Origin: Chrysomallon squamiferum
Lineage: Eukaryota; Animalia; Mollusca
Assembly: GCA_012295275.1 (NCBI GenBank)
Contig: CM022672.1
Location: 20,770,001 to 20,834,000 of the forward strand
Length of the DNA stretch: 64,000 bases
Direction of reading: 5' to 3'
The stretch's first letter is position 1, and every line of letters begins with the position of its first letter. Both the position numbers and the translations under genes were made by a program. The notes under the pieces were generated by a model that was not told the origin of the DNA, did not search any database, and saw only the letters and a list, made by a program, of their open reading frames with translations. Below, piece after piece: positions 1-64,000 of this stretch.

Positions 1-158
1 CTTGAGGAAAGTCATATGCTGAACTTTGATATCTGAAACTAATCACAAAATATAATCAAACAGACCACTGTATGACTTTCAGTGAATTAGTGAGTGTATT
101 AAGTGTGTGCATATGTTAGTGAAATGTGTATGTACATTGAAAAAGAAAAGAAACCTAC

Positions 159-3100
159 CAGTCAAAGTGGACCATGCATTCTTGTTTTCACTGATGTTAC
201 AAGTTTGTGTTTGATTCTGTGGATTTGTGAAACCATCTTCATAACATTTTCCATCAACCATACAGATATCTTCCTGTAAATAACAACATTTTTATAACAT
301 TTCCATCAATCATAAAGATATCTTTCTGTAAACATCAAAAATATTTATAACTTACATGTAAGATGTTTAGACTACAAAAATACATATAGTTCCAAAAATA
401 TATGTATGTACTGACTAAAATGTATGCCTGTACTGGTTACAGTGTAATGATTACAGTGTATGTTATATTGACTAGAGTATATATATGTACTGACTACAAT
501 ATACAGTCAAAACTGGTCAAAAGGTCGCCTGACTATAACAGACATCACAAATACCACTAAAGCATTTTCTTCTTTTAATGACCTGTACAGAACTGTCACT
601 TGTCTATAACAACCAGTGGTCACTATTTTTCATGGAGAATCATCAACTGAACCTGATATAACAGTCACAGGATTTCAAAATTTGCAAATTCCACTATGTT
701 CTGACAGTCATAAGTGAAAAACAAACTTTCAGTCAATAACATCTCTGACATGATATTACAAAAATCCATGATGTAATTTGACTGGGTTTCAGTTGTTACA
801 GTTAAGTGTGTTGAAATACTGCATCAGCTAGTCTCAAAATGGGGTAATTTTTAAACATTTGTTTTCTTTGCATGTGGAATGACATGGAAAACAATGTAAA
901 TAACAATTTTAAAAACCGAACCAAAGCCCTTCCTGTTATTATTTACTAATGTGTTATTTCACACAAAAATATGTGTACTTCTCAGTGACATGGGTAATAT
1001 AGACTAAAGAAAAACTAATGTAATGGCCACTTTTGTGAAGTCCAATGGATGGATGTTACAGACAGGTTTAACTGCACGAGTTCTGACTACAGTGTGTGTG
1101 TATACTATAATGTATTGTGTATATATGTGTGTGTGTATGTGTGTGTGTGTTTTTATATGTAAATAAAATGGAGTTTCTAGATAGACTGACCCTTGCTGTA
1201 CATCCTTTTGTTTCTGTGCAGGTCTCACAGATGGAAGAGAATTTGATGAACTTGAGAGATTTACTAAACAATGTTCCATCATTGCTCACAGCTATCTGAT
1301 AAATATTCAGATTTGGATCACTGCATGTTACTTGGTCCTCACTGATAAATGTTGCATTTAAAGTCTTAGTATTTCCTTTTCTTTGTAATGATTTCTGTAA
1401 AAAAAAAAAATAATAATAATAATAAAAAAAAAATGAAAATATTAAATATATAGTTTTATAATTTTCTAGATTAAAAAAGTGTAAATAGAATGTATTTCCT
1501 TTATAATTTTTATATTTATTTGGTGTCTTAAACATTTGTATTAAATATCTCAATTATTATTTTCTTCAGATACGAAGATGTATGATAGTTTGTGTGGTGG
1601 TAACTGATCAGAAAATGAAAGTTTTCCACATCAAACCTAATAAAAGAATCTTACATCCAGCTCAGTGAACTGACAAACCAGAGTCTCAACCTCAACAAAG
1701 CCAAGCCCATAAATGGTGACATCAAAACAGTTGTGTTCGTCGATGTTGCAGAGACTGCCTCCCCTGACAGATAGAAGATTAGGAGGAATGCTTAGATCAA
1801 CTGAACAGTCTCCTCCGCCAAATCCTGTTTCACATTCACAGTTACCTGTAAAATAATTACATATCTTTTTACTTCTCTAATAAACTTAAAATACAGCTCT
1901 TGAAATACAGTCACTGACAAACTTAAAACAACAAATAAATGTATATTATTGTTGATATCTGACAAAAGAACATAAATGTTCTAATACACAACACACTCAC
2001 ATGCACACACACACACACACACACACAAATAGAGGCATATACAGACATACACAAATATATATATATATATATATATATAACAAACTTCTTAAACTCATTG
2101 ACTACTTACAAATAGAGGCAGTGATCACTTACACAGCCACACAATGACTACTTACAGTCACACAATAATGACTTACATACACAGTGACTACTTACAATCA
2201 CACAATAATGACTTACATACACAGTGACTACTTACAATCATCACTTACAAAGTGACACAATGACTACTTACAATCACACAATAATGACTTACATACACAG
2301 TGACTACTTACAATCATCACTTACAAAGTGACACAATGACTACTTACAATCACACAATAATGACTTACATACACAGTGACTACTTACAATCACACAATAA
2401 TGACTTACATACACAGTGACTACTTACAAAGTGACACAATGACTACTTACATTCAGTCACACGACTATTTACAATCACACAGTGAGTAGTAACTGATATA
2501 AAATGGACAGAACTGTAAAAAAAAAAAAAAAAACTTACCTTTTTCACACTTGCCATGTCCAGAGCAGTCATTCATACACAGTGACTACTTACAATCACAC
2601 AATAATGACTTACATACACAGTGACTACTTACAAAGTGACACAATGACTACTTACATTCAGTCACACGACTATTTACAATCACACAGTTAGTAGTAACTG
2701 ATATAAAATGGACAGAACTGTAAAAAAAAAAAAAAAACTTACCTTTTTCACACTTGCCATGTCCAGAGCAGTCATTCAGACAGATCTGTTGAACAATGAG
2801 AGGTAACTGTGGGAATCCATTGTCTCCTTCAATCCACAGCTCTACATTTCTTTCCACAGCAGTCAGACACTGCTCTCTGATGTTTTCCATTGTCACAGCA
2901 ACCCAGTCACGGTCTCCCGATATCTGGTAGAAAACACAGAAAAAAAAAACAATTACAAAAATGTAATTTTAGTTTAAAAGATTAAGGAATACAGCAAACA
3001 TCTACCAACTGACCACAAGTTTTTGTAATACTGCTAGTTTATATACAAGCTATATGAATATCTGTATGTGATATCAAGTCATAAAATATGAACAGTTTAA

Positions 3101-6100
3101 CATGAATCTAAAGTCAGTAATATACTCACAAGAAGATCTTCTGTACACAAGTCTATTGATGACTCAAAGCCAATGTTGATGATGTTTCTGCACGTCTTCA
3201 GTGTTGATGACATCATTACCTGAGATCGACAGTAATCTTTAGCTTCAAACTCAGTGATACCAACATCAGCAACCTGATTGAAAATATAAGAAATATATTC
3301 ATGCAGATATATAATCATGTGATTAAAATAACATACTTTATTAGAAACACTTTTAAAAAAAAAAAGCCTCATATTTAAATAGAAATCATATATTTCTAAC
3401 ATCTTGTAGTATTACCATACACAATTTTTTTTTATTGCTGTAGGTATTTATGTAACTATTATTAATGTTTCAACATATCTTCCTTACAGGTTTATCTTTA
3501 TGTTTATATCATCTGAGTAGACAATAGCAGATAATAACATAACAAGATATAATTTCCTGTTGATGTCACTGGGTTATGTGTACATGAAAATATTGTTGTA
3601 AGATATACCATGAGTTTACAGTTGATACTATTGTTTTATATAGTAGGATAGACATTGTTATAAAATATACCATATATTTACAGTTGATATTATCATGTTA
3701 TATAGTAATATTAAAATTGTTATAAAATGTATTGTGTGTTTATAATTGATGTTATTGTGTTATACAGTAAGGCAGAAATTGTTATAAAATATATCAAATG
3801 TTTATAGGTGATAGTATTGTGTTATACAGTAAGACAGACATTGTTATAAAGTATAGAGAAGGAGGGTGTAAGTGGTGCCACAGTGTAAATTGTGCTACTC
3901 CATCTTCAGACTATCTGAGTTGATATGACTTAAAGGTGCTGCCCTCTATTGATTATTCTTAGCATACATTTCTCATGGATGTAGGGAACATGAGTTTTCT
4001 AAAGAATAAAGACGAAAAGTTTGAATTCTGACATCTAAAGTCAATCTAAGGCAAACAGGGTTGTGAATTTCCTTTGTGCTCACTGTTTAGTATCCTGAAA
4101 TCACATATGGTGTACGATAACTAGTTAAGTAGCTATTACTGTATCCTGTTGTTTTCACATCATCTCCATCAGTAAAGATACACTGATCTAATTAACCAGG
4201 AATGGTCAACAAGGTTTATGTTTTGCCAGTGACAATGTGCCATAATACAAATTACCCCACTTTGGTTATGCAAACTCAGTTTGAGGGACTTTATTTGAGA
4301 TGCAGTTGCTGCAGCCTTGGAACAACATCAGGCCTACTGCAAAAAATCTCTGTTAAAAAAATGCTAAAAAACAAACAAATCCCCAACCACCAAAAATAAA
4401 AAAAAGGTAAAGCAGCAGCATAATCAGACAAGACAAGATGTTCTAATTCTGATCCAGAATCAGCTGAATATGATGATGTATCTGCCAATGATGACCCATT
4501 CACAGAAGTCAAGATAAATTAAAGGATTTTGTTGTGGTGAAAGTTGCAGGAAAGCCAAGCAGTAAGCACTGCATTGCTAGGGTTGATGTTGTAGATGAAG
4601 ATGAATTTGAGTTTGTGTTTTTGCAAAACATTGTTAATGCTAAGATGTTTTTTTTTCAAAATTCACAGGGATATCATCTATAAACTTCCTAAGCCAAAGA
4701 CTGCTGGGGGAATCTGCACAAAGATCATGCCAACTTGTATTCACATGCAATCATAAAAAAAAAAATGGTAAGTTGCCTCATAAAACACATGTAGGCTGAC
4801 ATATAGAAAACTGTGAACAACATAATTATATATTTTAGATTTTTTTTTCCCAGAAAACATAGTGATATTATTTTGTAGGTTGAATTTATAATACATGTAG
4901 AAAATCTTATCAGTATTCCATATACATTGTAATGTGAGTAAATATGGCACTATATGTCAAGTCTTTTTGATTGCAGTTTCAGTACATTATTACTTGCAGG
5001 GGCAACATCATAGCATAGCATCTGTGAAAATAGGTTAGAATATTCTACAATCATTCATATGTCCATATTTATAGGGTTTTTTCTGGGATGATTAGTATAA
5101 GTTTTGTATCAGACTTGGTGAAAGTTATGACTGAGTTGTAGAAATATTTTCACCAGAGCTATTGGATTTTGATACCATTACATGTTGGTTCAGAACCAGG
5201 AAAAACTACTGAAAATGTTCTTGTCATGCAATTAACAAATGTTTTACAAGCAATAAACAAATGTGTTATAAACAAAGTGCATGTTATTGCCAGAACCAGT
5301 TCTTTCACATCTTATCCCAAATTGTGCCACTTTACAAAATATTTTCAAACCCCCAACGCACCATTATGAGAAATTCTGTGGTATTAATACTGTGAAGAAG
5401 ATTTTGCTGCCTGAGACTCACTATTCATTTTTTGTGGAGATGTTGATTCTTTGGACTCCAGGTCGATCTAACTGGAAAAAAGACACAACTTACCCCCTCC
5501 TCTCTGACTGTATGTTTACAGCTGATGTTTTTGTATTATAGAAAAAATGTTATAAAATAAAAGATATTTACAACTGATCTTATTGTGTTATAGAGAAATT
5601 GTTATAAAATATTCAGTGTATCTACAACTGATGTTATTGTGTTATAAATTGTTATAAAATATACAGTGTGTTTACAACTTATGATATTGTGTTATAGAGA
5701 AACTGATATAAAATATACAGTGTGTTTACAACTGTTGTTATAGTGTTATAGAGAAACTGATATAAAATATACAGTGTGTTTACAACTGATGTTATTGTTA
5801 TAGATAAACTGATATAAAATATACAGTTTGTTTACAACTGTTGTTATTGTGTTATAAATTGTGATATAAAATATACAGTGTGTTTACAACTGTTGTTATT
5901 GTGTTATAGAGAAACTGATATAAAATATACAGTGTGTTTACAACTGATGTCATTGTGTTATAAAAACTGTTATAAAATATACAGTGTGTTTACAACTGTT
6001 GTTATTGTGTTACAGAGAAACTGATATAAAATATACAGTGTGTTTACAACTGATGTTATTGTGTTATAGAGAAACGGATATAAAATATACAGTGTGTTTA

Positions 6101-9100
6101 CAACTGATGTTATTGTGTTACAGAGAAACTGATATAAAATATACAGTGTGTTTACAACTGATGTTATAGTGTTATAGAGAAACTGATATAAAATATACAG
6201 TGTGTTTACAACTGATGTTATAGTGTTATAGAGAAACTGATATAAAATATACAGTGTGCATCCAGCTGATGTTGAAAGAGAAGAGAGTGCGAGGCTGGTC
6301 AGACAGACACTTAAGAGGAACACTGGCTGACTTGTCTAGCTTGTCTGTGATGTCTTCACCTGAGCAAACATTGATTATTAATAACATAAATTAACAATTT
6401 TCTCAATACTGTGAAATTACTGGAAATATATATATATATATATTACTGTTATGTTTGAAAATCACAACTTTCTAACAATTTTCTGCGACTATATTTTACT
6501 GTTGTTTGAAAATCCCACGACTTTCTAACAGTTCTCTGTGACTATATTTTACTGTTGTTTGAAAATCACTACACTGACAGTTCTCTGTGATTAGATTTCT
6601 ACCTTTTCTGCCAACGTATTTGTGTTTGTTACTACAATCACACAGGAAGACATCAAGTCCAGCATCACATATGTTTTCTTCTTCAAAGCCACACTGACAG
6701 AAAATGGCTTGTTTTTTCTCTGTTGTTGTACAATGCCCATCATACAGTGAATCAGCTGAATTTACTCTACAAATAAAACTCAGCTGTGTAAACCATGTAA
6801 TGTATAGACAGTTTCATATTAACATTCTCAAACAATATCATTTAGTTTTGTTCATATATATATATATACATTATCTGTAAATATGTATATGTAAATGTGT
6901 TGTTTGTATTTGTATACATGAGTTGTCCATGTCTGCCTATGATTCACCATATTGGTGAGAACAGTATCACCAACAGTAAATATCTATTTTACCTCCAGCT
7001 ACTACTGAACTTGTCTGGAAGTTTCCCTGTCTCTGTGGAATAAATTCCATCTCTTTGGAGCAGATCGTCTTCCTTGTTTCCATTGAAAGTCCCACACAAA
7101 CCTGACAACATATATAAACTCAATTCAATCACATTAAATATAAATATAAACTGAAAATACAAACAAACCTCACAACAAAAATAAACACAAAAACTGTAAA
7201 ACATAATAGAAATACAAAACAACAATTAAACACAAAATTCAGTAAACAATATACGTATTTAAAGTGACACATAAACAAAACATGAAAACTAATACATAAC
7301 AAGCTTCTTAATTGTGTAGTTCAGATTTATATATATATTTATATATTTTTTAATTATACTGATAATTCCAGAATTATCTTAATGCTGAGACAGATTAAGT
7401 TTAGAATTGTGCCATAAACATAATATCATGTTTAAAATTATGGTAAAAGGACAGAGTTCAGTCTAAAAGTATGTTAAGAGCAGAGTGTTGAGTTTTTAAT
7501 TATTTTAATGCTGAAATTTTAAGATTACAATTATTTTAAGAGCACTGTGTTTAGTTTAGAATCATGTTAGAGATGAAGTGTTACATTTAGATTTATGTTA
7601 AAGGTAAAATGTTAATTCTAGAACTATGTTCATGATGAAGTGTCAGATTTAGGATTTGTTTATGGGTGAAGTGATAAATTTAGAAAATCACCCTCTGTCT
7701 GGTTGAAGTCAGCAGATGAAGCAGTAAACCAGATATTGATGAAATTCTTTAGTTGTCCTCTTGTCTGAACCTGCACTTTAATCTCATCTCCATTGGGAAG
7801 AAAAATCTGAAATTCATAATTAACATTTCAAAGCTGTAACATGACAGTTAGTTTTGTGGATTTACATACAATTTTCATGAAATTATTTTAAAAGATTAAT
7901 TTTTTTTTTTATAGTTTTTTTTTTAATATGCTTTGAATTATTGCTGACAGAATTTTCAGTACTCACTGTATTTTTTTATTATATCATGTCAGTATGTTCA
8001 GTACAGTGTATTTTACGTCATGTCAGCATGTTTAATACTCACTGTGTATTTTCCACCTTGAGATCTGTATATGTTGAAGCCAGGTGTGAGATCTCCATTT
8101 TTGTACAAAACAATACTCATAGGCTGCGTTTTACCCTCTGTACCACGATTTGGTCCACACTTGTCAATCACCACAACATCATCATCTACACGGACAGCAA
8201 CAGCACAGTTACATGTTGCCCTCCAACCACATTTGCGATAAAATGTGTGCACCTGTAAAGTCAAATCACAGTTGGAAAAAGACGAGTGCAAGAGATAAAC
8301 TATAAAACATGTTATATTGAAGTATTTAGTGGTTAGATAAATGACTGTATTTCAAAGTGATTGATGTTTCAATACTCACATTGTAAGGTAGATTTTTATG
8401 ATTGATATTTTGATACAGCATAAAGTAGAGTTTTGTGATTGATGTTTCAATACTTAGAACATAAGGTACAGGTTTGTGATTGATGTTTTGATACTTTAAG
8501 TGTAAGGTAGATTTTTGTAACACGTTTTGATTCTTAGAGTTTTGTGATAATGTTTTGATACAACATAAGGTAGAGTTTTGTGTCGACATTTTGATACTTT
8601 CAGTAGAGTTTTGTGTCGACATTTTGATACTTACAGCATAAGGTAGAGTTTTGTGTTGATATAAAACAAATTCTCCCTCAAAGAAGTTGTCGTAGTGCCT
8701 ATAACAGAAAACTAATTATTAAAAACAAAATGTGTAAAGAGTTCTTAGAAACAATACATTAATAATTTATATCTTGTTGAAAAATAAATTATATAATAAT
8801 ACAAAATGGCATATAATATACATATTTGTTTTTATTTCTATGATATTATTTCTATAATTGTTATTATAAACTATTCTAAATCAAAGTTCAAGATAATAGT
8901 ATAACATCAAGGGTAAATAACACATCCATTGACCTACATAACTCACCTGCCATCAAATGTTGTAATGTGTGGATCATTAACTGACATGCAGGTTGAATCT
9001 TTGTCTCTGTCCTTCACCACCAACTGAAATTCATTAAATACAAATTTTATCAATAACTTCCTTATTATTATTTATTTTATTTCTTAGTGAAGTAAAATAT

Positions 9101-10317
9101 TAATATCTTATTCAGCAGAAACAAGTAATGTTTAAAAAGACAACAACAGAGACTGATTAAGCCTAAGAAAGTAATTTGTTTACCTTGACTGACCCAATGT
9201 CAATTTTGCTGTTCCAGGAGACAGAAGTGAACTGAGCCGACAGCTCGACAGACTGAGTCTGATCTCTGTCTTGCAGAGAGTCAACCACACCCTTCACCTG
9301 AATGATGTGAGTTACATTCCATGATTCTCGGCTCACAGAAACACCACAGAAAGGAGAATCTGTATTTTCTGACTGCCACATAACAACAGCCTGAGGAATG
9401 ATTCGTCCATCATAACATCTGTGTTGTTTGGCAGACCTGATCTGAGCATACAGACGCACTGTGCAGTTGTCACGGTCATCCACTGGACATAACAAGTGAG
9501 GTGGGATGTTTGTTTTAATCTTTATCTCACCAATGAAAGAACCCTCAAACACAGTCAAAGACTCTGTCAGTACCTGTATCAACAAAGAAGGAAATAAAAT
9601 AAATAGCCAGTCATATTACTTTAGCATCTCAAAATGTATAAAAAAAAATGTTCAGGCAACATATCTACTCAAATTCAAAGGTAAACTATGATGTTTCCAG
9701 AATTCTTTGTGAAATAAGAGATCTGCAACAATCCAAAGCAAATGGAGATATTACCTGGAATCCAAGTGAGATGGATTTGCTGTGAGATGGATCTCCCCAA
9801 GTGGTGTCACAATTATCAGTAAGACAGGCAGACACAGAGCAGAACATCTGTAATACAAATGATATTTAATTAGATCAGTAATTACTATGTTGTTTATAAT
9901 ACTGTCTTCACGCTGCTTAATCTTAAATTTATGAAACATACACAAAATTACATTGATCTTAATATTTAACACAAAATACCCTAAACTGGTTCATATGCTG
10001 TAATATAAGTGTTTTCAGATGCATGGACAAACAGACAGTAAAGAAAAATAAACAAGTTATGCAGTACCTTTGAACCCTGTTGTTGATTTCTGAAAGAATC
10101 TTCTGTCAAGTAGAATGTGTCAGTAGATGTTATTGTCTTCTCACTGATAGTGATGTCATCAATGACAAAGGAAATGTTGTACATAATATCATAGCCTTTC
10201 AGAGGTTCAAATTCGCATACAAAGTAGGATTTCCCTGTTTCATTGATGTAAGTATTCAGCACTGGTTCTTTAGACAGCTTGGGATATCCTGAGTAAGTAA
10301 GTAAGTATGTAAGTAAG

Positions 10318-10356
<39 letters not shown>

Positions 10357-11114
10357 GAATGTAAGTAAATAAATAAGTAAGTAAGTAAGTAAATAAACAA
10401 AAACAATAAAAAACAAATAAACAAACAAATATGTTTTGATAGTTCTTAGGTGAATTATTTATTTATTCTTACCTGTTAGGATGTCCAGGGCCTTAGTGAT
10501 TTGTTTTGTGGCATATGTCACTTGCCAGAACTCAAGTTCAAAACTCCAGTATTTAGTAGTATTCACATTCTGTGGGTGGCCCATGTAAAACTTGCAGGAT
10601 TTGGGTTCCTTCACGCTGCGTTTGAGGAAATTTTTATCTTTCTTGGTTTCTTTTCCATCGATAGACATCTCAAGTCCAGTCTGTACACTCCATGATATTT
10701 GAAACTGCAGGTACTTATTCACTGCGATGTCACTCAGATAGACAGTCCACTCTCTGGACTGTGTGCTGACTGTGACAAAGAGTCGTTTTCTGAGGTAGTA
10801 CACAGCAATCCCCACCCCTTCTTTCTCCTCCCCGCAGTTTGTCATCAGATATGTGTTGTCCTCCAGAGTGACAAACTTCACAGAGAATGTGACAGTGAAA
10901 CCAAACTGACACTGATCAGGGTCCATCAGACACGAGCCAATCACATCTGTCCAGTCAATATACTGATCTCTGTCATTGAAAACTACTGCATGTTTGTTTC
11001 TTGTGTTGATGATTAGCTGCAGTTTGCTGGTAACAGTGACATTGCCAGACGATGTGATCAGAGTGTTCCCATTTATCAGTTTAAATTCAAATCTCCTGTC
11101 ATCAACTGCATCAA
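159..11114 (-). CDS. Module R8 (LamG + VWDE-like unit), 16 exons, 3027 nt
   Basis: Exons: 10473-11114 (LamG), 10068-10288, 9755-9847, 9184-9573, 8947-9023 (CMSVNDPHITTFDG), 8635-8698, 8043-8252, 7692-7806, 6993-7101 (GLCGTFNG), 6603-6766, 6253-6359, 3130-3273, 2743-2923 (CLNDCSGHGKC), 1655-1845, 1191-1394, 159-273. All phases are compatible. Confidence 0.88.
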
Positions 11115-14100
11115 CTGGAAAGTTGTAGTAATGAAAAATTAACTTTTTTTTTTAATTCAAAGATTCATTTTACATATTTGTTTTATATATATAAAATAGA
11201 ATGTATTCTATGTAATAATATTTGGATCTGCAACTAGTGTGGCTTGATATTTTGAGGTGTAACAAGCGTGACATGGTACAGTGACAATTAACAAGTATGA
11301 CATAGTACAGTGACATGTAACAAGTGTGGTATGATATACTGACATGTAAAAGTAACATGATATATTGACATGTAACAAGTGTGGTACGATATACTGACAT
11401 GTAACAAGTAACATGATATACTGACATGTGACAAGTGTAATAAGTGTAACTGTACACCAGTCTGTAAGAATATTGTGATGTGAAACAAGTGTAACTATAC
11501 ACTGACATGTAAGAACACTGATGTGAAACAAGTGTAACTATACACTGACATGTAAGAACATTGTGATGTGTAACAAGTGTAACTGTATACTAACATCTCA
11601 GTGAGGTCCAGTCTGTTTTAGAAATAACTGTTTGACACACTTGTCTTGGATCATCAGGATTAAAGAAGCCATTTTCATAACAAACATCTTTGATGATACA
11701 CACATCAGTCTGCAAAATATTTATTTCAGTACAGATAAAGACAGTGATAACATCATTTTGATGCAGAAAAAGGCAGTGAAAACATTATGTTAGTACAGAT
11801 AAAGAGAGTGATAACATTATTTCAATACAGATAGAGAAGTGATAACATTATTTTAGTTCAGATAAAAACATTGATAATATTTCAGTACAGATAAAGACAG
11901 TGATAAAAGTATCTTAGTACAGACAAAGACAGTGATAGCATTATTTTAGCTCAGATGCAGACAGTGATAAAATTATTTTGGTACAGATGAAGACAGTGAT
12001 AAAAGTATCTTAGTACAGACAAAAACAGTGATAACATTATTTTAGGCATTATTATCATCATAATTTGTTAAAAATGTTATGGTCATAGAAATCTACAACA
12101 ACAATAAAACTTTTAAAAAAAAAAATTCTTACCAGCAATAAAAAATATGTGACTTACCCTGTTTGAACATCCTTTCTGAACAGAGCATGTCTGACATACA
12201 GAATCAAAGCTGATAAATACTTGTGCATTGCTTCTTGTTTTCCCATTGTTGCTTATGGAGATGTTGAAAATGCCAAGTGCACTGACTCTGCATCTAACTA
12301 CCTCTGAGCTGTCAAAAACTGCAAGTGATGTTTGTTCTTTACCCTACAAAAATCACAAACTTGTACTGGTAACTTCTACACATGATGAAAACAAAATATG
12401 TATGTCAGAAACATAAAAAAAAAACAGAAAAACATAAAAATAAAGACAGAAAGTCAGAGACAGAGAGAGAGAAAGGAGAAAGACTGATTAAAGGGGAGAG
12501 AGAGTTATTACTTACATCTGATGAAATCAGATGACAAGTGAGTTGACCAGACTCAGCAAACTGCAGACCATACACTATGACCTCTGTACATTCAGCTTCA
12601 CGAATGTCACACACAGGCATGGCTAGAGACACAATTTGAGGTGAGGTTTCACTTGAGATGTCACAGACAGCACCTGTCCACCCATTGTTACATGTACACA
12701 CACCTGATTTATTAAAAGGAAATTAATTTTATTAAAATGTTTTGTTTTGTTTTATATTAGCTAACTATTATAATTTTAAACACACTTTTATAATGTATCA
12801 TGTATGAAACAATTAAACAAATGTTTCATCAGTTTCTATCCAAATGAATAAAAAGTACCAAAATTGTTGTTTTTTTTTTAGGGGTCTACTAATGGTAAAC
12901 ATTTATGTGATTTTACAAACATATATTAATATGATAAACATTTATGTGATATTTAATAACACTTTTGTGATATTTATTAAGATTATTTGTAATGTTTTTT
13001 AAAATAATTATTTGTTATATTTATTAAGATATATGTGATACTTACCACTGATACATGTTCCATGGTTGTTACAGTCATCAATACACATGTGGTTGGCAAA
13101 GTTAGGTAACTCCACTGTTCCTGTTTTGTCTGATGTAATCCACAAGTCAATGTTGATGCTGAGTTCCACCTCACAGAATAACATGATGTTGTCCAACATT
13201 AAACTCACCCACTCCAAGCTGTCTAGTATCTGTAGATAACAAATAAACAAATAAACAAACAAACAAACAAATAAATAAATAAGTAGTTTAATAAACAAAT
13301 AAACAAATAGATCAATAAAAAGTTTAATAAATAAATAAATTACAGGAAGAAGAAAAAGAAGAGGAAGAAACAAACAAACTTAAATAATAAAATATATTCA
13401 ATACAAATGAAGAAATAAAACAAATAAACAATTAAAAAATACAGAAAACTAAATATGATGTTCTGTTATTAAATTACCTGGATATCTTCAATGCATGAAT
13501 CCAGACTGAATTCTGCATCAATGGTAACCAGACTTTTACATGACTTGGCAGAAGCAGAAGCTTCTACAACAGCATTGCAGGCAGTCACAGCTCTTTCCCT
13601 GGTGATCTTTCCAGCAGTTGGCCATGTGAACTCCTAATTTGTTATTTATATTTTAACATAAAACATCTGTGTAACATTCACATACAGATTGCAGTATTAA
13701 AGTGCTATTTATTTTGTTCTTGTCAATTAATCAAATTGAAATGATGCAAACTGCTTTCTGACTGGCTATGATTACTGAGTCAGAAAGTATATGTCTTAGT
13801 AAGTATTAGTTTATTTAGAAAATCAATGTTTTCACACAAGATGATATTCGTTTTGCTTACACAAAAATATTTTAAATAGAGAGCATTGTAAGACAGTATA
13901 AAACAGGTTACCCTTGGTTTGTAATTGATGTCAAACTCCCACGGCACTACTTGTTGTGTAGGAATACACACATCAATCTTCTTGGCAACAGAAACTAGAG
14001 ACTCTGTGATGTCAACTGCACCTGTAATTAACTAAACTCATCAGAAAACAGCAAACTGTTAAAATGTTTTACTAACTGAGCATTTGGTTCTTATTAAGAC

Positions 14101-17100
14101 TATATTACTGAGTGTAAACATGCATGGCAGAAACTTTCATTTATAAACAGCATAATAGCATATACAATTCATTGTATGTTAAACATGATCAATATCAAAG
14201 TCTGCAAGTTTCTAACCCTTTTCAAGAGTTTTAGTTTTGCTCTGAGTACAAGACATGACATCCATGTTAGGTGCACACATCTTCTTTCTGTCCTGCAAAC
14301 AGTCACAGTACACAGTTAAATCTGTTTCTTTCACATCTTCTGCTTCAAAACATTTCCCATTGTAGAAACTGTCCTGTGAAGCCACCCTGTACAAATACAG
14401 TACAATTTATTTTTACATGTATTGTTCTTTATATCTGCACACTGCAAACTTTATAGTACAAATTTTTAAGCAACAGAATTATAGCATTAAACTAACTGTG
14501 CAAACTGCTGTGCACAACACATAAATACAGCTATGAAATATAATAATGAAAGATTACTAATTCCTAATGGAGCAAACTTTTGCTGCACTAATTCACTTAA
14601 GTATTTCATTCTAGGGGAAATCCTTAATTTTTGACATTCCAAAAATTATAATTGCTGCCGAGTAAGATAATGACTTTCATACTGCTCAAAAGGTCATGCA
14701 ACAGTAAGATACTTCATTCCAATAGATTAAAAAAAAAAAAATGAAAACAATTTTTTTTTTAGAAATAGTAATCATCACTAACCTCCAGCTATGAGAGAAC
14801 TCATCAGGTTGTTTCTGATTTCCTCCATACAGCTTTCCATCCAACTTGATAAAGTCATTTGACTTGTCTCCATCAAATGTTCCACACAGACCTAGTTATA
14901 TATATTTGTCAGTTATACATACACAGAACAAGTTAATACATATCAATAATAATATTCATCATGTAAATACATACACAAACCTTGTTTCACATTTAATTAA
15001 AATATTCATCATTTAAATACACATATGGACCTAGTTACATATTTAATTAAAATATTCATTATTTATATACATATACATATCTAGTTTCATGTTTAATTAA
15101 AACAAACAGGAAATCAATAGAAAATGAAATTGACGAATTTTGACTTGTTTACCTTCTCTATTCATGAAATTAAAAGAATATGAAATACTCAGCAAAATGA
15201 CTTCTTTACATTATGTTTTCATGAAATCAGTAGAAGAGGCTTTGTATAATCACAGTGAGGAATTTTGACTTGTTTACCTTCTGTATTCATGAAGTCAACA
15301 GAAGAAGCTTTGTACGAAACAGTGAGGAATTCTGCTGTTACTCCTCTCCCATACTGTACAGTAACAACCCCCCCTGTAGGCAGTATCACCTGAAAACAAA
15401 TAATACTTTTAACACGTTTCAGTATTTGTAGAGCACTGTTCAGGAACTGGATGCAGCTGTGTTAAATAATTGTCTTTTTTTTACATAGAATACAACTCTG
15501 TGTGTTTAAATCTTGTGTTTAAATTCTTTTGTGTTTAAATACTTGACATTATCTGTGCATATCTATTACTTTGTGTTAAAATACCTGATATTACCTAATA
15601 CTTTGTGTTTAAATACCTCATATTACCTAATACTTTGTGTTTAAATACCTCATGTTACCTGTATGCATGTATCTAATACTTCATGTTTTAATACCTGATA
15701 TTTCCGGCCTCCACTATGTCTGATTATCTGAGTTTGTGCAGTGAGCTCTCCATTCAGATACAAGCGTGGTATTATTGGTTGACGTCTGCCACCTTTCTGT
15801 GCTCCACAGCGATCAATGACAATGATATCATCTCCAGACTTGACAGCCACAGCACAGTTACATGAAGCTTTCCCATTGCAGTTACGCAGAAATGTTCTTA
15901 TCTGTAAAAAAAATATTTTATTAAAGACATTTCATTGCAGAAATAATGCTAATAATACTACTACTACTAATAATAATAATGATGATGATGATAATAATAG
16001 TAAAAACAACAATAACAATAATAATAATGATGATGATGATGATGCTAATGATGATAGTAATAAAAGTAATATGTCTGGTTGTGAGTTGTTAAATTATTGG
16101 CTACTTCCCATTCCAGATAAAGCTCATGATGCAGTTAGATGGGTAATAATTTATCAAGTTAGCTAGGTACTAAATGATAGTGTTTATTACACTCACCTCA
16201 TATGGCAGTGATTTGTGTCTGTAAAGAATGAACTCTCCTTCTAAGTAGTTGTTGTATCGTCTATAAAATAACAACATTCAGTTACTTACTCTTTGGTGCA
16301 TTGGTTCCATCCTTAAAATTAATCATAAACCAAAACAGTAATTTTTTCATGAAATCTCAATAAATTACATATTTATCCTTTTGAACAAGTGTGAATAAAG
16401 AAGAACTTACTTTTTGTCAAATGTTGTAAAATGAGGGTCACCAACAGACAGACAGACGGCTAACTTGTCTCTGTCCTTGACAGTCAGCTGTTAAAATATC
16501 GGTTTCATCTTTTTAGAAATATCTAATAATTTGTCTCACATTAAAGTGTCAGAATCTTAATATCTTTATTGTTTACAAATAAAACAAATTAATTATCTAC
16601 TATCCAGACAGGTTAATCTACTTCTGTATAAAACACTTCACAATTCCTTTGTCAAGAGATAAGTTTAACATATTTATATCTGTCATCAAAAATTACAATA
16701 GAATATCAAAATACCTTTAATAAATTACAAATTATATTTGACAAGTAATGTAATATATGTGTAGTTCTAAATTATTATTTTGGTTAAAAAATACTATTTA
16801 TACTAAAATGATTCACTAACATACCTCTATTTGTAAAATGTAACTGGACTATGAATACAAATGACCAATGACATAGATAAACATATGTGTATTATAAACA
16901 CAGGTAAAATACCTGGACATCTCCCACAGTGACACTTTGAACTTGCAGTTGTGACACGACAATGTTGGCAGTCACAGTGATTGTTCTCTTTCTGTCTCTG
17001 TCTTTCAAGCCATCAGTGGATCCCTTTCACTGCAATTCTCAGCACATCAGACCACTTTTCTGTCTGTATCTCAAATGTACATGCATCTCTGCCTCCTTGA

Positions 17101-20100
17101 CTGACAAACACAGCCTGGGAAATCTCAAACCCTGTCAAACACTTCACTTCTCTTTTCTCCCGTTTCAGCTCTGTCTGCACTGTTAGTCTGCAGTCTTTGT
17201 CATCACGGTTACACAGAAGTTTGGGAGGGAGGGTTGCTTTCACTTCAATGTAGCCATAGGCTGCTCCTTCATACACTGTCAGTTTGTCTGTCAGTAACTG
17301 TGAATGATAACACTTGTAAACATTTTATTGAGCACTACAAAATGTTATCTGTTTGAGAGAATCTTTATTCTTTTTGGTTTTGTTTGGTTAAAACAATATT
17401 AGTAAAATTACTATTTACACACAAAAATTACATACCATTCTTTACTATAAACTAATGTGTTCCCATGCTAATATCTCTATACTCACTTCAACTTGTGCCA
17501 CCAGAGGGCGACTCTGTCTCCAGGGCCCATGACTTTGTTCACAGTTTGCAGCCACACAGGCAGAAAAAGAACAGGAAATCTTGTCTCCAAATCTGAGATG
17601 TTCAATGAGTGAGTGGTTCAGAGAATGTTCCAGTTTGCTGCCAGACACATTTTCAATTTTCTCTGACATGATAACTTTACTGTTGATTTGCCACTTTACA
17701 TAATACTGAAGATCTACTTGTTCCAGTTGACTTGCTGAGCACACCAATGATGATTTACCAATTCTAAGCTCTGGTTCTTGTTTGAATTCAGGTAGATCTA
17801 AACAAAACATTAAAAACACAATACAGTGACTACTCAGTGGAATCCTACCATAAATGTCTGAAGTAAAATGAATTTCAATAACAAAATGGATATTCTACTT
17901 CCATGTTTAGTTCAGTTTTTGAAATATAAAACATCAACTTTGGTGCAAAAATTTGATGACAAGGGCTTTCTGAATGAGTCAGAGACTGCAAGCAAGAGAA
18001 AGAGAAACATTAAAACTTACCCAGTTTGATATCAAACCCACTGACAATGACTTTGTGAGCAAACACAACATTCCAGTCTGACATGACACAATGTGTAAAC
18101 TGATTCCTTGTGAAATGACGACCAAAGTAAAATTTGTGACCAGAAATTCGGAATCCTCCAAGTTTTCTTGCCTTCAATTTCTTATCCACCATCTGACCAT
18201 TAAAATAGAGACTGAGCCCAGCTTGCTGACTCCAAGAAAACTCAATGTTTACAAACTTGTTTGTGAATGTTCTTTCACTGAACCTTGCGTTAACCACCCA
18301 CTCATAATGAGAGGTTACAACACGCAAGTACAGGTAATGTCTCTCCCACCACATGGTCATGCCAGCCATATCGTCATCACCACTGGAGAAGATGTACTCA
18401 CTGTTTCTGAAGGAGATCAGCTTAAGCTTGAATGACACTGTAAGACCAAACTTGCATAATGCCAGGTTTCCTAGGCAACTGTCTGACATATCTCCAAAGT
18501 CCACAAAGTCGTGTTTTCCATCAAGGAGTAAAGCTTTGGCTCCTGTAGGTCCAATCACAAACATTGGCTTCCCATAAAGTGTCAGATTGCCAGACATTGT
18601 CAACAGAAGGTTACCAATAATGTGAAGGAAGCCATATCTTCTGATAGTCACTTCTTTAACTGAAATAGTATTTAAAATACATGATACTTAGTGACTTCTC
18701 TACTGTTCACAAAGCTGTTTTGTACTCATATGCATTTATTATGCACTGTTTTATACTGACACAAATTCACTATTCAAAATTCTGTATTGACACACATTCA
18801 CTACTCAGTTTTATATTGACACATTCACAACTCACAGTTTAATATTGACACAGATTCACTACTCACAGTTGTATATTGATACAGATTCACTGCTCACAGT
18901 TCTATATTGACACTACTTACTGCTGAGATGAGACCATGATGTGGTTGATGCAGCTATTTTACAAATCTGTATTTTGTTCTCTGGGTTAACTGATCCCTCT
19001 TTGTAGCAGCTGTTGTCAATAAAACAGACGTTTTTCTGTAAAAACAAAGAATGTTTTTTTGTGTTTATTTGTTGTCTGTTTGTTTGTTTGTTTATTTATT
19101 ATTAAATTTATTGATGTGCAAATACACACTCACCTGTGCTATACATTTCTCCAGTGAGCACACCTCACAGTTTGAGTCGTAGTTAATGTACTTCATCTTC
19201 TCACTTAATGTGCTGCCATCATTGCTCACTGCAACCATGTAGCTAGCAGTAACATCAACTTGGCAGATAACAATTTCCGAACTCATAAAAAATGCAGGCA
19301 CTTTTTTAGTACTGCTTTCTTGGAAACTGCCATCATTTTGTTTCTGTAAGTAAAGTAGTAATGTGAGAAGTGTTATCATGTAGGTTAATATCAGTTTTAA
19401 TTACCAACAATCAAATAGTTAATGTAAGTCAAAAATATAATACAAATTAATGTCAGAATTAATGGTAACATTTAAATCGTCAGTAAGTGTTAACAGATAT
19501 ATGTTAATAACATTTTTGAATTAAAATTCAGACATGATAAAACAGCACTTTCAGTTTTTCTCCCCTTTCTATTTATGGATATTTGTATTTTATAAATATT
19601 TGCAGTCATCATGAGATTTTAAATGATCTCAAAAAATGTCTCATTAGAAATATGAATGAAAAGAAGAAAAATGTAACAGTGACATGTAATATCAGAAATG
19701 TTTAATTTTCAAACACATATGGAATTACAACAGAGTTACTCAGCTATCATTAAAGACATCTAAACCACTTAGATATAATATTTTAAACCTTAGATATAAA
19801 ATGAAATAAGTGATAAGATTGTGTTAAACTATAAATAAAATATTAAAATAAAATATCAGTATTAAAGATGTATGTTGTTTTAGATACAATAAAGATATAT
19901 TAATCTGTATATATAATAAACTTTAGATGTAAAAGTAAAGGTTTATTAAACTGTTTATAAAATAAAGGTGAAAGCAGATTAAACTGTTTTAGATATATCA
20001 TACTAACAGTTAGAACTGTAAGATGACAAGTAAGATTAGCTGATTTCACAAATGGTCCTCCATAGACAATGATGTCTCCACAGTGATCATCAACACGGAT

Positions 20101-22348
20101 GTCACACAAGTCACGTTTCAGTGACTCTAACGTTGGTGCTGCTGTAACAGTAACAGAACAGTCATCTCCAGCAAAGCCTTCCTCACAGTCACATGTTCCT
20201 GTAAAACGATTTCACAGTGAATTACATAACAAGACTTATTATAGATATTTGTCTCACTGTTACTACAGATAACAATACATAGCAAGACTTGTTATTGATA
20301 TGTTTCTCACTGATTCTGTAAACTGATTTAATTACATAATTTTGACTTGTTAGAGATATATTTCTCACTGTTACAACAGATAAAAATTAATAATTTTGAC
20401 TTTTTATAAATATGTTTCTCACTGTTACTACAAACAGATAATAAGACTTGTTATAGATATATTTTTCACTGTTACTAGAAACTGGTAATAATACATAACA
20501 ATAGTTGTTATAGATATATTTCTCACAATATTCTTGATAGTACAAGGCAGAAATAATTATAAAAATTTACACAACAATTTTAGAATTTCAATTATAGAAA
20601 ACTGTAAACAAATTTAATATTATCATTCAATGTACATTATAAACACAAAATTTTATCAGTTAAAGTGTGTTTCACACATAAATTTTATCACTATATTTTA
20701 TCATCAGTTGAAGACAAACCTTGTAGGCAGTTTCCATGTGTGCTGCAGTCACCTGGGCATATGGAGTTAAAAATGTCTGGCATGACTACTGAGCCATCCT
20801 GTCTGGTCAGCTGAGAAATGTCAAATGGAATCTTTATCAAACACTGCTCCTTGATGTTAGTTAGCATCTCCTCTGCCCAGGTCTTGTCATCAGTTAGCTA
20901 CAAATAACACATTATGAACACTTGTGTGTTGTTACTGTTATTATATATACAAACTATTCTACAAATAAACACATTATAAACACTGGTGTGTTGTTACTGG
21001 TACAAACTAACCTGCAATAAATACTTTTATAAAAAGAAACAAACTCGTACATAATTACAATTGAAACAACTTGTATGTCATGTTTTAATTATGAGTTAAT
21101 GTGTCTGATGTTAAAACAGCTCTTGAAGTATGTAATGAAAAATGATTGTGTGTGTATTGAAATCTCTAACCTGTATGTCCATGATACATGAATCAAGGGC
21201 TGTTTGGTAACTGGTTGCGATTGTTCCCAAACATCCACTGGCTGATGCAGATGCTTTTACAACTTTCTCACAGTATGCCTTCACATCAGCATACTCCATC
21301 CCACTTGGTGTAGGCCAGGCTGCCTCCTGGAAACAAGAGATAAAAGTTATAACTAATAAAATGACTAAGAAGTAACAACAAAAACATATTTTTAACAACT
21401 GATCAACACATTTGAATAAAATTGCTATGTTTGCATAACAGAGTAATCTGATAGAGCACTACTAGGAGCAGGGCTGCCTTAATAGCATTATAGGCTGCTA
21501 GGCACAGAAATACACTGGCACCCCTACCTAACAATGTTCACATGTAATAAAAATTAAAATGAATATTGTTCATTATCTTAGTAAAACACAAGTTAAATAT
21601 TCATTTTCAATAAAACATTAATTTAAAATTTAGTATAGCATAGCATTTATTTATTTACTCACAGAAAGTCAAAAATACATTTTGCCATCACAAATCTCAG
21701 TAATAATTGATAGATGAGAAAAGCTCAGTGGACAATTTAATGAGGACTATCCTGTGACTGCCACCATATTCTATGTATATGTACACTTACTGGAAAGACA
21801 TACTCGACATCATGTTCAAAGATTTCTTCCTGTTCAACACTGCCACATTTAGCTGGACTCACAGCCAAGTCAATCAATTCTTTTGTTATGTCTTCATCTG
21901 TAACAGGAGAGTTCATGCAATGTATTACAAAACAAATGACACTTTACGCAGTGGATATAATACATGGATACAATATTTATAATACTCTGCATTACAGGCA
22001 TAATAAATGTATAAATAATAATACTGTTACAAACATATCAAATGTAATGTAGATGTAAAGAGATGTAAGTTATGTCACTGTGTTAATTAGACGCATCTGA
22101 CTCACATCGTTTCCTATTTGTTCTGCTGCCAGTGTCTGCTGGTGGAGAACAGTCAAGGAGATACTTGGTGTCGCTGCAGCTGATGTCATGATTCTCACGA
22201 CAGTCACAGTACTCTGTCCAACTCTCAGCATCAGCATCATCAGGGCAGTAGCCATTGTACAGTGTGTCCTCAGTTTTTACTCTAAATTACATATCATACT
22301 GTGATTGTTTTTGTAACAATGACAACATTATCATCATCATCATCATCA

Positions 22349-22380
<32 letters not shown>

Positions 22381-25300
22381 TCTTTATAATTTCAACTTAA
22401 ATGATGACTACAGTCTCAGTGGTAATGATTGGTGCTGTTTGTATAAATTCAAACTTACTTCCACTTGCTGGAGAATTCATCAGGCTTTGAGGACCTTCCT
22501 TTGTACACTGACCCATCGGGATAGGTGAGGTCATTGCTCTTTTCATTGTCAAATGTACCACACAGTCCTGAAACATCACACACAAACCTTCAATTAATCA
22601 GATAAATAGTGGAAACAAATAAAACAACAAATAAAACATCAACTTATAACAAGTATTCATCAACAAGTGAATGTAAGCTATATTTATCATATTCACATCA
22701 ATAATTACCATGTGAATATCAACACTTACCATACGTATTAAAGAGATCTTCTGGAGATGCTGTAATCCAGACATTGACAAACTCAGGTAGAAATCCTTTT
22801 CCATTCTGAACTTGCACAGTAGTCCCAGTTGGCAAAATTATCTGAAACACAGATCACACAACTCATTATTAGCAAACAAACTCAGTAAATTGTTACAGAG
22901 AAATTGAATATCTGATAGACACAATGCTATATAAATTCACTGAGAATTTGTATTGCTGGTGAGCATGGTATGTCATGATACATCTGATACACATGATACA
23001 ACATAAACTGATAAAGAACATATATCTGATACACATAATACTACATACACTTGTAGAAAAGTTACATATCTGATAGTATATAAACTCATAGAGAACTTAT
23101 GTATCCAACACACATACTACATATTACATATTACTCATAAATAACTTATATATCTGATACACATGATACCACATGAACTCATAGAGAATGTACTTTATAC
23201 AGGGTTCTAAAAAAACTTATAAAGAACTTATATATATATATATGTATATGTATATAAGGCACACACAACAGTAAATAAACTCAGAGAAGTATATAAATTC
23301 ATAAATAACTTATATATCTGATACACACGATACTACATAAACTTATACAGAATGTACCTTATACATCTGACACACATGATACTATATAAATTGACAGAAG
23401 ATTTACCTGATACTTATTGCCTCCATTGTATCTGAGTACCTGGACTCCTGGTGTCATTACTCCATTACGGAAAATCTTGACACTCATTGGTGTTCTCCTG
23501 CTTGGTTTACTTTTAGGTCCACATCGGTCCACAACAATCACATCATCTTCCACTCGGACAGCAACAGCACAGTTACATGATGCTATGTGATTACACGATC
23601 GGTAGAAAGCATGCACCTATAATATTAAAAATTACATATCAACACAATAAGATACTGTTTCATTAAAACAAAACATGTATTTTTATTAACATGTCTGAAT
23701 ATTACTGTTATTTACTTTCATTAAGGCTGTTATGTCACATGTAACATTTCAAATTATGCATTGCCCTTAATACCTGTAACATCGAAAGTTGTATATATTT
23801 CTGTCAACACCTGTAATATTATGTTATATAACTATTAACACTTGTTTAAACCTTTATTGATATGTCTGTAATTTTATATGTTATGTACATGAAGTGTACA
23901 TATCATCTCTATTTGTATTATAGTACAGAGACAACAAAAAAAACTAATCTGTATGTAAGACAAGTTTACAGCTTACCTCATATGGCAAGGTGCTGTGTTT
24001 GTACAGAACAAACTCACCCTCAAAATAATTGTGGTACAATCTGAAATATAACAAATATAAAGAGTAACATAACCATATTAAAGTTAAATTAATAATAGCA
24101 CATCAAACTATAAAATAAATTACAATCTCCTACCTGCCATCAAATGTGGTGATGTGTGGATCATTGACAGAGCTGCAGGTTGAGGCTGTATCCCTGTCTT
24201 GAATTATCACCTGTAATTACATAAGTATATACACCTATAATTTTAGTCATACATGTCTGTAATTATACAGTTATATTAACCTCTAATTATACAATTATGC
24301 ATATGTAATTAAACAATTACAAATACTTGTACTTATTATACACATATTATACTATCACTACTAACAGTTATGTAATATATCAGTATTTATTATTATATTT
24401 TGATCAGCAGTTACTAGTGATATATTTTAATTAACCAGTAGTTTGTGAGATATTTTAATTAACCAGTAGTTGTGAGATATTATAACTGACCTCTACTTGT
24501 GAGATTTGGCGAGTATACTGCACTTCTCCTTCACACAATACAGAGACAGAAACCAGCAACTGGCTAACAGCTTGTCCATCCCTCACCCTGTCCACTGTGG
24601 CTTTGATTGGAACGCTCAGTCCAGATTCCCAGTTTGCTGTCACAATGCTACCTCCACATCTACAGGAGGTAAATAAATAACTAAATAAATACACACCCCT
24701 GTGTTTGTTATTACACAATATTACTGTTTTGTTATTTGACAACAATACCTGTCTTTGTTATTTGACAATATTATTATATTTGTTATTTGACAATATTACT
24801 GTATTTGATATTTGACATTGCCATATGACAAAATTATAAAAAAATCTTTTTGACAATATTACTGTGTTTGTTATTTGACAATATTCCTGTGTTCATTTTC
24901 TGTAAAGGTAATAGAATTTGTTATTTGACAACCTTATGGGTTTTTTTATCTGACAATAATACCTGTCTTTGTTATCTGACAGACTACTGATAACTGCCTG
25001 GATGAGAGTCTTGTCATTGGCACATTTGTTCTGACCCTGGGTGAGGTTTCCAAACATGGTGTTGACTACAATGGAGGCATTGGAGCGTTTCCCTGCTGGA
25101 CAGAGCAGACGTGGTGGCACGGTGCTGATGATGTCAACTTTCGAACCTTTTAAACCTTCAGTGACCACGATCTTTGTTTGTTTTACCTTTACACATTAAT
25201 AAGAATTTGTTTATTAACTTCTTTCTCTTACATGTTGATCCATGCATACTAATTAATCACTTTCTTTCTCCTTTTAATAACTTGATACATTTTATATATA

Positions 25301-28300
25301 TTATACACATCAGAAATTATTATTTTAAAGAACTGTGTAGGTAAAAAGTGTTATATACAGTTTAAAGACTGAAATAAACTAAACCTGTATTCCCAGTGAT
25401 ATGATGTTGCTTCTCTGGACATGTCCATATGTGTTGTTACAGTCAAAGGAATAACATGGTGTCACCCTGCATTGTACCTGTAAAAACAAATACATGTCAA
25501 ATCACAAAACACATTGCCAGCCTGTTTAAGAAGAACACAGTATGCTAACATTAGTTTCATAAGAAGTATAAGAAGTATATAGTATGCTAACATTAGTTTC
25601 CTACTGCCAGCCTGTAAAAAATAATATAGTATGCTAACATTAGTTTCATTCTGCCAACCTGTATAAGACATAAACTCTAAGCTCACATTAGTTTCATACT
25701 GACAGTTTGTATACAATACTCTTACATCAGTTTCATATTGCCAGCATGTGTAAAATGTATACACTGTGGTCACATTAGTTTCATTTGCTAGGCTGGTTTC
25801 AATGTAATTACATTAATTTCATATTGTCAGCTTATATAAGATGGATACAGTACACTTACATCAGTTTCATATTGTCAGCCTGTACAAGATACATACAATA
25901 CACTGACATTAGTTACATATTGTTAGCCTGTATAAGATGTATGCATTATACTTACATTAGTTCCATACTGCCAGACTGTGTATTCAGATTCCTGAAAGAA
26001 ATCTGCTGACGGTTTGCTTGTCACACTTTGTTCTCTCTGGAAACTTCCATTTACAAACCACTGCAACCTGTAAATTACACTTCCCTCTGTGAGAGCAACA
26101 AAGTCACACTTAAACACAGATTCATTTCTTGTTGTATCCATTACAACAGAGAGCACTGGAGTCTGGGTCAAAACAGGAAGTTCTGTCAAAAAGAGAAAAA
26201 TATAAATGATTTTTGTCAAAGATATAATGTATGGGAAAGGGGATGGGGTTAGCAGCATGTGATACAACTTAGTATTGTGAGTACATACCTATTATGACAT
26301 CAAGTGAAGTCAGTACAAGAGTCGGGGCTGTGAAGATTTCCAAACCTCCAAACACAAACTGCCGAGAGCAGACTTCGGCACCAGTGAGTGGTCCTCCTAT
26401 AACAAGCCTGTGGGTGTTAGAACCCTGATCTCTGCGAGTGTAAAACTTCTTTGATGTAACCAGGGATCCTCCATTGACATCAACCTCAAGTCCCAGAGTC
26501 TTACTCCAGCTCACTCGGAAGTCATGGAAACTGTTTAGGCGTGGCAGAGGTGTGGTCACTGCCCAGATTTTGTCGTTTGTGCTAACAGTGAAATAGATGG
26601 ACTGATGCAAGTAGTAAACAGCAATCCCAGTTGAGTTGTTGATGTCTCCACCTGTTGTCAGGATGTACATGTTGTCACAAACAGACAAAAACTTGATGTA
26701 GAACTTAAGGAGAAAACCTATGGAGCAGTGATCTGGTACTGATAAAGCATTTTCTCTTGGGAAGTGAACAGCAGAATCTGCTGTGTTCAGACTTATAGCA
26801 TAGCCTCCGCCTTTTCCTTCCTGAAGACTGACAGATCCCTTGATGTCAAGATCTGATAGTGAAGTTTTTAATTTGTCTTCTTGCAGAGAGAGGAATTTGA
26901 AGCGGTATGCAAGTGTTTGTGTGGCTGTAAAATAACATGTCTAATTAAAGTAATACATCAATGCACTGTCAGATTATTCATGTCAACAAACAAAAAACCA
27001 GAAATACTGAATACCATGTCTTTGATAATGTGTTAAATACATCCATACTTTCAACTCAAATTAAATGTTGTGCAGATCAATATGCTGTCTTGAGATACAT
27101 CTTGAAGTGATCTACTTAAATAGATTTAGATTATATTCTGCTCATGTATTTTTGTACTGAATCAACAATAGTTAAAAAAGTCAACACAGAATATATTAAA
27201 ATAAAACTATTGTGTGAAATATGAATTTCACTGAAAAAGTCATCCTATTATCTGGTAGTATTGTCAAATTATAGCAATACTAGCAAAAGAAAAAACAAAA
27301 AAAATGAAGTAAATAGTTGTTTGATAAATATGTCTATTATATTAATTAATTAGATGATCTGGTGAGATAGATTTCTATTATTCAAATGAACAAGAAATGA
27401 TCACCTGATATTGCAGTCCAGTGTGTCTTGTTTTTGTTTATATTACAAAATTTAGTTGGATCATCATTAAAGACTGAGCCACAATCAAAGCATGCTCCAT
27501 CAATAACACAGATATCTGTCTGCAAATGCACAACAATTACTATTAATATACCACATTTACTATTAGTAAACACACTTTATTGTAAATATGAAACATTTAT
27601 TGCAGTGGTGCCCAATACGTCAATTGTGATAGTGAGTCAGGTTAGATCTCATGACACTAAAAAATAGCCTATCATCCATCCTGCAGCCATAATAAATGTT
27701 TTGTGTTTTTATTGTAGGTAGATCATTTTGACTTGGTCATTTAAAAAGTAGCTTGCAAGCCAAAAAAGTGTGGGCACCCCTGATTTATTGTCAATTTACA
27801 ATATTTAGTGTTAATATATAACATATATACTATTATTTTTAATGTTAATATGCAACATTTATTATCAAACTAAACATAGTTGCAGATATTTATTCTGATT
27901 GACATCAGTATAGTTATTAAATATGTTTAATACCGACTTTAGTTGTACAAAGTATTATGAAACTTGCATAACACTTACTCGACATGTACAATGTATTATT
28001 TAATAAATATAATAATCCCTATGTACCTGTAATGTACTTGTACAATGTATTATGTAAATATGTGCAACATTTACTCTACATGTGTAATGTACTTCTACAG
28101 TGCATTATGTAAATAAGTATAAGACTTACTCAAAATGTGTAAGCTACTTGTACAAAATTTGCTGTACATGTGTAAAATACTTGTACAATGCATTATGTAA
28201 CTACGTGGAACACTTACTCTAGATGTACACTGTGTGGTTGTACAGGTTTCACATGCAGAGTTGTAGATGATGTATTTTCTGCTTTCACTCCAGTGTTTAC

Positions 28301-31300
28301 CATCATTGCTAACAGTGATATTGACGCTGCTGTCAGAGTGAAGCTGACAAACTACAACATCGCTGCTGATGAATGTTGTGTTGACTGTATAGGTTGCATT
28401 CCCGTCGAAACTACCACCAACCTGAAACAAATTTAAGCAGATATGTATACATTTTTAAAATAAAAATTGGAACAACATCCAAACAACATAGGCATGAAAC
28501 ACCCTGGTTATAAACTCTCAAAACAAAAGGGATAAAGAAACCACAAAAAATAAAATCTTAGATTCAGTCAACCTTCAGAGTCTTGTCCAGGGATGATAAC
28601 CAGTTGGTAGCTGCAGTCTTGTAAATACTCACTTTAAGTGTAATGTAAATAATGTAAGAATAAAACTTATCTACAGAACTATGTCAAAGGTACTACATTT
28701 ATGTATATGTGTCATGTACCATGAATGTGTATAAATGTCTCATGTATGTGTATATATGTCTTATGTTAATATATTTAAATATGTGTATGCAGGTTTATCT
28801 TCTGTTACTGTTAAAACCACTCACTGAGATTTCTGTGATTTGACAAACTGACGTGACACTTTCCACAAAATCACTTCCGATCACAACAAGTTGTTTACAG
28901 TTTTTATTTCTCTCCACATCACACAAATCACCAGCTTTGAAATCTGAGATGACTGGTGGTTTGGTGGCATTCACAGAACAGTCTTCTCCAATCCAGTTGT
29001 TTTCACAAATACACTCTCCTGTAAAACCATATAGAAATTACTGATAGCAAAACTAAATATATATATGTAAGCTTTATGTATTTACATTTGCATGAAATAA
29101 ATCAATAATATTTGTATTAGAATTAGAATGAAGTGGTTTGTATAAAAATACATGAAACTAAAATTTACCTTTGGAACAATTCCCATGGCCACTGCAGTCA
29201 TTGATACAAATAACACTGATCACTGCTGGTGGGGGTTGATACAGACCATCAACACTGACCCACAGGTCCACTCTTGTACTGACCTCAGTTAAACACTGAA
29301 CTGTGAAAGTGTCCACAGCAGCCAGTGTCCACATAGGATCATCCGTTAACTAAATAATAATGCTTATACTTATTTACTTTATTTCATGCATCTTGTAAAA
29401 TTATCATTATTATCTTGTAAAATTTATCTACTCTATTATCTTAAACCTTGTAAAATTTATCTACTTTATTATCATAAATCTTGTAAAATTTTTTTGTTGT
29501 AGTGTCATTATAAATCTTGTAAAATTTAATATGTTGTATTATTATCATATAATTTGTTAAATTTATTATTAATGACATCTCGATTCATTCTTGTAAATGT
29601 GTGATTAGCATATGTAATAATGTATAAAAACTGTGTGAATGATACATCTTACAAAACATATCAATTCTAACATTACTAAAAGTCCTTTATTACCTGGATG
29701 TCATCCATACAGAACTGGACAGTTTCATCCACATAGAGGTTGATGCCAGTGTTGGAGATGCACTGAGCATAGATGTTGGTGCTGCGTATTGACGACAGAC
29801 AGATCTCTCTAGCCTGTGTTTCACTGATGTTTCCAGCAGTTGGCCAGCTCACAGGCTTCTGTACATACTGACTGTCATACTTGAATAGAGTGTCTCTGTC
29901 TCCCCGCACCAGACACTTCCTGGCAGACTGTGAGTGTGCAATGTAAAACTCTGTCTGATCCAAGCCTGTTAAACAACATGAAATCAGAAACACAGGGTCC
30001 TCAGTTCAAAGACCAGGAAAAACATATATAGTGCAATAAAGTAACTAATAAAATACCTGTTCTAAGTTTTAATAAAATATATCTATCATGTTTTAAATGT
30101 AACTAATAAAATATGTCTATCATGTTTTAAATGTAACCAATAAAATATGTCTATCATGTTTAAAATATAGCAAACTAAATGTATATATCATGTTTTAAAA
30201 ACAATTAATGAAATATGTCTATCATATTTTAAATGTACCCAATAAAATATGTCTATCTTGTATTAAATACAGCATATAAAATATGTCTATCATGTTTTAA
30301 ATACAACTAGTAAAATATGTCTATCATTTTTTAAATATAACTAATAAAATATGTCTATAATGTTTTATATATAATTAATAAAATATATCTATAGTGTTTT
30401 AAAATCAAATAAGAAATGTCTATCATGTTTTAGACATAAATAATAAATAATATATCAGTTCATTACCAGCATTCATCTTGCGACTACTGGTTTTTTCAAT
30501 ACCACAAGTGAAAATGTCAAGGTCATTTCCACAAACTGGTTCTTTTCCTTCTTCACAGTCACAAAACTGAATTTCCATCTCACTGTTTTTCTCAACCTCA
30601 CCACAGAATCCATCATACAGACTGTCAGTTGTCCTGTTGTTTGACAGTTACATATTTTAATATTACTGTTTTACAGTAATATATTTCAGTATTAATATTT
30701 AACAATAACACATTTTAGTATTAATGTTTAACAGTAACATATTAGTATTAATGTTTAACAGTAACATATTCTAGTATTAAAGTTTAACAGTAGCATGTTT
30801 TAGCATTAATCTTTAACAGTAACTCATTTTAGCATTAATGTTTAACAGTAAAACATTCTAGTGTTAATGCTTAACAGTAATACATTTTAATATTAATGTT
30901 TTACAGTAACACATACTAGTAATAATGTTTAATAAACACACCTTTAAATATTAATGTTTAACAGTATTATTTAAAGGTTACATATTTTAGTATTAATATT
31001 TATGCTGTTTAAAATGCTATGTTAATGATCATGAAAAAATCAATGACTAATGACTTAATTTATTTACTGCATGTTTAAAAACATCAAAATATTCAGCCTT
31101 TATATTTACTTTTGAGGAACATGTGACTGATCATGTGTCTTACCATGCCTTAGAGATCAGTCAGGTACGAACAACTGCTCAGAGTTAGATTTTTTTAAGA
31201 GTAAAGTAACAAATGATTACCTCCAGCTAAGAGAAAACTTGTCAGGTCTTCTTCCAGTTTCATATGAAATCTTTCCTGATCTCATCAGCAGATCATTGCT

Positions 31301-34300
31301 CACATATCCATCATATGTTCCACACAAACCTGACAGCAACAAACAGAATTGTTACCAAAATCGTTTTCTTTTCCATCTTTTTCTGGTCTTGTGTTATGCT
31401 GGCTTTGCAAGTGTTCATAAACAGGATACATAATTATATGAAAGGTATGTCTTGCATGTCAAAGTGATTAATATGTGAAATTTATGCACTGCTTGTGAAT
31501 GATATATTTTCTGAGAACAAAAATGATTAGGTGTGAAAGGTGTATGTTATTTGTTTGAAAGGTCTAACTTGTGTGTCATACCTAATGTTATTATGAAATA
31601 ATCAAAACATTACCCTGAGTGTGTCCCCAGTCAGCAGCCGAAGCATGAAGCCAGACATTTATAAACTCTCCAGTTTTCCTCACCCCATTCTTCACAACCA
31701 CATATGTACCAGTAGGTAAATAGACCTAAAATATACATTATACTTCACATATGTACAGTAGGCAAATACACCTGCAATATATAGTATACTTCAGAACCAC
31801 ATATGTACCAGTAGGCAAATACATATGCGGTATACATTATACTTCACAACCAATTATATACTAATAGATAAATACACTACAATATACATTATACTTCACA
31901 CTGGGACAAACTGAGATTGAAGTATAAGAACAGTCTGACAAACTGAGGGTGAGTTGTAAGAAAACTGTGACAAACTGAGGTTGAAGAGTAAGTACACTAT
32001 TACAAAGTGAGGTTGACGTGTTTACCCTATATTCTCTGCCTCCAACATATCTGACAATACGAGTTCCTGGTGTCAACTCGCCAGTGATGTATGTCCGGAT
32101 GACCATCTGTGTGTCTGGCTCACTGTCCTGTTCTGCACATCTGTCAATCACTATGACATCATCACCTGATCTGACAGCCACAGCACAGTTACAGGCAGCT
32201 CTCTTACGACAACTTCGGTAGAATGATCTTACCTGTACACAAAACAAATGTCTTATTCCATCTGAGAACAAACATTCATTAATCAAGAAATAAGTGAACA
32301 GTTATAAATTTAATATTATACTAGGAATATATTTCAATATTATTATATATGAAAATATATCAAACATTTTCTTCTAACATGGTGAAATTTCATCACAATG
32401 AAAAAAACAAAGGGAATTCTTAAAATAGATATAAAAAATAAATTATATATTATATAGTGGCTCTCTATATCATAATATAATATATTTACTTACTTCATAT
32501 GGTTTAGTGGTGTGTTTGTAAAGGATAAATTCTCCTTCATAGAAATTGTTGTATTTTCTGAAAGGAATAATAAATATAATTGACATTTGCACATACAGTA
32601 TGTGTGTTTAAGATTAAAGAAAAAAAGACCAGGTTTATATACAATGTGTGATAAACTTGTAGAAACACTTACTTTCCATCAAATGTTGTAATGTGAGGAT
32701 CGTTGATAGATTTGCATGTTGCTGACCTGTCAGCATCTTCAACAACAATCTGAAAACAGCATGAATAACATCTACTTATGCTGTTAAACATTCAGATATA
32801 TGTAACAAACTGTCAAATGTTTACAGTTATAAATGTAGATATACAAAACAAAGTACCATTCTTAAACATCTAGATACATGTAACAAACTAAACATGTTTA
32901 CACTCATATGTGTAACAAAGTGTCAACATGTTTACCCTGTCAAATGTCTACATACATGTAAAAAAGTGTCAGCATGTTTATATGTTTAAACATTAGATAT
33001 ATGTAGCAAAGTGTCAACATGTTTATATGTTTAAACATTAGATATATGTACAACATGTCAACTTGGTCATACTGCTAAATTTCAATTTCAATCATTTATA
33101 TTATTGATTTGTGAAGAAGATGACAAACCTTGACATTGATTATTTGAGCTGTACTGACCAGCACCCCAGCACCTGACATCATGACAGACGTTGTTAACCT
33201 CAGTTCAACATTTCTGTCACCATCAACAAGTGGAGAGTCAGTTTTTGCTTTCACACCAATCAATAACTCTGACTTCCAGTTTGTCTTTGTAATCACAACT
33301 CCACATTTTGGATGATCTCCTTTTGGCAAATATCCAATAACAGCCTGCACAACAGGCTGACCTTGACATTTCAGCTGATTTTCAGTTTCGGTAATAGCCA
33401 AAGTCAGTTTCAAGGAACACTCATCCCAGGCTGACAGATTGTGACAGAAGAAACCAGGTGGGATATTCAGCTTGATAGCAACATGGACAATGTCACTGCC
33501 TCTTCCTTTATTTTCAGTTCAGTGTCTTTTACCTGTGACATCATAGATACATTTTTTTTTTAAATGTATAAAATATATTTATATTACATTTATTTGTGAG
33601 AAACATGTCTACTTTGTTTTTGCTCTTTAGATTACAGATTAATTCTGACAAAAATCCTATAACAATTTTATTTTTCTTCTTTTAAGGAAATACCTTTTAT
33701 TACAGTTAGACATAGCATAATGTTACAAGCTGTTCTGAAGATATTGTGAATAAACTGAGTACTATGTGTTATTAATTATTTGGAAAAACACCTGTAAATT
33801 TACCTGTATTTCGGCATTGATATATCTGCTCCTCACTGGAGTTGATGTTGTTGCTGTACAGTTTGTTCTGTAGCAACCAATCACAGCACACTGAAACTGT
33901 TTATGTAAATCATTTCTTTAATTTATACTATTGTCAGAACATATCTACATTTTATTTATATATAATTTAATGTAAGTTAACAAAAACAAAAATTATTTTT
34001 AATCTCAGAAAATAAATGTTTTATAATCAACACGTTTTATTCACCTTCTGGCCCACAGTAAAGTTTTTCAGCATTTCGGTGTTCAGAAAACTCTTTGTTT
34101 CATCTACAAATGGTCCTCGATCAGTCACTTTCTCCTCCCCTGCAAACCACTCAACTGTGTAGCGAATATCTTCATCCTTCACTCGCTCAAACTGACACAT
34201 CACAACAAAATAAGGAGACTCACTCATCTCCTTTGTGGAAATATTTGGCTCCTTAAGGATTGGATATGCTACAAACAGATGAAAGAGGTCATATTTAACA

Positions 34301-34323
34301 AAACTTAAGTAAAAGGTTTTTAC

Positions 34324-34366
<43 letters not shown>

Positions 34367-37300
34367 GGCTACTAGATGTAAGGTGACAGCATCTGACCAT
34401 TTGAGATTGCCATCCAAAACATTTTACCAGTTAACAAAGTTTTATTTGTATTGCAAAAGAGTGGCTTAATGCTTGTCAGTGTTTTACTCTATAATTTGCA
34501 TTTCTGTTCACATATGCTATCACAATCAAAAATTATTTATAATATCCAGAAGCCATTACAATAATTTTCCCAGTGTCTATATTTTGGGAAGCCTTATGGC
34601 CCACATAAGGTTTTTTTGCTACTCCAATGTAACAATCATTCCAGCAGCCCTGTATATATGTGTATATATATATATACACACACACGTCAAATTACCATTT
34701 ACAGAATCTAAGTATATTATCATGAATTAAAATCTATGTATTACCTTTGATCTGAGACCAGGATGTGACTGTGGCTGATGGCAAACACATTCTGTTAGCA
34801 TTTCCTGGTTTCTTTTCTTTTATCTTGTAGCACAGACCATCAATAAAGCAAGTGTCAGGCTACAATTGTGAATGCATGATAAGTGTTATATAAAAATGTT
34901 TCATCAAACACATAGTTCTGTTATATCATAGCATTGTTACATAGAACACAGAACACAGGACTTTTATTTTTACAAAATTGTTAAATATTACATGATATAA
35001 CTGTTATAGAGAATACTGAACATAGACTATTATTACACAGAACTAAGAAAATAGAACTTTTGCATCATAGAATTGTTACATAGAAAAATTTGAGCTGACA
35101 GTTTTCAATTGTAAATTAGAAATGAATTGTCCCATTTTGCTTGGAAAATAAATGAGTTGTCACACTCTATTTCTATAATAAATGTGATGTCACCTTTTAT
35201 TTGTAAATTAAATATGAGTTGTCATTTTTTTGCTTTATCAGATCACCTTAAAAGTGCATTTTTCTCTACTGCAGATGACACATTTGCTGTTGTACACCAG
35301 GTAGTTGGTGTAGATGCTGACAATGTTTCTCACATTGCTGATGCTGACTGCATAGCTGCTGATGGTAGGCAGGTTACACATGACGGTGTTGAAGTTAATG
35401 AATACAGCAGAAGATTCTGTGACTGTTNNNNNNNNNNNNNNNNNNNNNNNNNNNNNNNNNNNNNNNNNNNNNNNNNNNNNNNNNNNNNNNNNNNNNNNNN
35501 NNNNNNNNNNNNNNNNNNNNNNNNNNNNNNNNNNNNNNNNNNNNNNNNNNNNNNNNNNNNNNNNNNNNNNNNNNNNNNNNNNNNNNNNNNNNNNNNNNNN
35601 NNNNNNNNNNNNNNNNNNNNNNNNNNNATCTGGAAACAGAAAAATATGTGTTAAACAACTGTAATAATAAACTCTAAATATTTATCATTAAGAAAAGAAC
35701 CAGGTATTAACAAGAGTGAAACCGAGTACCTCAGATCTGTAGTCAGAGTCATACTGGAAAACTGTCTTCTCATTACAAGCACTCACTGCCTGCTGCAAAA
35801 AATGTTCTGTGTAATCTTCACCTGTAAAATCAAACATACATTTTAATATTAAACCAGTATTTACCTATAGTAAGAAACAAACATATTAATATTAAATAAT
35901 CCTTTACCTGTAATAACAAACATACAATAATAATTTAATATATCTTTTTACCTGTGATAAGAAATATACATTTTAATATTAAACAAATCTTTACCTGCAA
36001 TAACAAACAGATATTTCAATATATATTTTTACCTGTAATAACATTAAACAAAACTATTTTCATGTGAAGTTTTACCTGATGTGAATTTCTTGGACTGTGT
36101 GTCTTGAGGACATCTGATAACATCCAAATTGACATCACACTCAGGCTTCCCAGCTGTCTGACATTTACAGTAAACTTTACTTGATGCTGAAACTTCTTCT
36201 GTCACACACAGACCAGAGTAGTGACTTTCTGCAGGGGCAACTCTACAATATAGGCAGAACTTACTTGTAAAAAAATCTTAATCATGTAATAACTGATGCA
36301 TTCCAGTGTTAGATAGTGTCTTTAGTAATTCTGTAGAAATAAGATTTTGTCAAAACAAAGAAATGACGAAAAGTTATATTCTTTCTTAGATTAGTACTAC
36401 ACACAAGACAGTCATAATAATATTCTCCTCAATGTAAAATGATGTAACTATGTATTTTATATAAGAAAGAGTGTAATGTTTACCAGTGTCAATTTTTACA
36501 GCAATGTAGTGTCAATTTAAACAGCAATGTAGAGTTTATCAGTGTCAGTTTAAACAAGAGTTGTGTTTAGCAGTGTCAGTTTAGACAACAGAGTTGTGTT
36601 TTCAGTGTCAGTTTAAACAACAGTGTAATTTTTACCAGTGTCAATTTAAACAAGAGTTGTGTTTAGCAGTGTCAGTTTAAACAACAGAGTTGTGTTTTAC
36701 AGTGTCAGTTTAAACAATTAGTTTACCAAATAGTGTTTACCTCCAGTATAAAGAAAAGGTGTTCACATCCTGTGCCAGATTGTCATTTATAAAAAAATCA
36801 TTTCCCTTGTTGTTGTCCAAACTTCCACAAAGGCCTGTTTGAAACACAATATGGATGCAGTTATATAGTTTAAATTTAATGTTGGTTTTTAAGTTATAAT
36901 ATACACATGCATATTCAATAAACTAATTGTTAAACAAGTTCGTATCTGCTTCAAGTAGAAATTTGAATATTACAATGATTCTGCACACAGATTAGAAATG
37001 ATCAATTAGGTTTCATACAACAGTTGATACACTATGTAATAAATAACATGTAGTCCAATATTCAAACGCAACACACAGAAGTGACAACTAGTAAAAATAT
37101 GATATGATTAGAACCTTCAGTTTGTTTGTAGTCTGCAGCTGATGATTTGACCCACACGTTGAGGAAGTTTGCTGTTCCCTCACTCCTGTCTTCACTATGA
37201 CATATGTTCCAGTTGGTAGGTGAACCTTCAACAAACAATACAGGCTATGACATTTCATTACTTCTCTGTTTTATTTCTTCATGAATTATGTGTCACTTTT

Positions 37301-37519
37301 AGCTTTTCTCATGAACTGTCACTGACATGTTTTTACATGAATTGTATGATATTAACACTATAAAAATCAAATGTGTAAAAGAAATGTCATTCACTGACGT
37401 ATGTCTGTTTATAACAAAGTTCTTCAGCTCAGAAACCTATTTCTGTTAATTTCATTTATGTAATTTCTAATATCATTTCTAGAGTGAGAAATCTGTAGTT
37501 TTTGAACTGCTGGATTTAA

Positions 37520-37581
<62 letters not shown>

Positions 37582-40500
37582 GAATAAGAATAGGCATAAG
37601 ATAAACTAAAATAATATAAAACAAATAAATAAATAAATAAATAAATAAAATAAAATAAAAATAAAATCTTACCTCATATCTCTTTCCTCCAGAAAACTGT
37701 AGAATTCTGGTATTTTTTGTGAGTTCACCATTTTTGAATATTTTCACTGAGATTCTTGTCTTCCTCACTGATGGTCCCATGGCAGCTCCACATCTGTCTA
37801 TCAGAATGATGTCATCACCAGACTTGACAGTGACAGCACAGTTACATGCTGCACGGCCATTGCAGGAGCGATAGAATGACCTTACCTTAACACACAGACA
37901 ATGATATCTTGTTAAAATTTAACTATAAAACTATATCACTATTACAATATTATGTATAAATCTCTAGTAAACTGCTATGATATGAGAAATAATAAATCAC
38001 TAGTTAAGTACTGAAATACAATTAAAAAATCACAAATGAACTGTTAAAATATAATAAATAAAAATAATGACATTTCTATAAATAACACCTCACCTCATAA
38101 GGCAAAGTCTTGTGTCTGTATAGAACAAACTCTCCCTCAAGAAAGTTGTCATATTTCCTAAAAAAAACATAGCCATTTATAAACTAATTAACACATATCT
38201 GTATATAATTAGTTATAATCAGACAGTAAAACTATTTATTTAAATATAATTAGATATACACAGATGTGTACAATTATTTAACTACTATCAGATATAGAGA
38301 GATATTTATTTAAGTATTATTTTGAAAATATCATCTATTTAACATAAACATGTATTAAGTATAAAGTAATATATGCTAGTAGTTAATATAACTTGTCAGG
38401 ATTGACTCTTACTAAATGTCAAGTGCCAGTATCGTCTAACCTTAAACTGTTTCTTTGGATCAGGTTTCTAAACTGAAATTAAAATGTTTTGTATGCTCCT
38501 TAAGCCAGTAATGACCAAATCTGAAATGTCTTACCTTCCATCAAAAGTTTTCATATGAGGATCGTTAACAGAACTGCAAAGTGAGGTATGGTCTGAATCT
38601 TTCACTGTGACCTGTAAATACAGAATTCTAAACTGTATTCTCAAAAACACTGCATTTCATGAATTATGTTGTTTTCATGTTTTAATTACAAAATGAACAA
38701 AAAGTGAAAATTTATTATACAACACAATAATGTCAAAAGTCAAAAGAATAAAAAATACTTCACTACAAAATACATACTTTCCTTGTTGCAACCACTGAGC
38801 TGAACTGGACTTTGTTATCCATGGAGACTGAAACAGAAAAGTGAGCAGTGCGAATTTGATCACCATCTACCAACATGTCACTGACTGCCTGGACTGGCAT
38901 TGTGACAGTCTGAGGCCATGAAGTGAAACTCAAAGAGCAACCAGCATCGCTGGGCTCCATTGCTGTGGAGACAAACACTGACTGGTAGTGAATCAGATCT
39001 GAAGTGGAACATTTGTGTTCGTTTTCAACATCCAGAACAATCCCAGCCTGGACGTGGCAGTCATCACTGTTGTCAGCACACAGGTAGTTTGGCGGCACTG
39101 TCAACTCAACTGCAAACTGACCAGGCAGTCCTCCTTCCACTACAGTGATGTCACCAGACACCTGAAACATGGAGACATTTTACACTGTGAAACCACAAAA
39201 CAATAATGTATCAGTTACAGCATGATCTCAAAGTGCGATCTGTGCGATTATATAGATGTAATGGTTTGATAACTAAGTGAGATATCTGAAATAATTACAG
39301 ACCACAAAGCAAGGAAGAAATGTTTAGCGAAAACTGACTGAGTAGTAGCTAGGTGAACCTCTGACCAGTCTGAGCACAGATTAGTTAAAGGATGTTGTGT
39401 GGACTGTTAATTCAGTGAAACATACAACTAGCTCCTCGTGTACAGTGAGAAATAAAATGTTTACCTTCAGCTCTACAGTAAACATTTCACTTTTCCTTGG
39501 TGGACTCTGTGTGTTGGAGCAACTGGAAGTGAAACATGCCCATATTCCACACCTCAACTAAAAAGATAAAACATATACATAAAAAGAAAGATATAAACAC
39601 ACACATACATACACACACACTCACACACACACAATCACACACAGACACACACAATCACAAACAAACACATGCACTGATATATACATATACATATATATAT
39701 AAATAAATACATTTACATATAAATATATATATATACATGTATATATATATATATATACATACCCACACATATAAACACACAAAGAAACATATATAAACAC
39801 ACAAAGAAACAGACATACATGCACAGACACACATAAAAAAAAAAAAATAAAGTAGGTGACACTCCACTAAAATTGATAAATATACAATCTTATGTATAAA
39901 ACTGTCAATGTATGTTAAATTTTATTCTATTGTTTAACAAATGACATTCAAGTAAATGATCACTACTTATTCAGAGATGAACTGCAGCAAATACTTTCAT
40001 TAAGGAATAACATTCAGAAACTGATCTTGTGTAGAATGTTACATACACAGAGAACAGCATAACTCCCTTTTTGGGGAAGTACAAAATGAGGAACGAAACT
40101 AAAATAAGCTAAAACATAATAGTTAATAGACGTAGTTATAATACATACTTTAGAACCATAAGCTATTCCTGTCACCATGTTTATGCTGTATTCGGTCATG
40201 TTCACAGAGTTGTCCAGAATGTGATCTGTGATCTGAGCGTCATTGTGATACAACACCATTGTGTAAGTGACGTTATCGTGCTGTGAAACGTCAAATTCGC
40301 ACAGAAAGAATAATTCATTCTTTGTTTCATCATACCTGGTAGACAACTTTGGTTCACCTTGGAGATATGGATATGCTGAAAAAAATTAACCCTCAGAAGT
40401 GAATAGACATGTTTAGTAATTTCTTTATAAACACTGAATTCAGTGTCATATTTAATAACTATAATCCTTTCTTTATTATTATTATTATTATTATTATTGT

Positions 40501-41374
40501 TTTTGTTATGCTTTTTTCACTTTTACAAAAAAAATTCAACAAACTAAAGCTAACATTTCATCATGGTTGAAAAGGTATATTCAACAAAAGCTTTCTAAAA
40601 ACCTCACAGGTAAACAAATAATAAAACAACCTTTAAAGATGCTCCACTCTTTGTAATTCTCAAATGGCTCACAGATGAGAGAGGCATTGTGTTTGGCTTT
40701 GTCACCAGAGTGATAACATTTGTTGTCAATGAAACACCTGTCAGACTGCAATAAACAAATAATAAAATTTTTCATTTTATTACATCTGACCACACTGTTT
40801 ACATAAATTGATACATTTAATTTACATTGTTAGGACTACAGTTTACACTGATATATTTAGTGTAAACATCTTACTGTACAATATTTACTTATATTAATAC
40901 ATTTGTTGTAAGTTTACACAAACCCGACTTTTAGATAATAAAGGCCTAAGTTTTTACACTTATTTTACACTTACTACAAATTTGCAAAAGCCTGACTTTA
41001 TACATGTTTTTACACTTACTTTAAAGGCCTGACTTTGCACACCGTTTACATATTTTATACTTACTATAAGTGTACAAAGGCCTGATTTTGTACACTGGTG
41101 ACAGCTGGCACTGTATGCTGTGAATGTGACATTTTCACTGAAGATGACTTTGTTGTTGGTGACAGACACAATGTAGCTGCCTGGTTTAGGCAGTTTGCAG
41201 ATGACCTGGTTGAAGCTGAAGAATTTGGCAGTTACTATAATTTCATCACCAACAGCTTCATAGCTTCCTTCTGCCAGCTGCAGAATGAAACATATTCAGT
41301 AATTTAATATTTTTTAATATTAATTTTGTGATTTTGTGGTAACAGATATAAATCTTACTATGGGATTTTTCATT

Positions 41375-41406
<32 letters not shown>

Positions 41407-44400
41407 ATACCTGGATAGACAATAGCTTACACTGAAGATTTTCAGAATTGATGAAAGGTCCTCCAAACACAATAATCTCATCACAGGGTGACTGGTCCAG
41501 ATTACAGAGAGATGGGTACAGAAAAAACACCTCAGGTATCTTATCCAGGTTGACAGAACAGTCAGCCCCTCCATATCCTTCAGGACAATTACATTTACCT
41601 GTGTAGTAGTAACAATAACAATAACACAATACAAAAACAATAATAATAAAACAATGCAAAAGCAATAATACAACAACAACAACAACAACAACAATATTTG
41701 CAATACAAAATAACTGTATCATATTTTTTCTCTGGTGTAAATTCAATAAATAATTAAAGACCCATCTACTTTTTTGTGGTGACAATTTGTAAGAACTGAT
41801 AGTTACAAAAATACACCTACTTGTTTGTGTTGACAATTTGTAACAAATGATTGTTACAGAAACTCATCTACTTGTTTGTGGTGACAATTTATAACAACTG
41901 ATCATTGCAAAAAATATATATCTGTTTGTGTTGACAGTTTATAACAACTGATTGCTATAAAATTGTCTTATTTGTGTGAGTCTTACCTGGCTGCAGGAGT
42001 GGACAAAAACCTGTACTGACTGAGTCTAGGACAGCCATGTCAGGTTGTAGTTTTCCACTGATCTCAGTCCACAATTTTACTTCTGACTTCACATAAATCA
42101 GACATGTTTCAAATAAGTCAGTCAAAGAAATGTCAGACCATTTCTTGTCATCCATAACCTAGAAAAGATGAAAACGTATTTATAATCATTACATTATCTA
42201 TAAGTATTCTGAAATACCATCTTTTATCATCCAAAATCAGGAAATATTAAAACTTATCAATAAGTAAGTTTTGTCATCCTATAATCTACAACTAAAAAAG
42301 GAGTAAGTATAAAAATATAAGTGTTTTCATTAACATCATTGCAGTTTCTGCTCTCTGTGAATATGTGGAATAGAGTTGTTATTTAGATTAGTGTTCAGTT
42401 AGAAACTACCTGTAGATCTCTGACACAGGATGTGATCATGGTGTCACTGTTACCGCCAATGATGTTGATGCATTTCTGTGTGGATGAAGAGTTCAGTTTG
42501 GACAAACAATGAGCCCTGGCATCCTCCTCTGTCAGATTAGAAAATGTTGGCCAGCTGTAAACCTGAAAATAAATATTTCAACTTAAACAAATAGTTGTTT
42601 TACTTTATTTTTATATGTAAACATGATTTATATTTAAACATCACAGACTATACATGTTTTATGGAAAACCAAATACAATCTAAACATGTTTATATATAAA
42701 CAAACACAGACTAAACATGTTTATATATCAATACAGACTAAACATTTTTTTATATGTAAACAAACAGAGACTAAACATGTTTACATGTAAACATACCTGT
42801 TGTTCATAATCTAAGTTGTATTTGAACACAGACAAGTTTTCATTGCATTTATCTACTTTGTGTGAATATTTCATCAAATCAGATGTGATGTCTGAATCTG
42901 AAAGAAAAAATATTTACTGAAACAGTAAATCACAACTATTACTGATATGTCGATATGATACTGATGTTGCCGATTCTATGAGATGATACTGATGTTGTAG
43001 ATATTAAGAGATGATACTGATGTTGCTGATTCTATGAGCTGATACTGATGTTGTTGATATTAAGAGATGATACTGATGTGGTTGATATTAAGAGATGATA
43101 CTGGTGTTGATATTAAGAGATGATACTGATGTTGCTGATGCTATGAGATGATACTGATGTGGTTGATATTAAGAGATGATACTGATGTTGATATTAAGAG
43201 ATGATACTGATGTTGCTGATGCTGTGAGATGATACTGATGTGGTTGATATTAAGAGATGATATTGATATTGATATTAAGAGATGATACAGATGTTGTTGA
43301 TATTAAGAGATGATACTGATGTGGTTGATATTAAAAGATGATACTGATGTGGTTGATGTTATGAGATGATACTGATGTGGTTGATATTAACAGATGATAC
43401 TGATGTGGATGATGTTATGAGATGATACAGATGTGATTGATATTAAAAGATGATACTGTGGTTGATGTTAAAAGATGATATTGATGTGGTTGATGTTATG
43501 AGATGATACCTAATGTTGTTGATATGTTGACATCTCCTGGACAAGAAAGAGAATCAAGTGCATATTGACAAACACTATCAACTCCCTTGCTGCAGTCACA
43601 AAATAAACCAACAGCATCATCATCAGCATTATCATCAAAACACTGTCCTCTGTATAGAGAATTGTTTTGTAGAACTCTGAAACAAAGATGAAACATGATT
43701 TAATTACACTGTTGTTTGATTGTCTGCACATATAAATAATATTTATATTGGTACTTGTCTGGGTTATCAAGAAGAATATTACAAATAAAACTATGTTTAC
43801 GTGAGTGAAATAAAGAAAGAAATAACTAACCTCCATGACTGAGTGAATGCATCATCACCATTGTCTGTACGGAGGTCAAAGTTCCCACACAGACCTATGA
43901 TAGTAAAATACATTATATAATAGTAAATATATACACACTGAGAAACTGTAGTAAGATCAAAGTTACCACATAGACCTACAATAGTACAACACATTATGTA
44001 ATATTATGCAAATAAAATAAACCAACAGCATCATCATCAGCATTAATATGCACACACACTCGTATACAGACACACACACTGAGAAACTGTAAGACAGACA
44101 CACACACTCACACACATAGGTCATCTGTAAACTGAATAAATGCACATATACACTGAGAAACTCATTGCCTGTAATGAAGTTAAAATTTCCACAGAGTTCT
44201 ACAACATTAAAACACACAAACTTTAAGAAACTCTTTGTTGTAAAGTTTAAACTTCCACAAATATCTACAAAAGTAAACACACACACACATTAAAAAGACT
44301 CTTTGTAGTGAAGTTTAAAGTTTCAACACACAGTAAAAACAATCATACAAACTGTTTGTACTGAGGTTATATTTTCCACAGAGTGGTAAACATATATTTG

Positions 44401-47400
44401 TTATCAGTCAGTGTGGAAACTTTCTGAAATGATTCTTCTCTGGCATTAGTTTACACTGATATTTTTGCTTATTTAATAAAATATTTTACCTTCTGTTTGA
44501 CTGAAATCAGCACTTGAAGGTTTAATCCACACATTCAGGATGTTAGGCAATGGACCATGACCAACCTTCACTGTGACAACAGTGCCAGTTGGCAAATATA
44601 TCTAAATAAAATACAACAGTTTGTACATTAACATAAACTGTCTTTACATTGAACACTAATCAATCTAAGTAAAGTACAATAGTTTGTACATTAACATAAA
44701 CTGTCTTTACATTTAACACTAACTAATCAATCTAAGTAAAGTACAATAGATTGTACATTGTGACAGAACCTCATTAGTTCATCTTTGGCAGGCTTGTTTT
44801 TATTCATAATTTTGTAATCTATGTAGTGAATTATATAATATTCACAAAACACTTATTTTTTTATTCCCATCGAAAGAAGATTGCCTGATACATTTTATAT
44901 TATAGTGTATATTAATTAGCATTTATACAGATGTAAACATTTTATAATACAGGTAATTTAACAGAGATACAATTTTACTAAAACTAAAACCAGCTGACAA
45001 ACTAACCATGTATTTTGATCCATCAGCAATTCTTCTCACACGGGTCCCTGCAGTTAATTCCCCTTTCTTGAACAGAGTAACCTTCAGAGGAATTTTTTTA
45101 CTGGATGATAAAACAAGTTTACACCTGTCAATCAAGATGACATCATCACCTGACTTCACAGCCACAGCACAGGCACATGGCAGTCGGCCATCATAGCTTT
45201 GATAAAAGGTTCTCACCTGAAATAAAAACCAGTCTCATCTGTTTCATTTTTCAATCATATGAATCATTTTTATACTTTATCATTGTTCATCTTCTGTTAA
45301 ATAGCTGATGTGTTTTATAAAGAGTTTGTGAATGTTATCTTCTTACTGATAAATAACTGATGTGTTTTACAATGAGTTTGTTAATGTTATCTTCTTACTG
45401 ATAAATAGCTGATGTGTTTTACAATGAGTTTGTTATTGTTATCTTCTTACTGATAAATAGCTGATGTGTTTTACAATGAGTTTGTTAATGTTATCTTCTT
45501 ACTGATAAATAACTGATGTGCTTTACAATGAGTTTGTTAATGTTATCTTCTTACTGATAAAATAGCAATGATCTGTTATCTTCTTTTTACAATGAGTTTG
45601 TTAATGTTATCTTCTTACTGATAAATAGCTGATGTGTTTTACAATGAGTTTGTTAATGTTATCTTCTTACTGATAAATAGCTGATGTGTTTTACAATGAG
45701 TTTGTTAATGTTATCTTCTTACTGATAAATAACTGATGTGTTTTACAATGAGTTTGTTAATGTTATCTTCTTACTGATAAATAGCTGATATGTTTTACAA
45801 TGAGTTTGTTAATGTTATCTTCTTACTGATAAATAGCTGATGAGTTTTACAAAGAGTTCATGAATGTTATCTTCTTACTTATAAATAGCTGATATGTTTT
45901 ACAATGAGTTTGTTAATGTTATCTTCTTATTGATAAATAGCTGATGTGTTTTACAAAAAGTCCACAAATGTTCTTACTGTTAAAATAAAAATTCAGTTGT
46001 GTTTTATGAAGAGTAGCTAGATTAGATTATTGTATGTGTAAGAAAAACAAGAAGTAAAATTGATACAATAAAGAATTAAAAAAAATAAAATATATAAGTA
46101 TCAAACTGAAGTGTTCAATTTGTTATAAAAATTAATCTAAAAATCTCACCTCATATGGTAATGTTTTGTGTCGATAAAATACAAATTCACCTTGGTAGAC
46201 ATTGTCATAATATCTTATAAAATAAAATTAAAAAGAAATTAAAATTTAAAGAATATTAACATGTACTCATTTTGTTAAAGTTTCTTCAAATTGTTTTAGA
46301 ATCAGTGTATGTTGTTCATACTGTTTGAGCACATGATTTCGTTTTAAAATATTTGACATAAATATATATATATATATAATATATATTCTTATAGGTGAAA
46401 AGAAAGGCATATATGTGGCTGAATAAGTTTATATACAAATATCTAAATACTGTTTTTGAATTTCACTCAAAAATGTTATTAACTTTTGTTCCAACCCAAT
46501 ACATTATAAATAAAAAAATGTTTACATACAGTCTATTAAAAAAACATTGTAGTGTATATCTGTAAGAGGAGTTTTGACAGATATTCTCTATATCATCAAA
46601 CAAATTGTTATGTTTACTGTGCTGTGGTTAACCAAATTTAACAGAAATGTTTGACAGTACTTGTTATAAACACAGCTATTTTAAATATATAGTCTGAAAG
46701 TACCTTCCATCAAATGTTGTGATATGAGAAGAACCCACAGACTTGCAGACAGCAGTGTGATCCCTGTCAACAACAGTCACCTGGCAACAGATTAATTAAA
46801 CACTACACATCAGTGTTCATACAAAACACTTCACATCAGTGTTCATACAAAACACTTCACATCAATGTTCATACAAAACAATTCACATCAGTGTTCATAC
46901 AAAACACTTCACATCAGTGTTCATAAAAAACACTTCACATCAGTGTTTATACAAAGCACTTCACATCAATGTTCATACAAAACAATTCACATTAGTGTTT
47001 ATACAAAACACTTCACATCAGTGTTCATACAAAACAATTCACATCAATGTTCATAAAAAACACTTCACACCAGTGTTTATACAAAACACTTCACATCAGT
47101 GTTCATACAAAACAATTCACATCAATGTTCATACAAAACAATTCATATCAGTGTTCATACAAAACAATTCACATCAGTCTCACACATACAACTTGTCATT
47201 ATGTAAAAAAATTGAAGTTTCAACTGAAGTGCTGTCACCTTTCTTAAGTCTGACTTACATAAAATGTTAGAAATGCTGTCAATTATGTTAAAAATCTGAA
47301 GTGCTGACTGATCTACATAAAACTATGATATGGTGTCAGTTTAACTCTGTTTGACTTATGCTAAAGATTTAAAGTGGTGTCAGTTATATGAAAAATCTAA

Positions 47401-50400
47401 AATGTTGCCTAACTCACATTAAAGGTTTGAAGTGGTGTCAGTTCTGACACTGAAGTGCTGAATGAGTTCACTTTGTACTGGAATATGACTTCTCGGATCT
47501 GGTTGCTGTCTGTCAGAGAGTCAACTGTGGCTTTCACAGTGATGTTCTGAGGTTGCTGCCAGTTGGATGTTGTGAACGTAGCAAAGCAGCAGGCCTGTTC
47601 TAGAGGGGGTGATGCATCAAACACAACTTGGTTCATGTACCCCCCAGACTGACACTGCAAGTCTTTATCTGAACTGTTTACACTCCAGTGAACTGTCACA
47701 GAGCAGGATGTTGACCCTGTCTCACACAGGAATGATGGTGGGAAGTTTGACACAATCTGAAAATCCTTCCCTGATTTTCCTTCCTCAATAGAGATTTGTC
47801 GTTCTCCAACAACCTAAAAAGGAAGAAATTTGAAAATCTATAAAGTTTTATTAACACAACAGCTGTTAACAAACTGCAGTCCATAACTCATTATTTTTCA
47901 TGAACATGATTTGTATAATAACATCACATTTTTATACAGGAACAAAACATTTTGTACAGTACGAACAGATACTTTATCCAACAAAAATACATATTGGTTT
48001 ATACTTCTTACAAACCTTCACTGAAAGTTCAATCTGATTGCTGCGTCTGAAGGCACCAACAGATTCATTGCAAGTTGCTTGTAAACATGCTGACACACCA
48101 CATGATATCTACAATTTATTAATAATGAAAAACTACATTTCCTTTTTTCAATATTTAAAAACAAATAAAAACAAAAATATAATCAAAGTGAATGTAATTT
48201 AATCTCCATATCATTAATAATTTCAGCTTCAGATGATTGTCACATCAACCTCAGGTTAAAGTTATGTTACTCAGTTAACACATATTGCAATTTCTTTTTC
48301 TCCAGCAATGTATAGTATTTAGATATTTAAATTTATCCAGCCTTACTATTATTAATACAAGAACTTCAACTGTAAACAAAACTAGAGACCTAGACTAATG
48401 AGAGATAAGGTGAACTGAGTGAGACAAAGAGAATTAACATTTTGTAATGTATTATGCTCTTAACACAAATCTGTTTAATAATTATTTACCCTTGTTCCAT
48501 ATTTCAGGTTTTTCAGAAATGTTCCATTCATGTAGACAACAGCTACTTTGTCTTTGACTACAACACCACTGATGTGATCAACAACATTGTTGTCAATAAG
48601 CCAGTCAATGTTGTAGGCAATGTCGGTGATGTCCAGTGTGGGGAATGAACACTGAAGTGTGTAGTTCAGTGAGCCTTGATGACGTGTAACCACTGCCTCT
48701 GGATTTTTTTCAATGATGGGAAAGTCTGCATTTAGATGGAAAAATCATCATCATCATCACCATCATCATTATTATATTCACTTTTAAATGATATTTTTAA
48801 TGAACCTTGTAATAGACAGATTTATTAAATTTATGTGTTATAGTAAAACCACTGATTAAGCCATCATGTTTACTAATTTTAAGATATAAATGTCATATTT
48901 GACTTTCAAAGATTTTAATATAAATGTCTAAACAATGTACTGTCCAATGGTATAGAGAACTTTTTAAAATTGTGATATATGTAAGTCTCTATGTTCCTTG
49001 TTCTAATACTGATTAATCACGAATTATTCATAAATTTTAATTTTGTTTGTGTTAATTCCAGAATAACCGAAGAGTCCTGAGAAAATATTAAAAAATTCAA
49101 ACCTGAATCACAGGTCCATTCCTCATAGCGATATCCAGACCACTTTACAAAACTGTTTGCTGCCAGTGACTGTGTCAAGTTGGACAGAGAACACACTCCA
49201 GCCTCTGGCACAAACTCAAGTGATCGACACAGGAACGATGTTTCCTGCAGACACAAGCGGCGACATTCACTTGCTGAGGAAACATTGCTGATGTCTCTCT
49301 GGTTGTGACCAAGAATAGCAAACCCAGGTTTGACAGTCCAGGAGATTCCATGTTTGTCACATGGATCTGATAAAAATAATCACATTTACAGATTTGTTTA
49401 ATAATGAATCTAAATGAAATTAATATTCATCAGAAAATATTTTAATAGAAAATTCAGCATATTCAAGGATATATTTCTTTAAAATATAAGAGAGAAAATA
49501 TTAAAATGTTTATGTGTAAAGTTAACTCACTGTTGTTACACATCCATTCATGATACTCCATGTCAGAGTTGACAGTGAGACTGGCAACATTTCTCCGTTT
49601 GTCTGAAGCTGACAGCAGACAGGTTTTTGATGTTTTATTAACACTAACAGATGAACAGATGTATGGACTGCTATATTTCTCAAGACAGGCCCGATGACAA
49701 TGTTCATAGTTTGACTCTGTTGAGTTGATTTCTTCCTGTGTAAAACCGGCAAGGAAAACGTCTGACTGTGTCATCCACATGAGTTCCAGAGATTGACAGG
49801 AATCTAAATATAATAAAACATGTTAATTTTAAATTAAATAAGCTAACTTTAAATAAGACAGGTTAATTTTCAATTAAATAAGTTAACTTTAAATCAGACA
49901 TGTTCATTTTAAATTAAATAGCTAACTTTAAATAAGACATTCATTTTAAATTAAATAAGCTAACTTTAAATCATACATGTTAAATTTGAATTAAATAAGT
50001 TAACTTTAAATCAACCATGTTAATTATAAAATAAGTTAACTTTAAATCAACCATGTTAATTTTCAATTAAATAAGTTAACTTTAAATCAAACATGTTAAT
50101 TATAAAATAAGTTAACTTTAAATCAGCCATGTTAATTATAAAATAAGTTAACTTTAAATCAACATGTTAATTTTCAATTAAATAAGTTAACTTTAAATAA
50201 GACATCAATTTTAAATTAAATAAGTTAACTTTCAATCAAACATGTTAATTTTAAATACAGCATCAAAGAAGATGATGTTTTTAAAGGTAAGGCAATGTCA
50301 CCTGGAGCTGTCTGCCAGGAAGTTACATTTTTTGTGGGATCACAGAAGTGTCTTGAATTGTTTGCACTGAACTCTCCCGCTTCATAACACTTGCCATCAA

Positions 50401-53400
50401 TTCGACATCCAGTGTTCTAAATTATATAATACCGTTAAGATCATAACAGTAAACATACACACATATACAACACAACCTACCATGATATCCAGTTTTCTAA
50501 ATTATATCATATCATTAAAAACACACATCAACATATGCACACACATATACACAAACACATGAACATACACAAATACACAAACACACATATAAAAATACAC
50601 ACATACACACTCACACTCATAAACATATACATGCAGGTATAATGTATGATGAGTACTGATTAAGAAACTCACTTTGTAAACACAGGACTGGTTGTTAGGA
50701 AAACACTGAAAACACAGAGAGTTGTACACCAGATATAGTGCTGCTGAACTCTTCATGTCTTTGTCATTCAGCACCTCAATGTAGTAGCTGCTGATAGTTG
50801 GTAGCTCACATGTCAACTCATTGATGCTGATGAAGTTAGCTTTTTTAATGATTGGGGCACCAACAGGCACTGATCCAGTTTCATTTGTCTGTGACAACAA
50901 CACATTTAAAATAGTATAACAGATGTGGCAATACAGTGTGTGACTATAACAGATGTTGTGTGTGATTATCACATGATAATTCAGTGTGTAGCTGTATCAT
51001 GATAATAGAATGTGATTAAAACACAGTAATAGTGTGTAACCATAATGTGATAAGTGTGTGATCATAATGTGATAAAGTGCGTGATCATAATGAGATAAAG
51101 TGCATGACTATGACAGGATAATAGAATGTGTAACCATAACATGATAATATACTGAATGACTATAACATAATACTGCTGTGTGATTATAATATGTCATAAC
51201 ACAGTGTGTGACCATAATGTGGTAATGCAGTGTGTGACTGTATTATTATAATACAGATTATGACTATATTATGATAATACATAGTGTGACATTGGCCATT
51301 GCAGGTTAATCATCTAAAAAGGATGATAAACAAACTGACCTCTGCTTTGGTAAATACACATCTTAGTTTCTCTGTATTATAAGTGTTTTTGTTGTAAACA
51401 GTGACAATGTGACATGAATCTTTGTAGATGTCACACATTCCATTGTTACCAAGGAAATACAAATTTGGTGGATCTGTTGTCTGGACAAAACAGTCAGCAC
51501 CAGCTGCTTCTGTTCCACAATCACAAGTTCCTAGAAAAAGTTTAAATTATAAATCATATCGTCCAAGAATCTAGTTTAAAATATAGTTCACATCTTCATA
51601 GAAACAAGATTATAATTAAAGATCACAACTTCCTAGAAGTATAGATAACTGAGTTCATAACTTCCTTAAAGAAAAATTTAATTTTAATTATTGTTCCTAA
51701 TTCAACAGTTTCTAAGCATGAAAAAGAGAAAATATTTAAATTTACCATTTTTGCAAGCAGCTATAATTCCTCCACAGTTTGCCAAACACAGAGTGTTTGT
51801 AATTTGTCGAGGAGGACTTGCAAATTGATATCCATCCTGTATTTCCCACAAACTCATGTTTCTACTCAGATGTATCAAACACTGCATTCTTACATTTTCT
51901 AAGGCTGTCTTGGTCCAAATAATATCTTCTGTGATCTGAACACAAACATATTTTAATTATTATTACTCTACTTACTTATATACCATTACATGTGTAGGCT
52001 AAACTGTCTCTATATATACAAGTCACTGTGTTATTTGTTTACAAGTCATTATATATTGTTATTATGCTTACAGATTATTCTGTCTTCATGTCATCATGTT
52101 AACATGTCTTTGCAAACTGTTTTAACTCTTTCAGGTTTTCATTCTTTACCAATATATTGACATACATATGCATGCATACATTCTCAAAAAGATACAAATG
52201 ACTTCGTTTTGACTGCATATTTTTACTGTTGTTGTTGTGGTAGTTGTGGATGTTACTGACATGTACCTTTAAATCCTGAACACAGGACTCAAGAGCATTT
52301 GTCCAGTGGATATCAGGCACTGATTTACATGTTATTGTAGCCAAGGTAGTGGAAAAAGCAATGTCACACATTCCTCTAACAAATAATTCTGGATACCTTT
52401 TGTTTGGTGTAGGCCAGCCATATTCCTGAAAATAAGTAGATAACAGTGTGGATTTCAAGATAATCATTTTTAATATGCATACTAACAGAACAAACTTTAA
52501 TAAAACTAGACAGATAACAGTGTTTGATAAAAAAATAATGAATATAACAATGATTAAGCAAGATGATGATATGATAATGTTTAAGAAAGATAATGATATG
52601 ATAATGATATGCCAATGTTTAAGAAAGATAATGATATGATAATATTTAAGAAAGATAATGATATGCCAATGTTTAAGAAAGATAATGATAGGACAATGTT
52701 TAAGAAAGATAATGATATGGCAATGTTTAAGAAAGATAATGATATGGCAATGTTTAAGAAAGATAATGATATGACAATGTTATGGAAGATACCTGTGGAA
52801 CTCGGTTGATATCATACTCAAAGTCAGGAAGAGAGAAAGTCACTGGATTCAAACACTTTGTTACAAACAGTGAGTTAGCAATCAAGTGATCTGTGATGTC
52901 ATTTCCTGAAACACAACATGTACTGATTTGTCAGCTGTATTCATGTAACACACTTAAATTTTATGAAAAACACATTTTAAATAAAACTGTCCTAGTGTCA
53001 TATATTTTTTCTGACCTAACTTTAGAGTCAGTGTTTCACTTCTGACTTACCTTTAATGTCAGAGGTACACAGTGATCTGTGATTTCCTTTCAAACATCTG
53101 TCCTGTCCATCAGTCTGACACAGACAAAATGTGTCCTCATGTTCTTTATCAGCCATGTCTTGAGAACAGTAACCAGTGTACAGGCTGTCTTTTGTCACTC
53201 TGTAACAGTGTAACACATATATATTTACTCTGTAACATAACAAGATAAGTAACATAAACAGTTACTTTGTAACAAGAGAAATAAAGTGTGACATAAACAG
53301 TTACTCTGTAAAAGTAACCAGTACTCAATAACAAATAGTAGTGATTACCCTGCAGCAGTAGCATATATCTGAGAAAAAGAAGAATATTTCTGACTTACCT

Positions 53401-54471
53401 CCAGCTTTTGGAAAATTTGTTTGGTTGATTAGCAAAGTTGGTGTTGCTGATGCCTGCTGGGTATTCATACAGTGACCCATCAGGCTGGGTAAAGTCATTT
53501 TGCTGGTTTCCATCAAATGTTCCACAAAGACCTGATAAATATTTAAATGTGATCAAAAGATTTTAAAAAAAATAAAAAGATAAAAATAATTCAGTACTGG
53601 AATAGTTATTATCTCTATCTGTAGAATGTTTCTTGATCAGCAAAATATATTTTTTATTATTACATATAACTTATAGATGCACATCACTTTGTGTATTGTA
53701 AATAAATTCAAATATCTCTTGTGCACTTCTAAAAGCAGTCTGTAGACACTAAAAATTAGAGTGGTAAGAGGAAGAATGAGTGGAAACATTATTTACCTTC
53801 TGTTTATTGAAATCCACTGCTGAGGGGGTCAGCCACACATTAAGAAAGTTGTATCCTTGTATAGCACTTCTGCTCACGTACACCATCATACCAGAAGGGA
53901 ACATTATCTGAAGATTATCATATTGTGATTACAAAAAAACAAGAACATATTATCTTATATTTACAGACACAAATACATCAGTATATTACATGATAGCTTT
54001 AAATACGATACCACCAAAATATTGTCCATTATTTATAAATGCACATACCATCAACATAATTATTTATAAAACCTGTATTATCAATATATTATCATAGTAA
54101 CATATCAGTTGTGACAAATAATGAATGAAGAAATGATAACTGAGCAATGTTGTAATTACCTGATACTCAATTCCTTCAAACTGACTGAATACTCGGAAGC
54201 CAGGAGTGAGAATTCCATTTCGAAACAGTTTTACCATGATGGGGTAAAATCCTTCTTTATTAAATGGTCCACACTTGTCAATAATGACAACATCATCACC
54301 AGCACGTGCTGCAACAGCACAGTTACAGGAAACTCGACCTGAACAGCTGCGGTAGAAAGTTCTCACCTAGAAGAATAAAAGAACATAAAATTAACATAAT
54401 GTTATTATTAACAGATGACTGTTTGTTTTCAGTGACCAATAACAATACAAATTTTTATAAACAATAAAAAA

Positions 54472-54502
<31 letters not shown>

Positions 54503-57500
54503 ATTCTCACCTCATAGGGCAAAGTTTTGTGTCGATACATAATGAATTCTCCTTCATAGTAGTTGTGGTAGTATCTAACCAACATAAAAGCAAATAAATA
54601 ACACAGTTATATAAACATATAAACAACACTACTTTATTAATACTATATACTAAATTGTATTATTACTATATATAAAACTATTATTACTGTATATAAAACT
54701 GTGTCATTACTATATATATAACTGTTTTATTACTATATATAAAACTGTATTATTACTGCATGTAAAACTGTATTACTGCTATATATAAAACAGTTTTATT
54801 ATTGTATATAAAGCTGGTATTATTACTATATACAAAACTCTATTATTACAGTATATAAAACTGTATTATTGCTTTATATAAAACTGTATTATTAATTTAT
54901 ATATATTTAAAACAGTATTATTACTATAAATAAAACTATATTATTACTCTATGTAAAACTATTATTACAACAAAAAAACACTATATATATATAATTTATT
55001 ATCATGTGCAATAAGATATGTTACTTACGTTCCATCAAATGTTGTCATATGTGGATCGTTGATAGACATACAGATGGATGGTCTATCCATGTTGACAATG
55101 GTTAGCTGAATATAGAAAACAAATGTGTGAAAGTTAACTAAACAAAATTAATGTTAAAATAAATATTTATCAGTTTTCTTAAACAACTTCAAGAAAGATG
55201 TATATGTCTAATGTTTGTGTACTACAAATCTGATATAATAATACATGATTCCAAAACAAAATTTCAACAGAAATTGATCAATTTCTAAAGTACCTTTAAA
55301 GACCAGACACATATGATTTTCTGCATCTCCCAGAGCAATAGTGCTTATATGATTTAAGAGTGAAGAAAATGAACAACAGAACTGTAGTAAATTGCAATAT
55401 GTATATTGTTTTTACAGACATTTATTAACTTTTAATCATTTTACCAGTGAAATGAGTAGTAGTATTACCAGTAAAATGAGCAGTAGTAATCCCAGTGAAA
55501 TGAGCAGTAGTAATCCCAGTGAAATGACTAGTAGTAATACTAGTGATATGAATAGTAGTAATACTACCAGTGAAATGAGTAGTAGTAATACCAATGAAAT
55601 GAGTAGTAGTATATTACCAGTAAAATGAGTAGTAGTAATACTAGTAAAATGAGTAGTATAAATACCTCAGACTTCACTGTAACAAGACTTTTCTCTAGAG
55701 TTGAATTGACAAAGTATTTCCTTGTTAGAGTGAACTGCCATGTTTGATCTGTGTCGTACTTGTTGTCGATGGTTGCTCTGATGTTGATGTTGAACTGTGT
55801 GTCCCACCTGTCTGAAGTGATTGCCACTTTACACAGCTTCATCTCCTCACCCTTCTCTGTAATCCTGACAGACACCTGTGGAATGCTGTTACCATCAGGG
55901 CATCTCACTTCACTGTTGTTACCAGACACACTCACAGCTAACTCCAGCGTACAAATGTCTGAATCAGACAGTCCCATGTCTCGACACAAGATGTATGGAG
56001 GAGCTGTAGCTTGCACTGCCATGGTAATACCATCTTCCCCTTCTCTTAAAGTGAGACTGCCTGAATTATCAAAGTTTTCTATCTGAAAGACAGAAGTTGT
56101 TATGTGCATGTTAATTACATCATTTTTCTAACTGGAACTCTTTATCTTTCTTAAAATTACTGGACAGTAAATTTTAGATAATATATTCAGTAAATTAAAA
56201 CATCAGTTTTTACCTTTATCTGAGCCTTGTACAGCTCTGACATGGCCAGGAGCCCTCTTGTGTTCTCACAGTCGTCTACATAACAAACACTAACAGCACA
56301 CTTAACCTGCAAACACAAACACATTATGTTATACACACTTAACCTACAAACACAAACACATTATGTTATACACACTTAACCTACAAACACAAACTCATTA
56401 TGTTGTACATGCTGAACCTACAAACACAAACACATTACACACTGAACCTACAGCACAAATACATTGTTATCATTCTAGTTTTACAATAATTTTGTGAAAC
56501 TCTTGAGTACTGTATCTATGACAAATACTAATATTATATGATGTTTCATACCTACGTATGACAAATTCAAATTTTATATCATGTTTCATAACTATGTATG
56601 ACATATACTAATTTTATATCATGTTTCATATCCATATATGATAAATACTAATTTTACTTACAGTTGAGTTGTCTTTCAGTGTGTTAGTATGTGTTTGTGA
56701 CAGAAATTCATCAGTGTTCTCTGTCATCCAGACACCATCAACACTCCACAACACATCATACTGAACATCTCGTTTGTTGTCTTGGAGACGTGTGAAGTGA
56801 CATCTGAAAGTATCGCTTCCTGGTCCATGGAACATTGGGATCAGGAGTGCTTTGTCAACACTGGGTCCATGACGGTCTGCAGGAGACCCTGAAACATTTA
56901 ACATTTCATTAGAACATTTTTAAAACTGTGACAAACAGAGACAAATGTCTAATTTTTACATCAAATAATTACTGAAAGATGTCAATGAAAATATTTTATT
57001 GGAAGCATTAATGATATTTCATTGTAAATATTCACTAAGAGTTCAGTGCAAATACCGTCTGTACAAATTCGTTTCTGATACTGCCAGCCAGGAGCCTGGA
57101 TCCAGTCAGAGTCAGATCCATTGGACAGGATGCAGATGCCTCGTGCTGGGTGAAACTTGACTGAAGTGCAGGCTTCATCAGAATCACAGAGTTGTTGACA
57201 AATGTCGGCTGTCCACACTTCATCTGTTATTTTAACATTGTTCTCCTGAGTCACGCGGTTTATCTGCACCTCCCATTTCTCCGTCTTACCAGCACACGGC
57301 TCTGATAAAAACATTGTTAAAACATGATTAGCATGTTTTTTAAAAAAAGAAAAAATTAAATAACTATGATGTTTGTTAACGGATAGTTGATTCAGAGAAA
57401 ATATCTACACTAATAGAATTTTTAAAGATCTTACTTTCATCTCATGTTAAACAACCCAAAGAGAACCTGTAATTAATCATCCATTATCAGACATATATAA

Positions 57501-59547
57501 TAAATACAGATGAATCTTATATCTTTCTTTAATTAAAGTTTTCAACTGACAGTAGACACCACTGCCTTTACGTACCAATATACTGATAATGAGCATATAA
57601 ACAGTAATGTGCATGTCACAGCTGTTAGATAAATGTAATTATATGGTACAATGAACAGAAATCAGAGATGTCAAATTACAATATATAAAACATTTACGTT
57701 TTTCACAACTCCACTCTTCATAAACAAAGTGACTGCCAAAGGGGAGATAATAATGTCCAACATCAGTACGCCTGTACTTGGAAAGATGGCAGACCTGACT
57801 CTCAGAACTGAAATCAATGGACCGACAAAGAAAATGTGTTTCCTGCAGGCAGAGTTTGCGACAATCTTCAGACTGGTTGACGTTTGTCACTGACTTGTGA
57901 TTGTGGAAAGCTATGGCACTGAGTTCTGATTTCCACATAACAGCTGAATTTAGACACGGACCTGCAGCAAAAATATCTTTACTGACATTTTACCTTCTGA
58001 TTAAACATTGAAAACTGTGTACATCACTGCATAACACAGGATGAAAATGAAAGAAGAAAAAATGGAGTTAACAATAAATTTAGTGATTGTCTATTATACA
58101 CAGTTACAAATACATATATTATCTATTACTCAAAATTACAAATAAATGTATTGTCTTCTGCTCACAGTTACAAATAAACATTCTGTCTGGTACATACAGT
58201 TACAAATAAACTAACTGGTTCTTTGACTCCAGAGCTGTCTATTCTCGGTTGAGTTACAAATTTGAGAAAAGTTATTTGGGTTGATTTCTAGATGAGTCCT
58301 GCATCTTCCTTCAATCACGCATGTTTTGTCCTTTGATAAGAAATAATGTTTTGAATAACTCTACAGTAGTCTTACATCTTTTTTGTTGTAACAAATTTAT
58401 ATATATATATATATATATCGTTTTTTTAAAAATATAAATAAACACCAGAAGAATGTGCTTTTATATATTACAGACATCAGCATGTAAAACATGGATATGT
58501 AGGTCTATGTATCACTGTATCTGTTTGTATAATTGTGTATGTGTGTTATGGGTTATATTAGTATATGTTTATAAGTGTCATTGCAAGTATGTGTATTAGT
58601 ATGTATACTTATGTGTATTAGTGTATATGCATGGGTATTAGATATAAGCATGTGCATTAATATGTATATGGATGTTATTAGTGTACATGGATATGTACAT
58701 GTATTAGTTTGTATATGTAAATGTATTTGTATAGGTATATGTATTTGCATATATATGTGTATATATATATGTGTTTATATATGTGTTTATATACGTGTTT
58801 ATTGGTGTTTATATATGTGTTTATTGGTGTTTATGTATGTGTATATTAGTTTGTATATGTATATGTATGTGTATTAGTATGTATATGTAGTGTATTTGTA
58901 TACAAATGCATATATACACTGACACACACACACACATATATATACACTAATAGACAGATATATATTAATTATTATGTATAAGTGTATTAGTGTACATGTG
59001 CATTAGTATGTATGTACATTAGTATGTATGTGCATGTGCTTTAGTGTGTATATGCATGTGTATTAGTGTGTATATGTATGTGTATTAGTGTGTATATGTG
59101 TCTGTATTAGTGCATATGTATATGTATTAATGTTTATGTGTATGTGTATCATTGTGTATGTGTATTAGTATGTATATGTATCTGATTTAATCTGCTTGTT
59201 GTTTTATGATTAATACAGTATTTTCACAAACACAGAGTTACCTTCTGTGAGCAGTTTCCTTGTTTAGCATCACACGTGTAACACACAGGGTTGTATGCCA
59301 GGAAGATGTGGGCTGCACTGCGAGTGAGAACTCTGTTCTCCACACTGATGATGTAGTTCCCTGTCTTTGGAAGTGAACACTCGATGTGACTGTCACTAAT
59401 AAAAAGAGTAGTGACTGCTTCATGCCACTCACCCTCAGTCTCATAGCCTGATTCACTAACCTGCATTTACAATATATATATATAAACACATTACTTACAC
59501 TGTTACAAAAATTACCTAAATACTTATTTATATAAATATATATTATG

Positions 59548-59583
<36 letters not shown>

Positions 59584-62500
59584 CATACATATACATTTAC
59601 ACACATATACATTATTATTTATCTATACATATATGCACATATATGTTATTATTAAAACATTATTAGAAAAAATAAACATATTATACATTAGTTTATCATG
59701 TCACAAAATTACTTGTCAGGAAAATTCTCATTACTGTTATTTACTCTCTAAATAAATATTTTATTCTATATTACCATATTATGCAATATATAAATGTACA
59801 TACATTGATTTGTCGATAATAGCATCGAAGTTGTCTGCTCTTGACAAAAGTGTGACCATAGACATGGACAGTCTGACAGTTGGATGTGAGTACATTACAG
59901 AGACCTGAGTACGACAGACGTGTCACAGTGGGTGCAAACTTTGAGTTTACTGAGCAGTCGACACCAATGTAAGGTTCAGAACACACACAAACACCTGTCA
60001 CAAAACAAATAACATACTACTTACTACATGACGTACAGTTCAAAACACACAGACACCTGTCACAAAACAAATAACATACTACTTACTACATGACGTACAG
60101 TTCAAAACACACAGACACCTGTCACAAAACAAATAACATACTACTTACTACATGACATACAGTTCAAAACACACAGACACCTGTCACAAAACAAATAACA
60201 TACTACTTACTACATGATGTAGGGTTCAAAACACACAGATACCTGTCACAAAACAAATAACATACTACTTACTGATGTAAAATAATTCGCAGAGAAGAAA
60301 ACAGATACCTGTCAGAAAAACATTTAAACATTTTACTACTGAATGAGAAATGTTACAAAAAGTTAACTGTTTACTGTTAATGCATTTGCCATTGCTGCTG
60401 CATGAGTTAGGACAGATCTGCTGGAGTGCTGCTGTCTTCTCTGCCTGCCATTTGAGGTTGTATGTCAGTTCATGTTTACAGCTTTCCTCCAGAGAGTCCA
60501 CCAGCACACTTGACCATTGGCTATCATTGGTCAGCTAAATAAAACAGAAAATTTCATTTTCTGTAAAAACTATTTTTACAAAGTTTAGTAATAAAATGGT
60601 ATTTTAAAGTAACAATGATGTTCAGTTATATTAATTATAATGAGTTTATAAAAATGCAGAAATATATTTTATGTTTTACAGAAATTTTGTAAATAACACA
60701 TATAAGTAATTGTAAAACAGACAGCTGTTGCTTAGTAAAACATAAAAGCAATTAATTTGGAGAAAACTTAGAACTCTTACACAGTAAAACATCATACTGA
60801 AATATTTTAGACAGAGCACATTAAAAAACATACAAAGATATTTTAGATAAAACACAATTTAAAACAACAGACTAAAATATTTTCAACAAAACACACATTA
60901 AAAACATCATAGTAAGATATTTCAGAAAAAAGACATTAAAACATCACACAAAAAATATTTTAACAAAAGCCCTTACACGTATGTCATTCATACAGTTTGT
61001 TATTTTCTCTTCAGTCAAAACTTGTGTGAATGTTTTACAAATGGTTGACAGTGGTGATTTTTCTAGAACCTGTGTACAGTATGCACGGGAAGAGTTGTCT
61101 GTCCATGGATAGGGGTAGTCTATCTCAGACTGAAAATAATGACACAGAGTTAAAAAATATATTAATTACATTAAAGATTTATACATACTAAACTAAAAAA
61201 ATTATAAAAAAATTTATTTTTTGTTTGAATTAATACAAAATTTGTTTATTAAACTACAAAAATCTTTCCTAATGACCTGGACAAAGAGTAACTGTTTCCT
61301 CACTTCTCAGTAAATATGTGATATATTAGACTATATATGTATATGTAACTGGACTATCAGACACATTAGAATTGTTTTCTAAATAACTTACACTTGGTGC
61401 CTGTGCTGTAGCATTGTAATCAAACTCATCAATTTTGTTCACTGCAGCAACACAGTTCAGTGCATGTTTGGCATTCTTCTTCAGCAGTGATGTGATGTCA
61501 TATTCTACAACACAGATATGTTATTACTCTCCTGTGCTTTCATATATTACAATATAAATGTTTCATTATTATCACATGATGTTATAATCTATAATATATA
61601 TTTTTTACTCTTCTCTGTTTTGATATACAGTGGTACCTCGACTTACGAGTACCCCAACTTATGAGTTTTTCATTTGAGGTGTGAGCCAAAATCCAAGTTA
61701 TGAGTGAGCTTCTGATATGCCACTGCTAGCTGGCACAACAAACAACATAATATCTGACCAGCATCCTGTGTGTCACATTTGCATCACATGGTTACCTCGC
61801 CACGGAAGCATCTCTGTTGTGTTGTGCTCACATTTTTTGCAGTATTTTGACAAATTTCTTTTTTCTGACTGTGGATCATAAGAAAGTGAGTGCAAAGGAC
61901 AGTGCTGAGAAGAAGAAGTGGATGATGTGCTTTGAATTAAAGCTTGAATTCATAGAAATACGAGTGAGGTGTGTAGTCAACTTGCCTTGTCAGGATGAGG
62001 GTAGTATGTCTGTGGTATGTACCATACTGAAGCAGAAGGAGTCGATAAAGGCTGTAACTCCAGCCAAAGGCATTAGAATACTTTATCTGATCTCCAAGAT
62101 AAATACACTTTACAAAACCGATTTATTTCTTTACATTCTCTTTTATTTTGTTTTTATGCAAAATTTGTCATTTATAAATACATTTTTCTTATTTAAAAAC
62201 ACATTACAAAACAAAATGGGGTGGATTTTAGGGGGCTGGGACAGATTAATGTTATTTCAATTAATTTCAGTTGGGAAAATTGATTTGATGTATGAGCAAA
62301 TTGAGATACAAGCTCGGTCACAGAACAAATTAAACTTGTAAGTCAATGTACCACTGTATTACCACAAAAAGTATTACTATCAGGTGATGTCATGCTCTAC
62401 AACATAAAAATATTATATCATAATTATATTATTTATATTACTAAATCTTAGCATAATATTATATATATTATCAAATCTTTATATTATCTGAATCTAAGTA

Positions 62501-63999
62501 TATTGCAATGTTTTAGTGTGTACAGTCTAAGTATATTAATGTTATGTTTTAGTGGGTATAGTCTAAATATGTTAATGTGATGTTTTAGTGTGCAGTCTAT
62601 ATAATTATACTAATGTGACATTTTAGTGTGTGTTATCTATATATATTAATTGGATGTTTTAGACTGTTTAGTCTGATCACTGTAAAATTAATAGAGTAAA
62701 CATGTAAATGTGTAATCAAATGTAAATTCACAACTTATCATCTGTGAAACAGGTTATAACACTAAGTATTTCTTCCACAGTTACTTAAAACAACAAGCTA
62801 TAAACATCTTACTCAAATTAATTATCAGTAAAACAATCTGTATGAAGTAATATGTAAAAATATGTATTGTAATGTGCTCACCATTAATACTGTGCAGATG
62901 TATTGTACTGTTAACACTGTGTACATGTTTACTATTAATACTGAGTAGATGTATGTACTGCAATGTACTCACTGTTAACACTGTAGATGTACTGTGCTCA
63001 CTGTTAACACTGTTTTGATGTGTTGTGCTCACTATTAGCACTGTAGGTGTATTATATAGACTATTAACACTGTGTAGATGTACACACAATTAACACTGCA
63101 TTGATGCACTCACAGTTAACACTGTGTAGATATGCCACTCACCTGTCTGGTATCTGCTGTACAAGTGACAGGTCTGTATTCCCAGTGATGAAGAACACCG
63201 AGGCTGGTCAGACTGACAGGCACAGTCTGTGGTCAGTGGCACTGAGACTGGTGTGCTTTTACCTGGACACTGCCCATTGTAGATGCTGTCCTCTTTGCTC
63301 ACTCTGAAAGTGTGACTAAATTTTCATTTCATGCTACAGTGCTAATAACAAGATAAGAATTGCACATAAAAGTAATTTCAAAAATCTGATAGTAAATGTT
63401 GACTATTTATATATAAAAAATAATAATAATAAAAAAAAATACCTCCATTTTAAACTTGTAGCTTCATCTATCTCATCATTGTCTGCATCTGCATCATAAC
63501 TGCCACACAGTCCTAGAATATTAAAATAATTCCCTGCCTTTAATATATGCTGTGAAGATCTCACTGAAGCAACGTTCAATTTGTTTTCGTATTTCTTAAT
63601 ATAATCTGATGTAACATAAACATAATGGACTGATTTGATGTTCTTTTTAAAATTAAACTTTTCACACTGAGAAGACTTGTAAATACAATTCAGTATGTTC
63701 AGAGTTGTTCATGTTTAATGGCTGCAAAATTTTCGAATACCTTAAGATTAAATATTATTATTATTCTTTTTTTTTTTTATCTACACATTTCTCTGTCATA
63801 TCTTTTAAAAATATTTATTATAATCATGTTTAAAATATTTATTTATTGATTTATTTAACTTCATTAATACAGAAATACATAAGATGTGATTAATACCTTC
63901 TGTGTTGTTGAAATCAAGTGGTGATGGGTAAAACCATAAGTTTATAAAATTCATGAAGCTCTCTCGAACAACAAGGAATGCACCCGTGGGGAAAACCAC
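159..63999 (-). CDS. VWDE: Giant multi-exon VWDE-like (von Willebrand factor D and EGF domain) protein, internal portion; about 118 exons, about 6,800 aa in the window, 8 tandem modules, 5' and 3' ends outside the window
   Basis: Hand-traced GT-AG exons chain with matching phases from 63999 to 159. Recurrent VWD motifs: C-x-S-[VI]-[NG]DPH-x-TFDG, YxNxxEGEF, CNCAVAV-x-xDD, NVW...D...TEGLCG-x-[FY][DN]. EGF motif C-x-NDCSGHG-x-C...C-x-C-xx-G[FWY]-x-GxDCS. No stop codon or signal peptide between modules. The symbol indicates family resemblance only, not orthology. Confidence 0.85.
504..1074. mobile_element. Degenerate non-autonomous Tc1/mariner (pogo/Tigger-like) DNA element in an intron
   Basis: The left end is TA|CAGTCAAAACTGGTC. 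The reverse complement of the right end is CAGTTAAACCTGTCT, an imperfect TIR. Subterminal tgtctataac-like repeats are present. The right TSD is degenerate (CA). Confidence 0.5.
2125..2778. repeat. Intronic minisatellite (about 38-bp unit tgactacttacaatcacacaataatgacttacatacacag) with a 204-bp duplication that includes an exon end and donor
   Basis: Tandem copies are visible. 2539-2574 duplicates exon sequence 2743-2778 together with its GTAAGT donor. Confidence 0.85.
3855..5505 (+). mobile_element. Decayed TIR DNA transposon (probably Tc1/mariner-pogo/Fot1-like) inserted in the largest intron
   Basis: The left end agagaaggagggtgtaagtggtgcc matches the reverse complement of the right end, agagaggagggggtaagttgtgtc. 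An internal broken coding remnant at about 4520-4710 reads DFVVVKVAGKPSSKHCIARVDVVDEDEFEFVFLQ...DIIYKLPKP. The same minisatellite flanks both sides. Family assignment is inference. Confidence 0.6.
5530..6270. repeat. 54-bp minisatellite derived from the exon donor junction at 6253; degenerate copies also at about 3590-3850
   Basis: The unit is gatataaaatatacagtgtgtttacaactgatgttatagtgttatagagaaact. ORF 5970-6323 shows the matching 18-aa periodicity. Confidence 0.88.
10473..11114 (-). CDS. LamG/concanavalin-A-like domain cassette exon (phase 1-1, 642 nt)
   Basis: QYIDW...SCLMDPDQCQFGFTVTFSVKF...YLMTNCGE...GIAVYY...WTV...ISWSVQTGLEMSIDG. This matches the LamG-like pattern seen in invertebrate extracellular proteins. 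Confidence 0.8.
11270..12045. repeat. Two degenerate minisatellites flanking exon 11595-11709
   Basis: tactgacatgtaacaagtg-type repeats at 11270-11594, and a roughly 32-bp agtacagataaagacagtgataacattatttt repeat at 11725-12045. Confidence 0.75.
11595..18659 (-). CDS. Module R7 (LamG + VWDE-like unit), 15 exons, one +1 frameshift at about 17023
   Basis: Exons: 18021-18659 (LamG), 17487-17797, 16913-17297, 16411-16487 (CLSVGDPHFTTFD), 16197-16260, 15695-15901, 15278-15389, 14783-14891, 14217-14386, 13912-14021, 13478-13633, 13046-13229, 12516-12703, 12158-12343, 11595-11709. Confidence 0.87.
18021..18659 (-). CDS. LamG/concanavalin-A-like domain cassette exon (phase 1-1, 639 nt)
   Basis: ALLLDGKHDFVDFG...CLGNLALCKFGLTVSFKLK...YIFSSG...FSWSQQAGLSLYFNG. 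Confidence 0.82.
18921..26924 (-). CDS. Module R6 (LamG + VWDE-like unit), 17 exons, 3054 nt
   Basis: Exons: 26289-26924 (LamG), 25956-26182, 25385-25477, 24963-25186, 24491-24659, 24134-24210 (CSSVNDPHITTFDG), 23977-24040, 23407-23616, 22730-22841, 22459-22567, 22106-22281, 21791-21897, 21171-21326, 20720-20897, 20008-20198, 19134-19343, 18921-19035. Confidence 0.88.
25505..25985. repeat. Degenerate 45-50-bp tandem repeat derived from the donor junction at 25956
   Basis: Copies of (c)ttacattagtttcatactgccagcctgta. The translation repeats the exon end: WQYETDV, QYETNV and WQNETNV versus the true WQYGTN|gtaag. Confidence 0.82.
26289..26924 (-). CDS. LamG/concanavalin-A-like domain cassette exon (phase 1-1, 636 nt)
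   Basis: PDHCSIGFLLKFYIKF...YILTTGGD...GIAVYY...VSWSKTLGLEVDVNG...LVIGG. Confidence 0.8.
27405..34268 (-). CDS. Module R5 (VWDE-like unit, no cassette), 14 exons, one -1 frameshift at about 33503
   Basis: Exons: 34045-34268, 33804-33896, 33129-33532, 32673-32749 (CKSINDPHITTFDG), 32494-32557, 32026-32232, 31614-31725, 31221-31329, 30467-30633, 29694-29965, 29169-29349, 28825-29018, 28218-28421, 27405-27519. Confidence 0.87.
27603..27782. mobile_element. hAT-family MITE (180 bp) with a perfect 8-bp target-site duplication
   Basis: TIRs are CAGTGGTGCCCA and TGGGCACCCCTG. The TSD ATTTATTG occurs at 27595-27602 and 27783-27790. Confidence 0.88.
30070..31000. repeat. Two intronic minisatellites flanking exon 30467-30633
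   Basis: About 38-bp aataaaatatgtctatcatgttttaaat repeats at 30070-30440, and about 31-bp ttaacagtaacatattttagtattaatgt repeats at 30645-31000. Confidence 0.8.
34365..34652. mobile_element. Possible degenerate hAT-like MITE within a (TA)n tract
   Basis: The right end is ...tccagcagccctg (rc CAGGGCTGCTGGA) and the left end is taggctactaga. Both flanks are TA microsatellite. Support is weak. Confidence 0.3.
34745..40375 (-). CDS. Module R4 (VWDE-like unit, no cassette), interrupted by the assembly gap, one -1 frameshift at about 37178
   Basis: Exons: 40149-40375, 39465-39557, 38778-39161, 38535-38611 (CSSVNDPHMKTFDG), 38094-38157, 37673-37885, 37115-37225, 36741-36834, 36076-36242, 35730-35821, an exon starting at 35629 that runs into the gap, 35247-35427 (5' part in the gap), 34745-34859. 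Confidence 0.85.
35428..35627. other. Assembly gap (200 N, placeholder length)
   Basis: A run of exactly 200 N. Both flanks are inside exons, and module R4 lacks exons present in the other modules. Confidence 0.97.
40631..49803 (-). CDS. Module R3 (2x PAN/apple + divergent VWDE-like unit), 17 exons, 2898 nt
   Basis: Exons: 49531-49803 and 49103-49366 (PAN), 48490-48725, 48016-48108, 47418-47813, 46704-46780 (CKSVGSSHITTFDG), 46150-46213, 45007-45216, 44490-44601, 43831-43894, 43510-43676, 42797-42897, 42410-42562, 41987-42158, 41411-41598, 41065-41277, 40631-40745. Confidence 0.87.
42955..43525. repeat. 28-bp minisatellite derived from the donor junction at 43510
   Basis: About 20 copies of the unit gagatgatactgatgttgttgatattaa. 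The junction itself reads gagatgatac|ctaatgttgttgatatg. Confidence 0.88.
45295..45955. repeat. 52-bp intronic minisatellite, about 12 near-identical copies
   Basis: The unit is aatgagtttgttaatgttatcttcttactgataaatagctgatgtgttttac. Confidence 0.92.
46805..47178. repeat. 26-bp intronic minisatellite
   Basis: About 14 copies of the unit cacatcagtgttcatacaaaacactt. Confidence 0.9.
49103..49803 (-). CDS. Two PAN/apple domain cassette exons (49531-49803, 49103-49366; each phase 1-1)
   Basis: C-x3-C-x5/7-C-x-S-x-x-x...C-x-L-S pattern: ECRRLCLQETSFLCRSLEF...CSLS and HCHRACLEKYSSPYICSSVSV...CLLS, each ending YxEWxC. Confidence 0.82.
49815..50255. repeat. About 40-bp AT-rich intronic minisatellite
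   Basis: The unit is catgttaattttaaattaaataagttaactttaaatcaa. Confidence 0.85.
50302..57961 (-). CDS. Module R2 (2x PAN/apple + VWDE-like unit), 17 exons, one -1 frameshift at about 53804
   Basis: Exons: 57698-57961 and 57056-57301 (PAN), 56662-56888, 56214-56306, 55666-56082, 55029-55105 (CMSINDPHMTTFDG), 54511-54574, 54160-54366, 53797-53907, 53399-53531, 53051-53199, 52793-52905, 52267-52425, 51746-51935, 51340-51530, 50673-50888, 50302-50416. Confidence 0.87.
52570..52790. repeat. 27-bp intronic minisatellite abutting the donor at 52793
   Basis: The unit is aagaaagataatgatatggcaatgttt. It produces the MFKKDND pseudo-ORF. Confidence 0.88.
55440..55660. repeat. 24-bp intronic minisatellite abutting the donor at 55666
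   Basis: The unit is ccagtgaaatgagtagtagtaata. Confidence 0.85.
57056..57961 (-). CDS. Two PAN/apple domain cassette exons (57698-57961, 57056-57301; each phase 1-1)
   Basis: DCRKLCLQETHFLCRSIDF...CHLS...YEEWSC and ICQQLCDSDEACTSVKF...CILS...YQKRIC. Confidence 0.82.
58216..63999 (-). CDS. Module R1, C-terminal half (end of VWD, C8-like, EGF, IPT-like, linker), 9 exons; continues beyond the window
   Basis: Exons: 63897-63999 (VVFPTG...FINLWFYPSPLDFNNTEG), 63443-63512 (GLCGSYD), 63143-63303, 61392-61504, 60977-61129, 60375-60534 (CPNSCSSNGKC), 59804-59994, 59242-59460, 58216-58330. Confidence 0.87.
59974..60320. repeat. 62-bp tandem repeat that multiplies the 3' splice site and start of exon 59804-59994
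   Basis: About 5 copies of gttcaaaacacacagacacctgtcacaaaacaaataacatactacttactacatgacgtaca. Confidence 0.92.
61628..62356 (+). mobile_element. Internally deleted Tigger/pogo (Tc1/mariner) DNA transposon
   Basis: TA TSDs at 61626-61627 and 62357-62358. 23-bp TIRs: CAGTGGTACCTCGACTTACGAGT versus rc CAGTGGTACATTGACTTACAAGT. The remnant of the transposase N-terminal HTH (KKVSAKDSAEKKK...ELKLEFIE...TILKQKESIKAVTPAKG) lies in ORF 61817-62341. Confidence 0.88.
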
Positions 64000-64000
64000 C

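Follow-up and report, generated by a model that had tools for sequence, protein, structure and literature searches.

A series of module and spacer exons on the minus strand

The window, meaning the whole 64,000-nt stretch of Chrysomallon squamiferum contig CM022672.1 analysed here, carries a minus-strand gene model of 117 exons, 20,483 nt and 6,828 codons with a median intron of 301 bp. Donors are GT throughout (116/116), and acceptors are AG except for one lost to an N gap. The exons form modules of about 800 aa (m1 to m8), each with an Ig domain, a β-sandwich, a VWD domain, C8-like helices, an EGF domain and an IPT domain, and spacer exons between modules. In the direction of transcription, the features are:

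58216..63999, minus strand: m1, 3' half, 9 exons (G-O); the gene enters from the window edge.
57961-57698 and 57301-57056, minus strand: two PAN/apple exons, each phase 1-1; PAN_1 41.4 and 34.6 bits (Pfam cut-off 21.4 bits).
50302..56888, minus strand: m2, 15 exons (A-O), 821 aa.
49803-49531 and 49366-49103, minus strand: two PAN/apple exons, phase 1-1; PAN_1 26.4 and 35.2 bits.
40631..48725, minus strand: m3, 15 exons, 787 aa; VWD start GSSH, not xDPH.
35730..40375, minus strand: m4, exons A-J; orthologous to module c in Aplysia (SH-aLRT 99.4).
35428..35627, no strand: assembly gap of 200 N, interrupting "module 4".
34745..35426, minus strand: post-gap exons N (partial) and O; best scores against module d.
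27405..34268, minus strand: m5, 14 exons with a fused J/K, 806 aa; groups with Aplysia e (SH-aLRT 99.9).
26289..26924, minus strand: LamG/concanavalin-like exon, 636 nt, phase 1-1; RNA-spliced to m6 exon A.
18921..26182, minus strand: m6, 16 exons (an extra intron splits C), 806 aa.
18021..18659, minus strand: LamG-like exon, 639 nt; RNA-spliced to m7.
11595..17797, minus strand: m7, 14 exons with a fused A/B, 792 aa; the sole window module with canonical GDPH.
10473..11114, minus strand: LamG-like exon, 642 nt; aligns with the other LamG-like exons, alone without a Pfam match.
159..10288, minus strand: m8, 15 exons, 795 aa; groups with Aplysia h (SH-aLRT 100).

All modules and spacer exons are phase-1 symmetric, and the module/spacer boundary junctions are phase-matched (12/12) across introns of 106-498 bp. 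No spacer exon separates m3 from m4 (intron of 255 bp) or the post-gap O exon from m5 (476 bp). An earlier reading of the sequence alone had the gene leaving the window at both edges, and so it does: m1 is partial, and the exit lies inside the intron after m8 exon O. The same reading had given seven junctions between modules; all coordinates match, but five of the seven lead to PAN/LamG-like exons and not to the next module. Its eight modules were found as m1 to m8, while four PAN exons, three LamG-like exons and a probable ninth module in the gap had been missed.

The recurrence of the exon series is real. Of the 106 repeated exons, leave-one-out profiles regained 102 at E<0.01; reversed-window decoy ORFs gave three matches over all 106 runs together. 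The sizes previously counted hold for the 115-nt exon (8/8), the 77-nt exon (7/7) and the 64-nt exon (7/7). The 93-nt exon, counted as six, is exact in five copies; one further copy has 87 nt and one is fused with the preceding exon. The 77-nt exon had been named after a DPH motif, which is present in six of the seven copies and replaced by SSH in m3. At the VWD start we read NDPH in 5/7, GDPH in 1/7 (m7) and GSSH in 1/7 (m3), a count of window copies alone, as the xDPH regex overlooks some homologue copies. The window holds at least seven VWD starts, and each module has one EGF. Pairwise identity between module copies is 28-39%, with 40 cysteine columns kept.

The spliced model, with X at the frame breaks and the gap, has 6,830 aa and no stop. 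This agrees with the more than 6,800 aa and the open frame reported before, although four frame breaks and the gap had been left out. Its highest hydrophobicity (KD19) is 1.57. No signal peptide lies between modules, as had been claimed. The P+T+S fraction reaches a maximum of 0.36 per 50 aa, and the model has 72 N-glycosylation sequons and 4.8% Cys. An ORF on the plus strand (61751-62341) gave no match in a Pfam scan.

Frame breaks and the N gap

Four one-base frame breaks, all at runs of 1-3 bases, occur in 20.5 kb of coding sequence:

53797..53907, minus strand: m2 exon G of 111 nt; a base missing at a short A run breaks the assembly's frame.
37115..37225, minus strand: m4 exon G of 111 nt; a base missing at a short G run breaks the frame.
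33129..33532, minus strand: m5 exon C, 404 nt; one-base frame break close to the 5' end.
16913..17297, minus strand: m7 exon C, 385 nt, surplus base at 17025; assembly error.

The surplus base at 17025 is absent from RNA run X3 and from run X4, and the m7 exon C break, the sole one of the four compared with reads, is an assembly error. Among the best-supported 40 of 715 sequence differences, 37 fall in exons; 16 of these are synonymous and 21 missense, with 0 stops and none at a Cys, which is weak evidence against decay.

At a minimum, the gap at 35428..35627 conceals exons K-M together with the first part of N. It probably also hides a module-length block, namely the end of module c and most of d, equal to a ninth module. 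The post-gap N/O exons score 201/190/189 against module d of Aplysia/Elysia/Bulinus vs 156/166/180/168/144 against module c, and this scoring chose the positional orthologue for all six of the other modules having one in the set (6/6). For the assembly, we flag four indels and a gap that is probably under-sized.

Spliced RNA and predicted transcripts

RNA contig record 17 joins LamG (18338-18021) to exon AB (17797-17487) and exon C (17297-16913) with no spacer between, and in record 14 the LamG exon is spliced to m6 exon A. The reads come from one study and are shallow (bin depth 0-10), with some unspliced ends. Spliced RNA in this organism covers these two LamG-to-module joins; module-to-module and O-to-spacer joins here rest on the gene model. 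Direct module joins are present in the predicted homologue proteins P0002, P0003, P0045, P0048, P0049 and P0051. Two JGI proteins, P0105 and P0003, both from contigs 6,491 long, span modules b-c-d and may derive from one spliced transcript. In a further scan of 16 loci, tblastn matched 15, of which 14 matches were short and exon-sized and one was a continuous single module; none of them informs on the junctions.

Positional orthologues of the modules

In a module tree that omitted six short module fragments, all window modules (8/8) join positional orthologues with SH-aLRT 98-100. Their partners are Aplysia or other gastropods at the same position, and for m2 also Pecten. This module-by-module orthology across molluscs bears out the previous suggestion of old duplications under selection.

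m1: It joins the first module of Biomphalaria and Aplysia (SH-aLRT 100). Residues 540-1932 of homologue P0004 are collinear with 1-1416 of the window model (37%). As m1 is the orthologue of a first module, about 540 aa (signal peptide, F5/8 and the start of m1) are expected upstream. The orthologues P0004, P0018 and P0053 have a signal peptide and F5/8 at the N-terminus.

m2 and m3: m2 groups with module 2 of Biomphalaria, Elysia and Pecten (SH-aLRT 100), and m3 with Aplysia b and Elysia b (SH-aLRT 99.9). For Pecten module 3, support for a place in the m3 group is only 58, and modules of Argonauta (a cephalopod) and oyster have no firm grouping with a window position (support 25-78). Hence, position orthology is claimed for gastropods and Pecten module 2 only.

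m6 and m7: m6 is 64% identical to Gigantopelta and groups with Aplysia f (SH-aLRT 98.4); m7 groups with Gigantopelta and Aplysia g (SH-aLRT 99.8). Gigantopelta P0001 is collinear with m6-LamG-m7 at 62% identity over 1,530 aa.

m8: By orthology, about 2,450 aa would be expected downstream (LamG, module, LamG, Thr/Ser stalk, module, TM, tail).

In Aplysia, three RefSeq models on one scaffold (P0053, P0045 and P0046) tile from M1 to the TM, giving a protein of ~10,927 aa with 11 modules; two of the three have an identical 38-aa stretch in common. This protein starts with a signal peptide and F5/8, continues with the modules and their PAN/LamG spacers, and finishes with a Thr/Ser stalk, the last module, a TM helix and a tail of 57 aa. 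One split between the models lies within a module and one within a LamG domain, neither at a boundary. No single database record above 4,956 aa was found, with one search confined to lengths of 2,693-5,000 aa and the top 150 matches of another going up to 3,858 aa. The homologues returned by the searches include no named vertebrate VWDE, and a search from exon C by itself found no homologue among 96 candidates.

Domain composition and predicted fold

Pfam VWD is above the cut-off in all homologues scanned (20/20), including the 62%-identical Gigantopelta protein. On single window F exons nothing relevant was found (0/7); the VWD is spread over five exons. Among 20 single window exons scanned, 12 had no match at E<=0.1. 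Ig_VWDE (PF25776) precedes the VWD in Aplysia P0045 (59.8 bits), Elysia (35.9) and Pecten (33.4) at a cut-off of 28.1, and m7 exon AB alone has E 1.5e-4 and 22 bits, below that cut-off. Vwde (PF26129) is precomputed on P0001, P0002, P0004 and P0045-P0050, that is, on orthologues and not placed on the window model. The LamG-like exon at 18021..18659 matches Laminin_G_3 with E 4e-5 and 24.2 bits, under the cut-off of 27.6; the one at 26289..26924 aligns with the other two and has no Pfam match alone. Scans of 20 homologues for C8, TIL and cystine knot, and for NIDO, AMOP and Sushi, gave no match; directly after the C8-like helical part, Pfam identifies EGF.

Modelling each module with AlphaFold had been proposed as a check, and the AlphaFold2 model is compact (pLDDT 85.2, pTM 0.83). 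The module is predicted to be one unit of Ig-like domain, second β-sandwich, VWD, C8-like helices, EGF and IPT/TIG. It matches MUC2 D3 (Z 24.7, rmsd 3.1, 243 aligned); the VWD and helical part superposes on MUC2 D3, MUC5AC, VWF and FCGBP with Z 17-25, and the VWD of RGMB is also among the fold matches (Z 11.2). The IPT part matches the TIG domain of CAMTA1 (Z 10.2, rmsd 2.6, 85 aligned). For residues 108-250, the best fold matches are pilus chaperone β-sandwiches (Z about 9). Folded alone, exon C gave a poor model (pLDDT 52.7); it may resemble bacterial Calx-beta-like repeats.

The C-terminal end

Two of three Aplysia isoforms end in a TM (KD 3.35) and the 57-aa tail. Isoform X3 (3,773 aa) ends in the Thr/Ser stalk, which has 283 aa and adjoins the last module, and is without last module or TM. 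For the giant, the TM end is seen in this one species, from predicted RefSeq models. Shorter one- and two-module relatives have a C-terminal hydrophobic peak (KD19 >2.2) in 13/16 cases, and Tubulanus has two modules plus TM. The tail of the Aplysia giant is short and contains tyrosine but no NPxY; NPxY occurs in three paralogue tails among those examined. With weak support (81), the last Aplysia module clusters with relatives from brachiopods and nemerteans, and its presence may reflect fusion with an adjacent paralogue. The protein had been called "secreted-type" before; because the Aplysia orthologue ends in a TM and tail, this is probably wrong for the main form.

Discussion

Our overall explanation, to which we assign a probability of about 0.6, is that the window holds the middle of one mollusc gene for a type I membrane glycoprotein of ~11,000 aa that would tether mucus, matrix or neighbouring cells. 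That the window exons belong to one gene is very nearly certain: the orthology, the RNA joins between LamG and modules and the Pfam VWD, Ig_VWDE and Vwde matches on orthologues uphold the earlier claim of a single gene with tandem VWDE-like modules. A main form that is membrane-anchored and has about 11 modules is likely, and the surface-tether role falls slightly short of even odds. The start (signal peptide, F5/8), the end (stalk, last module, TM, tail) and the number of 11 modules are extrapolated from Aplysia and Biomphalaria. The protein would project from the epithelial surface as a beaded rod, with F5/8, PAN and LamG domains that would bind glycans or partner proteins and disulfide-locked VWD modules that would set reach and valency. 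The ectodomain may be set free through an isoform lacking the anchor or through Asp-Pro autocleavage. Internal duplication of units in phase 1-1 may have built the gene up from a membrane protein that had one module and the same two ends; this putative ancestor type would persist in molluscs, brachiopods, nemerteans and annelids.

As the sequence-only reading had suggested, the same gene could instead yield, as its working product, a secreted or shed mucus, adhesive or shell-matrix scaffold, an FCGBP-like multivalent cross-linker set free through the anchorless isoform or Asp-Pro autocleavage, which we consider unlikely. Isoform X3 of Aplysia fits such a scaffold, as do the GDPH in m7 and its Gigantopelta orthologue, the NDPH in 5/7 window modules, the superposition of the VWD-helical core on mucin/FCGBP D assemblies, the 72 sequons and the 4.8% Cys; GDPH autocleavage is established for VWD domains (passages of PMC10880436). 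However, the C-terminal hydrophobic helix in 2/3 Aplysia isoforms and 13/16 shorter relatives argues for an anchor, 20 homologues are without Pfam C8, TIL or cystine knot, and cleaved GDPH fragments of FCGBP are reported to remain disulfide-linked (PMC8267560).

A role as a receptor in signalling or at cell junctions instead of a structural tether, in the manner of the VWD-bearing co-receptor RGM or of the insect septate-junction protein Mesh, is improbable. The tyrosine in the Aplysia tail, the NPxY in three paralogue tails examined and the RGMB match (Z 11.2) point this way, and vertebrate VWDE is needed for blastema growth (passages of PMC7390686); but an ectodomain of ~11,000 aa would hardly fit a narrow junction, the tail of the giant has no NPxY, and NIDO, AMOP and Sushi had no match in 20 homologues.

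Still less probable is an array of distinct VWDE-like genes one after another, or of several genes of medium length. Annotations do split the locus (three models in Aplysia, at least two in Bulinus and Pecten), the database records are all pieces with none found above 4,956 aa, and a direct O-to-A splice is absent among the reads here. Against an array stand the lack of a signal peptide or stop between modules, the phase-matched boundary introns of 106-498 bp, RNA spliced over two LamG-to-module joins, Aplysia splits inside a module and a LamG domain and not at boundaries, and direct module joins in six predicted proteins. A decaying pseudogene in this species, as four one-base frame breaks in 20.5 kb might suggest, can practically be dismissed, with no nonsense codon in 117 exons, all breaks at 1-3-base runs, the single break compared with reads missing from RNA and run X4, spliced RNA, and (weakly) no stop or Cys change among the 37 exonic differences from the best-supported 40 of 715.

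A single long protein explains, and sets right, the divided gene models that Aplysia, Bulinus, Pecten and Gigantopelta currently have. At the protein level, little is established about how molluscs keep mucus and organic matrices on the body; a conserved membrane-anchored VWD polymer of ~1.2 MDa is a concrete and testable candidate for it. More speculatively, and with clear doubt, shelled molluscs may have an overlooked 11-module membrane protein of ~11,000 aa that anchors the mucus coat or the periostracum-forming matrix to the epithelium, a third mode of stringing VWDs beside VWF/mucins and FCGBP, with individually specialised modules in an order that predates the gastropod-bivalve split. 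It would then rank with the largest known proteins of the cell surface and be divided among "uncharacterized" entries in the genomes examined.

Comparison with known proteins

VWDE has one VWD. Like it, the giant's orthologues have a core of Ig_VWDE, VWD (PF00094), Vwde and EGF, and Vwde+VWD proteins make up the nearest Atlas clusters, where scores of 0.76-0.88 count as no more than a lead. Unlike VWDE, the giant repeats the core about 11 times, has a single EGF in each module without an EGF array at the end, and contains PAN and LamG spacers, with a TM end in the Aplysia orthologue. An N-terminal D8C (PF23283) is on 89-100% of members in 4/9 Atlas clusters listed, whereas the giant's orthologues start with a signal peptide and F5/8. 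The giant shows that the VWDE core is a duplicable folding unit of ~800 aa with symmetric phase-1 ends. In passages of PMC7390686, VWDE is described as VWD plus a variable number of EGFs, and as a vertebrate factor needed for blastema growth by an unknown mechanism; the core unit bears on this factor.

FCGBP, VWF and gel-forming mucins share VWD and C8-like helices by fold, and many tandem VWDs are found in FCGBP, which has 13 (passages of PMC10880436). Unlike these D-assembly proteins, the giant has EGF and IPT in place of TIL-E, two preceding β-sandwiches, a module of about 800 aa and a predicted membrane anchor. GDPH occurs in 1/7 window modules vs most FCGBP VWDs, and in contrast to gel-forming mucins there is no large PTS region or cystine knot, and Aplysia ends in a TM and tail.

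In MUC4, one VWD is accompanied by NIDO, AMOP and a PTS region of great length, and proteins of the MUC4/Mesh/SUSD2 type carry NIDO and/or AMOP ahead of a single VWD. The giant has several VWDs, with no NIDO or AMOP match in 20 homologues, and its Thr/Ser stalk of about 280 aa lies beside the last module (Aplysia). It shares VWD, a Thr/Ser-rich segment and a TM with MUC4, a transmembrane mucin whose VWD has GDPH (passages of PMC10880436).

Giant multi-VWD glycoproteins as a kind are already known, and fragments were probably noticed in 2016. In passages of Lang et al. 2016 (PMC4948705), a lophotrochozoan multi-VWD protein of unknown function without VWD-C8-TIL is mentioned, and Fig. S4 has PAN_1 labels on Lottia XP_009061402, Aplysia XP_005089140 and Crassostrea EKC34871. 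It resembles the giant in its multiple VWDs, lack of C8-TIL, PAN_1 and occurrence in molluscs; by description and domain labels, these entries are probably fragments of the window gene's protein. Those passages comprise one sentence and a figure and do not give the full architecture, the VWDE link, the module orthology or the TM end. The architecture that the sequence-only reading did not recognise was therefore probably mentioned in part, and the literature searched (subscription papers and bioRxiv supplements outside its scope) held no full description of the giant and no mention of six orthologue LOC identifiers. Pieces could still be listed under other IDs in supplements to shell or mucus proteomes.

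Also close are the single- and two-module type I membrane relatives, likewise uncharacterised: Lottia LOTGIDRAFT_170497, Lingula "mucin-17", Tubulanus LOC141899868 and Mytilus LOC127733493. They differ in having one or two modules, 1,800-2,800 aa and no PAN pairs, and share the same module, LamG spacers, a C-terminal hydrophobic helix and a short tail. The Lottia and Lingula proteins also start with a signal peptide and F5/8.

Gene model and exon series

With a GC content of 30–34%, the window is AT-rich and eukaryotic. Self-comparison of stop-to-stop frames revealed minus-strand exon families, each recurring 7–9 times, and splice-site scoring gave 117 exons totalling 20,483 nt; the median intron length is 301 bp. 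Within a module, the exons run from A to O in fixed phases. Leave-one-out profiles recovered 102 of the 106 repeated exons; the reversed window, used as a decoy, gave three matches summed over all runs. The repeated exon series is real.

Exons of the giant gene, all on the minus strand (m1 to m8, successive modules)
m1: 63999-63897, 63512-63443, 63303-63143, 61504-61392, 61129-60977, 60534-60375, 59994-59804, 59460-59242, 58330-58216
PAN pair after m1: 57961-57698, 57301-57056
m2: 56888-56662, 56306-56214, 56082-55666, 55105-55029, 54574-54511, 54366-54160, 53907-53797, 53531-53399, 53199-53051, 52905-52793, 52425-52267, 51935-51746, 51530-51340, 50888-50673, 50416-50302
PAN pair after m2: 49803-49531, 49366-49103
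m3: 48725-48490, 48108-48016, 47813-47418, 46780-46704, 46213-46150, 45216-45007, 44601-44490, 43894-43831, 43676-43510, 42897-42797, 42562-42410, 42158-41987, 41598-41411, 41277-41065, 40745-40631
m4: 40375-40149, 39557-39465, 39161-38778, 38611-38535, 38157-38094, 37885-37673, 37225-37115, 36834-36741, 36242-36076, 35821-35730, assembly gap (run of 200 N, 35428-35627), 35426-35247, 34859-34745
m5: 34268-34045, 33890-33804, 33532-33129, 32749-32673, 32557-32494, 32232-32026, 31725-31614, 31329-31221, 30633-30467, 29965-29694, 29349-29169, 29018-28825, 28421-28218, 27519-27405
LamG after m5: 26924-26289
m6: 26182-25956, 25477-25385, 25186-24963, 24659-24491, 24210-24134, 24040-23977, 23616-23407, 22841-22730, 22567-22459, 22281-22106, 21897-21791, 21326-21171, 20897-20720, 20198-20008, 19343-19134, 19035-18921
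LamG after m6: 18659-18021
m7: 17797-17487, 17297-16913, 16487-16411, 16260-16197, 15901-15695, 15389-15278, 14891-14783, 14386-14217, 14021-13912, 13633-13478, 13229-13046, 12703-12516, 12343-12158, 11709-11595
LamG after m7: 11114-10473
m8: 10288-10068, 9847-9755, 9573-9184, 9023-8947, 8698-8635, 8252-8043, 7806-7692, 7101-6993, 6766-6603, 6359-6253, 3273-3130, 2923-2743, 1845-1655, 1394-1191, 273-159

Exon O has 115 nt in 8/8 copies, D 77 nt in 7/7, and E 64 nt in 7/7, as the sequence-only reading had counted, and the seven module junctions it listed all agree with the 117-exon model. Its count of six 93-nt exons needs correction: exon B has 93 nt in five copies and 87 nt in one, and is fused to A in one. 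The modules are 787–821 aa long, with 40 cysteine columns conserved in at least 6 of 8. The 6,830-aa model, written with X at four frame breaks and the gap, contains no stops and no PTS region, and its hydrophobic segments all stay at or below KD19 1.57.

The copies differ in introns: exon C of m6 carries an extra one (25186-24491), and exons J and K of m5 (29965-29694) and A and B of m7 (17797-17487) are fused. The largest m1 intron holds a 196-codon stop-free frame (61751-62341, plus strand) without a Pfam match.

Intervening domains and transcripts

Overlooked by the earlier reading were a pair of PAN exons 3' of m1 and of m2 (Pfam PAN_1 above cut-off in 4/4) and one large LamG-like exon 3' of each of m5, m6, and m7. 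A Laminin_G_3 match, below cut-off, was obtained in one of these three, which are all mutually alignable. Module, PAN, and LamG units have phase 1 at both ends. Same-phase ends permit a unit to be duplicated or inserted with the frame intact.

Three RNA runs from one study and run X4 (kind unrecorded), all labelled as the same organism, were available. RNA records were compared over 9001-29000, at low depth and with some RNA contigs extending into introns. In record 17, LamG (18338-18021) is followed without intervening letters by m7 exons AB and C. Record 14 joins LamG (26493-26289) to m6 exon A and continues to exon C1 through 92 letters, matching exon B in length. Junction-spanning RNA exists for LamG-to-m6 and LamG-to-m7. 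O-to-LamG splicing may occur as well: several records carry extra letters 5' of LamG in lengths that would fit exon O. The giant gene is one spliced series of disulfide-rich modules interleaved with PAN and LamG-like domains.

Predicted fold

We folded the Gigantopelta orthologue of m7 from a 23-row alignment (pLDDT 85.2, pTM 0.83); the prediction is consistent with a module being one compact unit. Structural matches of residues 251–658 are the MUC2 D3 assembly (Z 24.7, rmsd 3.1, 243 aligned), MUC5AC, VWF, and FCGBP. Residues 665–756 gave a TIG-domain match (Z 10.2, rmsd 2.6, 85 aligned), and residues 1–107 and 108–250 are predicted β-sandwiches with middling matches (Z ~9). Pfam places an EGF 3' of the helical part in homologues and detected neither C8 nor TIL in the 20 homologues scanned. 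The VWD start in seven window copies reads NDPH in five, GDPH in one, and GSSH in one; FCGBP autocleavage requires Asp and His (PMC10880436).

Relatives, orthology, and probable full-length architecture

A profile of seven F exons matched 44 proteins and, in another search, 368 cluster representatives; the named matches come from molluscs, annelids, nemerteans, brachiopods, and one bryozoan. The closest relative is Gigantopelta aegis LOC121384400 (62% identity over 1,530 aa, collinear with m6-LamG-m7), which points to a gastropod as the likely source of the window.

In a tree of 48 modules (788 columns, LG+G4, six short fragments excluded), every window module grouped with its positional counterpart of other gastropods (SH-aLRT 98–100, FastTree concordant). 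Pecten module 2 grouped with m2 (support 100); Pecten module 3 and the oyster and Argonauta modules had no firm placement. Identity to positional orthologues in Aplysia or Biomphalaria is 33–43% versus 28–39% between window copies, so, by this comparison, the duplications are older than these gastropod splits and module order is retained.

Module d is present in Aplysia, Elysia, Bradybaena, and Bulinus and missing from the window. The post-gap exons score best against d (201, 190, 189), with lower scores against c (156–180, and 144); the same test picked the correct orthologue in six of six other modules. Hence, the gap probably conceals ~980 codons, so that nine modules touch the window, with a modest margin based on 98 residues.

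Biomphalaria P0004 (signal peptide, F5/8, module, two PAN, module) aligns with the start of the model, which makes m1 probably the first module. A search for longer proteins found six. Three Aplysia RefSeq models of equal scaffold length, LOC101855535 (1,554 aa), LOC118477191 (4,956 aa), and LOC106014199 (4,490 aa), break once within module 2 and once within a LamG domain (38 identical residues common to two). Tiled, they give ~10,927 aa with 11 modules: SP, F5/8, M1, PAN2, M2, PAN2, M3, M4, M5, M6, LamG, M7, LamG, M8, LamG, M9, LamG, M10, LamG, a 283-aa Thr/Ser stalk, M11, TM (KD 3.35), and a 57-aa tail. Pecten LOC117339037 runs from M1 end through PAN2, M2, PAN2, and M3 to M4 start, and more multi-module pieces occur in Elysia, Bulinus, Bradybaena, Crassostrea, and Argonauta. 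A Tubulanus protein has two modules and a TM; among 16 shorter relatives with one or two modules, 13 have a C-terminal hydrophobic peak >2.2. The giant gene is conserved in gastropods and, at least in part, in bivalves.

Exons 76% identical to m8 lie in residues ~369–509 of P0021, a Gigantopelta "TMTC4-like" RefSeq TPR model, which is probably chimeric; a TMTC4-like gene may neighbour the giant gene there. Two intronless JGI ORFs, P0105 and P0003, jointly span modules b-c-d and may represent a single spliced transcript from an Aplysia-like gastropod. A 4.5-kb metagenome contig (L004:872-3523) holds a continuous single-module match (27% identity), an intronless or spliced relative.

Proposed function and known systems

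By orthology, we infer a signal peptide and a membrane anchor. F5/8, PAN, and LamG are modules that bind glycans or proteins. Judging from its domain families, the ectodomain would be long, rigid, N-glycosylated, and multivalent, carried on a short O-glycosylated stalk, and would tether the cell to an extracellular layer or opposing surface. A released form could arise by Asp-Pro cleavage or alternative 3' splicing. Such a membrane-anchored, multivalent tether is our preferred reading (probability about 0.6). A secreted scaffold is a distinctly less probable alternative; Aplysia isoform X3 ends within the Thr/Ser stalk, without the TM. A signalling or junction role is unlikely, an array of separate genes more so, and a pseudogene hardly credible.

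The giant protein shares its core with VWDE but departs from the VWDE layout (D8C start, a single VWD, a run of EGFs); it also falls outside the D-assembly and MUC4-type definitions. We regard it as a real VWDE-like protein of a variant architecture, with a proposed function; its mode of action may still resemble that of FCGBP or of a membrane mucin. Our literature search uncovered neither an account of the complete protein nor any mention of six orthologue identifiers in the papers covered. Lang et al. 2016 (PMC4948705) report a multi-VWD protein of Lophotrochozoa that lacks VWD-C8-TIL and, in Fig. S4, a PAN_1 label on mollusc entries; matched by description rather than sequence, these entries are probably pieces of the giant gene.

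Frame breaks and intronic repeats

Four exons carry a one-base frame shift, each at 1–3 identical bases, which the earlier reading had not recorded. The extra base at 17025 (m7 exon C) is absent from RNA run X3 and run X4; hence, this break is an assembly error. Exon K of m7 shows eight clustered differences (13513-13565) at full depth, common to two RNA runs and run X4; either the haplotype is divergent or the assembly is locally wrong. At 27677-28343, run X4 depth reaches ~790 versus 50–230 elsewhere, which suggests a high-copy repeat in this intron.

Many intronic minisatellites adjoin exon edges (234-351, 2368-2782, 31690-31900, 50407-50554, 56297-56437, 59974-60273, 30638-30966, 11435-11596, 11721-12044, 44600-44759). 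Some duplicate these edges including the splice sites, creating decoy sites; a 205-bp unit, for example, copies the EGF-bearing exon of m8 at its 3' end, donor included. In the m3 intron 5' of the true exon H, short decoy copies (43975-43940, 44056-44015) resemble the start of exon H and part of exon I.

What the first reader, a model, noticed from the sequence alone, without database searches (positions are those of the whole stretch)
10473..57961. Variable cassette slot between modules: PAN-PAN, PAN-PAN, empty, empty, LamG, LamG, LamG
Seen: at the same phase-1 position, after the 115-nt CxIDGxCY linker exon and before the [YLF]P...FxCxF exon, the gene carries different content. There are two PAN exons (57056-57961 and 49103-49803), nothing (introns 40376-40630 and 34269-34744), or one LamG exon of about 640 nt (26289-26924, 18021-18659, 10473-11114). 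Every cassette exon is symmetric phase 1-1 with a length divisible by 3 (264, 246, 273, 264, 636, 639, 642). Established: 1-1 symmetric exons are the classic substrate of exon shuffling, and PAN and LamG are carbohydrate/protein-binding modules. Inference: a constant scaffold displays interchangeable binding domains in an ordered N-to-C pattern, and any cassette or whole module could be skipped in frame to give combinatorial isoforms.
Basis: partly seen in the sequence, partly recalled or inferred. Interest (0 to 1): 0.8.

Follow-up and report, generated by a model that had tools for sequence, protein, structure and literature searches.

The report
Giant mollusc membrane protein, fixed inserts
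This snail gene is the middle of what is likely one membrane protein of about 11,000 amino acids, built from eleven copies of a single unit, and the predicted sugar- or protein-binding domains between the copies are not swapped freely: other snails carry them in the same order, and a scallop and an argonaut each match the part of that order their records cover.

Summary
In detail: four PAN exons, two empty introns and three LamG-like exons sit in the same phase-1 slot between repeated VWDE-type cores, all 1-1 symmetric. PAN is confirmed by Pfam (4 of 4); LamG by mutual homology and a confident jelly-roll model. The slot is the head position of a VWDE-like unit; single-core relatives carry other heads (D8C, VWA, MAM, SUEL, discoidin). 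The cassettes are not interchangeable today. Each core, PAN and LamG groups with the same position in Aplysia; scallop shares the PAN half, argonaut the LamG run. Cores followed by LamG form one clade in their back halves, so cassettes were likely copied with the cores. RNA joins the linker to the one LamG tested; no skipping was seen there or in three annotated Aplysia isoforms. An assembly gap likely hides one unit and a third empty slot. Overlapping models give signal peptide, discoidin, eleven cores, a Thr-rich stalk and a transmembrane tail, about 11,000 residues, split over several uncharacterised loci. Eight paper searches found no description; the scan had not noted it on other DNA. 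Function is inferred: a long multivalent cell-surface tether.

The parts
58216..64000 (-). Core unit U1 (partial; end of VWD to linker exon 58216-58330); gene continues upstream of the window
   Evidence: exon model; groups with Aplysia U1, 100/99
57698..57961 (-). PAN exon, slot 1a, phase 1-1
   Evidence: Pfam PAN_1 E 1e-10; groups with slot 1a of Aplysia, Elysia, Biomphalaria, Pecten, 90/93
57056..57301 (-). PAN exon, slot 1b, phase 1-1
   Evidence: Pfam PAN_1 E 2e-8; slot 1b clade 96/91
50302..56876 (-). Core unit U2 (Ig_VWDE-like, second beta domain, VWD, helical part, EGF, beta domain, linker)
   Evidence: 100/100 with Aplysia, Elysia, Pecten U2; 1-bp frameshift near 53800
49531..49803 (-). 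PAN exon, slot 2a, phase 1-1
   Evidence: Pfam PAN_1 E 6e-6; slot 2a clade 100/99
49103..49366 (-). PAN exon, slot 2b, phase 1-1; closest window paralogue is slot 1a, not 1b
   Evidence: Pfam PAN_1 E 1e-8
40631..48725 (-). Core unit U3
   Evidence: 100/99
40376..40630 (-). Empty slot (phase-1 intron between U3 linker and U4)
   Evidence: empty also in Aplysia, Elysia, Pecten, Bradybaena
35730..40375 (-). Core unit U4, front part
   Evidence: 100/99 with Aplysia U4; 1-bp frameshift near 37180
35428..35627 (.). Assembly gap (200 N), likely hiding the rest of U4, a third empty slot and most of U5
   Evidence: orthology of the flanks
34745..35427 (-). Last two exons of a core, likely U5
   Evidence: mean score 196 to U5 against 162 to U4
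34269..34744 (-). Empty slot (phase-1 intron before U6)
27405..34268 (-). Core unit U6; exons from 32229 down are joined in RNA contigs
   Evidence: 100/99; 1-bp frameshift near 33500
26289..26924 (-). LamG-like (ConA-type jelly-roll) exon, slot 6, spliced in
   Evidence: RNA joint 26924-27405; model pLDDT 92; fold Z up to 17
18921..26182 (-). Core unit U7
18021..18659 (-). LamG-like exon, slot 7
   Evidence: Pfam Laminin_G_3 E 4e-5; 64% identical to the same slot in Gigantopelta
11595..17797 (-). Core unit U8
   Evidence: 62% identical to Gigantopelta orthologue; 1-bp frameshift near 17015
10473..11114 (-). LamG-like exon, slot 8
   Evidence: groups with Aplysia slot 8, 97/93; homologous to slots 6 and 7
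159..10288 (-). Core unit U9, ending in linker exon 159-273; gene continues beyond the window
   Evidence: 100/100 with Aplysia U9

Best explanation
The window holds nine tandem VWDE-type units of one intron-rich snail gene, and the slot between units carries PAN pairs, nothing or a LamG-like domain in an order shared with other molluscs, so it likely encodes the middle of a single fixed membrane protein of about 11,000 residues that would act as a long multivalent cell-surface tether. Shown: the exon structure, the domains, splicing of one core to its LamG and to the next core, and unit-by-unit orthology. Inferred history: the family unit is 'head domain + VWDE core'; heads entered the phase-1 intron in front of the core by exon shuffling; early in molluscs the unit was tandemly duplicated in blocks (LamG acquired once and copied with the back half of the preceding core; bare cores copied as a run), and the order was then frozen. 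Inferred layout, tip to membrane: signal peptide, discoidin, U1, PAN-PAN, U2, PAN-PAN, U3, U4, U5, U6, then LamG before each of U7 to U11, with a Thr-rich stalk before U11, a transmembrane helix and a conserved tyrosine-bearing tail. Inferred function: VWD-containing beads form a mast, and the discoidin, PAN and jelly-roll domains bind glycans or extracellular partners at set distances from the cell, anchoring mucus, matrix or other cells. Confidence about 0.8 for architecture and history, about 0.35 for the ligand and role.
For: Exon model with consistent phases. RNA contigs join core exons, linker to LamG (one contig in X2, 115 letters on the short side; matching loose ends in X1 and X3) and LamG to the next core (X4, a few bases off). 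Gigantopelta model = U7-LamG-U8. Aplysia, Elysia, Bulinus, Argonauta models with 3-5 cores in one frame and the same slot order; Pecten PAN-PAN, PAN-PAN, empty; Aplysia and Biomphalaria N-termini with a signal-peptide-like start and F5/8 type C; three Aplysia models lie on contigs of one length (4,987,337 nt), sum to 11,000 residues, and two overlap in a LamG. 8 of 8 window cores group with one Aplysia position each, all starred. Back halves of all cores followed by LamG: 98/97. Slot LamGs form one side of a branch against 17 other LamGs, 84/92. Single-core relatives carry D8C, VWA, MAM, SUEL, F5/8C, LDLR-b or LamG arrays before the core and mostly a transmembrane segment after it. Last unit and tail conserved between Aplysia and Nucella; its model is confident (pLDDT 83.5) and its best matches are mucin and VWF D assemblies, over the VWD part only.
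Against: No transcript or model spans all eleven units; the full length is pieced together from predicted models of several species. RNA covered one of seven slots, from 4 runs of one study, as contigs that drop rare forms. Four 1-bp frameshifts and a truncated EGF in the window's core exons are read as assembly errors but were not checked against reads. The hidden-unit test missed in 1 of 7 controls. One Bulinus model lacks the first PAN pair. No ligand, tissue or localisation data; a shared fold shows no function.
Confidence: 0.72

Rival explanations
1. One reading: cassettes and whole units are skipped in frame to give combinatorial isoforms of a binding scaffold.
For: Cassettes and whole units are phase 1-1, so skipping would keep the frame. 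One Bulinus model goes from linker to the next core without PAN-PAN. Six of seven slots untested by RNA.
Against: At slot 6 the linker joins LamG in 3 of 4 runs and no skip joint is among the 15 joints shown (2 more not shown). 0 of 3 Aplysia isoforms skip any of 4 LamG slots; they differ in the Thr-rich stalk. Each slot holds one fixed content, never alternatives. The Bulinus model also lacks core exons.
Confidence: 0.1
2. A tandem array of separate head-plus-core genes, or two or three shorter genes, that gene predictors fuse.
For: RefSeq splits the Aplysia locus into three genes; single-core paralogues are the family norm; an amphioxus model holds two cores and may be such a fusion; the window has a gap and frameshifts.
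Against: RNA bridges U6 to LamG to U7. In the exon model no stop, signal-peptide or transmembrane exon lies between units; in the multi-core models a transmembrane segment appears only after the last core. The split points differ between species, and each unit boundary is spanned by at least one model.
Confidence: 0.08
3. Same architecture, but the protein works mainly as an immune or symbiont-recognition receptor whose LamG heads are under diversifying selection.
For: RNA differs from the window at 40 of 594 bases in the slot-6 LamG against 52 of 1276 in core exons in X2 (Fisher p 0.016); 25 of 36 changed codons are non-synonymous.
Against: Not significant in X4 (p 0.11) and reversed in X1; pN/pS stays under 1 (about 0.6-0.7, from the counts); no genome-wide baseline and no matched DNA; between species LamG is about as conserved as the core (64% against 62% in Gigantopelta).
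Confidence: 0.1

Closest known systems
[quoted passage not shown]
   Same: The window's exon profiles map in order onto a protein named VWDE from amphioxus (P0048): Ig_VWDE, VWD, helical part, EGF, beta domain, linker. Orthologues of the window gene hit Pfam Ig_VWDE, VWD and teneurin-type EGF.
   Different: Eleven cores instead of one; head is discoidin, PAN or LamG, not D8C/D10C; one EGF per unit, no EGF array; membrane-anchored. The VWDE orthology study looked at deuterostomes only.
Single-core lophotrochozoan VWDE-like membrane proteins with LamG arrays (Haliotis LOC124272364, Ylistrum LOC132563855, Lingula XP_013398006) and the two-unit Tubulanus LOC141899868
   Same: Same core, same LamG type, often a discoidin domain, transmembrane segment after the linker. 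Tubulanus has LamG-core-LamG-core-TM, a small version of the design.
   Different: Heads are stacked in front of one core rather than placed between many cores. All are uncharacterised or carry automatic names.
Gel-forming mucins, VWF and FCGBP (tandem D assemblies)
   Same: Beads-on-a-string of VWD-containing units; best structural matches of the unit model; a Thr-rich stalk in Aplysia.
   Different: No C8, TIL or E domain found by Pfam; TM-scores near 0.22, covering only the VWD part; membrane anchor; lectin-like inserts between beads.
Dscam1-type and protocadherin-type combinatorial receptors (recalled, not from a call)
   Same: Repeated extracellular modules on symmetric exons.
   Different: Those choose among alternative exons at one position; here each position has one content, fixed across species, and no skipping was seen.

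Membership tests
VWDE family | VWD domain followed by EGF-like domain | tested here: met
   Pfam VWD and EGF_Teneurin on the Gigantopelta orthologue of U7-U8; window exons 46-85% identical to it
VWDE family | VWDE-type Ig domain before the VWD, same core order as a named VWDE | tested here: met
   Ig_VWDE above cut-off in Aplysia, Elysia, Pecten orthologues; window profiles map in order on amphioxus VWDE P0048
VWDE family | N-terminal D8C/D10C domain (PMC8930769, passages) | tested here: not met
   N-terminus of the Aplysia and Biomphalaria orthologues is F5/8 type C; D8C found only in single-core relatives
VWDE family | Single VWD core with repeated EGF-like domains | tested here: not met
   nine cores in the window, eleven in Aplysia, one EGF each
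VWDE family | Orthology to vertebrate VWDE | not tested
   no vertebrate sequence was identified among the rows of the trees; filed as VWDE-like, not as VWDE
PAN/apple domain | Pfam PAN_1 above gathering score | tested here: met
   4 of 4 exons, 26-41 bits against 21.4
LamG-like / ConA-type jelly roll | Profile match above cut-off | tested here: inconclusive
   1 of 3 window exons at E 4e-5, under the cut-off; 5 of 15 aligned homologues hit Laminin_G_3; profile finds pentraxin PTX3 at E 3e-4
LamG-like / ConA-type jelly roll | All-beta jelly-roll fold over the whole exon | tested here: met
   slot-6 model pLDDT 92; Z 16-17 to bacterial jelly-roll domains including a sugar-binding arabinanase domain, Z 11-13 to laminin, neurexin, collagen IX NC4 and pentraxin domains. 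Slots 7 and 8 by homology only
LamG-like / ConA-type jelly roll | Carbohydrate or calcium binding | not testable with these tools
   needs binding assays
Gel-forming mucin / VWF D assembly | VWD-C8-TIL-E unit | tested here: not met
   only VWD found by Pfam in 8 orthologue or paralogue models; structural match limited to the VWD part
Combinatorial cassette-splicing receptors | Several alternative exons competing for one position | tested here: not met
   one content per slot, same across species
Combinatorial cassette-splicing receptors | Transcripts that skip cassettes or modules | tested here: inconclusive
   none at 1 of 7 slots in contigs of 4 runs; none in 3 Aplysia isoforms

The most novel reading that the evidence does not exclude
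Molluscs share an undescribed 11,000-residue cell-surface mast, kept unit for unit since before snails, scallops and cephalopods parted, that works as a ruler: each kind of binding head (discoidin at the tip, PAN pairs, a bare spacer, then five LamG domains near the membrane) captures its ligand at a set distance from the cell, a stalk-ended isoform without anchor releases it into mucus, and allelic variation in the first LamG tunes what is recognised.
Probability: 0.2. Interest if true: 0.75.

Novelty: new variant of a known kind. Interest (0 to 1): 0.5.

Why it matters
If the pieced-together protein is real, it would be an exceptionally long membrane protein, conserved position by position in a whole phylum and hidden because databases split it into several uncharacterised loci. 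It shows in one gene how a VWDE core takes up different head domains at one phase-1 intron and how block duplication then fixes them, and it gives a defined set of domains to test for a family whose molecular function is largely open even in vertebrates (PMC7390686, passages). The more exciting first reading, a combinatorial isoform generator, is not borne out by the data seen.

Tried and rejected
No whole genome is held, so the gene's ends were taken from relatives. RNA was laid only on 23275-32415; the PAN slots, both empty slots, slots 7 and 8 and all four frameshifts remain untested by reads. Pfam found no family for the exons of the second and third beta domains. A 3-sequence LamG profile found nothing in the PDB; the 15-sequence profile did. 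The Atlas gave no result. A plus-strand ORF at 5142-5366 that scored weakly against a PAN exon was not found by the PAN profile: chance. A Thr-rich loose end in X1 at 26255 has no acceptor site there and its letters are not in the window: rejected as evidence of an alternative exon. In the quick tree (51 rows) U6 of the window was unplaced; after leaving out 14 partial or redundant rows it joined Aplysia and Bulinus U6 (37 rows). The front-half tree does not resolve relations between positions and gives 4 changes by preceding against 5 by following cassette, so it leans the other way from the back-half tree. Paper searches without a description of this protein: (five locus ids, 0 papers); only listings and abstract starts were seen, except passages of PMC9117669, PMC8930769 and PMC7390686. 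Supplements were not read; mollusc proteome or transcriptome tables may list these loci. The scan's own index held no look-alike.
Full report
Setting. The window is 31% G+C, intron-rich and holds one 200-N gap; no whole genome is held. Self-comparison of open frames showed one minus-strand gene of repeated exon sets running through the whole window. The closest protein found is from the vent snail Gigantopelta aegis, 64% identical to one LamG exon, so the source is likely a related gastropod.

Observation. I modelled 117 exons. Each unit has about fifteen exon types with the same phases. All eight linker exons are 115 nt and end in phase 1. Pfam confirms 4 of 4 PAN exons; only 1 of 3 LamG exons scores, below cut-off. 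The three LamG exons are homologous to each other (22 and 29% identity to slot 7; one relative hits all three). The weakest, 26289-26924, folds with pLDDT 92 into an all-beta domain that matches ConA-type jelly rolls over its whole length: Z 16-17 to bacterial domains, 11-13 to laminin, neurexin and pentraxin domains. It is a LamG-like jelly roll of the Laminin_G_3 kind, not clearly a canonical laminin G domain. The symmetry itself is expected: an exon kept in a phase-1 intron has to be 1-1, and five core exon types are symmetric too.

Splicing. Contigs of four RNA runs of one study were laid on 23275-32415. They join the core exons as modelled, join the linker to the slot-6 LamG (a contig in X2; loose ends with linker letters in X1 and X3) and, a few bases off, LamG to the next core (X4). 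So two units and their cassette are one transcript. No joint that skips the cassette is among the 15 shown; 2 were not shown, and contigs drop rare forms. The other six slots were not covered.

What the slot is. The repeated core is the VWDE core: orthologues hit Pfam Ig_VWDE, VWD and teneurin-type EGF, and the window's exon profiles map in order onto an amphioxus protein named VWDE. A search with one core gave 1147 proteins at E 0.001, of which the best 150 were returned. Most of those long enough to map have one core, a variable N-terminal part and often a transmembrane segment after the linker. In 31 scanned with Pfam the part before the core held D8C, VWA, MAM, SUEL lectin, F5/8 type C, LDL-receptor propeller or LamG arrays. 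D10C is the domain reported for vertebrate VWDE (PMC8930769, passages). The slot is therefore the head position of a head-plus-core unit, and in the family as a whole the head is indeed exchangeable.

The order is old and fixed. The Gigantopelta model is U7-LamG-U8, exon for exon. Longer models exist in Aplysia, Elysia, Bulinus and Argonauta and in Pecten, Biomphalaria and Bradybaena. Mapped with the window's profiles they read: Aplysia discoidin, U1, PAN-PAN, U2, PAN-PAN, U3, empty, U4, empty, U5, empty, U6, then LamG before U7, U8, U9, U10 and, with a Thr-rich stretch, U11, then a transmembrane helix; Elysia PAN-PAN, PAN-PAN, three empties; Pecten PAN-PAN, PAN-PAN, empty; Bulinus empties then LamG twice; Argonauta up to four LamG slots. 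One Bulinus model lacks the first PAN pair but also several core exons. The three Aplysia models sum to 11,000 residues and two overlap inside a LamG. In the core tree (37 of 51 rows; partial and redundant rows left out) each of 8 window cores groups with one Aplysia position with starred support. PAN and LamG domains also group by slot across species. Window paralogues are 32-38% identical to each other and 33-43% to their Aplysia orthologues. That snails, scallops and cephalopods parted about 500 million years ago is recalled, not from a call.

A hidden unit. Exons before the gap match U4 (341 against 230 for U5); the two exons after it match U5 best (196 against 162), with 6 of 7 controls correct. 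The gap likely hides about 7 kb with a third empty slot, which would make the window agree with Aplysia and Elysia.

How the pattern arose. By following cassette the whole-core tree needs 3 changes, the minimum, against 5; in the back-half tree all cores followed by LamG form a 98/97 clade and those followed by an empty slot an 88/85 clade; the front-half tree is unresolved and leans the other way, 4 against 5. Slot LamGs form one group against other LamGs (84/92). The simplest reading is one LamG insertion followed by block duplication with breakpoints inside the core, not repeated swapping. The two PAN pairs are not copies of each other: slot 1a is closest to slot 2b.

Isoforms. Three annotated Aplysia isoforms keep all four LamG slots they cover; they differ in the Thr-rich stalk, and one ends there without the last core and anchor. 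With the RNA result this gives no support for combinatorial skipping, but the test is thin.

Likely working. The last unit and the cytoplasmic tail are conserved between Aplysia and Nucella (43-44%). A model of the Nucella protein is confident and resembles mucin and VWF D assemblies in its VWD part. With a signal-peptide-like start and one transmembrane segment, the product would be a type I membrane protein whose eleven beads hold discoidin, PAN and jelly-roll domains at set distances from the cell. That these domain types often bind glycans or proteins is established knowledge, recalled; binding here is untested. I favour a multivalent tether for mucus, matrix or other cells. Recognition under diversifying selection is a weaker rival: the slot-6 LamG differs between RNA and DNA at mostly non-synonymous sites, but the excess is significant in only one of three runs compared.

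Caveats. Four single-base frameshifts and one truncated EGF lie in core exons; none falls in the stretch laid with RNA. They are read as assembly errors because the gene is spliced and conserved, but this is unchecked. The full length rests on predicted models.

Novelty. Eight paper searches found no description; the VWDE orthology study covered deuterostomes only (PMC7390686, passages) and the equinox paper treats VWDE as a single-VWD class (PMC9117669, passages). Supplements and most subscription papers were not seen. Interest 0.5.

Noticed in passing
window ~53800, ~37180, ~33500, ~17015: Four single-base frameshifts in otherwise conserved core exons, at or near short homopolymer runs; likely long-read assembly errors.
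   Followed up: partly
window 41987-42158: This exon of U3 stops short of the first half of the EGF motif that Pecten U3 and other units have; real loss or assembly fault.
   Followed up: partly
window 26289-26924: RNA of three runs differs from the window at about 7% of bases here, 25 of 36 changed codons non-synonymous; X1 shares only some of the variants in the 3' part, suggesting mosaic, deeply diverged haplotypes. Core exons differ by 3-5%.
   Followed up: partly
window 17487-17797, 29694-29965, 24660-24962: Unit-specific intron changes: two exon pairs are fused (U8, U6) and one exon is split by an extra intron in U7, the latter seen in RNA.
   Followed up: no
P0176 (Aplysia LOC106014199 isoform X3): Annotated isoform ends in a long Thr/Glu-rich repeat without the last core and membrane anchor; a possible secreted mucin-like form.
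   Followed up: no
P0011 (Tubulanus) and P0024 (Haliotis cracherodii): Other multi-core VWDE-like membrane proteins: a two-unit LamG-core form in a ribbon worm and a three-core paralogue without PAN or LamG in abalone, so concatenation may have happened more than once.
   Followed up: partly
P0004 and P0178 (Argonauta): Two adjacent models share three units at 98-99.7% identity: a recent duplication or two haplotypes assembled in tandem.
   Followed up: no
window 5513-6273, 43800-44290, 35813-36022: Minisatellites whose unit includes exon ends or splice sites, giving decoy copies of exon starts; one obscures the donor of the exon at 6359.
   Followed up: no
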